This document shows positions 1 to 64,000 of a DNA stretch of 64,000 nucleotides, piece after piece (position 1 is the first letter of the stretch; each line of letters opens with the position of its first letter). The notes below the pieces were generated by a model. The model made no database searches. It was not told the DNA's origin and saw only the letters and a program-made list of their open reading frames with translations. Made by a program: the position numbers and the translations under genes. This DNA is from an uncultured virus (IMG/VR IMGVR_UViG_3300046168_000066) (taxonomy: Duplodnaviria > Heunggongvirae > Uroviricota > Caudoviricetes), in the IMG/VR virus record IMGVR_UViG_3300046168_000066. One strand, 5' to 3'.

Positions 1-1932
1 GTATTGGTAAATCATGAATTTTATGGGAATTTGACTCAACTTAACACAAAATTAACAGGAATTGAATGCCCACCCCCACCAACTATAACTCCTACGTTAA
101 CACCAACATTTACTCCATCTCCATCTCCATCTCCATTATGCACAAACTATGACACAGATGATTATGTAGAAGTTCATTTTCAAAATGATGAAACTGATAA
201 TAAGATTCTAAAATACTTGGGTGACGATAATCAAGGGGCTCCGTTTTACGGAAAACTAACAGAAACTGGATATGAAACATTATCGTTTGTAGATAATTCT
301 TGGATATATGTGACGACAGGTGCAGATTCATTTTGTAGTAATTCTTTGCAGAGAGAAGATATAAAAACTGAATCTGATTTATTAATATTGACTGATATTG
401 TAAAAGAAAAGTATCCAGATGTTAATTTGAATTATGGAGGAATTTACACCGGTGATTGTTGTTATTTTGATAGAAGTAAACTAAGTTTGTCTGCAATATG
501 CTCTCCTATACTTGCAGAGTGGGGTGCAGATGCAGAAACGGATTTTGCTGATGATATACCTGAAAACGGATATAGTGCAGGTGATTATTGGTATTCTCCT
601 GGTGGAAATCTCGGTATATACGGAGAAAATAGTGGACAAGCAGTCGAGAAGGTTGAACCATCTCAGTGTACAGATATTGAACATACCATCCCTCAAAATC
701 ATCTAGTTACAATCGGCACAAGTTCTTCGGAGGACGGTACACGATTTATAACTTCACAACTTCCTGGATACAATGGATATGCAACAATTTATGAAATAGA
801 AAATAATCAAGTTGTTGAAAAATTAAAAATTAATGGAGCATCTTCCAGTTCAACTGATGGAAGTCCGGATCCTGTGGTATGGGAGGGAACTTTTATGAGT
901 CGTGCTTCTATGAATAATAAAGGAGATACACTTGTAATCGGTGAACACAACTTTCAAGGATCAAAAACGGGATGGTCATATAGAGCTGGTGGCTCTTCTG
1001 CTCCGTCTGGATGCAATTACTATATGAAATCAACATTTGGTCATAATGGTCGATTTTTAGTTTACAAACGAAACAGTGCAGGTAATTGGGTAAAATATGG
1101 AAATGATGCATCTGGTGATCTTGTTTCTGCTAAACTCGGAGAACAAGTTGCGGTAGATGATACATCAAGTGTGGTATTTGCATTCGAAAGTTATGGACGA
1201 GTAAACTCATCACCTCCTGCAACACATCATAACATAAACTCAGTTTGTAATTATAATTCATCAATGGGAACTGGTACTCAACCTCGTCCTGGTCTTGGTG
1301 CAGGATTATGTGCGTTTAATCTGATAAATGGAACTTGGCAAAAAGTTAAAGTTCTAACTTCGGTTGTTACCAGGTTATCTGTTTTCAACAACGATTGTAT
1401 ATACAACTACGATGACAATCAAAATTTAGTTAAAGTTGCATCATTGTCTAATGGAGAAATTCATTTTTATACATATAATATTTCAGAAAAAACTTGGACA
1501 ACTGATGTTAACTTGATTGATGAGTTGGGAGTATTCACGGGTTTCAAGTTAATAAACGAGAAGAGATGTATAGTTTCATATGTAAACACCGCAGGAGATG
1601 AATACGAAACACGAATTTACACAATTGATAACAATGAGTGGAAAATTGATTCGTCCATCGCAAACGAATCGGATGCGAAATATGCAATAAGTTATAGTAA
1701 AAGTAAAGATGTAGTTGCGGTAGGACAAACAGATAGTATCAAACTGTTTAGTAAAAATAATAATAATTGGATACTGACTGAAACTAAACCTATCACAGAA
1801 AATGCGTATACTCACATAGGTAACCATTTAATCGCAGGTACAGATAATAAAGATATATATGTCAATGAGTTAGATTGTTTAACTTTTAGTTCAGATGCAG
1901 TTGTCGGTGATGACTATATAGATAACTCTTAA
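1..1932 (+). CDS. Large putative virion/structural protein, 5'-partial; Pro/Thr linker plus beta-propeller-like C-terminal region
   Basis: Frame open from the window edge; PPPPTITPTLTPTFTPSPSPSP linker; repeated beta-strand/W motifs (GNWVKYG, GTWQKV, NEWKID, NNWILT) resembling FG-GAP/propeller blades. Confidence 0.5.
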   Translation, partial: VLVNHEFYGNLTQLNTKLTGIECPPPPTITPTLTPTFTPSPSPSPLCTNYDTDDYVEVHFQNDETDNKILKYLGDDNQGAPFYGKLTETGYETLSFVDNSWIYVTTGADSFCSNSLQREDIKTESDLLILTDIVKEKYPDVNLNYGGIYTGDCCYFDRSKLSLSAICSPILAEWGADAETDFADDIPENGYSAGDYWYSPGGNLGIYGENSGQAVEKVEPSQCTDIEHTIPQNHLVTIGTSSSEDGTRFITSQLPGYNGYATIYEIENNQVVEKLKINGASSSSTDGSPDPVVWEGTFMSRASMNNKGDTLVIGEHNFQGSKTGWSYRAGGSSAPSGCNYYMKSTFGHNGRFLVYKRNSAGNWVKYGNDASGDLVSAKLGEQVAVDDTSSVVFAFESYGRVNSSPPATHHNINSVCNYNSSMGTGTQPRPGLGAGLCAFNLINGTWQKVKVLTSVVTRLSVFNNDCIYNYDDNQNLVKVASLSNGEIHFYTYNISEKTWTTDVNLIDELGVFTGFKLINEKRCIVSYVNTAGDEYETRIYTIDNNEWKIDSSIANESDAKYAISYSKSKDVVAVGQTDSIKLFSKNNNNWILTETKPITENAYTHIGNHLIAGTDNKDIYVNELDCLTFSSDAVVGDDYIDNS

Positions 1933-1938
1933 AAATTT

Positions 1939-1947
1939 ATATTTATA
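1939..1947 (+). promoter_or_regulatory. ATATTTATA motif, candidate phage late promoter
   Basis: Intergenic, just upstream of ATG 1954; recurs before many genes. Confidence 0.5.
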
Positions 1948-1953
1948 TACAAA

Positions 1954-4900
1954 ATGACAGAGAATAACACAGATCAAGAAAATAACGAACTTCCATTGTT
2001 TGCGTGTTGTGATGAATTCAACAACAGAATACCAACACACGGAGATGGAATTGATCGTGGTTCGGTAAACGGAGTAACGGTTCAGTTTTTTGAAGACGGT
2101 GGTCATTTGTGTTTTCACGATTTAATCATTGACGGAATAAGTAATCCTTTTGGTGTAACAATTGATATTGATGGAAACAAAGTATACGGAAAAGTAAAAG
2201 CAACCGGTAAATTTACAAGCACAGATATCGTTTATGTATCACCAAGTGGAAATTTCTATAAAGGTAAACTAGAATCAAGCATTGGATTTGAAAATCATTT
2301 GGTTCTTGAAGGAGTATGTGATACACCACCGGTGGATGATATATTTGAAGGATTGTTTCCAATTGCTACATTCAAAAATGCGTTTTCTATTTATTATGAT
2401 TCAGAATCAAATGAAATTATTTTCAAAGAAGCATACACACTTGATACAATATACAAAGCAACTGCAATTATTCCACACGAAGAATGGACTCACCTTGCAG
2501 TTGTAAGAAAAGGAGAAACTTTAAGATTTTATTTGAATGGTAAAAAAGTAGGTGATGATTTACCAAATGATATAAACTACGGAAAACCAGAATCTATAAC
2601 GGTAGGTCGTGGCACAGAACAAAATGGTGAGTATTCATATTTTCTTGGTGAAATAGATTCATTGAAAGTAATAAACAACTTTGTAAAATATCATGCTAAT
2701 TTTGAACCTGATAATATCAATGATAGTATTTTACCAAAAACCCCAACTCCAACATCAACACCAACGCCAACACCAACTGCGACTCCAACACCAACTCCAA
2801 CCGAAACTCCTGTTCCTGAGAAAACATTAAGAGTTTATTCTAATATTAAAGATTTGGCAAGTTCTGTTAAGTTCAACGACAAAGAAACTTATGTTGATGA
2901 ATTTCACTCATTTGAAATATTACCTGGAACAGAAATTCATTTTCTTCCTGGACCAAACGCAGAACACAAATTTTTAAGATTGCACGGACAAACCGATTGG
3001 ATTGATGGATTTGATGGTAAAATGCCCGAACAAGATGTTGATGTTTACTTTGAATATAAACCGTTTGAGTTCAAAGATTATATGGAAGATTGTAAAACAA
3101 TTTGTCCGTGTGATGATTCAGTTGTTGCGGAAATGGAAATTGATGATGATCCAAGAATTGATTTGAAGTTTTTTGAACACATTGACGAAAAGAAAGAATT
3201 CAGACGTGTCGTTGAGTTTGAAGCAGAGTTACCATCAGTATCTGGAATAGATTGCGAATATGATGTTACTATGATAAACGATGATTTGCTTATCAAAAAT
3301 AAAGAAACAAAATCAGAATATGCGTGGAGAGATTTAATTTTTATACGAAACAACAAATATAAATTTAATTTTGACGAAAATGAAGTAATTTTCAAAATAT
3401 ACGATGAACACGGAACTGAACTCGGCCGAGATGACGGATTTTACAACACCGAAGAATGGATATATCCATTGATAGTTTTGCCAACTGATAAAACTCCTGA
3501 CTTTTTGTATTACGAGTTGATCAACAAAACAGATACACATCGTGGTAGAATTCAAGTCAAAAATATAAACCACATTTCAGGTGTAGTAACAGGATACAAT
3601 TATGTATTCGGATCAAAAACTGATATTTCCACCGACAATGAAACTCTTAAACAAGTATCTACTTACAAAAATGGAGTATATCATATCGGGCTTGATTCAT
3701 ATGTAGACGCAAACGAACTGAATATAGAGTCCACAAGTGGTCTTGAACCTGTATTGGAGTCTAATGTCAATGTTCAATACAAAAGTGTTCCTGGATACCT
3801 TGACACCAACATATTAACTACTTTATTCCGTGAAGTTCTATCAGAAACTAAGAATTACATTGAAACTCATCATAAAATTAAAAAGTTCTTGGGATTGAAT
3901 CCACATTTTGATTTATTGAAACACGATTTTATCACCACATTTTTATGGACATCTGATCTTTCTTTCCACGAACTTGCAAGAATTTTGTTTTTCAATGTGA
4001 TGTACGAGTACGCAAGTAAATCAGAAAAGTCTGACAAATTTATGGAAGTAATTGTAAATCAAATTGTTGATGCATCTCAGCACTTAAAATTTACAAATGA
4101 TTATTATGTAGCAGACTTACTTGAAACTTGTGAACTTGATGCAAGATTTTCTGATATGTTCTCGTTGGTGTACGTAAAGTCCACACGACCTAAACATCGT
4201 TCACTTAAACAAGAACTATTTGATTTGTATTCAAATGTTTACTATTTGAAAGATGCAGTAATCAAACCCGATAACTTTTCAATTTATATGCTTCAAGAAT
4301 CTTATGATCGTGAAGTGGATGGTATTCGTCAAATGATGAATAAACCTATGATTGTTCCTGAAAAAATATTATTGAAATCAGAGGATTGCACAAATCCTCA
4401 ACTTGGAAAGTTTGTAGTCAGAAAATTAGATGATTTATTGACCAAGTCGGTATTTGATGAAACACAGGTTGATTTTGAAATGCTAAGAAAGTTATATCAA
4501 CGAACATTGAGAATTTATGCTCTTCAAAAATCATTTTGTTATACGATAATACCACATTCGTATAATTTGATGGGAATTTTTGATGAAGTAGATTCATATA
4601 AAATTTATGGTGATTTTGAAGAATCCGAAGAATGTTGTGACATCGTTAAACGAAACGAAGGATATGTAGACGAATCATCATTAAACGTTGTAACAACAGA
4701 GCAAAGTATTATGCCACTTAAATTGATTGAAGCAGGTAGTTCACGAATTATGCTTTCTGAGGATATAACTAATATGTCACATCCTGTTGAAAAAATTCAC
4801 GACAATCAATATCGTTTTTACATAGATAAATCAGTATCAGCAGGAAACGTAATGTATTCAAGTCCTGGATACTTCACTACAAATCGTGATACCGCCAACA

Positions 4901-5613
4901 AAATAATGTATCGTGGTATAGATGTTGGTTACAATTCAGGAGAAAAAGTCAGACAAGTAAGAAGTTCTGCACCTGATTACATTGAAACTAATATTTTAAC
5001 AACTTGGATGGTAGCAGACGGAACATTAAATTTGGTTACAGATATAAATCCAAGAGTTCGTATCGGAGATTATGTAACAATACGAGAAGGATTAAAAAAT
5101 GCGGCTATAAATGGTTCGTATCGTGTAAGTGAAGTTTCCGAGAATTCATTTGCAATTCAGTATCGAGTTCCAATTAATATGGAAATTAAAGATATGCAGG
5201 GATTGAATGGTAAATTTGATGCTAGTTATGCAACCAGAGTTTATATGGACGTCACGAATCTTAGTATAAATGACGAACTTATATTTGATTATGCGTCCGG
5301 TGGTGGAAAACGATTCTCTGTAATAAACATAGGACAAGATGAATATGGTGTTTATGCTTTGGTAAAAGGTGTTTTATCAGAAAAAGCAAAAGTAGCAGTT
5401 AAAAGTCACTTTAATCTGTCGGATGAAAACTTTGTTAAATTTACTTATGAAACAAAAGTTTCTTATTACAATGTAAGTAAAACAAATCCACAAACAGATT
5501 CATTGTGGATGAGTCATTTACCTGATGTTACACCTGATGGTAGATTCAATGATGACGTTTCGTTTGTGCAGGTCTTCCACGAAGATATGAGTGCATTTAC
5601 GGGCGAATCATGA
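1954..5613 (+). CDS. 1219 aa putative structural protein with LamG/ConA-like domain and PT-repeat linker
   Basis: WTHLAVVRKGETLRFYLNG...FLGEIDSLKV is a LamG-like motif; TPTPTSTPTPTPTATPTPTPTETP linker; preceded by the ATATTTATA motif. Confidence 0.6.
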   Translation: MTENNTDQENNELPLFACCDEFNNRIPTHGDGIDRGSVNGVTVQFFEDGGHLCFHDLIIDGISNPFGVTIDIDGNKVYGKVKATGKFTSTDIVYVSPSGNFYKGKLESSIGFENHLVLEGVCDTPPVDDIFEGLFPIATFKNAFSIYYDSESNEIIFKEAYTLDTIYKATAIIPHEEWTHLAVVRKGETLRFYLNGKKVGDDLPNDINYGKPESITVGRGTEQNGEYSYFLGEIDSLKVINNFVKYHANFEPDNINDSILPKTPTPTSTPTPTPTATPTPTPTETPVPEKTLRVYSNIKDLASSVKFNDKETYVDEFHSFEILPGTEIHFLPGPNAEHKFLRLHGQTDWIDGFDGKMPEQDVDVYFEYKPFEFKDYMEDCKTICPCDDSVVAEMEIDDDPRIDLKFFEHIDEKKEFRRVVEFEAELPSVSGIDCEYDVTMINDDLLIKNKETKSEYAWRDLIFIRNNKYKFNFDENEVIFKIYDEHGTELGRDDGFYNTEEWIYPLIVLPTDKTPDFLYYELINKTDTHRGRIQVKNINHISGVVTGYNYVFGSKTDISTDNETLKQVSTYKNGVYHIGLDSYVDANELNIESTSGLEPVLESNVNVQYKSVPGYLDTNILTTLFREVLSETKNYIETHHKIKKFLGLNPHFDLLKHDFITTFLWTSDLSFHELARILFFNVMYEYASKSEKSDKFMEVIVNQIVDASQHLKFTNDYYVADLLETCELDARFSDMFSLVYVKSTRPKHRSLKQELFDLYSNVYYLKDAVIKPDNFSIYMLQESYDREVDGIRQMMNKPMIVPEKILLKSEDCTNPQLGKFVVRKLDDLLTKSVFDETQVDFEMLRKLYQRTLRIYALQKSFCYTIIPHSYNLMGIFDEVDSYKIYGDFEESEECCDIVKRNEGYVDESSLNVVTTEQSIMPLKLIEAGSSRIMLSEDITNMSHPVEKIHDNQYRFYIDKSVSAGNVMYSSPGYFTTNRDTANKIMYRGIDVGYNSGEKVRQVRSSAPDYIETNILTTWMVADGTLNLVTDINPRVRIGDYVTIREGLKNAAINGSYRVSEVSENSFAIQYRVPINMEIKDMQGLNGKFDASYATRVYMDVTNLSINDELIFDYASGGGKRFSVINIGQDEYGVYALVKGVLSEKAKVAVKSHFNLSDENFVKFTYETKVSYYNVSKTNPQTDSLWMSHLPDVTPDGRFNDDVSFVQVFHEDMSAFTGES
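2740..2817 (+). repeat. Pro-Thr dipeptide tandem repeat (coding)
   Basis: accccaactccaacatcaacaccaacgccaacaccaact... encodes (TP)n. Confidence 0.85.
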
Positions 5614-7718
5614 GTTTGTTATCAAAAGATTATTTGCAATTAAAGCAATTCAAACTATTTTTGCAAAAGCACGAATCTATACAGATTGATGCAATAGAAA
5701 AAAATAAAGTTGGCCAAATGATGCTCAACAATAAATTTTTTCAAGACTTTGACGAAGATGGACACATAACATTTGCTGATTATAATATTGCGTGGAATTG
5801 GTTGATGCAAGGAAAACCAACTAATATAAATGAACTTGAGGAATTTGAACCAGTCACCAAGATATTACCGTATGAAAGTGTTCAAACAGGAGAACAACAT
5901 ATTTTATTAGACAATACTAATCGTGTAGAATCTAAAAAAACAACTGCAACCACATTATCAACTAAACCAAGAGTAGTTTTCAATAGCAAAAGTAAGAAAA
6001 AAGAAAACGTCATTGAACCAATGTGTGTTGTTGCAGAACCAACCGCATCATCTGCAAAAAAATCTACGATACCACGAAAAGTAATTGCGTCAAGTGTATC
6101 GGAACCAGTAACCGAAACAAATTTACAAGTACAACAAGCAGATTACGTAGAACTTCAAAAAGTTAAAAAGTTTTTGGAAAAGCACACTAAAATTAAAATC
6201 ACAGAGTTGCATCAAGAAAATGTAAGTCAAATGTTATTGAACAATAAATTTTTCTGTGATTTTGATAACGATGGAGAAATAACATTTGCTGATTATAGTC
6301 TTGCTTGGAATTGGTTGATGCAAGGCAAACCAACGAGTTTGACGGAATTTGCTCAAAATGCTCCTGATAATATGAAAACATCAGATATTCCATATCAACG
6401 AGTTCAAGATTCATCTGAGCATATTTTAATTCATCATCAACAAAATTTGGTTAAAGAAAATGCGTCTGAAATAAAACGCAATATCAATAAATCTAAACCT
6501 AAACTTAGTTTTACAAAGAAAATCACAGAACCTTCATCGAGTCCTGTTGTTAATACATATGGAAATTCGTGGAACACAAATTACTTTGGAAGTGAACGTC
6601 GTTTGATATCAAGTTTCAGTTTACCAACTACTGAACCAGAGAAAAATACCTTAAAAATATTATCAGCAGATTATATTGAACTTGAAGAAATGAGAAGTTT
6701 TCTTGCAAATAAAAATAAACTAAATGTAAATGATGTTAAAAAAACGGAAGTTGGTCAGTCGTTGGTAAATAACAAGTTTTTTCAAGATTTTGATATGGAC
6801 GGAGAAATCACTTTTTCAGATTACAATATTGCGTGGAATTGGGTGATGCAAGGAAAACCTACTGACATCGTAAAATTTGCAAAAAGCAAAAGTGCAACTC
6901 CTGATACACACAGAATTCCATATCAATCTGTTCAAGATGGAGATTTCAATGTTCTTGCGGACAATCGTCTTATTGTTTATGAACGAGGTGAAGAAAATGC
7001 AGATAACGCAAAACTTATATCTGGATTAGGTCTTGGACTTGACACCGGAGTACAAATTATATCAACTGGATTAGAAGAAGAAACCAGTGATTATAATGAA
7101 GACGGAGAAATAGATGAAATTGATTTGCAGATACTTGAATGTTATATTATGTCAAGACCATCAGATATTTGTGAATATAATCGTGATCGTGGAGAATGTC
7201 CAGAAGCAACTAAATTACCAAATATGCTTACCGCAAAGTTTGCGTGTGATACTTCTTATTATTACGGAGATGTGCATTTACCCGGAGATGACTTGATACA
7301 AAATGAAGATGTTGAGTATTATATGGCTTGGTTACTTGGAGACGAACAATTTCCAGATGTGAATTCTTTGAGATTTATATTATCCAACAATTGGATTGAA
7401 ACTCCATACAGAGGTCCTGGATTCAGAGAAGTATTAAGAGATTGCAATATTCGTGATCAAAAAACTGAGAAGTCGTTGCATAGTACAAGTATTTATCGTG
7501 TTGATTATCGTGATTATTTAATTATGAAAGAATGGTTGCGGTTGGGAAAACCTAACTTTAAAGGAAAGCAATCTGATTATGACGCATTAACTTGGTTTAA
7601 TGCAAATAGTGCAGAAGGAACTCCAATTGCTTGTAAGTTACCGTTTGAAGTGTATATGGACATAGGTACAAGTTGCTATACATTTGAAGATACTTATGCA
7701 GGTGTAGAAAATCTGTAA
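5610..7718 (+). CDS. Protein with three ~95 aa internal repeats carrying dockerin/EF-hand-like Ca-binding loops
   Basis: Three copies of DY.(Q/E)L...FL...GQ.L.NNKFF.DFD.DG.ITF.DY..AWNW.MQGKPT...PY..VQ, plus a fourth loop DYNEDGEIDEIDLQIL; ATGA overlap with the upstream gene. Confidence 0.6.
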   Translation: MSLLSKDYLQLKQFKLFLQKHESIQIDAIEKNKVGQMMLNNKFFQDFDEDGHITFADYNIAWNWLMQGKPTNINELEEFEPVTKILPYESVQTGEQHILLDNTNRVESKKTTATTLSTKPRVVFNSKSKKKENVIEPMCVVAEPTASSAKKSTIPRKVIASSVSEPVTETNLQVQQADYVELQKVKKFLEKHTKIKITELHQENVSQMLLNNKFFCDFDNDGEITFADYSLAWNWLMQGKPTSLTEFAQNAPDNMKTSDIPYQRVQDSSEHILIHHQQNLVKENASEIKRNINKSKPKLSFTKKITEPSSSPVVNTYGNSWNTNYFGSERRLISSFSLPTTEPEKNTLKILSADYIELEEMRSFLANKNKLNVNDVKKTEVGQSLVNNKFFQDFDMDGEITFSDYNIAWNWVMQGKPTDIVKFAKSKSATPDTHRIPYQSVQDGDFNVLADNRLIVYERGEENADNAKLISGLGLGLDTGVQIISTGLEEETSDYNEDGEIDEIDLQILECYIMSRPSDICEYNRDRGECPEATKLPNMLTAKFACDTSYYYGDVHLPGDDLIQNEDVEYYMAWLLGDEQFPDVNSLRFILSNNWIETPYRGPGFREVLRDCNIRDQKTEKSLHSTSIYRVDYRDYLIMKEWLRLGKPNFKGKQSDYDALTWFNANSAEGTPIACKLPFEVYMDIGTSCYTFEDTYAGVENL

Positions 7719-7763
7719 TTATTATAAAAAAATTACTTAACATTATATTTATTTTTGAGCATT

Positions 7764-8594
7764 ATGGGAGACGATATAATACAAGAAAATGTACTACCTG
7801 AAAAAGTAGAGTCAGTGTTCTATCACTCGTTTATGAGTGGACTTGCTAATAGAATGAGGGCGTGGGTAACGAATTCTGGATTCGCAGAATATATGGATGT
7901 TCCATTTATTATGAAATGGCGTCCCGATGATGCGTGTGGAAAAAAGAATTTTGAGGATTTATTTGAAATTCCGGATAATATGCAATACGAAACGGGTCGT
8001 AGATATCAACCAGATGCAACCACATTATGGATCAAGAAAAATTATCCAAACAATAATTTTCACGGAAGATTCATTGAAGGAAATTATGATTTATCTGTGG
8101 AAGAATTTCAAGAATATGTAAATAATCAACGCAGACATATAAAACCAATTAAAACAATTCAAGATCAAATAGACAAATATACATCAGAACTTGACTTAAA
8201 AAATACAATTGGATTGCATATTCGCAGAACTGATTTAAAAGAGCAAGATAAAAGTCCTGACACTTGGTTTGATCAAAACATTCAAAGTGATCTTGAAGCA
8301 AATCCAAATGCAAGATTCTTTTTGGCGACGGATAACAAGTGGACAGAAGAAAAGTTTATGACCAAGTATGAAGATATAATGGTCAAAGCAAACAGAGACT
8401 TTGATGATGATGTTGACGGAGGAGAAATTTATCCCGGTGGTCATCGTCATCGTCATTCACCTGTTGAACAAGGATTGGTTGATATGATGTTGTTGTCAAA
8501 AACTCAAAAAGTATATGGATGCCACGGAAGTAGTTTTGGTCGTTTCGGTGCTTGGTTTGGTGGAAAAAAATTCATCATTTCAGATTTAGATTAA
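7764..8594 (+). CDS. Fucosyltransferase-like glycosyltransferase (GT-B, GT11/GT23 superfamily)
   Basis: GLANRMR, IGLHIRRTD, FFLATDN and DMMLLSK...SSFG motifs. Confidence 0.75.
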   Translation: MGDDIIQENVLPEKVESVFYHSFMSGLANRMRAWVTNSGFAEYMDVPFIMKWRPDDACGKKNFEDLFEIPDNMQYETGRRYQPDATTLWIKKNYPNNNFHGRFIEGNYDLSVEEFQEYVNNQRRHIKPIKTIQDQIDKYTSELDLKNTIGLHIRRTDLKEQDKSPDTWFDQNIQSDLEANPNARFFLATDNKWTEEKFMTKYEDIMVKANRDFDDDVDGGEIYPGGHRHRHSPVEQGLVDMMLLSKTQKVYGCHGSSFGRFGAWFGGKKFIISDLD

Positions 8595-8610
8595 ATTAAA
8601 AAAAGGAGAT

Positions 8611-9285
8611 ATGAAGAAATTTAAGTATAGTATGTTGTCATTGCCACGATGTGGTTCAAATTGGGTTCGTTATTGGTTCGAATATTTTTCAAACGAAAAC
8701 ACAAGTGAACGAAATGTTCTTGTGGAAAAAAATCATTGGGGAATGGAACGCACAACTGATACAACCGCAACCTTATATAAACGTCACAAATTATCTCAAG
8801 AGGATATTGTTGGGCGTGAAATACAAAAACTTGTTTTAATTGTAAGAGATTATCGTGAGTGCTTTGTTCGTCATTGCGTTGGAAAAAAGTTTGCGAGACG
8901 TGTTGGTCGAATGAAAGATTTTACCGACAATATGTACACATATGATTCATTTCAAGGAGAAAAAATGATAATGTATTACGAAGATTTTGTTGCTGACCCA
9001 AAAACATATATGAAGCAGTTTCTTGATTTCGTAGATGCACCAAACGAGTGGGACAACATTGATGTAGCAGAGCATCGTGACATTTCAGTAAAATTGTATG
9101 AAAATGGAGGAAGTGAAAAAGTAGGATCTCAAACAAAAGGTGCTCCATCTTTGACAAAAGGAAAAGCAGATTTTAAGTTTCACCAAAAAGAACTGGATGA
9201 CGAAACAAAACAACAACTTGAAGAGTGGTTTCAAGAAGAGCATTCAGATATTCACAACAACTATCTTGATAGATACAAATTATAA
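8611..9285 (+). CDS. Sulfotransferase domain protein
   Basis: 5'-PSB-like loop SLPRCGSNW, IVRD (3'-PB), YYEDF; SD aggag. Confidence 0.7.
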   Translation: MKKFKYSMLSLPRCGSNWVRYWFEYFSNENTSERNVLVEKNHWGMERTTDTTATLYKRHKLSQEDIVGREIQKLVLIVRDYRECFVRHCVGKKFARRVGRMKDFTDNMYTYDSFQGEKMIMYYEDFVADPKTYMKQFLDFVDAPNEWDNIDVAEHRDISVKLYENGGSEKVGSQTKGAPSLTKGKADFKFHQKELDDETKQQLEEWFQEEHSDIHNNYLDRYKL

Positions 9286-9299
9286 AAACTCGTTTCGTT

Positions 9300-9308
9300 A
9301 TATTTATA
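9300..9308 (+). promoter_or_regulatory. ATATTTATA motif
   Basis: Just upstream of ATG 9313. Confidence 0.5.
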
Positions 9309-9312
9309 TTGT

Positions 9313-10092
9313 ATGGAAAATGGTGAATCTAAAATATTTGATATCGACTGGAATTTGGTCGTAAATTTGGGAATTAAATGCAATACGTTGGGAATTTCTC
9401 GTTCCGCAAACGTTCGTTACTATTCAAGTCCATTTGATAATATGGATACGGTGGAAGGTCTTACTGATTGTGCTAATTTAATGGCAGACGGATTTGAAAA
9501 TTACTTTTCAAACAAAGAAGATTGGGAAGTAGTAAACGAATATGCACCAAGAAGCACCGAAATCCGTAATAAAATTGTTTCTCACAAAAATACTCCAAAA
9601 GTATATTATCCACACTTTGCAGATGTGTGGTTCAAGAATACATTAAGCAAAGACGAATTGCACGATTGGAAACTCGGAGAAGAACTTACCATTGATCCGA
9701 TTTGGGAAGATTTCGTTCGTGTATTTGAAAATCGTCAACAAAGATTGGCATCACAACTCAGAAGTAAAAACAAAATATTGTTTTTCCGTGCAGATGAAAA
9801 ACGACAACTCAAACGAGCACACGGAACAAATCAGGACGAAGACATAAATTATTTTATTACAAGATTACAATCTGCATATCCTCAGACTGAAATTGGGTTG
9901 TTGTATTTTTACTGCAACAATAAAAAGTTTGAAAGAAATTTAAGTTCTTCGGAGTATGCTCACACAGAATTAATTCCAGACAACATCAAAGAAGATGAAT
10001 ATTCAATCGAACGATTAAAGCAACTTACAGTTTCACCACGTGAAAATATGCTCGAAATTGATTTTGAAAAAGTGTGCAGTGATACCGAATAA
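9313..10092 (+). CDS. DUF1796-like (putative papain-like) protein
   Basis: NLGIKC..., SSPFDN, YPHF, RQQRL...KILFFR pattern; paralogue of 38338..39153. Confidence 0.6.
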   Translation: MENGESKIFDIDWNLVVNLGIKCNTLGISRSANVRYYSSPFDNMDTVEGLTDCANLMADGFENYFSNKEDWEVVNEYAPRSTEIRNKIVSHKNTPKVYYPHFADVWFKNTLSKDELHDWKLGEELTIDPIWEDFVRVFENRQQRLASQLRSKNKILFFRADEKRQLKRAHGTNQDEDINYFITRLQSAYPQTEIGLLYFYCNNKKFERNLSSSEYAHTELIPDNIKEDEYSIERLKQLTVSPRENMLEIDFEKVCSDTE

Positions 10093-10120
10093 AGTTTCCT
10101 AAAATTATATTTATTATAAT

Positions 10121-11987
10121 ATGGGGGATTCTGCTGATAAAAAAAGATTTGATTTAATTTTCAACAACTTCTGCAAAAAACTTACATTAAATGTTGATTC
10201 AATGTATGGCCAGTTTTTTGATTTCTGTAAACAAGTTGGTATTGATCCTGATTCTGCATATAAATTGATTGCAGATGATCCTAAACTAATGCATTCATAT
10301 GTTTGTAAGATAAAAAATTCGGAAATAAAAAACAATCCTTTGAATTTTAAAAAACACTCTAATTTTGGTTCGGTTATTATAGAAGATAGATGCCTTCCTC
10401 ATTTAGAGTGCCTTATTAGAAATACTATATTAAAAACACCTGATAATTGGAATCATTCGGTTGTATGTACTCGGTTGAACTTTAAACCAATCAATCAACT
10501 TTGCAAACGCATACATAAAGATATAAAAGTAATATCGGTTGGCATCCCCAATTTTACACAAAATACATATAATGATATGCTTTTGTCTAAGTGGTTTTGG
10601 AACAAAATTGACAGTGAAAATATTTTAATATATCAACAAGATAGCTTTTTATTTCGTGAAGGCATTGAGGAATTTTACGAATATGATTATATAGGAGCTC
10701 CTTGGTTACCACATCAAACAGACAACGAACTGGGTGTAGGAAACGGAGGATTCTCGTTCAGATCAAAAAGTAAAATGTTAAAGTGCTTAGACACAATAAA
10801 TCCAAAAAAACTTCAATTGAGTTCTGATACCTTAAACTACATGAGAAATTGTAATTTACACAATCCACCCGAGGATGTTTACTATAGTAAAGCAATGATT
10901 GATCATGATCTCGGAAATGTGGCAAACAGAGAAGTTGCAAATCAGTTCGCAGAAGAACGAGTTGCATCGATGAATCCCCTCGGGGGTCATCAGTATTGGT
11001 TAGCAAGTTGTGAAGAAATGTTTCGTTTATTTAAACCGTTTAATATGATAGATTGGAGTTATTTCGAAGGAGAGTCATCTGCACATCGTGGTGGGTGGAA
11101 ATCTTTGATATCTTATATGATGGCAAACAATATACTAAAAGGTGATTGTGGAACACCACTTATTGATGTTGCAGAAAAGTATTTCGTTTGGGATTCTAAG
11201 CCTGTCGTGAAATGGCCCTGGATAGGAATTTCGCATATGACACCAAACACACCCGAGTATCTTCGTATAGCAGATATCGATAGATTGATTGAAAATGAAA
11301 ACTTTATAAAAAGTTTACCATCGTGCAAAGCATTGATAGTGCTAAGTGACTATATGAAGAAATATTTAACAGAAAAGTTAAATAATATATGCGAAGTAAA
11401 TATTGTTTCAATGAAACATCCCGTTGGTGATGACATCAAACAGTTTGACATCCAAGAATTTTACAAACACGATGAAAAAAAGGTGATACTGCTTGGTCAG
11501 CAAATGAGAAAAATATCTTCTATATATCTGTTAAAAACAAAATGTAAAAAATGGTGGATGTATGGGCCATCCCGATAAATCATTAATGGTTAACAGAAGA
11601 AACGATGAATTTAAAATGCTTAAAACATATCCAAAAGCAGACACGGTGGAAATGGTAAAGGTAAGCAGTAATGCAGAATATGATAAAATTATATCAAAAA
11701 ATATCATATTGATGGATTTTATTGATGCATCGGCAAATAATGCGATAGTTGAATGTATATCTGCAAACATTCCATTTTTTACTAAAAGACTTCCTGCGAT
11801 TGAAGAGTATTTGGGAAAAGACTACCCAATGTATTTCAATAATTTATCAGAGGTCGAAAACATTATCAACGATGATGTAAAACTAAAGGAGATTTATACT
11901 AAAACTAATTTATATTTACGAAATTTAGATAAAAAACAACTAAGTTATGAATATTTTTGTGACAAATTATTGGAGTTGATAAACTAA
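10121..11987 (+). CDS. DUF5672-like glycosyltransferase fused to a second GT-like domain (one apparent +1 frameshift near 11565)
   Basis: ILIYQQDS...YDYIGAPW...VGNGGFSFRS...PEDVYY; removing one G of tatgggccat joins ORF 10121 to ORF 11562 (YGHPDKS). Confidence 0.7.
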
Positions 11988-12710
11988 GTGAAATTTGAAG
12001 AAAAAAGATTATTATTAAAACCTGACTTTTGCTTTTATCATATACCAAAGTGTGGAGGAAGCACGATCCGTGCGACTTTATACGACTTCTTTTCAGAAAT
12101 ATATAAAAAACCTGAAATGTATTGTCCAGAGAAGTCTTCAATTAAATATAATTTTGGTTCGGTAGAAGCAGTTAAGGAATTCGTGGCGAATAAATCTTTG
12201 GAACAATTAAGTCAGATTAAAATATTATTGTGTCACACACGATACAATTTACCTAATATCTCGGATAAATTCGGTGAACATAAATCGTCCGTCATTTTAA
12301 GAAATCCTACTTCCAGATTAATAAGTCATTATGAATTTTTTGATTATCCTAAAACAAAAATCCATATGAATAAATTACCAAAAGATCAGTTGGAGGAATA
12401 TTGTATTAGAATGTCATCTGTGACTACCGAATATTTATCAAAAAATAATGATGTTTCTGAAGCACTTGATAATATTAGTAAAATAGATTTTGTGGGAGAT
12501 ATTTCAAAATTAGATAATTTTATTGAAAGCATAATTAAATTCTATTGTAAAAAATTTGAAATTTCTGATACTGATCACAAGATAACGACACGTAATGTTA
12601 ATAGCAATAAAATTATTGACAGAAAATTAGCCGATAATGTGTTTGAAATTATTTCTGAATTACCTGATTGGGAGCTATACAATCAACTGAAATTAGAAAA
12701 AATCATTTAA
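11988..12710 (+). CDS. Sulfotransferase family 2 protein (divergent)
   Basis: FYHIPKCGGST; LRNPTSRLISHY. Confidence 0.8.
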   Translation: MKFEEKRLLLKPDFCFYHIPKCGGSTIRATLYDFFSEIYKKPEMYCPEKSSIKYNFGSVEAVKEFVANKSLEQLSQIKILLCHTRYNLPNISDKFGEHKSSVILRNPTSRLISHYEFFDYPKTKIHMNKLPKDQLEEYCIRMSSVTTEYLSKNNDVSEALDNISKIDFVGDISKLDNFIESIIKFYCKKFEISDTDHKITTRNVNSNKIIDRKLADNVFEIISELPDWELYNQLKLEKII

Positions 12711-12713
12711 AAA

Positions 12714-13463
12714 ATGAAACCTTCTACTAAAATAAAAAACTTTTGCATACTTGGAGAAAGAAACTCAGGAACAAATTTCCTGCATAGTGCAATAAAATTA
12801 AATTTTGAATTAAAATATAAAAAAATTTGTCATAAGCATTTTTGGAGAATTGAAAATCAACTTTCCTTACTTAAAAATACTGCAATACTGGTTATAGTTA
12901 GAAATATACACGATTGGATTAATTCTATGTATCAGTCTCCATTTCATTTACAACCTGAATTGAAAAATCCGAAAAATAAATTTGATTTTCTAAATAAGCA
13001 GTTTTGGAGTGTGTACGATGATGTAAACGAACACGGCAACTGGTATGACCAAGAAATACAAGAAGACCGACACTTAGTCACTGGAGCAGCTCGGTATAAA
13101 AATATATTTCAAGCACGTTACACGAAGTATAATCAAATTTTAAAACTCTTGACAAATGATAATTCCCACATTTATTTACTTAAGTATGAAGATTTGAATG
13201 AAGGGTATGATAAAAATTTACGACTTATATCTGCACATTACAACTTAAAATTTAATGATTCTGTGATAAATAAAGTAAATACATATCGTGGTTTCAAAAA
13301 ATCAGAAAAAATGATTAATATTCAATCAAAACCTAAGATATTTACTGAGTTAGAAATAACTTCACATCCAGATTTTTCTTTAAATAACGAAATGCAACTT
13401 GGATACATACAGAAAAAAAAGGCTGATGTAGGATCATTTAAATATACCAATATTGTTTCGTAG
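12714..13463 (+). CDS. Sulfotransferase-like protein
   Basis: GERNSGTNF P-loop-like PAPS motif; VRNIHDWINS; LKYEDL. Confidence 0.6.
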   Translation: MKPSTKIKNFCILGERNSGTNFLHSAIKLNFELKYKKICHKHFWRIENQLSLLKNTAILVIVRNIHDWINSMYQSPFHLQPELKNPKNKFDFLNKQFWSVYDDVNEHGNWYDQEIQEDRHLVTGAARYKNIFQARYTKYNQILKLLTNDNSHIYLLKYEDLNEGYDKNLRLISAHYNLKFNDSVINKVNTYRGFKKSEKMINIQSKPKIFTELEITSHPDFSLNNEMQLGYIQKKKADVGSFKYTNIVS

Positions 13464-13544
13464 TATAATGAGTTCGTGCAAAAAAAACTTGTGTATGACT
13501 CAAACGAGTATTGGGTGTACGACAATGTAAGTAAAAAATAATCC

Positions 13545-14279
13545 ATGATTTCTCACTCTAAAAAATTTGTATTTGTACACATTCCTAAAACAGCAGGAAC
13601 ATCTATTACTAATGTGCTTGATACACATTGTGAAGTAAAGTCAGCTAACGATCCTAGTTGCCCGTTTTATTATCACGCATCTGCAATTGAACTTAAAAAT
13701 TTCTTTGATGAAATGAAGTGGGACTGGAATGAATATTTTAAGTTTACATTCGTAAGAAATCCGTGGGATCGTTTAGTTTCGTATTATGAGTTTACAAAAC
13801 AACGATACGAAAAATTGATGAATGATAAGTTGTTATCAACTGATTTGATATGCAAACAATTTGGTGAACAAGTTTATTCATTTGAAGATTTTATATTTAA
13901 TTTAGAAAAATACGCTCCCAATTCAGATGCTTATTATCATTCTGTTGATGGAAATGCTGAAATGAACTTTGTTGGAAAAATTGAAAATTTGCAACACGAT
14001 TTTAATCATGTTTGTAAAACCATAAATATTCCAATTTCTAAATTACCACATTTACAGACAACCTCCAGAAAGCATTATAGTGAATATTATACTGAAATTA
14101 CTAAGAGTATTGTTGCAGAAAGATTTTCACAAGATATTTCTATGTTTGGTTATGTTTTCTCTGAACCAACTCCAAACAAACATAAAAAGCAATTTTTTAA
14201 ATATCGTTATACTGAATACAAAAATGAACAAAAACAAAAGCATTTTAATGCTTACAATGCTAGAAAACCAAACTCGTAA
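13545..14279 (+). CDS. Sulfotransferase family 2 protein
   Basis: MISHSKKFVFVHIPKTAGTS; FVRNPWDRLVSYY; FVGKIENL. Confidence 0.88.
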   Translation: MISHSKKFVFVHIPKTAGTSITNVLDTHCEVKSANDPSCPFYYHASAIELKNFFDEMKWDWNEYFKFTFVRNPWDRLVSYYEFTKQRYEKLMNDKLLSTDLICKQFGEQVYSFEDFIFNLEKYAPNSDAYYHSVDGNAEMNFVGKIENLQHDFNHVCKTINIPISKLPHLQTTSRKHYSEYYTEITKSIVAERFSQDISMFGYVFSEPTPNKHKKQFFKYRYTEYKNEQKQKHFNAYNARKPNS

Positions 14280-15126
14280 TTTAAACTATTACGAAAATTT
14301 GATTGATCGTATAAAGCAAACTTATTACAACAAAATTGATGTAGTGATAGTTGTTGCTACACAAAGTGAGTTCAACTTTAATTACGAGTTTGAAAAAACA
14401 AATTGTGCAATATATTTTGGTGTAAATGAAAAAAGTTTAAATTCTAAATTCAGTCAATTGTCTTCCGATAAAATTATTTTTTGTGCAAACAGAGGTTATG
14501 ATGTGGGTCCTTTTCTAATTGGATGCAAGCACATAGAAAACCAGTATGAGTATATAATTCACATTCACGCAAAAAATAATGACACTTGGAATAAACTTTT
14601 AACAACGATAGCAAATTGCAATATCACCGAACTTGATGTTGATACAATAATTCCAAATCAAGATGTACCTGGATTAAAAACTTTAACTACAACAGATACA
14701 TCAGATGGTAACTATAATATACTTGATAGTCATAGACATTTATTTCCGTTTTATGATACATCTTGGGAGTATTCATCGGGTAAAATGTTTGCGACAAAAA
14801 TGCAGTTTCTGAAACCATTGTTAAACAACTTTGATGAAATTTATTCGTTACTTACAGATAAAAATAAAAATGATGTTTATTGGCAGACTGCTATGAATAA
14901 TATTAAACTTTTCAACAAATATTATAACGAATATTTGAACAATGACATCAATAAACCAATATCCAAGTATGCATCGTTTATGAGACAAAAATACAAATGC
15001 AGAAATTATTTTGAATTGCTAAATAAAGGTTATCGTGGAATACCTGATTTACAAATTGAACACGCAATTGAAAGGTATCTTGGTTATTTGATTTGTCGCA
15101 ATAAAAAACTACACTTCTCTGAGTAA
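14224..15126 (+). CDS. RgpF (rhamnan synthesis protein F)-like rhamnosyltransferase
   Basis: NRGYDVGPFL, YIIHIHAK, SGKMF, EHAIER motifs; start placed at ATG 14224. Confidence 0.65.
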   Translation: MNKNKSILMLTMLENQTRNLNYYENLIDRIKQTYYNKIDVVIVVATQSEFNFNYEFEKTNCAIYFGVNEKSLNSKFSQLSSDKIIFCANRGYDVGPFLIGCKHIENQYEYIIHIHAKNNDTWNKLLTTIANCNITELDVDTIIPNQDVPGLKTLTTTDTSDGNYNILDSHRHLFPFYDTSWEYSSGKMFATKMQFLKPLLNNFDEIYSLLTDKNKNDVYWQTAMNNIKLFNKYYNEYLNNDINKPISKYASFMRQKYKCRNYFELLNKGYRGIPDLQIEHAIERYLGYLICRNKKLHFSE

Positions 15127-15143
15127 GTGGTATTTATTGTATA

Positions 15144-15824
15144 ATGATCAAGTTGTATTATTTTTATTCGTCTTCTCACGAAGAAATGAAAAACGAATAT
15201 TTTCTTTCGTCTATGCAAAATGAATACGATTGCATCGGAATAAAAGCAGAACAAAAATGTGCAACTGGTGAATACAGAACCAAAGGTTGGAACGAAGTTG
15301 TAATTCAAAAAGTTGATTTAATTATCCGTGCAATTCAAGAAAATAAAAATTCTTGGTTTGTTCATAGTGATGTGGATGTGCAATTTTTTAATTCAACAAA
15401 GAATGATCTTGAATATCATTTGAAGAATTACGATACAACATTTCAATCTGATGGTGAAAATCCAAATCCAATTGCGTGTGCTGGATTCTTCGCAAGCAAA
15501 GCAAATGAAAAAACATTAAAATTGTGGAAATCTGTCAAAAAATTATGTCAAATAAAACAAATCGATGATCAAACAGCATTAAATATTTGTTTACACCACA
15601 ACGATTTCGTAAAGTGGAAATTGTTGCCAAACGAGTATTTTTCTATAGGAAACAATTTAAATAACAATTCAGTGTACAGATGGAAACCAAACGATGATAT
15701 AATGTTGCCTCACAATATTCGTGTTCATCACGCAAATTACACTGAGGGTATACAAAACAAAATTCAACAACTTGAATTCGTCAAAAAACAAATTAAAACT
15801 TTTCAACAAAATCAAGCAAAGTGA
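15144..15824 (+). CDS. Nucleotide-diphospho-sugar transferase (GT77-like)
   Basis: HSDVDV (DxD), CAGFF, DDQTALN, HHANY. Confidence 0.78.
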   Translation: MIKLYYFYSSSHEEMKNEYFLSSMQNEYDCIGIKAEQKCATGEYRTKGWNEVVIQKVDLIIRAIQENKNSWFVHSDVDVQFFNSTKNDLEYHLKNYDTTFQSDGENPNPIACAGFFASKANEKTLKLWKSVKKLCQIKQIDDQTALNICLHHNDFVKWKLLPNEYFSIGNNLNNNSVYRWKPNDDIMLPHNIRVHHANYTEGIQNKIQQLEFVKKQIKTFQQNQAK

Positions 15825-15832
15825 TATTTATA
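15824..15832 (+). promoter_or_regulatory. ATATTTATA motif
   Basis: Upstream of the epimerase start at 15851. Confidence 0.5.
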
Positions 15833-15850
15833 TAAAAAGGAATTTTAACT

Positions 15851-16875
15851 ATGGCAGAAAAACGAAATATACTTGTATGTGGTGGTGGTGGATTTATCGC
15901 CGGACATTTAGCAAAAGACCTTCAAGAGCAAGGTCATAACGTGCGTGTGGTTGACAAAAAACCATTGAATCAGTGGTATCAACCAGTTGAAGGAACAGAG
16001 CAACTTGTTCTTGACCTTGAATTCGTGAAAACTGCATGAAAGCAGCCGAAGGAATGGACATGGTATATAATCTTGCTTGTAATATGGGTGGAATGGGTTT
16101 CATTGAAAACAATCACGCATTGTGTATGCTCAGTGTTCTTATTAATGTTCATATGCTTGTAGCAGCCAAAGAGCATGGTATCAAAGACTTTCTTTATAGT
16201 TCTTCTGCGTGTGCATATCCTACTTACAAACAAACCGAGATTTTGAGTGCAGCCGATCAAGCATTAGCAGAACCTGATGCTTATCCTGCTGATCCAGAAA
16301 GTGGATACGGATGGGAAAAACTTTTCAACGAAATTCTTACCAACTTCTACGAATCAGATTATGATATGAATGTTCGCATTCCTCGTTATCACAATGTTTA
16401 TGGTCCTTATGGAACTTGGCAAGGTGGTCGTGAAAAAGCACCGGCTGCTCTTTGTCGTAAAATCATTGAAGCAAAATTAAGTGGAAATCACGAAATTGAA
16501 GTGTGGGGTGACGGAGAACAAACTCGTTCGTTTATGTACATTGATGACTGCATCACAGGAATGGATAAAATGTGGGAAAGTTCCTGGACTAAACCTTTGA
16601 ACCTTGGAAGCAGTGAAATGGTTAGCATCAATCAATTAATTGAAATGATTGAAAAAATTGCAGGCATTGAAGTTGAAAGAAAATATGATTTAACGAAACC
16701 TCAAGGTGTTCGTGGAAGAAATTCTGATAATAAATTGATCAAGGAAGTCACAGGTTGGGAGCCGAGTGTCGGATTACAAGAAGGTTTGGAAAAAACATAT
16801 GCTTGGATTTATCAACAAATTCGTGAAGGAAAACAAGACGCAAGTTTGAATTACTCACAAGAAGCAGGTGTATAA
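15851..16875 (+). CDS. GDP-mannose 3,5-epimerase-like SDR enzyme (one apparent -1 frameshift near 16021)
   Basis: GGGGFIAGHL, NLACNMGGMGFI, SSSACAYP, YGWEK, GGREKAPAA, PQGVRGRNSDN; adding one A at gaattcgt restores DLEIRENCMKAA. Confidence 0.85.
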
Positions 16876-16898
16876 AAATAGAAAGATGGAGATAATGA

Positions 16899-18798
16899 GT
16901 GAACATAATAATTCCGTTAGGGGGGCCTTGGTAAAAGATTTTCTGAGTTCGGTTATCGTTTACCCAAACCACTTATTCGTTTGTTTTTCAAACCAATTAT
17001 TTTTTGGTTACTTGATAATCTCAGTATAAACAAAAACGACAATGTGTATTTGATATGCAACAAGTTTTTGAAAAAATATCGTTTTGAAGATGAAATAAAA
17101 AAGAAGTATCCAAACTATAATATTATTTATTTGGATGCCGATACACGTGGTGCAGCCGAGACTATCTTTATAGGCACACAGGACATCGTAAATGATGCTG
17201 AAACGATATTACTTGATGGAGACACCTTTTATGGAATAGATGTGCTTGCACTGTATCGTATGAGCAAGCAAAAGAATATGGTGTTTTGCTTTCAACAAAG
17301 TGATGATCGACCTGTGTATTCTTATGTGGGGTTCAACGAAAATAAAATCATAAATAAAATTGCCGAGAAAAACAGAATAACCGAATTTGCCAACACAGGA
17401 TGTTATGCATTTGCTAAATTGAGTGAGTTGCGTAGATACTGCAAAAAAATCATTGATGACGATTTGCGTTTTGGTAATGAGTTTTATATGAGTCGTGTTA
17501 TATCAGAAATGATAGCCGACAAAAAGAAGTTTGTAGCAAATGTAATAAACGAAAGTGATTTTGATGTAGTGGGAACTCCATTTCAATATAAGTTGTTTCA
17601 AAGCAAATTTATGCAAAACAAAAATCTTGATTACTTTAAGAATTATCGTATTTGCTTTGACTTTGATAATACGTTGGTTACTTATCCTAAAATTCCGGCG
17701 GATTATACATCAGTTGAACCTATATCAGAAAATATAGAGTTTGCAAGATTTCTGAAAAAACTTGGTTGTACGATTATAATTTACACTGCAAGAAGAATGA
17801 AAACTCACAATGGCAATGTAGGAAAAATAACTGCGGATGTTGGCAAGATTACAATTGATACTTTAGAAAACTTTGAAATTCCTTATGATGAATTGTATTT
17901 TGGAAAACCTTATGCACACGCATACATTGATGATTTGGTTATCAACGCATTTGATGATTACCAACAAGAACTTGGAGTAAATAATTTTTCCATAGACGAA
18001 AGAGATTTCAATTCACTTGAAGATGATACAATACCCGTGATTACCAAGAAATCGGAAAATGCAGATAAACTCAAAGGTGAAATAGAATGGTATCTCAATT
18101 TACCAAGAAACTTGTATAATCTTGCACCAAGTTTAATTTCTTATGATGATAAAAAATATTCAGAGTATTGCATAGAACGAATTCAAGGACTTACATTTCA
18201 AGAATTGTTTTTGTCGGAAAGTCTAAATAAAGATGGATTAAAAAAACTATTAAATGCAATAAAACGAATTCATTCGCATAAAAGTAAAAATACAAACATT
18301 AACATTTATGAAAATTATGCAAATAAGTTGAAAAACCGATATACTTCTTATGATTATTCTGATTTCAAAAATGCGAATAAAATTTACAAAAAACTTGAAA
18401 AAGAACTTATAAATTATGAATCAAATAAGCACGGGCAATTTGGTATAATACACGGTGATCCTGTGTTTTCAAATGTATTGATGGACAAAATAGGAAATAT
18501 CAAACTAATTGATCCAAGAGGAACAATCGGAAATCAAACTTCAATTTACGGTGATATATTTTATGATTATGCGAAAATTTATCAGTCTTTGATTGGTTAT
18601 GATGAAGTAATGCAAAACAAAACAATATCAGATATTTACCGCAAAGAACTAATAGATACATTCACTTTGTTTATTGTTAACAATTTCAATGAAAATACAA
18701 TGAAAAATATAGTTATTATAACAAATAGTTTGTTGTTTACATTGCTTCCATTGCACAATAACGACAAATGCAAAGATTATTTTAATTTGATTAAATAA
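16899..18798 (+). CDS. Trifunctional NTP-transferase / HAD phosphatase (EcbF-BcbF type) / APH-choline-kinase-like protein (apparent +1 frameshift in G6 run at 16920-16925)
   Basis: Corrected N-terminus VNIIIPLGGLGKRF...LPKPLI; RGAAET, LDGD; CFDFDNTL...YTAR...FGKP...YIDD; IHGDPVFSN...LIDPRG...YDYAK. Confidence 0.8.
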
Positions 18799-18810
18799 AA
18801 GGAGATTGAT

Positions 18811-19824
18811 GTGGCAGAAACGAAATTATTGAGTTATGTAAACGAAGGATATTTAGACTTCGCAGTAAATTGGTTAAAGTATATTAGAAAGTTGAATATG
18901 CAATCTATGTCTATTGTGTATTGTTTAGATGATGCATCTTACGAAAGAATGTCGCAAGAAAATGACATTGAAACAAAACGATGGAACAGTGAGTTGTTTC
19001 ATATTGAATCAACATCAGAGTTTCATAGCAAAGGTTGGGATGCGTTGATGTGGAATAAAATGGAAGCAACACATCAACTACTATCAGACGGATACAATGT
19101 TCTTTATGCAGATACTGACATCTGCTTTTTAAAGAATCCGTTGGAAGACCTTGAAAAATTATGTGAAGAAGGTGGATACGATACTGCAATTCAAGTTGCA
19201 GGAGGTGAAAGTATTTGTCCTGGATTCTTTTATGCTAAAAGCAATGCTAAAACAATTCATTTGTTTAACATTGATCGTGAAGATTTCAAACGAGGATACA
19301 TTGAAACAAACGAAGATGGAGAAATCAAACAACGTAAGTTTAAGGAAGATATGATGCTTCTTAATCTTCGTTTGCATCGTGCTATTGAACCTGATGATAT
19401 TAGTTATGTGCAATTAAGTGCAGATGGATATCCACAAGGAGTTCATTGGGAACGAAACATTAAAAATCGTGGTCGTGAACGATCAGAAAATGATGCTTTT
19501 ATTGTACACTTTAATTGTACAGTTGGTTGGAGTAACATTGATGAAATGCACGCCAATGGTCTTGAGAACTTTGATTATCATCAACGCAAAGTATGGAATA
19601 TGCTTCGTCACGATATGTGGCTAGGAGATATACCAGAAGGAATGAGCAAGCCTGATGAAATTGTTGAAATGGGTCCTGGACCACTTACCGAAGCATATCG
19701 TGCAGAAAAACGAGCAAATCGTGGTCGCAGAGGACGCAGAGGTGAAGGTCGCAGAGCAAGAAAAAAACGTGAAGCACAAGAAAAAGCAGAAGCAGAAGCA
19801 ACTGCAAAGAAATCTGAGGAATAA
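18811..19824 (+). CDS. Nucleotide-diphospho-sugar transferase (GT77-like) with Arg-rich C-terminal tail
   Basis: FAVNWL, GYNVLYADTD, CPGFFY, VHFNC; SD aggag. Confidence 0.78.
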   Translation: MAETKLLSYVNEGYLDFAVNWLKYIRKLNMQSMSIVYCLDDASYERMSQENDIETKRWNSELFHIESTSEFHSKGWDALMWNKMEATHQLLSDGYNVLYADTDICFLKNPLEDLEKLCEEGGYDTAIQVAGGESICPGFFYAKSNAKTIHLFNIDREDFKRGYIETNEDGEIKQRKFKEDMMLLNLRLHRAIEPDDISYVQLSADGYPQGVHWERNIKNRGRERSENDAFIVHFNCTVGWSNIDEMHANGLENFDYHQRKVWNMLRHDMWLGDIPEGMSKPDEIVEMGPGPLTEAYRAEKRANRGRRGRRGEGRRARKKREAQEKAEAEATAKKSEE

Positions 19825-19846
19825 CCAACAAATAGCAATATATAAT

Positions 19847-19855
19847 ATATTTATA
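19847..19855 (+). promoter_or_regulatory. ATATTTATA motif
   Basis: Upstream of the GHKL ATPase start at 19886. Confidence 0.5.
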
Positions 19856-19885
19856 GATGGAATAACTTTTACAAACAGGAGATAT

Positions 19886-21640
19886 ATGGAAGATTCAATT
19901 CAAATTAAAACAGGTGCAAGAATAAGTAATATTCTGCAATCAACAGTCACCTACGAACAAGCATTTACAGAACTCGTTAAAAATAGTATGCAAAGTGGTG
20001 CTACATTCGTTGACATAACATTAAATGCAGATTCAGTTGTTGTGATAGACAACGGAATAGGATTTGACCACGAAGCAGACGAAAACGGAATGACTGGATT
20101 TGAAAAGTATTTCGTGTTTGGTAATTCATATGATATGAGCAACGGTTCTGGACCTACATTGGGTCATATGGGAATCGGAGGTAAAATTGCCAACGATAAA
20201 CTATCTGATACCAACAATACATTATGGACAATAGAAACCAAAAATCAAAAAGGAAAATCATTTTTGGTAACTTATCAACCAGGTAAAACTGAGTTTCTTG
20301 ATGATTATGCTCCGGGTATCACCGAGTTATCAGAATCAAATGTAACAACAGACCACGGAACAATTGTAACAATCAGCAATTTAGATTCACCGATTCTTAA
20401 AAACGGATGGAATTTATCAAGAATAAGAAAAGAACTTCAAGACTTTTTTGGATATTTGGTTCGTAACGGAGAAAAAGAATTTAATATAATCTTAAACGGT
20501 GAATCATTGCAATTTGATTATACTTTACCTGGATATTTGTTTCCTGAAATGAACAAAGAATTTACTTTTGAACACGAAGACGAACTTAAAACAGGAAACA
20601 TTAAATTTAATTTAAGTTTAATGCAAAATCAATACGATATTGATGTATGTCCACTTGATTCTGTGATCATTGTATCTGATGTAAAAGTTTGCAGTTTGAC
20701 ATTAGACAAAGAAGAACTTATTAAAAAAATATACGAAGAAATTTCCGAAGAAATCGGAAAAAATGTTGTTCCTCAAAAATCAGTTAGAAATTTGTTTTCA
20801 AAACTTCGTGGATTTATTGTATCAAGTGAATTAAGTGAAGTACTTGATCACACAGGAATGCCTGCAAAGGATTTATCACATCACGCATTACGTGAAGATC
20901 ATCCAGTAACAAGTCCTTTTTATGAAGTTGTTTACAAAACAATCATTGATTTGCTACGTGGATATTTATTGTTGAATGTAGAACAAAACACAAACCGCAT
21001 TGGAACACTTGCGAATAATGTAGTAAAGTTTATTGCCAAAGAAATTGACATTGATCAAAAATTGCTTGTGGATTTGGGCATAAATACAGAAGAACTTAGT
21101 ACAGCCGAAGGAAGAATGCTCAAAGTTAAAGTTGCTGAAGATACAATAGGTACATTAATCAAAGCAGAAATAGAAAACAAAACAAAAAATAAAAAAAGAA
21201 GAAGAAGAAGAATCCGTGAGTTGAAAAAAACATTACTTGAAAAATATAAAGAAACTCCTGAAAGTATACCTGCTAAATTAAAAGAAGTTGATAATGGAAT
21301 GTTCGTTGAAGATGAAAATGGAGTAGAAAGAACTGTACACGATTCAAAAGGAATTCGTTATGAAATTAAACCATTTGGTGCTGGTAAAGAAAAGATTATG
21401 TCAGAGTTTGAAACGGAAAGTAATTTTTGTGTTTATATTAATTCGGAAAACTATAAGTTTATTGCGATAAAAGATGCAGAAGATAACCTTGGACTTGCAC
21501 TTCATATTGCTGAATCGATGATACGAGAACTTACAAGATACGCAAATCCACTTGCAAGCAAAAATCAAATTGATGAAAGTCTTTCAGACTTTTACAAACA
21601 AAGTTACGCAAAATTAAGAGCAAAAAATCTATTTGAATAA
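19886..21640 (+). CDS. GHKL (HATPase_c_3 / MORC-like) ATPase
   Basis: TELVKNS (N box), VIDNGIG (G1), GHMGIGGK (G2), HGTIVTI (G3); start at ATG 19886 with SD aggag. Confidence 0.8.
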   Translation: MEDSIQIKTGARISNILQSTVTYEQAFTELVKNSMQSGATFVDITLNADSVVVIDNGIGFDHEADENGMTGFEKYFVFGNSYDMSNGSGPTLGHMGIGGKIANDKLSDTNNTLWTIETKNQKGKSFLVTYQPGKTEFLDDYAPGITELSESNVTTDHGTIVTISNLDSPILKNGWNLSRIRKELQDFFGYLVRNGEKEFNIILNGESLQFDYTLPGYLFPEMNKEFTFEHEDELKTGNIKFNLSLMQNQYDIDVCPLDSVIIVSDVKVCSLTLDKEELIKKIYEEISEEIGKNVVPQKSVRNLFSKLRGFIVSSELSEVLDHTGMPAKDLSHHALREDHPVTSPFYEVVYKTIIDLLRGYLLLNVEQNTNRIGTLANNVVKFIAKEIDIDQKLLVDLGINTEELSTAEGRMLKVKVAEDTIGTLIKAEIENKTKNKKRRRRRIRELKKTLLEKYKETPESIPAKLKEVDNGMFVEDENGVERTVHDSKGIRYEIKPFGAGKEKIMSEFETESNFCVYINSENYKFIAIKDAEDNLGLALHIAESMIRELTRYANPLASKNQIDESLSDFYKQSYAKLRAKNLFE

Positions 21641-21653
21641 AAAGGAAAAAAGA

Positions 21654-22328
21654 ATGATTGATCACGATTTAAAATGTATATTCATCCACATTCCACGAAC
21701 TGCTGGAAGTAGTTTAGCAACTGCAATAACGCAAAGAAAAAAAGACGGAGAACGATTTGAACACTCAAAAAGAGATCCAAAAGAATCCAAGAAAATTCAT
21801 TTTACTGTTCAGCAGGCAAAAAAGATGTTTGGAATGGACACTTGGAACGATTATCTGACGTTTTCATTTGTAAGAAACCCGTGGGACAGACTTGTATCTC
21901 AGTATCAGTGGAGAGCTAATAAAGGTGAACGTGATGTAGCAAAACGTGACTTCAAAGAATGGACGAAGTGGAGATGGGAAGGTTGGTTGAATTGGTTGGA
22001 AAATCCGAGTAAGGTAATTCGTGGAGTTCCACAACTAGGTCATCGTGATAAAGCAGTTGTTTTAACACACGCATTCAACGAAATTTACGATGAAAAAGAG
22101 AAAAATATTTTGGTGGACTGGATTGGCCGATACGAAAACCTGAGAGATGATCTTGAAACTTTGTGCGAAAAACTTGGTGTGGATAAGGACATCGTTCTTC
22201 CACACAAGCACAATGCAAAAGACAGACCCCATTACACAGATTTTTATGATGACGAGTGCATTGAAATTGTGCGTAAGTTCTACAAAAATGATATTGAAGT
22301 TCTTGGATACAAATATGGAGAGAACTAA
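21654..22328 (+). CDS. Sulfotransferase family 2 protein
   Basis: IFIHIPRTAGSS; FVRNPWDRLVSQY; WIGRYENL. Confidence 0.88.
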   Translation: MIDHDLKCIFIHIPRTAGSSLATAITQRKKDGERFEHSKRDPKESKKIHFTVQQAKKMFGMDTWNDYLTFSFVRNPWDRLVSQYQWRANKGERDVAKRDFKEWTKWRWEGWLNWLENPSKVIRGVPQLGHRDKAVVLTHAFNEIYDEKEKNILVDWIGRYENLRDDLETLCEKLGVDKDIVLPHKHNAKDRPHYTDFYDDECIEIVRKFYKNDIEVLGYKYGEN

Positions 22329-22867
22329 TGCTTTATTGTTCTCTTGGTTCGCAACCAGTCGTTGCTTCGGTACTTAAAGATTGTAACTTAAATACAAATT
22401 CAAATATCTTTGATAATGTTGGTGATTTATCATTTGATACATTAAAACTTTGCTTGACACAACAATTCAAGAATTTTTTTCCAACCGAAGATCAAATAAA
22501 AGTTTATGGTGGAGTAGTAAATATAATAAATAAAACTCCGTATACGATTGTAAAGGATGAACGAAACGGAACATTATTTTATGACGTGCTACCACTTGGA
22601 AAGAAACTAAGCACAATATACAACGGAGCAAAAACCAAGTATGAAAGACTTGCTTTGGACTTCACCAAAACAATTCAAAATACATCCTCGGCAATATTTA
22701 TACGTCAGATGATGGATGACAATGACACTGATACGATTGAGTTATCGGATACACTTAAATGGGTATATCCGAGTTGCAAGTTTTATATGAAGCATCAGTA
22801 CGCTGGAATACAACCAAGTAAGTGTTATGATTATTGGAAACATGAGTTATGCAAACAAGGTATGTAA
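22328..22867 (+). CDS. DUF1796-like protein (degenerate)
   Basis: SLGSQP...SNIFDN; K-Y-E-R-L and IFIR pattern; the expected Cys is absent. Confidence 0.4.
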   Translation: MLYCSLGSQPVVASVLKDCNLNTNSNIFDNVGDLSFDTLKLCLTQQFKNFFPTEDQIKVYGGVVNIINKTPYTIVKDERNGTLFYDVLPLGKKLSTIYNGAKTKYERLALDFTKTIQNTSSAIFIRQMMDDNDTDTIELSDTLKWVYPSCKFYMKHQYAGIQPSKCYDYWKHELCKQGM

Positions 22868-22870
22868 AAA

Positions 22871-23494
22871 ATGTATTCTCACAAAAATAAATCTATTTTT
22901 ATTCATATTCCAAAAACAGCTGGGTGGACACTTCATAATATATTAGAAAGATATGCAGATTTTCACTCTGCTGGTCATATCGGAAATTTTACAAGACGAG
23001 TTCCACAAATTAGTGTAAGACATTATCCATCAAAATTACTAAAAGAAAAATATTTGAATTCTTATTTCAAATTTTGTTTTGTAAGAAATCCGTATGATAT
23101 ACTTGTATCATCGTATAAGTGGTGGAAACGAGAACCAAAATCTGGAAGAAAACGAAAATTATATTTAGAAATATTAGATATGTCATTTAAGGAGTTTATA
23201 CTAAAACGAGCAGAGTTCATTAACGAAGTTAATACAGAAAAATTAGGTCAGCATTTTTGGATAACTAATACTGATGGAAATCTTTTAGTTGATTTTATAG
23301 GAAAATTTGAAAACTTACAGACAGACTTTGATATCATCTGTGATAAAATTGGAGTTTCTCGTCAAGAACTTCCCCACGAAAACAAAAGTGATCGAGAACA
23401 TTACAGTGAATACTATGATGACGAAACTCGTTCAATCGTTGCGGAACTTTATGCAAAAGACATTGAGTATTTTAATTACAAATTTGGAGATTAA
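22871..23494 (+). CDS. Sulfotransferase family 2 protein
   Basis: IFIHIPKTAG; FVRNPYD; conserved tail FIGKFENL...YFNYKFGD. Confidence 0.88.
   Translation: MYSHKNKSIFIHIPKTAGWTLHNILERYADFHSAGHIGNFTRRVPQISVRHYPSKLLKEKYLNSYFKFCFVRNPYDILVSSYKWWKREPKSGRKRKLYLEILDMSFKEFILKRAEFINEVNTEKLGQHFWITNTDGNLLVDFIGKFENLQTDFDIICDKIGVSRQELPHENKSDREHYSEYYDDETRSIVAELYAKDIEYFNYKFGD
23291..23494 (+). repeat. Sulfotransferase constant 3' repeat copy
   Basis: gattttataggaaaatttgaaaac...gcaaaagacattgagtattttaattacaaatttggaga. Confidence 0.8.
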
Positions 23495-23496
23495 AT

Positions 23497-24225
23497 ATGA
23501 AAATAGCATTATTAATATGTGGTCAAATTCGTGGAAATGTAAAAAAAACTTTTGCTAATCTAAATAAGCATTTAGTAAAAGCAAATGTAGATGTTTTTAT
23601 TTCGTCTTGGAAGCAATCATTAAATGACACAGTACGTGGGGTTGAACAAAGAACTAAACATACTAACTTATCAAATATCCAAAGTGATGTTTTTAAAAAT
23701 TATATAAATAATATAGTAGATATTTCGTTGTATGACAATATAGACTTAGTTGATGAATTTAATATGCATGAAAGTAGATACAAATCTACAGAAAAACACT
23801 CATCACACGGAATTTTGTACAATCAATTTTTAATTGAAAACGCAATTGATAAATTAAAAAAATACGAAGTTAAAAAAAATATCTCATATGATATAATTGT
23901 AAAAGTGAGACCGGATTTTGTGTTTAGAAAAGCAATAAATTATGAAATCGGAGAACACATTTATTTATCTAAAAATAAGACTAATAAATTTCAGGCCAGT
24001 GATAAATTTTTTTATAGTAACCGAGAATTATTTATTTATTATATAAATTGCTTACGAACTCAGATACAAAAAGTCTTGACTACTTCAATAGAAACTGATC
24101 AACCTGATATGCGTCAAAAACCTGTCGGAGAGAGGTTTTACAGACAGGTTTTAAATTACTACAAAATTTCAACCAAAGTAGTAGTAAGAGGTAGAATATC
24201 AAGAGAAAACCAAGGAAGTATCTGA
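23497..24225 (+). CDS. Putative glycosyltransferase (MKIAL..GQ.R family)
   Basis: MKIALLICGQIR, DVFISSW, YDIIVKVRPD, SDKFF. Confidence 0.6.
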   Translation: MKIALLICGQIRGNVKKTFANLNKHLVKANVDVFISSWKQSLNDTVRGVEQRTKHTNLSNIQSDVFKNYINNIVDISLYDNIDLVDEFNMHESRYKSTEKHSSHGILYNQFLIENAIDKLKKYEVKKNISYDIIVKVRPDFVFRKAINYEIGEHIYLSKNKTNKFQASDKFFYSNRELFIYYINCLRTQIQKVLTTSIETDQPDMRQKPVGERFYRQVLNYYKISTKVVVRGRISRENQGSI

Positions 24226-24959
24226 TGAAAAAATATAAAATATCATTTTGTACTTCTTGTACCAAAAGACTTCATCACATCAAGGAGACATTTCTTTCAA
24301 ATTTGAAAAATAATATTGATTATGAAGATGTTGAATTTGTATTGCTGAATTGGAATTCTCAAGACGGAATGGACGATTGGGTTCAACAAAATTTAGGTGA
24401 GTATATAAATGACGGTGTTGTAAAATATCTTCATACCAAACAAGCACCACACTTTGAAATGGCAAGAACAAAAAACGTAACTGCAAAAAACGCATCCGGT
24501 GAAATTGTATGTTGGGTTGATGGAGATAACTTTATTTCAGAAAATTATGCTGAATATCTAAATGAAAAGTTTAATGAAAATGAAAACATGATATTAAATA
24601 ATATTGTACGTGTCACAAAGAAACGTGAAGGAAAACCAAACTGGGGAAGAATTGCAATAATGAAAAAATATTTTATGGAAGTTCGTGGTTATGACGAAAC
24701 CTTTCAAGGTTGGGGGTGGGAAGAAAGAGATTTTAAAAGAAGAATTCAAAGTCATATTGGTTTAAGTGATGTAAAGTTTGATAAACACGATTCAAATTTC
24801 ATTGAACACGAATCTACATTTTATCGTCCAAAAAGAACAAATTTAAGAAATAAACGTCGTTCTGATGAAAATATGAATAATAAAAGATATGTGGTCAACC
24901 AGGATATTGATTTCGGATCAATTGAGGACTTGAAAATAGTGGGTGGGAGAAACTGGTAA
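24225..24959 (+). CDS. GT2 / GT7-C-terminal-type glycosyltransferase
   Basis: FEMARTKN, WVDGD, GYDETFQGWGWEERD. Confidence 0.78.
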   Translation: MKKYKISFCTSCTKRLHHIKETFLSNLKNNIDYEDVEFVLLNWNSQDGMDDWVQQNLGEYINDGVVKYLHTKQAPHFEMARTKNVTAKNASGEIVCWVDGDNFISENYAEYLNEKFNENENMILNNIVRVTKKREGKPNWGRIAIMKKYFMEVRGYDETFQGWGWEERDFKRRIQSHIGLSDVKFDKHDSNFIEHESTFYRPKRTNLRNKRRSDENMNNKRYVVNQDIDFGSIEDLKIVGGRNW

Positions 24960-25645
24960 TGAAATCACCATTTGATTTTTTTGATGAAATATATTGTATC
25001 AATCTTGAAAGAAGAACAGATAGATGGAAACAATGTAAGTCGGAATTTGATAAAATTGGAATAACTGACAAAGTAATTCAGTTCAAAGCATTTGATAACA
25101 AAGAAAATCCTAAGAAGGGTTGTTATGACAGTCATCTAAGTGTTATAAAACTAGCATATGAACGAAAACTTAAAAATGTATTGATATTCGAAGATGATGT
25201 AGCATTTCTTAAAAGATACGATGATAAAAAACTAAAAAGGGCAACTGATAGTCTTAATAAAACTGATTGGGAATTTTTTTATTTGGGAGGTCTTGAACGA
25301 AGAATGAACCCACGGCCAACATATAATCATTTAAGAAACAAATGGAGTGGAGAATACAATTCTGAATTTGATTATATAATGGAATGTAGAAAAGTTGGAT
25401 GGGCGCAATCGTTTGCGGTTAACTCCACTATTTTTGAAAGAGTGGCAACAGACTATGACAATAACATTTGGGATTTATTGGTGGAAAAACACGATAGTCA
25501 TCTTGACAGATATTATCAGGATGTTTTGAAACCAAAAACTTATGCGTGTGTGCCGACATTTACAACACAATATAATTCGGTAAGTGATTTATCAAGAACC
25601 CGTACAAATCGTGCATTGAGACTAAATCCAACTGATAATAAATAA
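24959..25645 (+). CDS. GT25 glycosyltransferase
   Basis: IYCINLERRTDRW, GCYDSH, VLIFEDD, FFYLGG. Confidence 0.85.
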   Translation: MKSPFDFFDEIYCINLERRTDRWKQCKSEFDKIGITDKVIQFKAFDNKENPKKGCYDSHLSVIKLAYERKLKNVLIFEDDVAFLKRYDDKKLKRATDSLNKTDWEFFYLGGLERRMNPRPTYNHLRNKWSGEYNSEFDYIMECRKVGWAQSFAVNSTIFERVATDYDNNIWDLLVEKHDSHLDRYYQDVLKPKTYACVPTFTTQYNSVSDLSRTRTNRALRLNPTDNK

Positions 25646-25653
25646 TTTATATT

Positions 25654-25662
25654 ATATTTATA
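25654..25662 (+). promoter_or_regulatory. ATATTTATA motif
   Basis: Upstream of 25686. Confidence 0.5.
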
Positions 25663-25685
25663 TTAAAACAAAAACGGAGATAAAA

Positions 25686-26312
25686 ATGGAATTTGATAAA
25701 AAGGTGATAGTAATTGGTGATTCGATTGCAAGACATTACTTTCCTTATACCAAGGAAGAACTTGTAAAATATGAAATTGAGGGAATAGAATCAGATAAAT
25801 GGGTTTCCTGTCAATGGAAGCAACTTAGATTTTTAGAAAGAGCATTTGCCGAGCGCAGACGGTATGGAGGTAGAAAAATTAAAGCAGATACAGTGCATTT
25901 TAATTTCGGTTTGCATAGTATTAAACTTCCTAACAAGGGCCACGATCCTGACCATCAACGTGCAACAGATGAAGACTTTGAAGTTTATGAACGAGAATTG
26001 CGTGAAGCAATTGAGGTCATCAGAGGATACACTGTCACACCACTATTTTCAAACACTACACCAAATCCAAAAAACGCAGGAATGAGAAAAGATGCTGATG
26101 TAGTGATACTCAATGAAATTGCAAAAAAAATTACTGATGAAATGAGTGTGCCGTTAAACGATTTATATTCTTTTGTAAAAGCACAAGAAGATTATTCACG
26201 TTTATACAAACACCCTCGTTCTGAAAATAATTGTCATTTTGAAGAACAAGGAAGAAAACTACTTGGTGAAAATGTTGCAAAATTTATTTACGAAAACGTA
26301 AAAAATGACTAA
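25686..26312 (+). CDS. SGNH/GDSL hydrolase-family protein (carbohydrate acetylesterase-like)
   Basis: IGDSI block I, FNFGLH block III, NCHF block V. Confidence 0.78.
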   Translation: MEFDKKVIVIGDSIARHYFPYTKEELVKYEIEGIESDKWVSCQWKQLRFLERAFAERRRYGGRKIKADTVHFNFGLHSIKLPNKGHDPDHQRATDEDFEVYERELREAIEVIRGYTVTPLFSNTTPNPKNAGMRKDADVVILNEIAKKITDEMSVPLNDLYSFVKAQEDYSRLYKHPRSENNCHFEEQGRKLLGENVAKFIYENVKND

Positions 26313-27630
26313 TCCATTTGATTTTTTTGAAAAAATTGTTTGTATTTGCAGTAAATCCGAAGATGCTCGAAAAAAAACTGCAAATTCTCAATTTAAAAAA
26401 ATTCATATTTCACATAGAATAAATTTTTTTGATGAAATTATTGATGTACACAAACTCAAAAAAAAATTTGGAAATGTAGATACCTGGAGTAAGACAGATT
26501 TTTGTCATTACGAAGTAATACGAATTGCAAAAGAAGAAGGTGTAAAAAACTTATTTATCTTTGAAAGTGATATTGAATTTTTAAATACAAATTTAGTTGA
26601 AATACAAAATACAATTGATTCATTAAAAGAGGTTGATTGGACATTATTTTATCTTGGGGGTGTACCTCACAATGCAATGAAAGTTCACAATGAACATTTA
26701 ATAAATTGCACAATGTGCCAGGCACACGCATATGCAGTCAACGGAAAATATTTTGATACTGTATTGAAAAAACTTAGAAAGGAAAAAGAAGCAATTGACC
26801 AAGTGTATAAAAAAGATCAAAAAAATTCTATTGGATGTCGTGCTTATTCTTCAACAAAAAATTTTGTGATTCAAAAATTAGATGAAGATTTACCACGTGC
26901 CGAACTTCCACATCGCAAATTAGTTTCGGAGTATCGTTGGAAACGTGTTATTGATCCGGTGGTGGATTTATATAAAAAGAACATTTCTTGGGTCGTGAGT
27001 TCGGTTGGAGATGACAAAAGAGCAAGAATGATTAAAAGTAATTTTATTGAGTCTTTGAAGAAACTAGAAATCCCAACAAGTTCTGGATATGTACACATTC
27101 AGAAATTAGAAGAAGAATATAAATTTCGTAAATTTAGAATGATCCGTGATCAATTACAACAAAATAAAAGTGTTTTATTTTGTGACACCAAAGTTATTTT
27201 TTTAAGAAATTGTTTAGATGATTTATTTAGAGAATTAAAATATTATGATATTATAGTACAACAAGACGGAGGATCATTAACGGATTTCAATTACATTCAA
27301 ACTATTCTAACTTCTGATTTTTGTTTAGTGCGTCCGTCTGAATTAACATTGGCATTATTTCACCCAAGAGGAGAAGGAAACCGTTTATTAAAATATGATC
27401 GGCACGATGTAAGTTTTTTCAACAACAAATTAAATTCTCATCCTAAATTTACCGAGAAATTAAAAATAAAAATTTTGTCAGATGACAAATATGTAATGTC
27501 CGATGATTTCGTAAATACAGGACTCGAAAAGATTGTGAATTATAATACAGAAGATAATCATTCATTAAAATTGCAAACTATTATTCAAAATATTAAAAAT
27601 CAAGGTCATTGGTTTATTGAAGATGAATAA
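26305..27630 (+). CDS. GT25-like + GT77-like two-domain glycosyltransferase
   Basis: N-terminal NPFDFF, IFESD, LFYLGG, QAHAYAVN; C-terminal VLFCDT, IVQQDG. Confidence 0.7.
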   Translation: MTNPFDFFEKIVCICSKSEDARKKTANSQFKKIHISHRINFFDEIIDVHKLKKKFGNVDTWSKTDFCHYEVIRIAKEEGVKNLFIFESDIEFLNTNLVEIQNTIDSLKEVDWTLFYLGGVPHNAMKVHNEHLINCTMCQAHAYAVNGKYFDTVLKKLRKEKEAIDQVYKKDQKNSIGCRAYSSTKNFVIQKLDEDLPRAELPHRKLVSEYRWKRVIDPVVDLYKKNISWVVSSVGDDKRARMIKSNFIESLKKLEIPTSSGYVHIQKLEEEYKFRKFRMIRDQLQQNKSVLFCDTKVIFLRNCLDDLFRELKYYDIIVQQDGGSLTDFNYIQTILTSDFCLVRPSELTLALFHPRGEGNRLLKYDRHDVSFFNNKLNSHPKFTEKLKIKILSDDKYVMSDDFVNTGLEKIVNYNTEDNHSLKLQTIIQNIKNQGHWFIEDE

Positions 27631-28339
27631 GCAAACTTTAATTGTAACATTTTGCAATTATGAGTATGTCAGAATTGCACTGAATTGGATAACTTGTCTT
27701 CAAAATGTAAATGTAAATTCTTATTTAATAATAGCAACAGATGAAGAGGCATTTGATACCTTGTCAAATGAAAAAGTGAATGTAATATATTCACCTGGAA
27801 AATTACCAAAAAGATCAGGAACTGGATGGAAGTGGAGGTTGCAATTTATATCAAATTTATTAAATTCTGGATTTAGTATTCTTCATTCTGATCTTGATGC
27901 TATTTGGTTAAAAAATCCACTTGATTTAATTGACAATGAATCTGATATAATTGCATCTATGGATCGTGGTGGGTGGCCACCTAAAACATTTGAAAAACTT
28001 GGATTTACAATGTGTATGGGTTGGATTTACTTTAAAAGTAATGATGATGTGAAAAATGCTTTGTCTGATATTATAGATGCTAAATCTTCGGATATTGATG
28101 ATCAACAAGAGTTTAATGATTACATATCTGATAAAGTGAACATTAACAATATTTATATTTCAGAGAATAACGAGAGATTTTTGATGAGTGATAATATTAA
28201 AGTAAGAGTTTTAAATGAAATGGATGTATTGCGAGGTGATTACAATTCAAATTCTTATGTGTGTCATCCTTTAATTAAAAAACAAGCAAACAAAGAAACT
28301 CAATTGAAAAAAAGGAAACTTTGGTTTTATGATAAGTAA
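27623..28339 (+). CDS. Nucleotide-diphospho-sugar transferase (GT77-like)
   Basis: IALNWI, ILHSDLDAIWLKNP, CMGWIY, DDQQEFN. Confidence 0.8.
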   Translation: MNKQTLIVTFCNYEYVRIALNWITCLQNVNVNSYLIIATDEEAFDTLSNEKVNVIYSPGKLPKRSGTGWKWRLQFISNLLNSGFSILHSDLDAIWLKNPLDLIDNESDIIASMDRGGWPPKTFEKLGFTMCMGWIYFKSNDDVKNALSDIIDAKSSDIDDQQEFNDYISDKVNINNIYISENNERFLMSDNIKVRVLNEMDVLRGDYNSNSYVCHPLIKKQANKETQLKKRKLWFYDK

Positions 28340-29762
28340 TGAAAAGCAAGCAATATTCATTCATATTCCTAAAACTGCCGGAACAAGTATTGAAAGTGCT
28401 TTAAGAAAACATACTTTTAAACCTCAGTATAATTCTTATTTTAACGGAAAAACTGCTACCCGTGGTTGGGATAAAAAGTATGACGAAGTTGAGTTAATAA
28501 GAGGTAACACCGAATTTTGGACACACAAACATCGTCCGGTTTATTTGGTAAAAGATGAATTTCAGAAATATTTTAAGTTTGCGTTTGTTAGAAATCCTTG
28601 GGATTTGATGGTTTCATCGTATCATTGGTGGACTCAAAAAAATGAAGATGCGTCTGAAATCAGAAAACGAACAAGTTTTAAATTACGTAAAGAAGGATTT
28701 GAATACTTTGTAAAATCTAAATTTGCACAATGTATAAACGAGTGTTTTCACGATCAAGAAGGTCAGCAACGATGGATAGCTGATTTCAAACAAAATGAAA
28801 TTGTAGATTTTGTTGGAAAATTTGAAAATTTACAATCTGATTTTGATAAAGTGTGTGAAAAATTAGAATTACCAAAAATTAAACTTCCTCACGAATTGAA
28901 AACCAATAGAAAACCATATTGGGAATATTATACAAAAGAAACAAAAGAAATAATTGAAAACATATATCGTTCTGATATTGAGAAATATAATTACAAATGG
29001 GAAGGTAAGAATCTTAATCCGAGGAGACGAAAACGTCCACGGAACGAACATCGTTTTGCAAATAATTCTAAAGAACTTTCATTGATTTCACGTGCATTGG
29101 ATTGCAAAACTTTAATTTGCATAAATTGTTGCGAAGTTGATCGTGATCATATACGCATTTTAAAGAATAGTGATTTCTATAATAGAATTTTAAATGATGA
29201 TGATATTAAAGTAATAGAATATTATCGTGGTAGTGATAAAATAAAATTCGGTGGAAAAGAACTTTATTTTCCGGGTGAAGAAAAGTACGATAAACTTCAC
29301 GAAAAAACTTATCAACTAATTGAATTTTGTGCAAAGTATTTTAATTTTTACAATTTGGTAAAACTCGATGGAAATTTTTTAAGTTATACATCAGTTGGAG
29401 AAAGAACCCGTGGTAAAATATGTGGACTTGATCGTGTTGAAAAAGTTATATACAAAAAACCAAATGTTCAATATTACGGAACAAATGGTAGAATGTTTTA
29501 CAGAAGAGATTTTCATGCTTGGATGAAGCAAAAGGGATTGGCAACTGATATGGACGATCCTGATTGGATGCACCGAGAACTTTGGTATTTTTGTGGAAAG
29601 TGTTACAGAATAAATTATGATGTCGCAAAATTTATAGAAAATAGTAAAGTGTGTAAAAAAATTGTTGAACAACACGATATTGAAAATTCATATGGTATGC
29701 GTCCATACTCAATTGAGGATGTTATGATTGGAAGAATGTACGAGGAGTATTTGAAGCAATGA
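28329..29762 (+). CDS. Sulfotransferase family 2 domain fused to a GT31/galactosyltransferase-like domain
   Basis: IFIHIPKTAGTS...FVRNPWD; C-terminal EKYDKLHEKT, LVKLDGN, GKCY, EDVMIG. Confidence 0.72.
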   Translation: MISNEKQAIFIHIPKTAGTSIESALRKHTFKPQYNSYFNGKTATRGWDKKYDEVELIRGNTEFWTHKHRPVYLVKDEFQKYFKFAFVRNPWDLMVSSYHWWTQKNEDASEIRKRTSFKLRKEGFEYFVKSKFAQCINECFHDQEGQQRWIADFKQNEIVDFVGKFENLQSDFDKVCEKLELPKIKLPHELKTNRKPYWEYYTKETKEIIENIYRSDIEKYNYKWEGKNLNPRRRKRPRNEHRFANNSKELSLISRALDCKTLICINCCEVDRDHIRILKNSDFYNRILNDDDIKVIEYYRGSDKIKFGGKELYFPGEEKYDKLHEKTYQLIEFCAKYFNFYNLVKLDGNFLSYTSVGERTRGKICGLDRVEKVIYKKPNVQYYGTNGRMFYRRDFHAWMKQKGLATDMDDPDWMHRELWYFCGKCYRINYDVAKFIENSKVCKKIVEQHDIENSYGMRPYSIEDVMIGRMYEEYLKQ

Positions 29763-30760
29763 AACAATACATAATAACAGAACGTGATGTTGGACTTGCA
29801 AGTTTATTCTTTCAGGTAATCAACGCATTAAATAGATGCGAGAAAGAAGAACTCGGAACACCAATTGTTTACTTTAAGAATCAATGTGTTTACTATAATT
29901 CTGAAGGTCATCAAAACAAGGACAATGTTTGGGAATATTATTTTCGACCTGTAAATGAAACTGCTGATACATTGATGATTTCTGATAAAAACAAATCGGA
30001 AATAGAAAATGCTTATCAAAACACAGAACCAAAGAAATTAAATAATAGTCGTTTCGTCAAATTAAGTGACGGAAACAAAATGTGTTGTCATTACGGAGAT
30101 AGAAAAATGGGACACACTATGATTGTTCCTCCACATTTGATTCCTGAGGTTTACGAAGATGGTCATCGTGAAAACGCAAATGCGATTATCAACAAATACT
30201 TCAAACTTAGAATGTATCTTAACAATAAAATTCATAACTTTTTCGCAGAAAATTTAGCAAACGCAAACAAAGTTCTTGGTGTTCATATTCGTGGAACAGA
30301 TGCACTTGTAAATAATGCGGAGAGATGGAGAAAGAGTTTTGATATTCAGAATTATATTAACTGCATACGAATATTTATAAACAGATATGGAGATGAAGGA
30401 AAAGTGTTTGTCGCAAGTGATGATGCGAAGTTGTTTAACATCGTTAAAAACGAATTTAATGATGCTATCGTTGAGTATGATACATTTCGTCAGGAAGAGC
30501 AGGATGTTGGCAAAAGTGGTGATAATACAAAGGGTGATGCTATGATGCCTACATATTTATGCGATGACGGAGCAAAAGCAGCTCAAAACGGAGAAGATGC
30601 AATTGCTGAAATGTATTTGTTGAGCAAGTGTAATTATTTGTTACATAACGCAAGTGGATTTGCTCATGTTGCTTTACTACTCAATTCAGAAATGAAACAC
30701 GTGGATAGTCAGAGACCGGGTGGGAAAGAGACTTTGGGTAAATTTGAGGAGATACTATAA
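29759..30760 (+). CDS. NodZ/GT23-like fucosyltransferase
   Basis: NVWEYYF, LGVHIRGTD, FVASDD, EMYLLSKC. Confidence 0.8.
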   Translation: MKQYIITERDVGLASLFFQVINALNRCEKEELGTPIVYFKNQCVYYNSEGHQNKDNVWEYYFRPVNETADTLMISDKNKSEIENAYQNTEPKKLNNSRFVKLSDGNKMCCHYGDRKMGHTMIVPPHLIPEVYEDGHRENANAIINKYFKLRMYLNNKIHNFFAENLANANKVLGVHIRGTDALVNNAERWRKSFDIQNYINCIRIFINRYGDEGKVFVASDDAKLFNIVKNEFNDAIVEYDTFRQEEQDVGKSGDNTKGDAMMPTYLCDDGAKAAQNGEDAIAEMYLLSKCNYLLHNASGFAHVALLLNSEMKHVDSQRPGGKETLGKFEEIL

Positions 30761-31464
30761 TGAAAAAAGGAATAGTATATTGTGCAAGTAATCAAGGATT
30801 TGCAGACGAGTGTGAAGTTTCTGCAAAACGGGTAAAACAACTTCATAATGATTTGCATATAACATTAGTTGCAGATGCTTCAATTGACAATTTGTCGGAT
30901 TGTTTTGATCATATTGTTAGATTTGATAAAAACTTTCTTGGTGTATTTCCACACGATAATTTCGAGAATCCACATGGAAGATTTAATCTTAAAATGTTTT
31001 CATACTTAGCATCTCCATACGAGCATACAATTTATTTGGATTCAGATACATATATGCTAAATGATGAACCATACTTATATGAATTATTTGATATCACATC
31101 TGAATATGACTTTGCAGCCTGTATAGAACCAATGGCAGATGATATGTTTCAACTCGGTGTATGCTCTTTTAAAGATAATTATGATTTTTTGATAAATTGG
31201 TTAAAAGTTCATGTTCAATATATAGAATCAGGATACAGCGATCAGTCATCGTTAAGGACCATTTTATCACCATCTGGAAATAATAATAAGTTTGATTTAA
31301 ATGCGAAAGTTTTGCACCACGAATGGAACTGGCGAGACAGAAAAATAAATGGTAGATTATCAGACACTAAAAATTTTTATGAAAAAGGATTGCATAAACA
31401 GGAAATAAAAATTTTACATAATAGATGGAGATTACTTAAAATGAAAATCTTTACGTCTCAATGA
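30760..31464 (+). CDS. GT8-like nucleotide-sugar transferase
   Basis: SPYEHTIYLDSDT, DQSSLR, ILH. Confidence 0.65.
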   Translation: MKKGIVYCASNQGFADECEVSAKRVKQLHNDLHITLVADASIDNLSDCFDHIVRFDKNFLGVFPHDNFENPHGRFNLKMFSYLASPYEHTIYLDSDTYMLNDEPYLYELFDITSEYDFAACIEPMADDMFQLGVCSFKDNYDFLINWLKVHVQYIESGYSDQSSLRTILSPSGNNNKFDLNAKVLHHEWNWRDRKINGRLSDTKNFYEKGLHKQEIKILHNRWRLLKMKIFTSQ

Positions 31465-31483
31465 TATTAAAGAAATTGATGTT

Positions 31484-32212
31484 ATGAATAAGAAAGAAGT
31501 CGAGATTCAACCATTTATCTTCAATTGGAGAAATCAGTTTGATAATGCAAAAAACACTTACGAGGATTTGTGTAAAATTTTCAATAAAGTAAATGTGATA
31601 AATAGCGATGAAAACAATCAAGTTTCTGGTTGGGAAAATGTTGGAAATGATTATTGGTTCGGTGGTCAATTCAAAAAAGCAATAGGAATGTTTACCGGTG
31701 ATATTTTAATGCATATTCAAGCAGATGCTTCGTACAATAATTGGGATGAGTTAATTGATGATGCAAAAAAATATTTTTCACAATATAAACTTGGTGTATA
31801 CGCACCGAATGTCGATTATACTTGGTGGAATTCAAACAAAGCAGATATAAATGATAAAAATAATATATTAGACCATACAAACCTAAAATTAGTTTGCAAT
31901 ACCGATTGCACTGTTTGGTTTATTCACAAAGAAGCATTAAGTGGGGTGGCAACTTACATAGAAAATATTTCTGAGGATCATCTTGGTGCGGGAATTGATA
32001 CTTTAATTATAGCAAATTCAATGTTAAAAAAACGACTTGTAATAAGAGACTACAATCATAAAATAAGTCATCCCGAGAGTACTGGATACAATACAAACAT
32101 AGCAACTAAAGAAAAGTGGGAATTAATTAACTCTGCTGAACGAGAACTTAGAAGAGTATCACGACTAATTGACCGTAGGGCAAATAATTTACTTTATCAG
32201 TATTACATTTAA
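31484..32212 (+). CDS. Putative GT-A fold glycosyltransferase
   Basis: HIQAD, GVYAP, GAGID, ISHP; assignment relies partly on context. Confidence 0.45.
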   Translation: MNKKEVEIQPFIFNWRNQFDNAKNTYEDLCKIFNKVNVINSDENNQVSGWENVGNDYWFGGQFKKAIGMFTGDILMHIQADASYNNWDELIDDAKKYFSQYKLGVYAPNVDYTWWNSNKADINDKNNILDHTNLKLVCNTDCTVWFIHKEALSGVATYIENISEDHLGAGIDTLIIANSMLKKRLVIRDYNHKISHPESTGYNTNIATKEKWELINSAERELRRVSRLIDRRANNLLYQYYI

Positions 32213-32226
32213 ATAAGTTTGATGAA

Positions 32227-32985
32227 ATGAAAATTGACATAATCATAGGACATTCAAATACACACGATTCACGTGATAGGAATTTAAGATTTATTGTTGC
32301 ACGATATCAAAAATTGCTTCCAAATGCAAAAATAACAATCGTTGAGCAAAACACCGAAACAGACTTGTCTGAATTAAGTGTTAATCATATATTAAGAAAA
32401 ACACCTGAACCATTTGATTATAGTCGTGGGTATGGATTCAACGAAGGAGCAAAAGTAACTGACGGTGATTATATGATATTTGCAGATAACGATATATTAT
32501 TACACGAAGACTTGTTAAACAACTTCGGGGAACTTGTGAATGGATATGACTTTTTTGTTCCTTCGCAAAAATTTCTTAATATTTCACGTGACGGAACAAA
32601 GAAAGTAATTGCCGGTGACAACCTTGACGAATCTTGCTTGGGAAGAAATCGTCCAAGAGTTGCCGACAATGGTGCAGGAGGAGTCTGTATTATGTCTAGA
32701 AAAGGTTTTTATGAGATATATGGGTGGGAACCGTCAATTGGTTCTTGGTGTCCTGAAGATGAGTTAATGCGAAGCAAAGTGGATACATTTGGTTTGAAGA
32801 TTGGAAGATCACCATACGATATGTACCATCTTGACCACGATACAAAAGCACATAGAAGACTTGCACGATTAAACGACAAAAAGCAATGGAAGGAAATGGT
32901 AGAGAGAATATCAGTATTCAAGCAAATGGACAAACAACAACTTTTAGAACATTATCAAAAAATAGGGGAGAAACATTATAAATGA
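32227..32985 (+). CDS. GT2 / GT7-C-type galactosyltransferase-like protein
   Basis: IVEQ, RGYGFNEGA, FADND, GGV, GSWCPED, HLDH. Confidence 0.8.
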   Translation: MKIDIIIGHSNTHDSRDRNLRFIVARYQKLLPNAKITIVEQNTETDLSELSVNHILRKTPEPFDYSRGYGFNEGAKVTDGDYMIFADNDILLHEDLLNNFGELVNGYDFFVPSQKFLNISRDGTKKVIAGDNLDESCLGRNRPRVADNGAGGVCIMSRKGFYEIYGWEPSIGSWCPEDELMRSKVDTFGLKIGRSPYDMYHLDHDTKAHRRLARLNDKKQWKEMVERISVFKQMDKQQLLEHYQKIGEKHYK

Positions 32986-33524
32986 AAAATGCAAAAGCAA
33001 GAAAAAAGTTTTTAAATAAACTACCAAAAAATGGTATTGTGGCAGAGATCGGAGTTGCCGAGGGATATCACGCAGTAGCAATGAAAGAAATATCAACACC
33101 GGAGAGAATGTATTTAATTGATCCGTGGATTGTTTGTTATGGTCCGGGTGAAGGTGCGATGAAACAGGTTGAAGATTCATTATCAGTGAACATTTTAGAT
33201 GAAGGAGTTTTTAACTTAGACGTCCATACTGATTCTGTCGTGGCAATGAAAGAATATTCGGTCAATGCTTCAAAATATTTTCCAGACGAATTTTTTGATT
33301 ATGTTTATATTGACGCAGACCACAGATACGATGGTGTAAAAGAAGATATTGTACATTGGTTTCCGAAAGTAAAACCTGGAGGTTATATATCAGGACACGA
33401 TTACAGACATACACGTGTAAGGCACTATGGAATAAAACGAGCAGTAACTGAACTTTTAGAGGAACATAATTTAGAACTTGCTTTTACTTCACGGGGTTTT
33501 GATTGGGCAGTATTGAAAAAATAA
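32982..33524 (+). CDS. Class I SAM-dependent methyltransferase (Methyltransf_24-like)
   Basis: AEIGVAEG, IDPW, DYVYIDADHRY, VKPGGYISGHDY. Confidence 0.9.
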   Translation: MKNAKARKKFLNKLPKNGIVAEIGVAEGYHAVAMKEISTPERMYLIDPWIVCYGPGEGAMKQVEDSLSVNILDEGVFNLDVHTDSVVAMKEYSVNASKYFPDEFFDYVYIDADHRYDGVKEDIVHWFPKVKPGGYISGHDYRHTRVRHYGIKRAVTELLEEHNLELAFTSRGFDWAVLKK

Positions 33525-33540
33525 ACAACGGAAAGAAAAC

Positions 33541-33606
33541 AAGCAAATGAAGAAACAAGAACTCATCGGTTATTATGCTGAAATTGGGAAGGGACATTAT
33601 AGATGA
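33541..33606 (+). pseudogene. Orphan duplicate of the 3' end of the 32227..32985 gene
   Basis: Reads KQMKKQELIGYYAEIGKGHYR* versus KQMDKQQLLEHYQKIGEKHYK* at 32920-32985. Confidence 0.8.
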
Positions 33607-34361
33607 AAATAAGAAATAAAATAACGAATACATATCCCATCGCATTTCATTTGAGTGGTCTTTCTAAGTGGAATCGTCTTGGTCAAAGAATACATCGTTT
33701 GAGTAAGAAATTAAATCACGAATATGTAAACATCCGACCGGATTTAGATTTATGCTTTTTAAGTTATGGATATGACAATAAAAGTATGGTTGAAAATTCA
33801 TTAAGTCAATTTGGACTATCAATCGTAAATTTAAATGATTATATAGAATTTTCCAAATCAGATACGTTCAATGATATAAAAGCAACAAAACTTACTGCAT
33901 TTAAAAAATATTTAGAATCAACAACAAAGAAATATATTATTGGCCAAGATGCAAGTGATGTTTTTTTTATTAATCATCCAAATTTAGTTGTAGAGATATT
34001 TGAAAAAAAATTTGAATGCGAGTTACTTATGAACGGTGAAACTAATATGTTTCCTGATGTTGCAAACAGCATATATAACCGATTAGATAAACGTTCGGAC
34101 TACACGGACAAAAATAAAAAGTTTAAATTTTTAAACTCTGGATTATTTGTTGCAAAAGTAGATTTTCTTAAAAAGATAATAGATGAATTAATTGCAACAC
34201 CTTATATCGGTGATGCAAAGGACCAAGGTCAGTTTCAACAAATATACGAAAAATATTACCCAAAAATACAGGTTGATGTAAATTGTGAGATATTTCAAAC
34301 TACTGTATTTAGGAAACGAGACCGTGGAAAGGATAATAAATTTTTAGAAATAGAGGAATGA
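33603..34361 (+). CDS. PLOD/LH3-type glycosyltransferase domain protein
   Basis: DASDVFF, NGETNMFP, KFLNSGLF, DQ, VDVNCEIFQT. Confidence 0.7.
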   Translation: MKIRNKITNTYPIAFHLSGLSKWNRLGQRIHRLSKKLNHEYVNIRPDLDLCFLSYGYDNKSMVENSLSQFGLSIVNLNDYIEFSKSDTFNDIKATKLTAFKKYLESTTKKYIIGQDASDVFFINHPNLVVEIFEKKFECELLMNGETNMFPDVANSIYNRLDKRSDYTDKNKKFKFLNSGLFVAKVDFLKKIIDELIATPYIGDAKDQGQFQQIYEKYYPKIQVDVNCEIFQTTVFRKRDRGKDNKFLEIEE

Positions 34362-35203
34362 ACTACATTAACATACATTTAAAAGGACTTCTTGCAAATC
34401 AAATGTTTTGTGTATCTGCATTGCTTGCTTATGCGTGGAAACACAATCTTACACCAATTGTAAAAAGCAATCAAATATCAAGAAATCACGACAAAGGTCG
34501 TGATTCGTTGCTGAAGGTGTTTCCGAACATTCCATTTAATGATGATGTAGATTTTGAAATTGAAGAATTCTTGGAAGAACCAAAGTCATTGGGATTTCGT
34601 TATCAGGAAATACCATTTTATCCAAACAAAAATGTTCAAATGCGTGGATTTCGTCAAAGTGAAAAATATTTTGTGGAATACAAAAAAGAAATTCAAAAAA
34701 TGTTTGAACCACATCCTGACGAAAAGAAATATCTTGAAAACAAATATGCTGATATATTAAAAAATAGTGTGTCACTTCATATTCGCAAAGGTCGTGATAA
34801 TGCCGACACTTATAGTTCTGCTTATTATTGTTTGTTTGAAGATGTAAACACGTATTATCCGAATGCACTTCGCAAAATTTTACAAATGGATAAGACAATT
34901 GATAACATCGTGATATTTTCGGATGCAGTTGATTGGGTAGAAGAAAATCTTGATTTGTCCGAGTTTGATGCGAATGTAACTTTTGTTCGTGGAGAGAAAG
35001 ATTATATGGATATTCATTTAATGAGTATGTGTGAATATAATGTAATTGCAAACTCCACATTCAGTTGGTGGGGTGCTTGGTTGAATCGTAACGAGGAGAA
35101 AGTTGTTATTGCACCAACGGAATGGCACCCGTTGCACAAAAAAAGAAAGTTTAGTGATAAAGATATAATTTGCGAAGATTGGATTCGTGTTGGGGTAAAG
35201 TAA
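34358..35203 (+). CDS. GT11 alpha-1,2-fucosyltransferase-like
   Basis: GLLANQMF, GFRQSEKYF, SLHIRKG, FSD, IANSTFSWWGAWL. Confidence 0.9.
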   Translation: MNYINIHLKGLLANQMFCVSALLAYAWKHNLTPIVKSNQISRNHDKGRDSLLKVFPNIPFNDDVDFEIEEFLEEPKSLGFRYQEIPFYPNKNVQMRGFRQSEKYFVEYKKEIQKMFEPHPDEKKYLENKYADILKNSVSLHIRKGRDNADTYSSAYYCLFEDVNTYYPNALRKILQMDKTIDNIVIFSDAVDWVEENLDLSEFDANVTFVRGEKDYMDIHLMSMCEYNVIANSTFSWWGAWLNRNEEKVVIAPTEWHPLHKKRKFSDKDIICEDWIRVGVK

Positions 35204-35958
35204 TGTCAAATTTGGATTCAATAAATATTTGTTTTTGTTCTGATAAAAATTTAATTCGCTATATAAAAGTTGTAATTAAGTCAATTCAAAGATCAAATCC
35301 TTCATACGACTTTAATTTTCATATAATTCGTGACTTTGAGCAACACGAAGATTACGATGATTTAGTAGAGTATATTAAAAAGTTTTCAAATTTAAAATTG
35401 ACAGAATACAAATCAGAGTGGTCGTATGAATACAAAGGAATGTATCATATACCATCATCTGCGTCTATGCTTCGTATTTTAATTCCTGAATTAATCAACG
35501 AAGATCGGATATTGTATCTCGATGTGGATTTGGTTGTTAATATTGATATAAAAGAATTATACCAAACAAACACAGGTGAAACAGGAATTGCAATGGTAAC
35601 AGATGGTGCGGGGGATAGTGGAAATACTGGAGTAATGGTGTTGGATATTAAAAAACTTCGTGAAAACAAATTTACTAAATTTTGCATTGAACAAAATAAT
35701 AAGAAACCAGATTGCGATGGTCGTATTATAAACAAATATTTAAATAAAAAATATGAAATCTTGCCAAGTAAATATAATGTTTTGCAATATGTGTTAAACG
35801 CAAGACTTAGTAAACTTGCAAAATATAATAATAATTTTATATTCCACTTTACAGATAGACACAAACCTTGGAAATATTCCGAAAATTTCAAGAGAAGAAA
35901 AAAAAGACGAAAATTCCATTTTTTATGGTATTCTGCCAAGAATTATATCCATAAATAA
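35203..35958 (+). CDS. GT8 glycosyltransferase
   Basis: RILIPEL, ILYLDVD, NTGVMVLD, YN, FHF..KPW. Confidence 0.85.
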   Translation: MSNLDSINICFCSDKNLIRYIKVVIKSIQRSNPSYDFNFHIIRDFEQHEDYDDLVEYIKKFSNLKLTEYKSEWSYEYKGMYHIPSSASMLRILIPELINEDRILYLDVDLVVNIDIKELYQTNTGETGIAMVTDGAGDSGNTGVMVLDIKKLRENKFTKFCIEQNNKKPDCDGRIINKYLNKKYEILPSKYNVLQYVLNARLSKLAKYNNNFIFHFTDRHKPWKYSENFKRRKKRRKFHFLWYSAKNYIHK

Positions 35959-35972
35959 TTTAATCTGACACA

Positions 35973-35981
35973 ATATTTATA
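35973..35981 (+). promoter_or_regulatory. ATATTTATA motif
   Basis: Upstream of the GT25 fragment at 35986. Confidence 0.5.
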
Positions 35982-35985
35982 GACG

Positions 35986-36096
35986 ATGCGTGATAAAAAT
36001 CCATTTGATTATTTCGATAAAATATTCTGCATAAATCTTGATTCTCGTACCGAACGATGGGAACTTGCACAAGAAGATTTTATTGATGTATTATAA
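35986..36096 (+). pseudogene. Truncated 5' fragment of a GT25 gene
   Basis: MRDKNPFDYFDKIFCINLDSRTERWELAQEDFIDVL*, near-identical to the starts of 37644 and 39166. Confidence 0.85.
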
Positions 36097-36112
36097 GTTT
36101 GGGGTAAATAAA

Positions 36113-36937
36113 ATGGAATTAAAAGTAAAACACGATTGGGGATTTTTTTCAAATTGTACTGTGGCTTTGTATGAAATAAATAATTTTATTAAAGAAAATA
36201 ATTTAAATCCAGAGTTGGACATGAGTAAAAGTTTTTCATGGTATAGAGATTCCAATGGTGAAATAGATGTATACAAGTTATGCTTCAGTCAGTCGTTTGC
36301 AAAAGAAAGAATAAATACATTTGAGTTTAAACCTTCAGAACATGATAATAATCTCCACTTAAAACGTAGACGTGGTAGGAGAAAAATCATGAGAGAAGAT
36401 TCGTTCTATATGGCTCATAGAATGTACACGAATACTTTTATTCAAAGTGCATTACCAATCGTTAAAAGATATTTTTCACCGTCTGAATATATTCTAAACC
36501 TCAAAGAGCAATATATTCAAAAATATTCAATTGATACTAAAAATACTCTTGCTATATGTTATAGAGGAACGGATAAGAAATGTGAAATCCCTACTTTAGA
36601 TTTTAATTTATACACCGACTACTCAAAGGGTGTGCTTAATAAAAACAAAAATTTGACTAATGTACTGGTGCAGTCCGACCAATCTCAGTTTGTAAATTTT
36701 TGCAAAGATGAATTAAGTAAGTGGAATGTTATTCAGATAAATGAGATACCAACAACATCTTCACGTCGACAAATTTCTTTTATTACAAGTAAAAAACAAG
36801 ATCTTGCTACTAATTTTTTAGCATCATTATTGATAATTTCCGAGTGTAATTTTGTAATAAATCATACCGGAAATGTGGGTATGTGGATCACATTATATCG
36901 TGAAAATTGTAATCAAATGAAACAATTTTTTTTATAA
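36113..36937 (+). CDS. NodZ/GT23-like fucosyltransferase
   Basis: WGFFSN, ICYRGTDK, VQSDQ, ISECNFVINHTGNV. Confidence 0.7.
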   Translation: MELKVKHDWGFFSNCTVALYEINNFIKENNLNPELDMSKSFSWYRDSNGEIDVYKLCFSQSFAKERINTFEFKPSEHDNNLHLKRRRGRRKIMREDSFYMAHRMYTNTFIQSALPIVKRYFSPSEYILNLKEQYIQKYSIDTKNTLAICYRGTDKKCEIPTLDFNLYTDYSKGVLNKNKNLTNVLVQSDQSQFVNFCKDELSKWNVIQINEIPTTSSRRQISFITSKKQDLATNFLASLLIISECNFVINHTGNVGMWITLYRENCNQMKQFFL

Positions 36938-36972
36938 GTTAGAAGTAGATGGTATGAATTTGGAGAGTAATA

Positions 36973-37593
36973 ATGAGTAATAATAATTTCAGAAGTGATG
37001 TATGTGTTTTAAAAGAAAATAAACATTATCGTTTTTCCGATCTTTTTTTTTAAAAAGGTATAAGATGGGAGAAAGATAGAAATACACTATTAAATGATAT
37101 TAAATTTAAAGATAGTATTTTAAGGCAATATTTAGAGCAAAAAACAAAAGAACAAGATTATGAAACCCTTAAAGAAATTATCAAAGATTACATATCTAAA
37201 AAGAATCTAAAATGTCCCTCTGAATCTGAGTTGGTAATTCATTTAAGGTGTGGAGATATCTTTGAGAAAATAGATGAAGGGGATGCTAGTAAGGTTAATA
37301 AGCAGTATATGCTAGTGGATAATTTATTCAAAAAACAAAAAAAAATTTTTACTAACAAAATCAATAAAGTAAGTGTAGTGACGGCTATGCATTTTGGAGC
37401 AAACGAATTAAATCAGAAATACTTTTATTCAAAGGAAGTTTACAATGAAAATATTAAGTTTTTGGAGTTTTTTGAGGGTGTGATAAATAATATAGGATAT
37501 GAACTGAACATTATTTCTAATAATGACTTTGATCAAGATTTATGCTACATGGCAAGCAGTAATTTTTTGTTAAAAAGTGTTAGTAAATTGTAA
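36973..37593 (+). CDS. Fucosyltransferase-like (HxRxGD) protein; in-frame TAA at 37051 at a T9/A5 junction
   Basis: Same frame on both sides of the stop; HYRFSD...VIHLRCGD...DQDLCYM; paralogue of 62780..63412. Confidence 0.6.
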
Positions 37594-37630
37594 CAAATAT
37601 AAATGTATTAATGTATTAATGAATATTTTG

Positions 37631-37639
37631 ATATTTATA
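37631..37639 (+). promoter_or_regulatory. ATATTTATA motif
   Basis: Upstream of GT25 at 37644. Confidence 0.5.
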
Positions 37640-37643
37640 GGTG

Positions 37644-38333
37644 ATGAGTGATAAAAATCCATTTAATTATTTTGATAAAATATTCTGCATAAATCTAAAT
37701 TCTCGTCCCGATAGATGGGAACTTGCACAAGATGAATTTAGAAAGGTTGGAATTCTTGATCGTGTAGAAAGAGTTACTGCTCTTACAACAGAAGAAATGC
37801 CTTACGACCCACGGCCTGTAAAGAATAGAAGTGGTTCTGATTTACTTGGTCAGTTTGCGTGTGCAAGTAGTCACAACAAATGTACAAAACTTGCAATTCA
37901 ATATAATGCAAAAAACTATCTTGCGTTTGAAGATGATTTCTACTTTAAAGAATATGATAAAGATTATTTGAATACTTGTATTGATGAGCTTCCTTCGGAT
38001 TGGAGATTGTTTTCATTTGGATACAATAATTGGAGTGAACGGGCTGCTCCAATTAAATCTTATTCTGATAATTTAAATAAGATGTATGGATTCGGTCTTG
38101 CACACGCATATGCCATAAATAAAAATATGTTTACGCATCTAAATAATGAATTTGAAAAACGAGTAATACGAGCAGAAACACGGAGAAAAAGATGGTGGAA
38201 ACGAAACGAATATTTTTTAGGAAATGCAACAAAATATCAATATGGAGTAAAAAAAATGTTTGCTTTTCAACGAGATGGATTTAGTGATGTAACGAGTTCA
38301 AATAAAGATCATACATCATCAATAATAGAGTAA
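37644..38333 (+). CDS. GT25 glycosyltransferase
   Basis: IFCINLNSRPDRW, CASSH, AFEDD, AHAYAIN. Confidence 0.85.
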   Translation: MSDKNPFNYFDKIFCINLNSRPDRWELAQDEFRKVGILDRVERVTALTTEEMPYDPRPVKNRSGSDLLGQFACASSHNKCTKLAIQYNAKNYLAFEDDFYFKEYDKDYLNTCIDELPSDWRLFSFGYNNWSERAAPIKSYSDNLNKMYGFGLAHAYAINKNMFTHLNNEFEKRVIRAETRRKRWWKRNEYFLGNATKYQYGVKKMFAFQRDGFSDVTSSNKDHTSSIIE

Positions 38334-38337
38334 AATT

Positions 38338-39153
38338 ATGAATGATAATTTTTTTGAAAAAGAATGGAATACAATTGTTACAATAGGAACAAATTGTACT
38401 AATGCGTCTATAGTCAAAGGTAAAGGTATGAGGTATTTTTCAAGTCCTTTTGATAATATAGAAACATCAACTGCCCTTATAGAGTGTTCTGATTTAATTG
38501 CAAGAGAATTTAAAGGATATATGGACTCGGTTGAAAACTGGCCACTGAAAAGTGTTGGTGGAAAAACGGCAAATAGAAGTGTTCGTTGTAATATCAAAAA
38601 AGATAATTTAGACTTTTCGCAAATATACTTCCCGCATATATACAGATCGTGGTTTCACGGTCTTAAAAGAAACGACTGGAGAAATTTTAATAAGTGGTTG
38701 CCAAGTGAAGATGCTTGGAATCACAATAAAGCGTGGGAAAGATTTAAAACAACTATGCATCACAGACAGCAGAGATTGGTGTCCTTATTAAAAAGTAAAA
38801 ATAAAATACTTTTTCTTAGAATTGACTCGTCACCACTTAAGTATATTTTTCCACATAATCAACTACACCACTGTAATACTTTTGTGAGTGATATTGAAAC
38901 TGCATATCCAAATGCAGATTTCGGATTTTATTATTTGTACAAAGAAACAAGATATGGGAAACCAAGACAACCTGAACCGTTCGTTTCAACATCTGAAAAA
39001 ATGTATTTAGAAGATTATGAAGGACACACATCAGATACAGAACGCGAATTTAAAAACAAAATTGAAAAAAAAATAGAAAAAATAAAATTACTCCCGCGGG
39101 AGGAAATGTTGGAGTTTTCAACAGAATATGAAAAAGACATTTTTTATTTATGA
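38338..39153 (+). CDS. DUF1796-like protein
   Basis: TIGTNC, SSPFDN, YFPH, RQQRL...KILFLR; paralogue of 9313. Confidence 0.6.
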   Translation: MNDNFFEKEWNTIVTIGTNCTNASIVKGKGMRYFSSPFDNIETSTALIECSDLIAREFKGYMDSVENWPLKSVGGKTANRSVRCNIKKDNLDFSQIYFPHIYRSWFHGLKRNDWRNFNKWLPSEDAWNHNKAWERFKTTMHHRQQRLVSLLKSKNKILFLRIDSSPLKYIFPHNQLHHCNTFVSDIETAYPNADFGFYYLYKETRYGKPRQPEPFVSTSEKMYLEDYEGHTSDTEREFKNKIEKKIEKIKLLPREEMLEFSTEYEKDIFYL

Positions 39154-39165
39154 CAAAGGAATTAA

Positions 39166-39891
39166 ATGATGAGTGATAAAAATCCATTTGACTATTTTGA
39201 CAAGATATTTTGCATAAATCTTGATTCTCGTCCTGATAGATGGGAGCAAGTACAAAAAGAATTTGACAAAGTTGGGATCTTAAATAAGGTTGAAAGATTT
39301 AGTGCAAGAACAAGTAAGAATGAGGGTGGTCCCACCGGAAAAAATGTGCGTGGAAAACTTAAATGGAAAAATCTTGATGGAACTATAATGAGTCATATGA
39401 CTTGTGTAAAATATGCAAAAGAAAATAATCTTAAAAATGTTTTTATTTTTGAGGATGATGTTTACTTTAAGAATTACGATCAAAGTAAATTTATGACTGC
39501 TTTAAATTGTCTTGAAACAGAGAATTGGAATTTATTTTTTCTCGGAGGTAACATAATTAACCAAGATATCGATAACAAAATAGAAAAAAAATCAGATGAT
39601 TTATATCAAGTAAATTTACCAATTTATGCAATCCATGCTTATGCAGTCAACCAAAGTGCATATAACCGAATATTACGAAATCACTATCTTAAGATTGATT
39701 GGGAAAGGCAAGACATCATTTCACATCACAAACGAGTTTGGAGCATGGACAAATATCTTGGTGATAAAATAGATAAAAAACATACAATGAAAAATCCTAT
39801 GTGTTTTCAAAAAGAAGGATATAGTAATATAAATCGTGAGGTAATAGAGCAAACCAAAATATCTATCAAAAGTTACGAGGATTTGTTTTAA
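39166..39891 (+). CDS. GT25 glycosyltransferase
   Basis: IFCINLDSRPDRW, MSH, IFEDD, FFLGG, IHAYAVN. Confidence 0.85.
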   Translation: MMSDKNPFDYFDKIFCINLDSRPDRWEQVQKEFDKVGILNKVERFSARTSKNEGGPTGKNVRGKLKWKNLDGTIMSHMTCVKYAKENNLKNVFIFEDDVYFKNYDQSKFMTALNCLETENWNLFFLGGNIINQDIDNKIEKKSDDLYQVNLPIYAIHAYAVNQSAYNRILRNHYLKIDWERQDIISHHKRVWSMDKYLGDKIDKKHTMKNPMCFQKEGYSNINREVIEQTKISIKSYEDLF

Positions 39892-40811
39892 TGAAAAAAC
39901 ACTTCATAATTAAATCTGGTGACGAAAACGCAGGATTCACCGCATACATAAAGTTTGCTTTAAATGGCATTCTTTATGCAGAGCAAAACGATTTGATTCC
40001 CGTTGTCAACTTTGACAATTCAATTCGCAATTTCTTTTACGAAGAATCTTACGGAGAAAATACATGGGAATATTATTTTGAACCAGTTGCTGAAGTTTCA
40101 TTTGCAGATGTAATCGCAAACAATTTATCAAAGTGTACATTAAAGGATAGACAATTCCGTAATCAGAACTCGCATCCAAATCCTGACCGAGTGGATACAT
40201 TTTGGAAAAGTGACAGAAAAATTGGTGGAGATGAACACAAAGGTGATCCAAAAACTTGGTTGGAGAGCAAACGCAAGACTGCTCGTAAACTTATGAAGAA
40301 GTATGTTAGGGTTAAACCACATATTCAAAAAGTCGTGGATAACTTTGTAAATGAAAATTTTAACAATAAAAACATTATAGGATGTCACGTCCGAGGAACT
40401 GACTTTGCCTATGCAACTGCAACATCAGTTGAAAAATATTTTGAGATTCTCGATACACAAAAAGACGTACACATTTTTCTTGCAACGGATCAAACTCAGT
40501 ATGTTGAATTATTTAAAAACAAATATGGAAACGAACGGATTCTTACATACGATAGTTTGCGAAGTGATAATGATGTGGCTGCGTTTGAACTTGAAAACGG
40601 AAGTCCGTATAAAAAAGGTGAAGATGTGCTAATTGACACATTGCTTTTAAGCAGAACAAATTCAATTATCAAGTGTGCAGCTGCGGGTGGTGAGTTTGCA
40701 TTGTGGTTTAATGATAAGTTGGAAGTTCTTCACGATTTTGCGTTGGAAAGCAAGTTCCAAAAAGGTGGTCATTGGAACCGTGAGAATACTGCGTTTCAAA
40801 GACTAAAATGA
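39891..40811 (+). CDS. NodZ/GT23-like fucosyltransferase
   Basis: NTWEYYFEP, IGCHVRGTD, IFLATD, DTLLLS. Confidence 0.8.
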   Translation: MKKHFIIKSGDENAGFTAYIKFALNGILYAEQNDLIPVVNFDNSIRNFFYEESYGENTWEYYFEPVAEVSFADVIANNLSKCTLKDRQFRNQNSHPNPDRVDTFWKSDRKIGGDEHKGDPKTWLESKRKTARKLMKKYVRVKPHIQKVVDNFVNENFNNKNIIGCHVRGTDFAYATATSVEKYFEILDTQKDVHIFLATDQTQYVELFKNKYGNERILTYDSLRSDNDVAAFELENGSPYKKGEDVLIDTLLLSRTNSIIKCAAAGGEFALWFNDKLEVLHDFALESKFQKGGHWNRENTAFQRLK

Positions 40812-40818
40812 TATTGAT

Positions 40819-41352
40819 ATGGAAGGAAAAATATTAAAAGGAAAGCATACATATTTCAACGGAGGTGCAAACTTAAAATGGGTATGCGACACTAAGTTAG
40901 TTGTCGGCAACTTTACCTCTGTTGCAGCTGGTGTTCAGTTTTACATGGGAAATGGGTGGGGTCACGATATAGAAAATATATCAACATTTCCATTCGGATG
41001 TATGTCACGCCGAACATTTCGTGGAGCAATAAATAAATCTAAAAATACAAACGGTGATATAATAATTGGAAGTGATGTGTGGGTTGGTGAAAATGTCGTA
41101 GTGATGTCTGGTGTAAAAATAGGAGATGGAGCAGTAATTGCAAATAATAGTCATATTGTCAAAGATGTAGAACCATATTCAGTTGTTGGTGGAAATCCTG
41201 CAAAGCATATCAAGTTTCGTTTTGATGAAGAAACTATATCTAAGTTACTAAAAATAAAGTGGTGGGATTGGGATGACAAAAAGATAAAAGAAAATGTGAA
41301 CTTGATATGTAATAATAATATTGATGAATTCATAGGTAAGTTTTTTAAATAA
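40819..41352 (+). CDS. CatB/Vat-related hexapeptide-repeat O-acetyltransferase
   Basis: STFPF, IIGSDVWVG, GVKIGDGAVI, VVGGNPAKHIKFRF, KWWDW. Confidence 0.9.
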   Translation: MEGKILKGKHTYFNGGANLKWVCDTKLVVGNFTSVAAGVQFYMGNGWGHDIENISTFPFGCMSRRTFRGAINKSKNTNGDIIIGSDVWVGENVVVMSGVKIGDGAVIANNSHIVKDVEPYSVVGGNPAKHIKFRFDEETISKLLKIKWWDWDDKKIKENVNLICNNNIDEFIGKFFK

Positions 41353-41369
41353 AGGTAAATAAAGAAGCA

Positions 41370-42044
41370 ATGATATACACACACATACCATATACACCAA
41401 AAGAACACGGAACTAACTTAGGTTACGCATATAACAAATTCATGGAGATGCTTCCAAGCGATGACGATTGGGGATGTTTTCTTGACCACGATGCAATGTT
41501 TACAACATCAGACTGGTACAATCAGATTGAGGATATAATAAAAGATAATCCTGATGTGGGAGTATTTGGTGCAAGAACTAATAGAATTGCATCTCGACAC
41601 CAACTTGTTGGTAATATTGATGTAAATAATCACGATATAGAATATCATAGAAAAATTGGATCACATATAAAGACTAAATGGTATTCTGATGTTTTTTTAT
41701 TGGATTCAAAAAAAACTAGGGATGCAGGACTTAGTGGGGTTGTTATTTTGATTCAAAAAAGAACTTGGAGTAAACTTGGTGGTTTTAAACCCGATGGATT
41801 CTTGGGTGTAGATAATGATATAAGATACAGAGCAGACGATAAAAATGTAAAGGTGGGAATTATGAACGGTATATATGTTTATCATTGGTATCGTGCTGAT
41901 AGACCTGAAAATAATAAACGCGGATTCCGTATATTGAGAAAGATATCAAACAAGTGGTTTAGAAAAACTCAAAAAAAATCAAAATCATTTAATATAGAGA
42001 AAATATTTTTATTTGGAAATAGCATTTATGATCATTTTAAGTGA
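41370..42044 (+). CDS. GT2-like glycosyltransferase
   Basis: NLGYAYN, CFLDHD, SGV, GGF...GVD, VYHWY. Confidence 0.7.
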   Translation: MIYTHIPYTPKEHGTNLGYAYNKFMEMLPSDDDWGCFLDHDAMFTTSDWYNQIEDIIKDNPDVGVFGARTNRIASRHQLVGNIDVNNHDIEYHRKIGSHIKTKWYSDVFLLDSKKTRDAGLSGVVILIQKRTWSKLGGFKPDGFLGVDNDIRYRADDKNVKVGIMNGIYVYHWYRADRPENNKRGFRILRKISNKWFRKTQKKSKSFNIEKIFLFGNSIYDHFK

Positions 42045-42072
42045 TATTGTATAAGTGTAAATTAAAAAAAAT

Positions 42073-42081
42073 ATATTTATA
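42073..42081 (+). promoter_or_regulatory. ATATTTATA motif
   Basis: Upstream of rmlA. Confidence 0.5.
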
Positions 42082-42089
42082 AGAACAAG

Positions 42090-42944
42090 ATGAAAGGTAT
42101 AATATTAGCAGGAGGAAGTGGTACTCGTTTGTATCCAACAACGAGTGTAGCAAGCAAGCAATTGCTTATGCTTTACGATAAACCAATGATTTACTATTCG
42201 TTGTCGAGTTTATTAAGATTCGGTATCAACGAAATATGTATAATCTCTAACGATATCGGATTGAAGTTTTTCCGCAAACTTTTCGGTGATGGAAAAAAGT
42301 TCGGATGTAAATTTGAGTATATTCTACAAGAAAAAAGCAATGGAATCGCAGAAGCATTTATTCTTGCGGAAGATTTTATTAAAAATGATCCTGTGTGTTT
42401 GATTTTGGGTGACAACTTTTTTCATGCTTCAAATAAATTCTTTGAAATTGAAACTCCAATAAAAGGAGGAACGGTGTTTGCGTATCGTGTGGAAGATCCA
42501 GAAAGATACGGAGTTGTTGAATTTGATAAAAATAAGATTGCATTGAGCATTGAGGAGAAACCAAAGAAACCTAAAAGCAATTATGCAGTCACTGGATTAT
42601 ATTTTTACGACAATGATGTGGTGAATATTTCCAAGAATTTAAAACCATCTGATCGTGGGGAACTTGAAATTACAGATGTAAACAATGAGTATTTAAAACG
42701 AGGTGATCTTAAAGTAAAAGTAATGCCAAACGGAAGTGCTTGGTTAGACGCAGGAACTGCTGAAAGTTTCTTTGATACATCTTCGTATATTCGTACTATT
42801 CAAAGAAGACAAGGAGTGTGTATAGGATGCTTGGAAAGCATCTGTCTAGAGCAAAACTTCATTGATGTTCAACAATATGATCGTTTGCTAAGAAGAATAC
42901 CAAAATCATCATACAAAGATGCTTTGCGTGGAAAGTTTTTATAA
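42090..42944 (+). CDS. rmlA: Glucose-1-phosphate thymidylyltransferase
   Basis: MKGIILAGGSGTRLYP, SKQLL, LILGDN, EEKP, VTGLYFYD, RGELEITD, WLDAGT. Confidence 0.96.
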   Translation: MKGIILAGGSGTRLYPTTSVASKQLLMLYDKPMIYYSLSSLLRFGINEICIISNDIGLKFFRKLFGDGKKFGCKFEYILQEKSNGIAEAFILAEDFIKNDPVCLILGDNFFHASNKFFEIETPIKGGTVFAYRVEDPERYGVVEFDKNKIALSIEEKPKKPKSNYAVTGLYFYDNDVVNISKNLKPSDRGELEITDVNNEYLKRGDLKVKVMPNGSAWLDAGTAESFFDTSSYIRTIQRRQGVCIGCLESICLEQNFIDVQQYDRLLRRIPKSSYKDALRGKFL

Positions 42945-42964
42945 TAGATTTATATTTATTATAC

Positions 42965-43219
42965 ATGGGAGATTGCAAAAAGTATATAGTAACTGCTCAA
43001 GGTGTGGTAAACCCAAAATCCAAGACAAAAGCATTGAGTATATTTAAAAAAAGATCAGATAACAATAATTACACTTATATTGATATAACACGTGAAACAA
43101 TAAATGAAAATACAGAATTAATTGATGACGATTACTTGAATGAGGATAAAAATAATCATCACCTATCTTTCAAAAAAATTTGGAAATTTTGGATTAATAA
43201 TTTGAAAAAAGAAAAATGA
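42965..43219 (+). CDS. Small hypothetical protein (possible remnant)
   Basis: 84 aa ORF preceded by an ATATTTAT motif; ATGA overlap with the next gene. Confidence 0.45.
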   Translation: MGDCKKYIVTAQGVVNPKSKTKALSIFKKRSDNNNYTYIDITRETINENTELIDDDYLNEDKNNHHLSFKKIWKFWINNLKKEK

Positions 43220-43872
43220 AAATAGCAGTTTATACGGCAAACATCGGTGGTTGCATCAAATTGTATGAACCAAAAATTCTTGAGAATAATGTTGACTACA
43301 TTTACTTCACCGATGACAAAAATTTGAAATCCGATAAATGGAATATTGTTTATGTAGAAAATACAATAGAAACAACAGACGTGTCACCCGGAAACAGATC
43401 ACTTGCCAAACGAATAAAGATGCTATTTTGGGAATATCTTATAGAATATGATTGGGTGGTTTGGATTGATGCTCAAAATCAAATTCTATCAGATGGATTT
43501 CGTTCTTATATAGACACAATACCATCTACCATTGACGCAGTATTTAAACCAAATCCAAAACCACGTGACGTTGGTCCACGTAAACGAAGAACTAAAACAA
43601 ATGTTTATGAAGAAATTCGTGTATGTAAGTTCTTTAATTTAGATAATCCTGAAGAACTTGATATATGGGAAACTGAATTGAAAAATATGAACTTTCCTTC
43701 ATACGAATATGGTTTGTTTGAAACTAATATTATATTTAGAAGGTGTAATTTTGAAAACATTCCAAAAGACTTTTACCAAGAGTGGTGGGACTTGAGTACC
43801 AACCGTTTTAGACGTGACCAACTTACTATAAATTATTTGATATGGAAATATGATATAAAAGAATATGTTTAG
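43216..43872 (+). CDS. DUF616 (TOD1/MUCI70-like) glycosyltransferase; may extend to about 43970 by a frameshift
   Basis: VYTANIG, YIYFTDD, VWIDA, ETNIIFR, WW, RDQL. Confidence 0.75.
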   Translation: MKIAVYTANIGGCIKLYEPKILENNVDYIYFTDDKNLKSDKWNIVYVENTIETTDVSPGNRSLAKRIKMLFWEYLIEYDWVVWIDAQNQILSDGFRSYIDTIPSTIDAVFKPNPKPRDVGPRKRRTKTNVYEEIRVCKFFNLDNPEELDIWETELKNMNFPSYEYGLFETNIIFRRCNFENIPKDFYQEWWDLSTNRFRRDQLTINYLIWKYDIKEYV

Positions 43873-43970
43873 ATGATAAATTAGATGATATTATATCTAC
43901 CTATAAAGATGAAAACGGCCGTACAGATAAAGGAACTGCTGAACGAAACGGTAATTTTTAGAAGAACTAA

Positions 43971-43979
43971 ATATTTATA
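43971..43979 (+). promoter_or_regulatory. ATATTTATA motif
   Basis: Upstream of ATG 43983. Confidence 0.5.
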
Positions 43980-43982
43980 GAT

Positions 43983-44866
43983 ATGATATTATTAATTGGT
44001 GGTACAGGATATGTCGGACTTAAATTTCAGGAGATTTTGTCTTCACGAATATTGAGTTTAAAAATCTTTCTCGTAGTGAAGTAGATTATTATGATTTTAA
44101 AACATTGAACGATGTAATTGAAAATGCAAAACCTGAGTTTGTATTAAACGCAGGAGGTTTCACAGGAAAACCAAACGTTGATCAATGTGAAATCAATAAA
44201 AGTGGAACAATCATCGGAAACGTGCTTCTTCCACAGATTCTTGGTCAAGTATGCGAACTTAATGATGTTCCGTTGGTTCACGTAAGCAGTGGTTGCATTT
44301 ATGCAGGTGACAAAGGAGAAGATGACGATGGAAACAAAATCGGATTCACCGAAGAAGATACTCCAAACTTTTCATACGATCAACCTCCTTGTAGTTTTTA
44401 TAGTGGAAGCAAAGCACTTGGTGAAGAAGTTTTAAGCAAGTTTGAAAAAGTATATACTTGCAGACTGAGGATTCCATTTGACGAATTTGATTCAAACAGA
44501 AACTATCTGTCCAAGATTCAGAGATATGACAAAGTGTATAATGCGGTAAACTCAATTTCACATCGTGAAGAATTTGTAAATGCTTGTATTGACTTGGCAT
44601 TGAGAGAATGTGATTACGGAATCTACAACGTAACCAACGGAGGGTATGTTACAACCAAACAAGTCGTTGAATGCATGAAAAAGAAGTTTAAGTTAAAAAA
44701 AGAATTTGAATATTGGGAAGATGATTCAGAGTTTTATAGCAAAGGAGCAACTGCACCAAGATCAAATTGCGTTATGGACAATAGCAAATTATTAAACACA
44801 GGAATCAAAATGCGTTATTGTATGGACGCAATTGAATCTTCATTTGAAAAATGGGTGAAAGAGTAA
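43983..44866 (+). CDS. RmlD-family / NRS-ER-type nucleotide-rhamnose epimerase-reductase (apparent -1 frameshift near 44048)
   Basis: Corrected N-terminus MILLIGGTGYVG; AGGFTGKPNVDQCE, SSGCIY, SFYSGSK, RLRIP, PRSNC. Confidence 0.8.
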
Positions 44867-45817
44867 TATTAATAACAGGAGGTTGTGGATTCATTGGTTC
44901 AAACCTTGTTCTGCATCTTGCGAAGAAGTATCCTAATTACAAACTCGTCAACTTGGACTTGATGACTTATGCTTCGGATGCAAGTTATCTTGAGTCGTTG
45001 AAAGACAATCCAAATTACGTATTTGTAAAGGAGACATCCGTGATGAAAGTTGGTGAACGAACTTTTTGATGAACACAATATTGACTCGGTTATTCATCTT
45101 GCAGCCGAATCACACGTAGACAATAGCATCAAAAGACCATTAGACTTTGTTACAACGAATGTAGTAGGTACTTGTGTGCTTCTTGAAGCATTTCGTAATC
45201 AAGGCAAAGGAAGATTTCATTATGTGTCCACAGACGAAATTTACGGAACACTAGGAGCAACTGGAAAATTTTCGGAAACAACTCCGTTTGATCCTAATAG
45301 TCCTTATAGTGCAAGTAAAGCAAGTGGTAACTTCTTTGTAAATGCTTATTCTGAAACATACAAACTGAATGTTATTACAACAAGTTGTTCAAACAATTAT
45401 GGTCCTCATCAGCATCGTGAGAAATTGATTCCAACGATTGTTCGTACTGCACTTGCTGATAAAGATATTCCTATTTACGGAAAAGGAGATAATGTTCGTG
45501 ATTGGTTGTTTGTTGAAGATCATTGCGTTGCAATTGATGAAGTATTTCACAACGGAAAAACGGTGAAATCTACAATGTAGGTGGAATAAAGAACTCAATA
45601 ATCTTGAACTTGCAAATAAAATTTGTGATATTCTTGATGAATTAAAACCCAAAAAAACAAAATACTCAGAACAACTTACTTTCGTTGAAGATCGCAAAGG
45701 ACACGATTTTCGTTATGCAGTTGATTTCAGTAAAATTCACAATGAATTAAATTGGAATCCAACAAAGATTTTGAAGGAAAACTTCGTGAAACTTTGAAGT
45801 GGTGTATGAAAAAATAA
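44851..45817 (+). CDS. rmlB: dTDP-glucose 4,6-dehydratase (five apparent single-A deletions)
   Basis: ITGGCGFIGSN, HLAAESHVD, VSTDEIYG, PNSPYSASK, CSNNYGP, RDWLFVEDH, DRKGHDFRYA across frames. Confidence 0.92.
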
Positions 45818-45827
45818 TAATATTTTT

Positions 45828-45836
45828 ATATTTATA
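45828..45836 (+). promoter_or_regulatory. ATATTTATA motif
   Basis: Upstream of ATG 45841. Confidence 0.5.
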
Positions 45837-45840
45837 ATAT

Positions 45841-46953
45841 ATGAAAGATGGTGTCAACTATTATGCTGAGATAATTAGCATAAAAAATGAATTATTGGAA
45901 TTAAATGAAAAAACTCAAGTGTATGATCCTGAGTTAAATTGGGAATATATAAAAAGCAGAAAATCAGAATTGTTTGTAAAATTAAAAGAATACAACAAGC
46001 AAATTCAGTATACAAATTCTAATATAACTCCAGTAAAACCGATTGAATTTGATTCCGACAAAATAATAAATAAATACAAAAAAATCACTTGCATTTTACA
46101 ATACTACGATGAACCGGTAATTGAACGAAGAAACGAGTTAATTTCAGCAATTAATAATAACATTAATAATCAAGAAATAAACACTTGTGTAATTTTTTTA
46201 GAAAACACAAAAGCATCAAGAGCAATAAAATCATTAAAAAAAGATTTAATAAAATCTTCAAAAATAAAATATATTTCCACCGAAAAACGATTAACATATC
46301 AAGATGCAATAAAGTGGGTAAACAAAGATAATAAAAAAGACACCGTTTATTTATTAACAAATAATGATTGTTATTTTAATCAATCTATAAATTTGTTAAA
46401 AAAAGTTGATTATTGCAATGGAAAACGATTGTTATGTTTAACACGAAAAGATCAATTAAAAGATGGAACAATTGAAAGAGGAAAATCACCTCCAATATAC
46501 AATGAAACTTACGAATTCAATAAAGTTCACGATTTAAATAGAGAAAATTGGTCATTATTAGATTACAACTGCTCAGATGCGTGGGCATTTATTTGCTCAA
46601 TTGATGATTTAAATTGTAATTACGAACTTGGTACATTCAATTGCGAGTATTTTTTTACCGAAGACTTGCACCTTAATAATGTTCAACTTAGAAATCCAAG
46701 TGAGTATATAGATTGTATTCATATTCACAATACAAACTTTCGCAGAAATTATGCGTTTGGTAACGATATAACAAGTCAACGACAAAACAAATTATATCCG
46801 TCAGAACCATCAGATCGAAATGAAAATAATTGGATTTTAGGCACTTGGAGATTGCGATCAAAATATAATTATGTGGACAGGGATTCCGAGATGCATGAGT
46901 ATTCGGATTACGTGGTTCGGAATTTTATGGACATATGCGAGGGTGAGGAATGA
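45841..46953 (+). CDS. Hypothetical GT-A-like protein
   Basis: LTNNDCYF, DAWAF, NPS...IHIH; preceded by ATATTTATA. Confidence 0.45.
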   Translation: MKDGVNYYAEIISIKNELLELNEKTQVYDPELNWEYIKSRKSELFVKLKEYNKQIQYTNSNITPVKPIEFDSDKIINKYKKITCILQYYDEPVIERRNELISAINNNINNQEINTCVIFLENTKASRAIKSLKKDLIKSSKIKYISTEKRLTYQDAIKWVNKDNKKDTVYLLTNNDCYFNQSINLLKKVDYCNGKRLLCLTRKDQLKDGTIERGKSPPIYNETYEFNKVHDLNRENWSLLDYNCSDAWAFICSIDDLNCNYELGTFNCEYFFTEDLHLNNVQLRNPSEYIDCIHIHNTNFRRNYAFGNDITSQRQNKLYPSEPSDRNENNWILGTWRLRSKYNYVDRDSEMHEYSDYVVRNFMDICEGEE

Positions 46954-47543
46954 TTGTATCGCATAAGCATAAGTTTGTATTTGTCAAGATTCCCAAGACT
47001 GCGGGGGAATCCTTTGTAAGTGTTTTGGAACAATATGCGGCCATGGATTTATGGAATACTGATTTAGGAAATCACGAAAGGTATAGTGATATTATTTTGG
47101 AAAATCGTGATTTTGAAAAATATTTTTCCTTTGCGTTTGTCAGAAATCCTTACGAGTTAAAGGTTTCTAGGTATTTCTATGTAAAAGAGGTTGAGAAAGT
47201 GTGCAGTTGTACTAGTTTTGTAGAATGGGTAACATTGGGTTCTCCGGTAAAAATGTTAGATGAAACACAGAGCAAGGAAGATTGGTTTCCTTGGTCGCAG
47301 CTGCGTTTTTTGATGAACAAGGAGCGTGAGTTGGCAGTAGATTTCATCGGAAGATTTGAAAACCTTCAAGAAGACTTTAATACAATCTGCGACAAAATCG
47401 GAATTCCACGACAACAACTTCCACACAAAAACAAATCAAAACATAAACATTACACCGAATACTATGACGATGAGACAAGAGAAATTGTTGCGGAAAAATA
47501 CGCAAAAGACATTGAGCATTTCGGTTACGAGTTTGGAGAATGA
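46950..47543 (+). CDS. Sulfotransferase family 2 protein
   Basis: [16 protein letters not shown]; conserved tail. Confidence 0.9.
   Translation: [197 protein letters not shown]
47340..47543 (+). repeat. Sulfotransferase constant 3' repeat copy
   Basis: ~200 bp, highly similar to the copies at 48614, 53197, 59473 and 60088. Confidence 0.9.
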
Positions 47544-48181
47544 TAATATCACATAAACATAAGTTTGTATTTATTGCAGTACCGAAAACTGCTACTGCGA
47601 CCATTCGTGAAGCACTAAAAACACATTCGGATATAATCGGTGAGGGTATAGATCCACCCTATGACTGGCATCCACGTGCAGTTGATTTAAAAAAACACTT
47701 TCACAAAAAAAAATGGGACTGGAATAAATATTTTAAATTTGCTTTTGTGCGTAATCCCTGGGATAGATTAAACTCAGAATATTTATATAGAAAGAAAAGA
47801 ATAAGTGTATTTAAGGATAAGCAAGACAAACCAAAATATATAATAGAATCAGAGAAAATGTTTCGTAATGTTGATAATTTTGCGAAGTGGGTTAAAAGTG
47901 AGTATATCAATACACAAAATCCATGCTTCCCAAATCAATGTAAATATTTGATGGAAACAAATAATGAATTACTTGTAGATTTTGTAGGCAAATTTGAAAA
48001 CTTACAACAAGATTTTAATATAGTCTGTGATAAAATAGGGATTGAAAGACAAACCCTTCAGCATAAAAATAAAACCAAACATAAATTTTATACGGAATAT
48101 TACGATGAAGAAGCACGACAGATTGTGGCAGAAGTGTACGCAGACGAAATTAAGTGCTTTGATTATGAATTTGGAGAATAA
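47540..48181 (+). CDS. Sulfotransferase family 2 protein
   Basis: [19 protein letters not shown]; conserved tail. Confidence 0.9.
   Translation: [213 protein letters not shown]
47978..48181 (+). repeat. Sulfotransferase constant 3' repeat copy (more diverged)
   Basis: Same peptide tail with more synonymous changes. Confidence 0.7.
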
Positions 48182-48184
48182 TAA

Positions 48185-48817
48185 ATGAGAATATCACATA
48201 AATATAAATTTGTATACATTGCGGTAACTAAAACTGGAAGCACCACGGTTAGAAAAATGTTAAATCCACTCTCTGATGTTGTGAGTGACCATTCCACAGA
48301 ATCCCCTTATCACCATCACACTCATGCGGTAGATTTAAAGAAACATTTTAAGGAGAGGGGTTGGAATTGGGACGAATACTTTAAGTTTTCATTTGTAAGA
48401 AATCCGTGGAGTAGATTGGTTTCACTTTTTAACTATCAACGAGAGTATGTTCGTGGGTATGAAAAAGACGTTGAGTCTTCCAGGTATTTTGAGGGATATT
48501 ACAAAAGATGTAAGAAAAATACTCACAACAGAAATTTTGAAGTATATGTAGATAAGATTTGGATGGGTGACCAATTTGATTTTCTATATGATGAAAATAA
48601 TAATCAACTTGTTGATTTTGTCGGCAAAACAGAAAACCTCCAAGAAGACTTCAATACAATCTGCGACAAAATTGGAATTCCACGACAAGAACTTCCACAC
48701 AAAAATAAAACAAAACACAAACATTACACTGAATACTACGATGACGAAACGAGGGAACTTGTTGCGGAAAAATACGCAAAAGACATTGAGTATTTTGGGT
48801 ATGAATTTGGAGAATGA
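48185..48817 (+). CDS. Sulfotransferase family 2 protein
   Basis: [19 protein letters not shown]; conserved tail. Confidence 0.9.
   Translation: [210 protein letters not shown]
48614..48817 (+). repeat. Sulfotransferase constant 3' repeat copy
   Basis: Direct DNA comparison with the other copies. Confidence 0.9.
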
Positions 48818-48820
48818 GAA

Positions 48821-49458
48821 ATGAGAATATCACACAAACATAAATTTGTTTTCATTGCAATGGAAAAGACTGGATCAGTATCAATAAGAAACATATTGGA
48901 CGAGTATTCTGATATAAGATATGGTAATTTTAATAATAAAAATCCACACACCACTGCAAGGGATGTTAAAAAAGAGTTGTTCGTAAATGACACAAAAAAA
49001 TTTAATTCGTATTTTAAATTTGCATTTGTAAGAAATCCGTGGGCAAGAATGATATCCTGGTACGAGTTCATGTGTAAGCAAGTCCACAAAACCGAATCCC
49101 AAAAATATGATTGTGTGGTAAACAATTACGATGAATATAAAAAAATTTCTTTAATGGGATTTAATAGATTTATACAGTCTGAGTATGAAAAAAACAATTC
49201 TCACTACCTTGGGTATAGTAGATATTATGAAGATGAAAATGGGAATAATTTATTAGATTTCATCGGAAAAGTTGAAAATATTCAAGAGGACTTTAATACC
49301 GTCTGCGACAAAATTGGAATTCCAAAACAAAAACTTCCACACGAAAACAAAACTAAACACAAACACTACACTGAATATTACGATGACGAAACGAGGGAAC
49401 TTGTTGCGGAAAACTATAAAAAGATATTGAGTATTTTAATTATAAGTTTGGTGAATAA
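48821..49458 (+). CDS. Sulfotransferase family 2 protein (apparent -1 frameshift near 49420)
   Basis: IAMEKTGS; FVRNPWAR; adding one A restores YKKDIEYFNYKFGE*. Confidence 0.88.
49256..49458 (+). repeat. Sulfotransferase constant 3' repeat copy
   Basis: Shares tacgatgacgaaacgagggaacttgttgcggaaaa with the 48614 copy. Confidence 0.88.
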
Positions 49459-49475
49459 GAAAATAAATGGCATCA

Positions 49476-49484
49476 ATATTTATA
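49476..49484 (+). promoter_or_regulatory. ATATTTATA motif
   Basis: Upstream of ATG 49489. Confidence 0.5.
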
Positions 49485-49488
49485 TTCA

Positions 49489-50703
49489 ATGGAACATACG
49501 GTTGACTTAATAACAGTTATTTGCGGAAAAGAGTATTGTTTTGAGAAATGGTTTGCGTATATCAAAACTCTTTTGTATAAAAGAAAAATTAAAACTTGGA
49601 TAATTGTCAATAACTCTCCACGTAAATTTTTTGAAAACTTACAATCAAAAATTGTAATTGAAAAAATTCAAAATTATGTGCAAATAAAATTTGTAGAAGG
49701 ACCCGGCAAGTTTTTCCCACCAGACGGAATGGACTGGCGTGATCCAGAGATTTGCATAGGTAAACATAAAAGCACAGGTGCGTCATTCACACTGGGATTT
49801 GTAGCAAGTTCTGCTGATTATGTGCTTACGATTGATGATGATATTGTTCCACCGAACGGAGCATTTGAAAAACTTTTAGATTACAAATTAAGAAACGATG
49901 GTCGTGTGGGAGTAATCGGTGGTTTGTATTTTAATCACGAAGGATGGAATTCAGATAATCCTTGGCGAACTCGTTCTCAATTAAAAAGAACCGTTGTTGC
50001 GTCCGTAAAAAAAGAACATTGGTTACCTGCAATGATAGATGATTATTGGAATAAGGGAGTGGTTGAAAGTGGTTATATAGGAACTGGATTTACATTGTAT
50101 GATTGTTTGTATGTACGACAATGTTTGCCTATGCAGACAGTTAGAAACTATGAAAAAAGAACTATTATGGGTCCAGACGGACATTTGTGTAAACAACTTC
50201 GTGAAATTTATGATAAACACACATTCGTTGATAGTAGTATTTTATGTGAACATTATGAAACAGAAACAAAAGAAGCAGGAGTAGGTGCGAAAAAATTTAT
50301 TGAAAATACTAAAGCAGTTGGTGATGTAATAATGGTTGGTGGTATTGGTCCGTATCAAAAAAGAAAACAACAATACAATTCTGCTTTGCATCTTGCAAAA
50401 CAAACAAACTGCAAAATTATAATAATTTGGTTGAATAATATTCAAGAAATCTGTGATTTCACGGATCAATACACTCACGATGTTGTACATATAGATGCAG
50501 AACGAGCATCTTATGATTTTGTGAATATTGAAAATAAATATATTAAATACAAAAAGATTTTAGATGAAGCATTCTTTTTTGAAAAAAACAAAGGAAACTT
50601 TCGTAACATTATTAACTTATTGGAAAATACAAATAAAGTACCATCTTTGTTTCATAAAATATTTCCACAAAATATTAAGAATAAACTGCGGATTACAAAA
50701 TGA
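49489..50703 (+). CDS. GT2-like glycosyltransferase with an extra C-terminal domain
   Basis: YVLTIDDDIVPP, IGGLY, GTGFTL, GPDG, CEH. Confidence 0.65.
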   Translation: MEHTVDLITVICGKEYCFEKWFAYIKTLLYKRKIKTWIIVNNSPRKFFENLQSKIVIEKIQNYVQIKFVEGPGKFFPPDGMDWRDPEICIGKHKSTGASFTLGFVASSADYVLTIDDDIVPPNGAFEKLLDYKLRNDGRVGVIGGLYFNHEGWNSDNPWRTRSQLKRTVVASVKKEHWLPAMIDDYWNKGVVESGYIGTGFTLYDCLYVRQCLPMQTVRNYEKRTIMGPDGHLCKQLREIYDKHTFVDSSILCEHYETETKEAGVGAKKFIENTKAVGDVIMVGGIGPYQKRKQQYNSALHLAKQTNCKIIIIWLNNIQEICDFTDQYTHDVVHIDAERASYDFVNIENKYIKYKKILDEAFFFEKNKGNFRNIINLLENTNKVPSLFHKIFPQNIKNKLRITK

Positions 50704-52138
50704 TTCACACAAAAAACAAATGTATTTTTGTGCATATAAACAAAACCGCAGGAACAAGTATTTCACTTGCTCTTGATATGCTTCAACTTCATTTGACTGC
50801 AACTGAAGTATTAACGCATAAATATGAAGATGATGATCAATGTAAGCAATGGAATGGATGGTTAGAAGGAACACGCATAAACAAATACAATTGGTTACAA
50901 TTAAATGAAATAAAAAAGTATTGGCACGAATATACAAAATTTACAATTGTAAGAAATCCGTGGGACAGAGTTGTATCAGACTACTGCTACGCAAAAAAGG
51001 AGGGATTTATCGCAAACGATGTTTCATTCAAACAGGATGTTTTAAATAATTTAAATTGCAAAAATAAATGGAAAAGTCCTTGCTATGATTGGATTTCGTA
51101 TGATGGTAAAATACAAGTTGATCAAATATTAAAATACGAAAATCTCAAAAGTGATTTTGATAAATTGTGCATTAAATTAAATTTACATACCCGTGATCTT
51201 ATTGCACATTAATAAAACAGAACACAAACACTATTCAGAATATTATGATAGTGAGACCTAAAGAAATAATTGCGGAAAAATACGCAAAAGACATTGAGCA
51301 TTTTAATTATGAGTTTGAAAATATCAAGTCAAATAAATGCAACATAAATAAAAAAATATACCTTAATAGTAACTTAGATTCAAATCAATTAAAACTACCT
51401 TATTTTCTAATTCCCGGATTTCAAAAATGTGGATCGACCTCGTTGTGGGTAAACTTAAAAAAGCATCCACAATTAGATTTAGGTACAAAAAAAGAAATTG
51501 ATTTTTTTACTCAAAACTACGAAAAAGGACCCGAATGGTATGCTTCTCATTATACGCAAGAAAACAAAAAAAGAGGAGATGTCAGTGTAAACTACGGTAA
51601 CGCAATAAACGGAAATATCAAAATACTCAGCAGAATTAAAACGATGTTGCCCAATGCTAAATTAATATTTACACTTCGTGATCCAATTGCAAGAGCATTT
51701 TCTGCCTACAATCACTATATGCAAAATTTAGAGCAATCAAGAAAGCATGGTGGTTGGTTGCTTCCTGGTAAATCGTTTTACGAAAATGTAAAAGAAGAGC
51801 AAAAAAATAATTTTAGTAGAGGCATTGTTAAGCAAGGTTTTTATTGGGATATTCTTGAAAAGATATACGAAAATTTTACTAAGAATCAAGTGCTTATATT
51901 AAAGCAAGAAGATTTGTGGAACAACCCAAGTCAAAGTTATTTTAGAATCTTTGATTTTTTAGAAGTAGATAAAATAAACTTAAAATATGAGTGTTCACAC
52001 AGAAGAAAATACGAATCACAAATTGATAAAAAATCTTATGATTTACTAAGTGAGATATACAAACAAAAAAATTCAGAGTTAAAGGAAAATATTGGAATTA
52101 ATTACGAACACGGAGTATCAAATGAATCGGAGTGTTAA
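50700..52138 (+). CDS. Double sulfotransferase: family-2 domain plus Sulfotransfer_1 (heparan-sulfate O/N-sulfotransferase-like) domain; two apparent +1 frameshifts near 51200 and 51258
   Basis: VHINKTAGTS...VRNPWDR; the tail [39 protein letters not shown] reads through into PYFLIPGFQKCGSTSL...KEIDFF...LRDPIARAFSAY. Confidence 0.78.
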
Positions 52139-52753
52139 TGTAGTTGGGTGGGGAGGTGGAGCTATCTTTCTTCTCAAACCTACATAATGAAATTTATGTT
52201 GAGAGAATTTAATTGGAAACTAAACACTCTTGCAGATAAAAACTCTGAAAAACATTGTCAATACGGTCTTAAAAAACAATATGGTCTCAAAAACGGAATA
52301 GCAGAGACAACAAATTATATCAGACTCAAAAAGCAAACAACATTTTATGTTTATTCTTGTCCGGTAAAATGTATTGCGAGTCATTACAGAAGAGCCTGGC
52401 ATCAGTTACAAAAAATAAAGATGACCGGTGTTTATGAAAAACTTCCTTCATCATTGGGTGAGTATGAAAATCTAGTAGTTTCTGAAAAAAGAGATCCATT
52501 TATGTTGTATCATCATTTTGTAGGATGGTCATATTGTCCTAATTTCTATCCGATAATCCTTGAAGATTTGATTCAATACAAAAAAGAATTAGCGAATCAC
52601 TTTGAACTTAATGTATCTCATTTTGACAATATCCAAATCGCAAAAAGAAATTCAAAGATGTCTACTAATTTGAAATATAATAGTTTTTATGAAGAGATAT
52701 ACGATAAAATAAGAAAAGAAGCAAAACAAATATTGTTGGAAAAAATCGGATAA
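52122..52753 (+). CDS. Hypothetical, possibly sulfotransferase-like protein (probable frameshift near 52165)
   Basis: SD ggag + ATG 52122 (MNRSVNVVGWGGGA) joins ORF 52148; PVKCIASHY resembles the 3'-PB motif. Confidence 0.4.
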
Positions 52754-52758
52754 ATAAT

Positions 52759-53400
52759 ATGAAAAAAAATTATATATTTTGCTCTGAATCATTAAACTTC
52801 GTGTGGATAGATTTACCAAAAGTCGCCTCAACATCGATAAGAAAAAAATTGATGGAGGAAACGATTGACTTCAGAACACTTGCATTAGATTCAAAACTTG
52901 TAGACAACATTGGTGAAGTGGATTTTAATAATAAATTTAAAAATTGTTTTATTTTCTGCTTTGTAAGAAATCCTTGGGATAGACTTTTATCATTTTACAA
53001 AATGATAAAACAAAGAGATGGTCGGTTAAAGCGATTTCAACGTGTATATTACAATCACTATAAGAAAAAATTATTAATTAATGACAACTTTTTTGAATTC
53101 AGTGGTTTCTGCAATAGACTCTGTGAATTTTTAGAAATAAAGCATAATTTTATTGATCATATAAATTTACAAACAAGTTTTTTATACAAAACTCCTGACT
53201 TCATCGGAAGATTTGAAAATTTACAACAAGACTTTGATATAATCTGTGACAAAATTGGAATTCCAAAACAACAACTTCCACACATAAACAAAACAAAGCA
53301 CAAATGTTACACCGAATACTACGATGAAGAAACTCGTAAAATCGTTGCGGAAAAATACGCAAAAGACATTGAGTATTTTAATTATAAATTTGGAGAGTAA
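52759..53400 (+). CDS. Sulfotransferase family 2 protein
   Basis: IDLPKVASTS; FVRNPWDRL; conserved tail. Confidence 0.9.
   Translation: MKKNYIFCSESLNFVWIDLPKVASTSIRKKLMEETIDFRTLALDSKLVDNIGEVDFNNKFKNCFIFCFVRNPWDRLLSFYKMIKQRDGRLKRFQRVYYNHYKKKLLINDNFFEFSGFCNRLCEFLEIKHNFIDHINLQTSFLYKTPDFIGRFENLQQDFDIICDKIGIPKQQLPHINKTKHKCYTEYYDEETRKIVAEKYAKDIEYFNYKFGE
53197..53400 (+). repeat. Sulfotransferase constant 3' repeat copy
   Basis: 49 bp and 51 bp perfect matches to the 55458 copy. Confidence 0.9.
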
Positions 53401-53403
53401 AGG

Positions 53404-54150
53404 ATGATACCTAAAAAAATAAATAAAAATATAATCTATCAGGTAATAACACCTCTTGTAAAAAATTCTCTTTACGATGACAGAAAATTTTGTTTAAAAA
53501 CACGTGTTCCAAGTGTAAAAAAATATGCAAGTGCGGTTGGTGCAAAATATAAAGTTATTGGTCGGAAAGTTAAAACAGAAAACAAAGGTCAGAATGAACA
53601 ATTTTTTGCTTTTAAATTCAAAACAAAATTATTGAAAAAGTTCAGTCAAAGTGAATATGATAATTTTTTATTTTTAGATGAAGATGTTGAGGTCGTAAAC
53701 TTTATTGAAAATATGTTTAACCTTGGTGAGCAAATTTATCTAAAACCTTGGCCGGGAAGACAAAAAGAAAGACTCCGTAAAAGAAACGCAAAAATTTATA
53801 ATTATTTAGGTGAGTTTATGTACAATTACGGTGTGTGTTACATTAAAAAAGATTGTGCTATGAAATTATCCAAAATAGATGTTAATAAAATTTTAAAATT
53901 TGGATTTACATTTCCGTGTGGATATCATATTAGTGCAACTAATTTCCCGAACGGAAAATTTGGGGGTGTTGATGAAATCGTATTGGCAATACAATTGTAT
54001 ATAACAGATACAAAAGTTACACAACTAGTTGGCAATGATTTAGAAAGATGGCATTGGGGTGGACGACAGGTAAATAACCCAAAGACCAAATACAACTTTA
54101 TTCATTTTCAAGGAAAAAACAAATCTACTAACCATAAACGGTGGTTTTAA
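53404..54150 (+). CDS. Putative GT-A glycosyltransferase
   Basis: FLFLDEDV, NYGV, DE, FIHFQG. Confidence 0.55.
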   Translation: MIPKKINKNIIYQVITPLVKNSLYDDRKFCLKTRVPSVKKYASAVGAKYKVIGRKVKTENKGQNEQFFAFKFKTKLLKKFSQSEYDNFLFLDEDVEVVNFIENMFNLGEQIYLKPWPGRQKERLRKRNAKIYNYLGEFMYNYGVCYIKKDCAMKLSKIDVNKILKFGFTFPCGYHISATNFPNGKFGGVDEIVLAIQLYITDTKVTQLVGNDLERWHWGGRQVNNPKTKYNFIHFQGKNKSTNHKRWF

Positions 54151-54152
54151 AC

Positions 54153-55658
54153 ATGGATTATACTATAAATTGTGACACCGGTGGAAACCACGGACATCAA
54201 ATAAAGACGTGGATTGGTTCATATACAGTGGGAAAACTTCTCAATTTAAATTATGTTCATACGGACTATGAGTATTTAAATTTTTTCTTTCCAAGTTCGT
54301 GTTTTAAAAATCTAGGTGATAAAACCTATAATAAAAATATTAAGAACGAAACATATATGTTTGATGGTGTAGAAACATATAAGGAGTTTTTGGATGTTAC
54401 TAAAAAATTTAAAATAGATGACAATACACTTATTACCTTTGAGGATGCGTTTAGAATTCACCCATTTCAAACTATAAATTGGTTTAATAAAAAAGAAATA
54501 AACAAAAATATATTTTCAGAGGTGTGTTCAGATGTAGAAAAGTTTTTTTATTCTAATAAAAAAAATGAAAAATTAAGTGATTTACTTACGGTGTGCATTC
54601 ATGTTCATTTGCACAAAACTGGAGGAGGTAGACCACATTCTCCGAGGTTTGCGTTTTCACTTGAATATTATGAAAATATAATGATGCAACTTGAGTATAT
54701 TTACGGTGGGGATAAACTAAATTTTCGTTTATATGCAGAAGAAAGTAATTCTGAACTCATGGTAGATAGATTTGCATACAAAAAAAATGTAACTTATGTA
54801 ATTGGTAAAAATAGAGGTCCTTGTGAGAACGAATATATTCACACTATTTTTAAGGAAATGGTAGATTCTGACATTTTGGTTTGTTCAAATAGTTCATTTT
54901 CGGTGGTTGCCACATATTTTAGAGTTACAAATAAAAATAAAATAACAATTTATCATCCCCACTCTCACCTTGATAATTTATACGAAGTTTCAAACTGCAT
55001 TTCAACAAACATCAATGGTTGTCTTGAAAAAAACAAAATTAATTTTCCTGTCGCACGAAAAGTAATATTAAATCAATTTAAAAAAATAAAACCTATATAT
55101 AGGCACTCTCAGATTGCTATAAATATACCCAATTCAGGTACAAATGTTATTTTAAACTTTGCAAGCAACCGAAAATTATTTAAAACATCTGTTATAAACT
55201 CAAAGAATAAAAATAGAGCAATATCAGATAAAACAAAGTATTTAAAAGACTATACAATTTTACCAGAGCAATTTACTTTTGCATTTGTTAGAAATCCTTG
55301 GTGTCGTTTGGTTTCAATATACAACGAGTTACACTTAAAGAACGAGATGTTTTCTCAGTTTTTATATAGAATTGATACAGACTCAACACTTGCGAGTTGT
55401 AAATCTATATTACCTCAGTACAAATGGATTTGTGATAAAAACGATAATATTTTAGTAGATTACATCGGAAAATTTGAAAATTTACAACAAGACTTTGATA
55501 TAATCTGTGACAAAATTGGAGTTCCAAAACAACAACTTTCACATAAAAACAAAACAAAACACAAACATTACACCGAATACTACGATGACGAAACCCGTAA
55601 AATCGTTGCGGAAAAATACGCAAAAGACATTGAGTATTTTAATTATGAATTTGAATAG
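54153..55658 (+). CDS. Fucosyltransferase-like (GT11) domain fused to a sulfotransferase family 2 domain
   Basis: GNHGHQ...CIHVH...DILVCSNSSFS; then INIPNSGT, FVRNPWCRL and the conserved tail. Confidence 0.72.
   Translation: MDYTINCDTGGNHGHQIKTWIGSYTVGKLLNLNYVHTDYEYLNFFFPSSCFKNLGDKTYNKNIKNETYMFDGVETYKEFLDVTKKFKIDDNTLITFEDAFRIHPFQTINWFNKKEINKNIFSEVCSDVEKFFYSNKKNEKLSDLLTVCIHVHLHKTGGGRPHSPRFAFSLEYYENIMMQLEYIYGGDKLNFRLYAEESNSELMVDRFAYKKNVTYVIGKNRGPCENEYIHTIFKEMVDSDILVCSNSSFSVVATYFRVTNKNKITIYHPHSHLDNLYEVSNCISTNINGCLEKNKINFPVARKVILNQFKKIKPIYRHSQIAINIPNSGTNVILNFASNRKLFKTSVINSKNKNRAISDKTKYLKDYTILPEQFTFAFVRNPWCRLVSIYNELHLKNEMFSQFLYRIDTDSTLASCKSILPQYKWICDKNDNILVDYIGKFENLQQDFDIICDKIGVPKQQLSHKNKTKHKHYTEYYDDETRKIVAEKYAKDIEYFNYEFE
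55458..55658 (+). repeat. Sulfotransferase constant 3' repeat copy
   Basis: Perfect matches to the 53197 copy. Confidence 0.9.
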
Positions 55659-55702
55659 TTAGTAGCATTTTATACAAATTCTAAACAAATGATATTACCG
55701 AT

Positions 55703-56522
55703 ATGATAGGAATTAAATATTTAGGAAGATTTGGAAATAATATGTTTCAATATGCTTTTGGTAGATTATTGGCAATAAAATGTGGCTATGAGTTTATGGT
55801 CGTGGGTAAAGTTGCTAAAAGAAAACACGATAATATTTGTAAGAATTGGTTTGATTTAAAGAGAGGTGTTGATTTTAATAAAGAACATTTATTTACTAAC
55901 ACACTAAAAGAAAAAAAACACGGAGTTCTACTTAAAAATTATTCTAATTTATCTGACGTAAAAAAGGATACTATCGTATCAGGATTTTGGCAGAGTGAAA
56001 AATATTATATTGATAACGAAAAACTAGTTGAACAATTTTTTCAGAAAAAAACTAAAATATATATAAATAAAACTAAACATATAAAATTCAATGAAAATTT
56101 GTGCATAATTCACATGAGAGTTGGGGATTATATTAAAAAAAACCAAAGTTGGATTTTACCTAAAGATTTTTATATTAAAGCAATGAATAAAATGTTGACT
56201 TTTAATAAAAATATAAAATTTAAGATAGTCACAGATACAATTACATATGCAAAAGAACAATTTCCAAATATAGAAATAGTGGCGTCATCACCACAGGCAG
56301 ACTTTCATAGAATTATGCAAGCAAAATATAAAATAATTTCCAATTCCTCATTTTCATGGTGGGCCTGCTTGGTTGGGTCACAACACAAGTAATATAACAA
56401 TTGCACCTGAATATTGGATAAACTACGGTCAAGTATACGACCCAACAAACCTAAAAGTAGAGTTGGGTGACTTGCGTTGGTGGCCACTTAATATAAAATC
56501 AAAAAGATTTTTGTATATATAA
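55703..56522 (+). CDS. GT11 alpha-1,2-fucosyltransferase-like (apparent +1 frameshift near 56364)
   Basis: GRFGNNMFQYA, GFWQSEKY, IHMRVGDY, SNSSFSWW; removing one C restores AAWLG...IAPEYW. Confidence 0.88.
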
Positions 56523-56531
56523 TAATACACA

Positions 56532-57128
56532 ATGATAAGTCACGAATATAAATTTATTTTAATAACACCGAAAAAAACTGGTTCAACCAGTCTAACAAGT
56601 GCATTGCTACCCTATTGTGATGTCAAAAAAATTAATCAAGAATCTTCTCAATGTTTTAATATATTTGATGAGTTTACAACTAAATCAAACAAATATGGAA
56701 GCAAGCATATTACAATTCAAAAGGTTCAACGAGGTTTAAATAAAAGACAAAAAGATATTAAAGATTTTTTAAAAATTGGAGTTGTACGCAACCCGTTTAG
56801 CAGAGTTATTTCATTTTGGAGATGGAGTGGCAAATTCAATAACTTATCTTTTTCAGATTTTCTAAAATATAAGAAACCTCCTGAATATTTCAGTTCGTTT
56901 GTTCTGAATGGAGAATTTGTCATGGATTGTGTAATAAAATTTGAAAACCTCCAACAAGATTTCAATATCGTCTGCGACAAAATCGGAGTTCCCCGTCAAG
57001 AACTTCCACATACAAACAAAAGCAAACACAAACACTATACCGAATACTACGATGAAGAAACGAAGCAAATCGTTGCGGAAAGATACGCAAAAGACATTGA
57101 GCATTTTGGATATGAGTTTAGGGAATAG
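56532..57128 (+). CDS. Sulfotransferase family 2 protein
   Basis: TPKKTGSTS; VRNPFSR; conserved tail. Confidence 0.9.
   Translation: MISHEYKFILITPKKTGSTSLTSALLPYCDVKKINQESSQCFNIFDEFTTKSNKYGSKHITIQKVQRGLNKRQKDIKDFLKIGVVRNPFSRVISFWRWSGKFNNLSFSDFLKYKKPPEYFSSFVLNGEFVMDCVIKFENLQQDFNIVCDKIGVPRQELPHTNKSKHKHYTEYYDEETKQIVAERYAKDIEHFGYEFRE
56937..57128 (+). repeat. Sulfotransferase constant 3' repeat copy
   Basis: Direct DNA comparison with the other copies. Confidence 0.88.
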
Positions 57129-57131
57129 GAT

Positions 57132-58043
57132 ATGAACGCAAATGAAACCTGTATGGATAAAAAATTTTTAGGATTGATAACTCGTTGTAAAGATGAGTTT
57201 TTTGTTGGAGAATTCTGCAAATATTACTTAAGCCAAGGTGTCGACTTCATTTATATTATAGATGATGACAGTAATGATAAATCAATTTATGATAATATTA
57301 AAAAAAATCATAATGTAAATGTAATATTTAAAAAAAATGTCTTAGGCGATGGTTCAGAAAATAGTCACGAAATGGACGAAGTAAATAATGTGTATCGAGA
57401 AATCAAAAATGATTTTGTATGGATTATTTCTGTAGATGTGGATGAATTTATTACAACTAAAAAAAATATTAAAAAAACTATCAAAGAGGAATTAAAAACC
57501 ACATTCAAGGATGCCGATTGTGTAAAAGTTCCGTGGGTAATGATGTCTTGTAACAATAAAGAGAAAAATCCAAAAAGCATTTTAAGAGAAAATGTATATA
57601 GATGGAATCATGACAAAAAACATCGTCCTCCAAAGAAGAACCATAAATTTAGGTGTAGATATAATAAAATAGAGGTTAAATGTATATTTAAATCCAGTAA
57701 ATGGAATAAAATTGTTGTTCATTATCCTGCAAATAAAGTTGGAAATTGCAAAATCGTTGATAGTATCAACAACCACCAGCAAAAAGTATTACGTCGTCTT
57801 CATTCTAAGCTAAGAGAATCTGATATCGAAGAAGGGTATTTACTTTGCTACCACTATAGAACTATAAGTGTAGAAAATTGCAAAAAAAAGATTAAAAACT
57901 CAATAGAAACCAACAATCCAGTCGGAAAACTTGGATATGGGTATATTACACTAGAAGACATTATGAAATCAGATTTTCCGGAAGTCTATGATGATACTTT
58001 AAAAATAAAGATAAATAACTTAGGAGAGAGTGGTGGAAAGTAA
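57132..58043 (+). CDS. Glyco_tranf_2_4 / GT92-like glycosyltransferase
   Basis: EFCKYYLSQGVDFIYIIDDDS, SVDVDEF, KCIF, YHY. Confidence 0.78.
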   Translation: MNANETCMDKKFLGLITRCKDEFFVGEFCKYYLSQGVDFIYIIDDDSNDKSIYDNIKKNHNVNVIFKKNVLGDGSENSHEMDEVNNVYREIKNDFVWIISVDVDEFITTKKNIKKTIKEELKTTFKDADCVKVPWVMMSCNNKEKNPKSILRENVYRWNHDKKHRPPKKNHKFRCRYNKIEVKCIFKSSKWNKIVVHYPANKVGNCKIVDSINNHQQKVLRRLHSKLRESDIEEGYLLCYHYRTISVENCKKKIKNSIETNNPVGKLGYGYITLEDIMKSDFPEVYDDTLKIKINNLGESGGK

Positions 58044-58080
58044 AGACATTAAGTATTTTAATTATGAGTTTGGAGGATAA
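58042..58080 (+). pseudogene. Orphan 3' tail of the sulfotransferase repeat
   Basis: aaagacattaagtattttaattatgagtttggaggataa = KDIKYFNYEFGG*. Confidence 0.85.
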
Positions 58081-58083
58081 AAT

Positions 58084-58977
58084 ATGAAAGACTCATTATT
58101 TGACTTAGCAATACTACGTTCAGGATTTGGTCGCAACGGATATAACTACTTTAAAAATGCTCAGATATTCCAAAAATTTAGAATAGTAATTTGCCCACCA
58201 CAATTAGGATCAATAATACACAATAAAAATTCAGAATATCCTCATGTGTTTTGTAAATCATCGGTGAATCCTGAAATCATTTTTGAAAATATAGATTATA
58301 TAAACCGTAGGTGTGGAAAAAATAAGAATTTGATTCTCGGATCAGCTGATCGATCAAGAAATATTTATAATTTTGGCTCTGAACTAAAGAAACATTTTGA
58401 TAACATTTTTTTGGAAGCATTAAATCGTGATGATCCTAACATAAAAACATTTCCAATGGGATTTACATATCGGTATGTAAAATATTTTAACAAAGATATA
58501 TTTAGTAAACTGATAAATTGTTCGTATAATATACAAAAAGAAAAACTAATAGGAACTGCATTTGGAAAAAGCTGGCCTTCATTATCAAATCGTCTTTCTG
58601 ACCGTATTAATATATTAGATGCGATTACTAATAATGAACTTATAGAAAACTTTTTCTGCGATTTATCAGAATATCATATCAAAAAAAGTCAATATATGTA
58701 TTTTGCAAGTCCCCGTGGGAAAGGAATCCAATCTCCTAAAATATATGAATCTATAATGTGTGAAACAGTTCCAGTGTTAACTGATGCTCCGTATGCAAGA
58801 CAACTAAGAGATTTATATAATTTACCAATTTACATAATCGACAAATGGGAAAATCTAAATGAAAATCATTTAATTGAAACATACGAAAATAAATATAAAA
58901 ATTACGATTGGTGTTCTTTGAAAAAAAGATTTCATGTAGATAATTTTATAGGTGAATTTTTAAATAAAGATTATTGA
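58084..58977 (+). CDS. Exostosin (GT47)-like protein
   Basis: FPMG; YFASPRGKGIQSPKIYESIMCETVPV; LPIYIIDKW. Confidence 0.65.
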   Translation: MKDSLFDLAILRSGFGRNGYNYFKNAQIFQKFRIVICPPQLGSIIHNKNSEYPHVFCKSSVNPEIIFENIDYINRRCGKNKNLILGSADRSRNIYNFGSELKKHFDNIFLEALNRDDPNIKTFPMGFTYRYVKYFNKDIFSKLINCSYNIQKEKLIGTAFGKSWPSLSNRLSDRINILDAITNNELIENFFCDLSEYHIKKSQYMYFASPRGKGIQSPKIYESIMCETVPVLTDAPYARQLRDLYNLPIYIIDKWENLNENHLIETYENKYKNYDWCSLKKRFHVDNFIGEFLNKDY

Positions 58978-59103
58978 TGCCGTTCCCACAATTGAATTTT
59001 ACGATTTCCGACATATCTGCCACAAAAAAGCATACAATTTTTCAAATTATTTTCATAAACCCCCTCGTCTTTCTATTTATATAAGGAGGTTAGCAGATAG
59101 ATA

Positions 59104-59676
59104 ATGATAAGTCATAAACACAAGTTTATTTTTGTTCACATTCCCAAAACGGCAGGTCGAAGCATAGAAAAATATTTGCTAAATTTTAATTCTATGAGAG
59201 AAATGCAACCACATCACTCGGTCACCGATTACATTAAAAGAGTAAAAAATTTTAATTCTATGTTTAAATTTTCATTTGTAAGAAATCCATATGAAAGATT
59301 ATTAAGTGAATATTTTTACATGAAGAGGATGAAAGGTTGTAACTGTGAATTTAAAGATTTTAAAATAGAGTGCAATACATTTAAAAAATTTGTAATTTCC
59401 GATGCGGTAGAAAAATGTTGTTTTAAACATCACAATACTCCACAAATTGAAATGGCAAATCCCAAATACATGAATTTTATAGGAAGATTTGAAAATCTCC
59501 AAGAAGACTTTGATATTATCTGCGACAAAATTGGAATTCCACGACAACAACTTCCACACAAAAACAAAAGCAAACACAAACACTACACCGAATATTACAA
59601 CGATGAGACGAAACAAATCGTTGCGGAAAAATACGCAAAGGATATTGAGTATTTCGGTTATAAATTTGGAGAATGA
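59104..59676 (+). CDS. Sulfotransferase family 2 protein
   Basis: FVHIPKTAGRS; FVRNPYERL; conserved tail. Confidence 0.9.
   Translation: MISHKHKFIFVHIPKTAGRSIEKYLLNFNSMREMQPHHSVTDYIKRVKNFNSMFKFSFVRNPYERLLSEYFYMKRMKGCNCEFKDFKIECNTFKKFVISDAVEKCCFKHHNTPQIEMANPKYMNFIGRFENLQEDFDIICDKIGIPRQQLPHKNKSKHKHYTEYYNDETKQIVAEKYAKDIEYFGYKFGE
59473..59676 (+). repeat. Sulfotransferase constant 3' repeat copy
   Basis: 59513-59598 is identical to 60128-60213 (86 bp). Confidence 0.92.
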
Positions 59677-59679
59677 GGA

Positions 59680-60294
59680 ATGATAAGTCATAAGTATAAA
59701 TGCATATTTATTCACATACCTAAATGTGGGGGTTCTTCAATAGAAAATGCCATTGATGGTAGAGACTGGTGGAATATAAACAAACCAATTAACATAAAAT
59801 GTGAAAAACACTTTTCAGCTGAGAAGTGTAAGCAACAATATAGCAAGTATTGGGAAGAATACACCAAATTTACTATGGTGCGAAATCCTTATTCATTACA
59901 AGTATCATGGTATTTTTTTAAAAATATATATAATCACAAAATGTCCTTCAAAGAATATGTTAAAAACGAAAAAATTAATCGTATTTCAAGATATAGTGGT
60001 GGGTTCTTAGATAAAAAGTGGAGTAAGATAATGCCAGACTTATTAACATCTTACGAGTATATTTCAACTAATGGTGCAATTGAATTAGATTTCATCGGAA
60101 AATTTGAAAACATCCAAGAAGACTTTAATATTATCTGCGACAAAATTGGAATTCCACGACAACAACTTCCACACAAAAACAAAAGCAAACACAAACACTA
60201 CACCGAATATTACGATGACGAAACTCGTCAAATCGTTGCGGAAAAATACGCAAAGGACATTGAGTATTTTGGGTATGAATTTGGGAAAAGTTGA
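59680..60294 (+). CDS. Sulfotransferase family 2 protein
   Basis: FIHIPKCGGSS; VRNPYS; conserved tail. Confidence 0.9.
   Translation: MISHKYKCIFIHIPKCGGSSIENAIDGRDWWNINKPINIKCEKHFSAEKCKQQYSKYWEEYTKFTMVRNPYSLQVSWYFFKNIYNHKMSFKEYVKNEKINRISRYSGGFLDKKWSKIMPDLLTSYEYISTNGAIELDFIGKFENIQEDFNIICDKIGIPRQQLPHKNKSKHKHYTEYYDDETRQIVAEKYAKDIEYFGYEFGKS
60088..60294 (+). repeat. Sulfotransferase constant 3' repeat copy
   Basis: 86 bp identity to the 59473 copy. Confidence 0.92.
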
Positions 60295-60989
60295 TGAACG
60301 ATACGCAAAATATTGCAATTGTATACTCAGCACACGGTAAGAAATATACGAAATACGCAGAACGATGTGCAAGATATTCTAAAAAAATTATTTGCGACCA
60401 AAAATGTGATTTGGTATTTCATACTAATCACGATTATGATAATAGTGAAGGTATATTTGATAAAGTAGTTTATGAGAAAAATATTTTTCCATCACATAAG
60501 TCACACGCATTCAAAATACAAGGAATCATAAATTTGCTATGCAATACGACATATAAAAAGTTTTTATACATCGATAGTGATGCCATTATACTAAAAAAAG
60601 ATTTTATGATTCCGTTTGATTATTTAGATACTCACGATTTATTAGGTGTGAGTGCAAAAAAAGAATATGGTCCAAGTTCAAAGGAAATAGATTCTATTGG
60701 AAAGTATGTAAAAATTCCAAATAGTTTTGGTGAAATTAATACCGGAGTTATTTATTACAATAATAATGCGGATATAATAAGATTAATGAAGAATTGGTTA
60801 GATTTTTTCTTAAATAACTATAAAAAAAAGTATGACCAAGGTGGGTTTAGATTATGTTTGTATGAGTCAGATATAAAATTTAAGAGAATAGATGATATTT
60901 TTAATCAAAGATTTAAAAAACCAAATAACGAAACCGTCATACTACACGGACCGGGAAGCGTATTTAAGTTAATAGATAGTTGTTCTTAA
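60294..60989 (+). CDS. GT8-like nucleotide-sugar transferase
   Basis: FLYIDSDA, INTGVIYY, DQGGFR, ILH; similar to 30760. Confidence 0.7.
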   Translation: MNDTQNIAIVYSAHGKKYTKYAERCARYSKKIICDQKCDLVFHTNHDYDNSEGIFDKVVYEKNIFPSHKSHAFKIQGIINLLCNTTYKKFLYIDSDAIILKKDFMIPFDYLDTHDLLGVSAKKEYGPSSKEIDSIGKYVKIPNSFGEINTGVIYYNNNADIIRLMKNWLDFFLNNYKKKYDQGGFRLCLYESDIKFKRIDDIFNQRFKKPNNETVILHGPGSVFKLIDSCS

Positions 60990-61014
60990 ATTTATATACA
61001 GAATATTTATTTAT

Positions 61015-61962
61015 ATGAAAAATGTAGCATTTATAGACTATAATATGTGTGAACGTGGAACAACGATTGCGACTTACGATTATGCACTACATAATGAAAA
61101 AATACTTGGTAATAAATCATTCATATTTTATGACATAAATTCAAAATCAAAAAAAGAAAAAGTAATTAGTAAATTTAAGAAACAATTTTGTGATGTGATT
61201 GGATTCACAAATTTTTCTGAAGTGGATAGTTACATAAGTCAAAATAAAATTACTCATTTGTATAATTTAATAGGAGGTAGGTATAAACCTGCTTTGAGTA
61301 AGTATGCTAAAAATTGCATTCATTACGTTTTTACTTATCAAGATTATGGAGATATAAATGTTGCGTTGAGTCCTGTGATTAAAAATTTTAAAAAAAGTAT
61401 GAATATCTTGCCCCACCTGGTTGACTTACCAGTTGTTACTAATGATTTAAGAAGTAAACTTGGCATTCCACCAAATTCAACTGTTTTTGGTGGATACGGT
61501 GGAAAGGATATGTTCAATATAAAAGAAGCACAAGAAGCAGTGTATGAGGTTGCTTCAAAAAATAAAAACATTTACTTCCTCTTTGCTAATTTTCATAAAT
61601 TTTGTGATACATTGCCAAATGTTATTCATTTACCTTGTATTGTTGATATAAAAGAAAAAGTTGAATTTATAAATACCTGCGATGCAATGATGTGGGCAAG
61701 AAAGCAAGGTGAAGTTATGAGTATGGCAATGGGTGAGTTTGCTACAAAAAATAAACCAATAATTGCTACAAAAAAAGGATTTTTCCGTGGCCACTGTCAT
61801 ATATTGGGTGATACGGCAATTTGGTATTCTACGAAACAGAGTTTGATAAATATACTTGAAAATTTTGATAAAAACATAGAGTCAAATAAAAATTGGAATG
61901 CATATCGTGAGTATACTCCTAAAAAGGTTATGGAGATATTTAATAAAGTTTTTTTAAAATGA
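61015..61962 (+). CDS. GT-B (GT4-like) glycosyltransferase
   Basis: ERGTTIATYDYA, LRSKLGIP, FGGYGG, FINTCDAM..AR..GE...GEF...KP. Confidence 0.7.
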   Translation: MKNVAFIDYNMCERGTTIATYDYALHNEKILGNKSFIFYDINSKSKKEKVISKFKKQFCDVIGFTNFSEVDSYISQNKITHLYNLIGGRYKPALSKYAKNCIHYVFTYQDYGDINVALSPVIKNFKKSMNILPHLVDLPVVTNDLRSKLGIPPNSTVFGGYGGKDMFNIKEAQEAVYEVASKNKNIYFLFANFHKFCDTLPNVIHLPCIVDIKEKVEFINTCDAMMWARKQGEVMSMAMGEFATKNKPIIATKKGFFRGHCHILGDTAIWYSTKQSLINILENFDKNIESNKNWNAYREYTPKKVMEIFNKVFLK

Positions 61963-62768
61963 AACTATCAATTTACACACGGATAATGCCAAGACTTGAA
62001 ACTTTTTTTTTAGAAGAATGGATCGAACACAATTTGCAAATTGGAGTTGATAAAATTTATATATACGATGCCGGTAATAAACCTTTTAACGATAGAGGTG
62101 GCCATAAAAATAGAACTGATGTATTTAATGATCTCCATCGAGAACTCAATAATTCAGAAAAAAATATTAAGTGGGGCAAAAAACCAAATGTAGATTACTT
62201 TTTAGATTATACAGAAAAAGAAATTCAAGATAAATTGTATGAAATACAAAATAAGTTTAAAAAAAATACAGAAATTACAGATTGGAAATATGGAAAAAAT
62301 CATAACGAAAAAGAAAATGTTCGTTCTCAGATTCTTGGATATAAAAATGCTGTAACTCAAAATAAGTCAGACTGGTGGATGTTGTTAGATCCAGATGAAT
62401 TTTTACATAGTTGTGAGTTCACATATATCAAAAAATTTCTATGTCAAATGGAAGAACAAAAAAAGTTTTCATTAAAATTATCTCAAAGAATTTTTAAAAA
62501 TAGACAACGGAATGTTTCTACTAGGAAAATCTTTGAGTATAGTGGAGATCTTAGGTTAACAAAGACATTGGTTAAATCACCTATAATTTCTGAACTAAAA
62601 TTACATTCTGCCGAATCTACTTTGTCTACATCATACTTTGTTAAGCCAAGAAAATTTAGATTTAACCATTACAGAGGTCCTTCGGAGCAAATGGGCGGAC
62701 CTGCATACGGTAAACTTATGTACAAACCTTTTAATAAAATTGATAAAGGTATGTTAAAATATCTGTAA
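61959..62768 (+). CDS. Glyco_tranf_2_4 / GT92-like glycosyltransferase
   Basis: LEEWIEHNLQIGVDKIYIYD, LLDPDEF, FNHY. Confidence 0.75.
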   Translation: MKLSIYTRIMPRLETFFLEEWIEHNLQIGVDKIYIYDAGNKPFNDRGGHKNRTDVFNDLHRELNNSEKNIKWGKKPNVDYFLDYTEKEIQDKLYEIQNKFKKNTEITDWKYGKNHNEKENVRSQILGYKNAVTQNKSDWWMLLDPDEFLHSCEFTYIKKFLCQMEEQKKFSLKLSQRIFKNRQRNVSTRKIFEYSGDLRLTKTLVKSPIISELKLHSAESTLSTSYFVKPRKFRFNHYRGPSEQMGGPAYGKLMYKPFNKIDKGMLKYL

Positions 62769-62779
62769 ACATTCACTTG

Positions 62780-63412
62780 ATGAAAAAAAAATTAATATAT
62801 AGATTGGGCGATGTAGTGCGAACGCAATATTTTCACTTGGACACATCTTTATATACAGACGGTGAGTATAAGAATACGATTGCTGGTAAATATATGCAAT
62901 CTACTACCGAAAAAAATAATTTTGATTTGTTAAATGAAATTGTCCTCAATTTTGAAAAAAAACTTAAAATGACAAAACCAACTTCAAACGAGTGGGTTGT
63001 TCATATACGACTTGGTGATGTTTTGGAAAAATCCAAACATTCAGTTGAAGAACATTTTGAAAATGATATAAGAAGTGAGGGAAAAGGAATTTCGGATTCA
63101 TTCTACATTAAACCAAAGATATTTTTTTTAAACAGAATAAACAAGATGAAAAAACTTGGGATAACGAAAGTAATAATCTGCTCAAAATTTCATAAAGCAG
63201 AAGATGATCACAAAAAGAGCAGTTTATATTTGGAAAATGTGATTGAATTGTTTAAACGTAATGGATTTGAGGTTAATTTAAGAGTCGGTAAATTTGATGC
63301 AGATGAAGATTTCACATTTTTAGTTAACTCAAAATACTTTACCAGCACTGGAGGTGGTTTTTCGTTATTCGCAAGTAAACTTATTGAACTTCGTGGCAAC
63401 AATAATATTTAA
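62780..63412 (+). CDS. Fucosyltransferase-like (HxRxGD) protein
   Basis: YRLGD, VVHIRLGDV, ADEDF, TGGGFS; paralogue of 36973. Confidence 0.65.
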   Translation: MKKKLIYRLGDVVRTQYFHLDTSLYTDGEYKNTIAGKYMQSTTEKNNFDLLNEIVLNFEKKLKMTKPTSNEWVVHIRLGDVLEKSKHSVEEHFENDIRSEGKGISDSFYIKPKIFFLNRINKMKKLGITKVIICSKFHKAEDDHKKSSLYLENVIELFKRNGFEVNLRVGKFDADEDFTFLVNSKYFTSTGGGFSLFASKLIELRGNNNI

Positions 63413-63426
63413 TTTTTCAGTAGAGT

Positions 63427-63435
63427 ATATTTATA
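63427..63435 (+). promoter_or_regulatory. ATATTTATA motif
   Basis: Upstream of ATG 63442. Confidence 0.5.
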
Positions 63436-63441
63436 ATAGAG

Positions 63442-64000
63442 ATGATTAAAACAGCAGTATACGCATATTGGGCGAAACCTTTTTTGGAAAAAGAGTCGTA
63501 TAGCAATTTTGAACGAAAAAATGATTTGTTGGTATCATTAAGACTCAGTGTCGAGCAATCAAGAAAGTTTTTTGATAAAATTGTTTTTTATGGAGATCAC
63601 GAAGCAATTGCACAAATTTGCAACATCGTAAAATTTGATGAAGTATACGATGATGTAGAAGAACTAAACGAAAAAAATATTCCAAGTTATTTTTATTCTC
63701 TTCCAAAAGTTGTTGCGTGTGAAAAAATGAAAGAACCTTTCGTTTTAATTGAAAATGATTTTTATTTGTGGGACATTCCAAAATCAAGTAACTTTTATGA
63801 AGCACCTTTAATTGTTGAGGATTTCCACGAAACTCCGATTGAGTTTTACGATGAAATTGACAGAATGCAAGAAAAAGAAATGGCAACTCGTCCACGATGG
63901 TATCGTCTTGCTAAAAAAGGAAAATTTTCAATTCCACAAAAAGGAATATACGGTGGAAACGATATAAAGTTTATCAACGAACACGCATTGGAAGTTATGC
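63442..64000 (+). CDS. DUF6734-like putative GT-A protein, 3'-partial (absent from the ORF track)
   Basis: ATG 63442 MIKTAVYAYWAKPF...YSLPKVVAC..MKEPFVLIENDFYLW, open to the window end. Confidence 0.6.
   Translation, partial: MIKTAVYAYWAKPFLEKESYSNFERKNDLLVSLRLSVEQSRKFFDKIVFYGDHEAIAQICNIVKFDEVYDDVEELNEKNIPSYFYSLPKVVACEKMKEPFVLIENDFYLWDIPKSSNFYEAPLIVEDFHETPIEFYDEIDRMQEKEMATRPRWYRLAKKGKFSIPQKGIYGGNDIKFINEHALEVM

Follow-up and report, generated by a model that had tools for sequence, protein, structure and literature searches.

A sulfotransferase-rich island of glycan enzymes, possibly an exporter-free assembly line, on DNA probably derived from an uncultured marine tailed phage

Fibril or capsid glycosylation in Mimivirus, Megavirinae and chloroviruses is an exporter-free, cytoplasmic process that uses the viruses' own nucleotide sugars and eukaryote-like soluble transferases; to our knowledge, sulfation is not a feature of giant-virus glycosylation clusters. 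In mycobacteriophages, virion glycosylation reportedly relies on a handful of transferases, without sulfation, and is said to have been proved by mass spectrometry. The hypervariable region HVR2 of SAR11 is reportedly also treated in Wilhelm 2007. Passages of a pelagimyophage study describe a host recognition cluster, a non-syntenic island with a mean length of 44.6 kb located beside fibre genes, for which the authors favour modification of the host O-chain (Zaragoza-Solas et al. 2020, PMC7029224). Mycobacteriophages are a known case of phage virion glycosylation (Freeman et al. 2023, cited in an excerpt of PMC12619734), and according to an excerpt of a SAR11 study, the cell-surface genes in which genome-specific genes are enriched include O-antigen ligases (bioRxiv 10.64898/2026.04.03.716430).

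The window analysed here, by which we mean the whole 64-kb stretch of DNA, is tiled by 70 ORFs of at least 100 aa. The ORF layout scan placed all 70 on the + strand, and the eight minus-strand ORFs were all nested within + strand genes. The median spacer is ~3 nt, GC is 0.28–0.35, and A is over-represented on the coding strand (AT skew about +0.12). A previous reading made from the sequence only had proposed about 65 co-oriented genes, nearly all of them for glycans; about 64–67 genes were found in 7764–64000, in agreement with it. The island of glycan enzymes covers at least 56 kb, and its far end is outside view because a DUF6734 gene (63442–64000, +; Pfam) runs past the window edge. All 70 proteins were scanned with Pfam and 61 with NCBIfam, which recognised only the rml genes, the epimerase, the acetyltransferase and a few weak matches.

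The window opens on a 5'-truncated large protein (1–1932, +), of which 643 aa are visible; a Pro/Thr/Ser-rich linker lies close to the start, and there is no Pfam or PHROG match and no visible signal peptide. It is followed by a 1219-aa protein with a Laminin_G_3 (ConA-like lectin) domain (1954–5613, +; Pfam), whose Thr-Pro linker (aa 263–288) is nearly invariant in five aligned sequences, and by a 702-aa protein (5610–7718, +) composed of ~170-aa repeat modules with an EF-hand/dockerin-type Ca-binding loop (DxDxDGxI) and Ser/Thr-rich spacers. None of the large upstream proteins, these two included, carries a signal peptide. The C-terminal region of the lectin protein is rare, spans 600 aa and combines a helical bundle with beta domains. 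Its structure model (pLDDT 84.9) matched Caudovirales structural, VrlC-like, baseplate, fibre and tip-attachment proteins at E-values of 2e-6 to 1e-3 in BFVD, which holds viral proteins only, with TM-scores near 0.1; VIA-align returned only a generic beta-barrel. The large upstream proteins weakly resemble phage fibre and baseplate proteins, and the lectin protein is a candidate fibre-like protein and glycan acceptor.

Directly downstream lies an anchor pair (7764–9285, +; Pfam) formed by a FUT8/NodZ-like glycosyltransferase (7764–8594) and a Sulfotransfer_1-like enzyme (8611–9285). The pair is 70–88% identical in the related contigs L001 and L005, where the complete lectin, EF-hand, FUT-like and sulfotransferase block is kept at 52–88% identity and the other genes diverge downstream. 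In all, the block is retained in three metagenome contigs related to the window. In the relative L006, a sulfotransferase gene is located immediately upstream of the lectin gene, and the product of a neighbouring gene in L002 has matches to Ig_J and to the PHROG 'central tail fiber J'.

A Sulfotransfer_1/2/3 domain was identified in 18 of the 70 proteins (Pfam, E ≤ 0.01), with E-values down to 1e-20. The ORFs start at 8611, 11988, 12714, 13545, 21633, 22871, 28329, 46950, 47540, 48185, 48821, 50700, 51245, 52759, 54141, 56532, 59104 and 59680, all on the + strand. This bears out the predicted number of about 18. The count, suggested earlier to be exceptional, is the highest in the comparison made here, in which 10 whole IMG/VR records gave at most 10 matches each. 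BLASTP assigned 16 of the 18 to one paralogue family (35–51% identity), and four tandem paralogues of ~200 aa each occupy 46950–49510 (+; Pfam, BLASTP, alignment). The alignment revealed an invariant VRNP...S signature and a conserved PKTxGT loop, and the best PDB matches of the structure model were PAPS sulfotransferases. The 18 enzymes are predicted PAPS-type sulfotransferases and could decorate glycan chains; no PAPS-synthesis gene was found in the 64-kb window. A conserved 196-nt module at the 3' end of the sulfotransferase genes (reference copy 59474–59669, +) occurs in 11 copies with 62–100% DNA identity, nine of them at 71–91% to the reference copy, and remnants persist in the spacers 58044–58083 and 36938–36975.

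About 27 ORFs are glycosyltransferase-like, 23 by Pfam and four by PHROG match, paralogy or an HxRxGD motif. The Pfam counts are GT77/Nucleotid_trans 6, GT25 3, GT2-like 4, GT11 2, FUT8/NodZ-like 3 and GT92 2, with single GT8, RgpF, PLOD-GT and Mannosyl_trans3 matches. GT25, GT77, GT8, GT2-like and GT92 had all been anticipated; the GT47-like and GT4-like members of that list were not recovered. The fucosyltransferase-like genes, previously put at about nine, number seven (three FUT8/NodZ-like, under the Pfam cut-off, two GT11 and two by motif only).

These genes are mixed along the + strand. Region 9313–15824 (Pfam) holds DUF1796, DUF5672, a 141-aa unknown, the sulfotransferases at 11988, 12714 and 13545, an RgpF-like gene and a GT77. 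Within 15851–18798 are a Fcl-like NDP-sugar epimerase/reductase (Pfam, NCBIfam), frameshifted near 16021, and a 605-aa nucleotidyltransferase-HAD phosphatase-kinase fusion, frameshifted near 16920; at least these two of the window's apparent frameshifts are missing from the contigs of other samples, and the kinase part has relatives at 26–28% identity in T-even-like coliphages. A GT77 and a 584-aa GHKL-type ATPase (HATPase_c_3) follow at 18811–21640 (Pfam), and the module epimerase-GT77-ATPase-GT77-methyltransferase recurs in the viral loci L061, L062, L046, L021 and L049. The block 21633–35958 (Pfam) contains sulfotransferases (21633, 22871, 28329), DUF1796, GT2/GT7C, GT25, a GDSL/SGNH hydrolase, a GT25-GT77 fusion, GT77, FUT8/NodZ-like, Mannosyl_trans3-like, a methyltransferase, PLOD-GT-like, GT11 and GT8. 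Within 35986–42044 (Pfam, motif) lie a frameshifted GT25, a frameshifted fucosyltransferase-motif gene (36972–37593), GT25 and DUF1796, together with GT25, FUT8/NodZ-like, a hexapeptide acetyltransferase and GT2-like. Region 42090–45805 encodes RmlA, which is intact and scores above the TIGR01207 cut-off, and a PHROG glycosyltransferase; the RmlD-like reductase and RmlB, also encoded there, carry one and two frameshifts, respectively. In the second sulfotransferase-rich half (49489–63412; Pfam), the genes at 50700, 51245, 52759, 54141, 56532, 59104 and 59680 are interleaved with GT2-like, GT11, two GT92, a GT77-like gene, a fucosyltransferase-motif gene (62777) and five unknowns. The window contains indels of the homopolymer type, as is typical of long-read metagenome assemblies.

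The acetyltransferase, methyltransferase and nucleotide-sugar enzymes of the sequence-only reading were all recovered by Pfam or NCBIfam. Its description of the glycan as deoxysugar-rich held in part: dTDP-6-deoxyhexose genes and fucosyltransferase-like enzymes are present, but Pfam and NCBIfam found no RmlC in the window, and no GDP-mannose dehydratase was found there, whereas the relative L001 has one. Judged from these genes, the phage enzymes could supply dTDP-6-deoxyhexose and other NDP-sugars. The expectation that export and membrane parts would be missing was also borne out. No Wzx, Wzy, ABC exporter, Wza or phosphoglycosyl-transferase family was detected among the window proteins (Pfam, NCBIfam), and a Kyte-Doolittle scan found no 19-residue segment of ≥1.6 in 69 of the 70 ORFs; ORF 36038 has a single borderline segment (1.67), so that no ORF has a convincing transmembrane helix.

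The promoter-like motif TATATTTAT (for example 1938–1946, +) has + strand copies starting at 1938, 7744, 9299, 10106, 19846, 25653, 42072, 42951, 45827 and 63426, each shortly before a start codon. It precedes the lectin gene as well as island genes, and L001, L002 and L004 likewise have it ahead of the orthologous gene. The window holds 15 matches against 3.9 expected, a number reached in 0 of 100 shuffles, and of the 61 stretches of 40 nt upstream of genes, 9 contain the motif where 0.2 would be expected. GGAG/GAGG/AGGA lies at −18 to −4 of 21/60 starts compared with 24/272 internal ATGs, which is about a fourfold enrichment, and 14 junctions overlap (nine by four bases and five by one base). 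The translation signals and gene overlaps look prokaryotic.

A scan of IMG/VR returned 563 relatives, of which 71 loci were retained, with sulfotransferase arrays of up to nine per 20 kb. The loci L061, L021 and L046 resemble the window in their co-oriented, tightly packed genes for 200–300-aa enzymes, and their common genes are 40–69% identical to it (blastp). The uncultured siphovirus-like phages G001, G004, G006, G007 and G008 (146–203 kb) share the short Sulfotransfer_2 paralogue family, at up to 51–53% identity in the scan and 79% for one copy, along with GT77, FUT-like, GT92, methyltransferase, epimerase (69%) and GHKL ATPase (40–50%) genes in a tight co-oriented layout. We found no published description of their sulfotransferase islands. 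G001 (146,036 bp, CheckV 100%, 10 sulfotransferase matches) encodes a DnaE-type polymerase, primase, helicase and RNR, as well as lambda-like minor tail proteins, a J-type central fibre and a long tape measure; its polymerase is 61–63% identical in four of the five other island-bearing records. Unlike the window, with its 18 sulfotransferases, these genomes carry 2–10 per record and encode no homologue of either the lectin or the EF-hand protein, and an APS-kinase-like gene, absent from the window, adjoins the island in three of the five. G001 also differs in having neither the TATATTTAT motif nor Shine-Dalgarno enrichment. As the clade has none of the motif, the enrichment and the lectin protein, the window's organism is placed outside it.

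The window probably derives from a tailed phage. This judgement is based on the prokaryotic-looking gene starts and overlaps, the closest sulfotransferases, which are mostly on Uroviricota contigs, the complete siphovirus-like genomes whose smaller islands match in enzyme families and layout, the signal-peptide-less upstream proteins that weakly resemble fibre or baseplate proteins, and the absence of rRNA and tRNA from the window together with a GC that clearly exceeds the SAR11 hypervariable region's. The Atlas clusters closest to one sulfotransferase, a lead only, are likewise mostly 'Viruses, Uroviricota'. The phage-encoded origin proposed earlier is therefore the best-supported one through its kinship in enzymes and layout with verified tailed-phage genomes, its lack of membrane and export genes and its mismatch with the SAR11 hypervariable region, but it gained no hallmark gene: no terminase, capsid, portal or tail hallmark was found in the window or in L001, L002 and L005. 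The lectin protein and the FUT-like anchor of this lineage are absent from IMG/VR, and the lectin and 1–1932 proteins have no real relative in cultured phages.

We tentatively favour, with somewhat less than even confidence, an exporter-free cytoplasmic assembly line in a fibre-associated hypervariable region of an uncultured marine tailed phage, with phage fibre-like proteins as acceptors. Within the infected cell's cytoplasm, phage enzymes would produce dTDP-6-deoxyhexose along with other NDP-sugars, the ~27 soluble glycosyltransferases would build chains, and the 18 PAPS-type sulfotransferases, with the methyltransferase, acetyltransferase and SGNH enzyme, would decorate them, the PAPS coming from the host or from genes beyond the window. 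The putative acceptors are the adjacent lectin-domain protein, with its Thr-Pro linker, and the EF-hand-repeat protein, which would leave with the virion as glycoprotein fibres that bear deoxyhexose and are heavily sulfated. The island would vary between relatives by cassette swaps downstream of the FUT-like and sulfotransferase anchor.

The sequence-only reading had allowed for remodelling of the host surface as well as for a virion coat, and the same phage enzymes might instead act on lipid-linked LPS, capsule or S-layer intermediates at the inner membrane face, with host flippase or export machinery carrying the sulfated glycan out, so as to block superinfection or change the behaviour of the infected cell. 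Such host modification is the published reading for the pelagimyophage cluster, at least in the passages noted above, and GT8, GT25 and RgpF represent families of the LPS or rhamnan type. In bacteria, many O-antigen transferases are peripheral proteins that lack transmembrane helices, and a sulfated host glycan is plausible because sulfotransferases are common in the SAR11 surface-glycan island, as excerpted. We nevertheless consider a host-envelope target less likely than a virion coat. Known seroconverting phages carry GtrABC-type membrane proteins, whereas no convincing membrane component exists among the 70 ORFs; the conserved linkage to signal-peptide-less proteins with Thr-Pro linkers has no role there, and ~45 transferases are a very big outlay for a transient change before lysis.

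A cellular origin, in which the window is a surface-glycan hypervariable island of a streamlined AT-rich marine bacterium and its large proteins are secreted independently of signal peptides, appears doubtful to us. HVR2 of SAR11, in the excerpt, has up to 100 genes in 59 kb, mostly glycosyltransferases, epimerases and sulfotransferases (bioRxiv 10.64898/2026.04.03.716430). The missing viral hallmarks and the homopolymer-type indels fit this origin, as does the presence of the stretch in seawater runs of 19 studies, which would make the organism abundant. However, the lectin protein had no locus in 185,579 species genomes scanned with two peptide patterns and only four clusters among 5.8 billion proteins, with no NCBI member; poor assembly of such islands could account for the absence from species genomes. 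The 64 kb contain no rRNA or tRNA, where the excerpt gives HVR2 a 16S–23S pair and 5S a median of 46.8 kb apart, and the window's GC exceeds the 22–25.5% of HVR2 genes. Moreover, all 70 genes are co-oriented, and neither they nor the related contigs include a convincing membrane protein, O-antigen ligase, flippase or housekeeping gene.

A giant virus (Nucleocytoviricota) of a marine protist, glycosylating its capsid fibrils with soluble enzymes as mimiviruses and chloroviruses do, is highly improbable. GT77, GT92, FUT8-like, PLOD-GT and DUF5672 are typical of eukaryotes and giant viruses, the DUF5672 protein has an Atlas neighbour cluster made up 100% of Nucleocytoviricota (score 0.80, a lead only), and the promoter-like motif lies close to start codons. 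Fractions of 0.37 and 0.20 of the sampled words turned up in two oligo-dT RNA libraries, but the A-rich coding strand means that this capture may reflect internal priming, and no poly(A) was found among the loose ends listed. The Shine-Dalgarno-type enrichment, overlapping junctions, minimal spacers and single coding strand argue against such a virus, and the same enzyme families are found in verified tailed-phage genomes; the giant-virus analogy drawn earlier serves as a working model only. Glycosylation of the phage's own DNA against restriction is scarcely credible: virus glycosyltransferases that decorate DNA are known (Pyle 2024, cited in an excerpt of PMC12619734) and the fusion's kinase part has its T-even-like relatives, but Pfam and PHROG revealed no hydroxymethylase, dNMP kinase or other base-modification gene, 18 sulfotransferases and ~27 transferases are far beyond any known DNA glycan, and the conserved linkage is to Thr-Pro-linker proteins.

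Taken as the proposed phage assembly line, the locus shares with mycobacteriophages the principle that the phage encodes soluble glycosyltransferases which act on its virion proteins in the cytoplasm, but it would employ ~45 transferases. Giant-virus clusters belong to eukaryotic viruses, whereas the window has prokaryotic translation signals and operon-like packing. SAR11 HVR2, as far as the excerpt describes it, is similar in size (up to 59 kb), in enzyme classes including sulfotransferases and in strain-variable content; it differs in its GC, in its rRNA genes between tRNA boundaries and in its O-antigen ligases, of which the window has none. Of the published systems, the host recognition cluster of T4-like pelagimyophages and cyanomyophages comes closest; in the passages available it likewise lies in an AT-rich marine phage, is packed with glycosyltransferases and sugar-nucleotide enzymes and varies between relatives. 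The window shows no VrlC, gp14 or other T4 core gene, and the T4 late-promoter word TATAAATA is upstream of 0 of 61 window genes. With at least 56 kb of enzymes alone and a dominance of sulfotransferases, which those passages of PMC7029224 do not mention for the cluster, the window represents an extreme form of it.

A total of 70 ORFs of at least 100 aa, a count that the indel errors discussed below would make slightly too high, tiled the plus strand of the window, and all 8 minus-strand ORFs were nested within them. The GC content was about 31% and ranged over 0.28–0.35 (0.284–0.349) across 2-kb steps. The Pfam scan of all proteins (70/70) identified sulfotransferase domains in 18 ORFs, as the sequence-only reading had estimated, and glycosyltransferase families in 23. 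The transferase families recorded were GT77 (6 ORFs), GT2-like (4), GT25 (3), FUT8/NodZ-like (3), GT11 (2) and GT92 (2), with one ORF each for GT8, RgpF, PLOD-GT and Mannosyl_trans3. Further transferase-like genes were recognised beyond Pfam by a PHROG match (43216), by paralogy to GT25 (35986–36937) and by an HxRxGD motif (37231 and 62777). The fucosyltransferase-like genes proposed from the sequence were present, seven being counted instead of nine, while the proposed GT47 and GT4 members were not recovered. The remaining families included DUF1796 (3 copies), DUF5672, DUF6734, Methyltransf_24, a hexapeptide acetyltransferase, an SGNH/GDSL protein and a GHKL ATPase.

For nucleotide sugars, the window encodes RmlA, RmlB, an RmlD-like reductase, an Fcl-like epimerase/reductase and a nucleotidyltransferase-HAD phosphatase-kinase fusion. 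RmlC was not found in the window, so the end product of the predicted dTDP route may be a 6-deoxy-D-hexose and not L-rhamnose. The triple fusion (16897–18798) joins a nucleotidyltransferase, a HAD phosphatase of the capsule-phosphatase type and an APH-like kinase, and probably provides a single-protein route from sugar to NDP-sugar. A total of 375 phage records contain partial relatives of it, T-even-like coliphages, Ralstonia phage phiRSL1 and Synechococcus phage S-SKS1 among them. The three DUF1796 paralogues (9313–10092, 22328–22867 and 38338–39153) lie among the transferases and carry the annotation 'putative papain-like cysteine peptidase'; one is 79% conserved in a relative, the copy in the metagenome contig L005 being at 20210–20989. 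Given this setting, a glycan-related role is more likely than proteolysis. The hexapeptide acetyltransferase (40819–41352) matched the Vat/CatB xenobiotic acetyltransferase models at 1e-47, far under the curated cut-offs, and its gene context makes a sugar O-acetyltransferase the most likely assignment.

Seven genes were split by single-base frameshifts, frequently at homopolymers. The breaks were located near 16021 in the epimerase (15851–16875), near 16920 in the nucleotidyltransferase fusion, near 36037 in the GT25 gene (35986–36937) and near 37100 in a gene with the FUT motif (36972–37593); one further break lay in the RmlD-like gene and two in RmlB (split-gene coordinates 43990–44866 and 44867–45805), and the 50700/51245 junction (50700–52138) is a probable frameshift. 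Contigs from four other libraries carried one additional base at 16021/16023 and one base fewer at 16920–16923. As these libraries hold the corrected length, the two breaks are assembly errors or variants of one assembly and not a population trait, and the intact length rules out real pseudogenisation of the epimerase and the nucleotidyltransferase fusion. The window thus resembles a long-read assembly that carries indel errors.

The sulfotransferases were analysed by profile, motif and fold. All 18 ORFs exceeded the 22-bit cut-off of Sulfotransfer_1 or Sulfotransfer_2, the lowest scores being those of 8611 (24.4 bits), 11988 (24.6) and 12714 (23.4). Sixteen belong to a single paralogue family of about 200 aa with 35–51% identity, and the remaining two (8611 and 12714) are Sulfotransfer_1-like. 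PAPS sulfotransferases are marked by a 5'-phosphosulfate-binding loop, PKxGxT/S, and by a 3'-phosphate-binding R...S after a beta strand. In an alignment of 14 sulfotransferases (A2), VRNP...S was invariant and E-N..D was conserved, and the N-terminal PKTxGT-type loop ('IPKTAGTS') was degenerate in some copies, e.g., 'VTKTGSTT' and 'MEKTGSVS'. For an AF2 model with a pLDDT of 78, the Foldseek PDB matches listed were PAP/PAPS sulfotransferases or close relatives, with TM-scores of 0.4–0.57 and just one match at E ≤ 0.001. Glycan sulfation is the predicted activity.

The identity among these paralogues was concentrated at one end, with a mean of 64% in the C-terminal third vs 29% in the N-terminal part (55 pairs, 11 paralogues). 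The conserved end corresponds to the last ∼65 codons ('...IVAEKYAKDIEYFGYEFGE') and is also conserved at the DNA level, where it appears as a 196-nt module. Eleven copies were 62–100% identical, nine of them being 71–91% identical to the reference copy at 59474–59669. Further copies were located at 23292–23487, 47341–47536, 48615–48810, 53198–53393, 55459–55654, 56926–57121 and 60089–60284, among others, and orphan remnants were found in two spacers (36938–36975 and 58044–58083). Recombination or gene conversion between cassettes may account for this conservation, as may a common docking peptide.

Upstream of the island lie two large genes, encoding a lectin protein (1954–5613, 1219 aa) and an EF-hand protein (5610–7718). 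In the lectin protein, a Laminin_G_3 domain is joined through a Thr-Pro linker to a rare C-terminal region; just 4 clusters of it were found among 5.8 billion proteins, with 0 from NCBI, and the C-terminal 619 aa had 29 relatives in 1.84 billion representatives, none with an informative Pfam domain. Relatives of the lectin protein were identified at six metagenome loci. The window and the contigs L001 and L005 shared one gene order, in which the lectin gene (55–63% identity) was followed by an EF-hand/dockerin-like gene (52–56%), a FUT8/NodZ-like gene (70–80%; 7764 in the window) and a Sulfotransfer_1-like gene (70–88%; 8611). Past this anchor block the contents diverged, with Gmd and an epimerase in L001 and a DUF1796 gene 6 kb later in L005. 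The upstream proteins diverged as well, carrying Big_13/Ig_J in the related contig L002, an ALK-type glycine-rich domain with RCC1 repeats in L005 and DUF285 in L001. With a conserved block in divergent surroundings, the genes for the lectin and EF-hand proteins form an integral part of the glycan region, and the island is hypervariable around its anchor. In another related contig (L006), a sulfotransferase gene (485–1009) was located directly upstream of the lectin-protein gene (1044–2762), so that in at least one lineage the 'structural' genes are flanked on both sides by glycan genes.

A model of the lectin C-terminal region (pLDDT 84.9) was compared with BFVD, which holds viruses only, and matched Caudovirales structural, VrlC-like, baseplate-J, fibre and tip-attachment proteins at E-values of 2e-6 to 1e-3 with a TM-score of ∼0.1, giving weak backing for a viral-structural nature of the protein. 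Foldseek matches to the PDB were weak, and VIA-align reported a single generic six-stranded beta-barrel at residues 409–491 of the model. Against cultured phages, tblastn returned one 86-aa LamG-domain match to a cyanophage structural protein for the lectin protein, and no relative for ORF1, DUF1796 or the GHKL ATPase. A 40-nt word taken from the start of the window had no exact match in IMG/VR or the JGI metagenomes. The IMG/VR protein and alignment scans were empty for the lectin protein, the FUT-like anchor, a second protein alignment (A1), a distant relative (P0007) and the large proteins encoded upstream in L002 and L005, and the A1 scan of 185,579 species genomes, run with two patterns only, yielded 1 relative and 0 loci.

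The kinship of the island enzymes was then considered. No tailed-phage hallmark (terminase, portal, HK97-fold capsid or tail) was detected by Pfam among the 70 ORFs of the 64 kb covered, nor by PHROG in 22 window ORFs and 7 upstream ORFs of the relatives. The enzymes themselves point to tailed phages. The nearest Atlas clusters of one sulfotransferase were mostly Uroviricota, which serves as a lead only. The IMG/VR scan with A2 gave 563 relatives, in loci with up to 9 copies per 20 kb. Three of these loci (L061, L021 and L046) contained runs of at least 20 kb of co-oriented, abutting genes of 200–300 codons from the same families as the window; tblastn against the window matched the epimerase (69%), the GHKL ATPase (46–50%), GT77, the methyltransferase and GT92. 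Several viral contigs carry the GHKL-type ATPase (HATPase_c_3, ∼580 aa) alongside GT77, an epimerase and sulfotransferases; its gene lies at 19886–21640 in the window, 3379–5103 in L061, 14255–16027 in L021 and 6666–8387 in L046. Its identity to the viral copies was 40–42% over the full length (blastp) and 46–50% in the best tblastn segment, and it had no sequence relative in the PDB.

Whole IMG/VR records with islands provided the genomic setting. The record G001 (146,036 bp, CheckV 100%) encodes a DnaE-type polymerase, primase, DnaB helicase, RNR, UvsX and a sigma factor, together with lambda-like minor tail proteins, a 2116-aa J-type central fibre and a long tape-measure ORF. Its polymerase was 61–63% identical in four of the five other island-bearing records, one of which is 203 kb and complete, and at most 33% identical to that of any cultured phage. 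Ten whole records gave 10, 8, 5, 9, 5, 2, 4, 4, 3 and 2 sulfotransferase matches. The 18 of the window are in line with the earlier view of an exceptional copy number, and the window is the extreme case, with the largest island and the most sulfotransferases among those compared. An APS-kinase-like gene stood beside the sulfotransferases in three of five records, namely G001 (locus L079, 3230–4033, minus strand), G002 and G008. The protein (∼270 aa), in which an APS-kinase-like P-loop domain is fused to a nucleotidyltransferase-like one bearing the HxGH motif, may be a minimal PAPS-supply enzyme; the window holds no homologue of this fusion.

At the core of these observations stand a set of soluble enzymes, the absence of export components, a conserved linkage to two large signal-peptide-less proteins with Thr/Pro/Ser linkers, and hypervariability. 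Our preferred reading, a tentative one, is that a marine tailed phage carries an exporter-free cytoplasmic factory of at least 56 kb, making sulfated fibre glycoproteins. The enzymes would act in the cytoplasm of the infected cell, where the anchor pair at 7764 and 8611 would start chains on the linkers of the large proteins, other transferases would lengthen them, and the sulfotransferases would place sulfate at many positions using PAPS supplied by the host. The products would exit on the virion. In a bolder and less probable form of this reading, the factory would take up perhaps a quarter or more of the phage genome, and the phage's own lectin-domain and Ca-binding fibre proteins would become mucin- or proteoglycan-like, multiply sulfated glycoproteins. 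In that form, the 3' module common to the 16 sulfotransferase paralogues would act as a recombination handle that shuffles acceptor-specific cassettes, so that related phages would display different sulfation codes.

In the leading rival reading, the enzymes would instead alter lipid-linked glycans of the host, which the host then exports. Modification of host glycans was proposed for the host recognition cluster (HRC) of pelagimyophages (PMC7029224); the conserved linkage of the anchor pair to the two large linker proteins would have no part in such a scheme.

A third possibility, which we regard as less likely than a phage origin, is that the window is cellular and represents the surface-glycan island of an AT-rich marine bacterium, like the hypervariable region HVR2 of SAR11. 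In a 2026 preprint on 135 complete Pelagibacter genomes, HVR2 is described as spanning as much as 59 kb with as many as 100 genome-specific genes, and as rich in glycosyltransferases, epimerases and sulfotransferases, with 16S-23S and 5S inside, tRNA at the borders and a median 23S-5S distance of 46.8 kb (bioRxiv 10.64898/2026.04.03.716430). On that description, the GC content of HVR2 is 22–25.5%, whereas that of the window is 28–35%, and HVR2 contains rRNA genes, whereas the 64 kb yielded 0 tRNAs and 0 Rfam matches. Membrane proteins mark a further difference. The hydropathy scan found no 19-residue segment of at least 1.6 in 69 of the 70 ORFs, the sole borderline value being 1.67 (ORF 36038), and none in six large proteins from related contigs. 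Pfam and NCBIfam detected no flippase, polymerase, ABC, Wza-type or phosphoglycosyl-transferase family within the 64-kb window, in agreement with the sequence-only reading, which had seen no exporter, initiating transferase or obvious transmembrane helix. Compared with a bacterial capsule or O-antigen locus, the 70 ORFs include no export or initiating family and no multi-pass membrane protein, although such export genes could still sit outside the window.

A giant virus is disfavoured by signals of bacterial-type translation, as Nucleocytoviricota-type expression is monocistronic and lacks Shine-Dalgarno sequences, whereas a GGAG/GAGG/AGGA core was found at -18 to -4 in 21 of 60 starts (vs 24/272, or 8.8%, of internal in-frame ATGs and 7.9% of random 15-mers) and 14 junctions overlapped, nine by 4 nt and five by 1 nt. 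Fifteen Shine-Dalgarno starts remained once those were removed whose motif belongs to the 'FGE' end conserved in a preceding sulfotransferase gene. A promoter-like signal is suggested by the recurrent word TATATTTAT (core TATTTAT), with 15 matches vs 3.9 expected and 0 of 100 shuffles reaching 15. Ten plus-strand copies each lie ahead of a gene start (1938, 7744, 9299, 10106, 19846, 25653, 42072, 42951, 45827 and 63426), and copies occur in the related contigs L001 (1835 and 15430), L002 (130 and 5260) and L004 (76), including ahead of the lectin-protein gene. The motif starts 11–20 nt ahead of most of the start codons concerned, which implies a nearly leaderless mRNA for most, and the more distant copies have a Shine-Dalgarno sequence between motif and start. 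An archaeal TATA box was rejected, given this short distance and a lectin-gene start conserved in 5 orthologues. The T4 late-promoter word TATAAATA is distinct from TATATTTAT and was found in 0 of 61 upstream stretches. G001 lacks the TATATTTAT motif and Shine-Dalgarno enrichment (16/150 starts), and the lectin protein was not found in its clade; the window organism thus belongs to another lineage with another host type and the same kind of island.

The region 1954–7718 occurred in 20 runs from 19 studies, which were all seawater or marine metagenomes, and 15 of the 20 contained at least half of its words. Six runs were RNA libraries, two of them oligo-dT (X17 and X20). Assembled contigs of four RNA libraries spanned most of 1–20000, with DNA carry-over possible, and bins without cover in them carry no evidential value; one RNA-library contig of 2,628 nt was identical to 8052–10679. 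Internal priming on the A-rich strand could explain the oligo-dT contigs, as could DNA carry-over or genuinely polyadenylated RNA, and no poly(A) end was among the loose ends listed.

Sulfated glycans are typical of animal matrices and algal walls. In the literature searched outside subscription journals, sulfotransferases appeared only in passing among viral auxiliary genes, and no description of sulfotransferase-rich phage islands or sulfated phage glycans was found. If the bolder reading with shuffled sulfation codes holds, it would represent glycan-based antigenic or host-range variation, undescribed for any phage. Were a common seawater phage to coat itself or its host with sulfated, deoxyhexose-rich chains, views would change on how phages adsorb, how particles stick, are grazed and decay at sea, and how viruses exploit the sulfur (PAPS) of the host. 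Dozens of small soluble sulfotransferases and glycosyltransferases of varied specificities could also be drawn from such a phage. Long glycan islands without export genes may mark viral rather than cellular origin in metagenomes.

Among named systems, the HRC of T4-like pelagi- and cyanomyophages occupies the part of a T4-like structural module bounded by VrlC and the neck gene gp14 and, in pelagimyophages, has a mean length of 44.6 kb and holds fibres plus glycosyltransferases (PMC7029224). VrlC, gp14 and other T4 core PHROGs were not detected among the scanned proteins, and the window and related contigs may not reach that far. The HRC-like feature of the window, L001 and L005 is non-syntenic, an anchor block followed by divergent content, with neighbours that would be fibres. 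The HRC is the closest published system, and the undescribed islands of siphovirus-like phages in IMG/VR are the closest in sequence.
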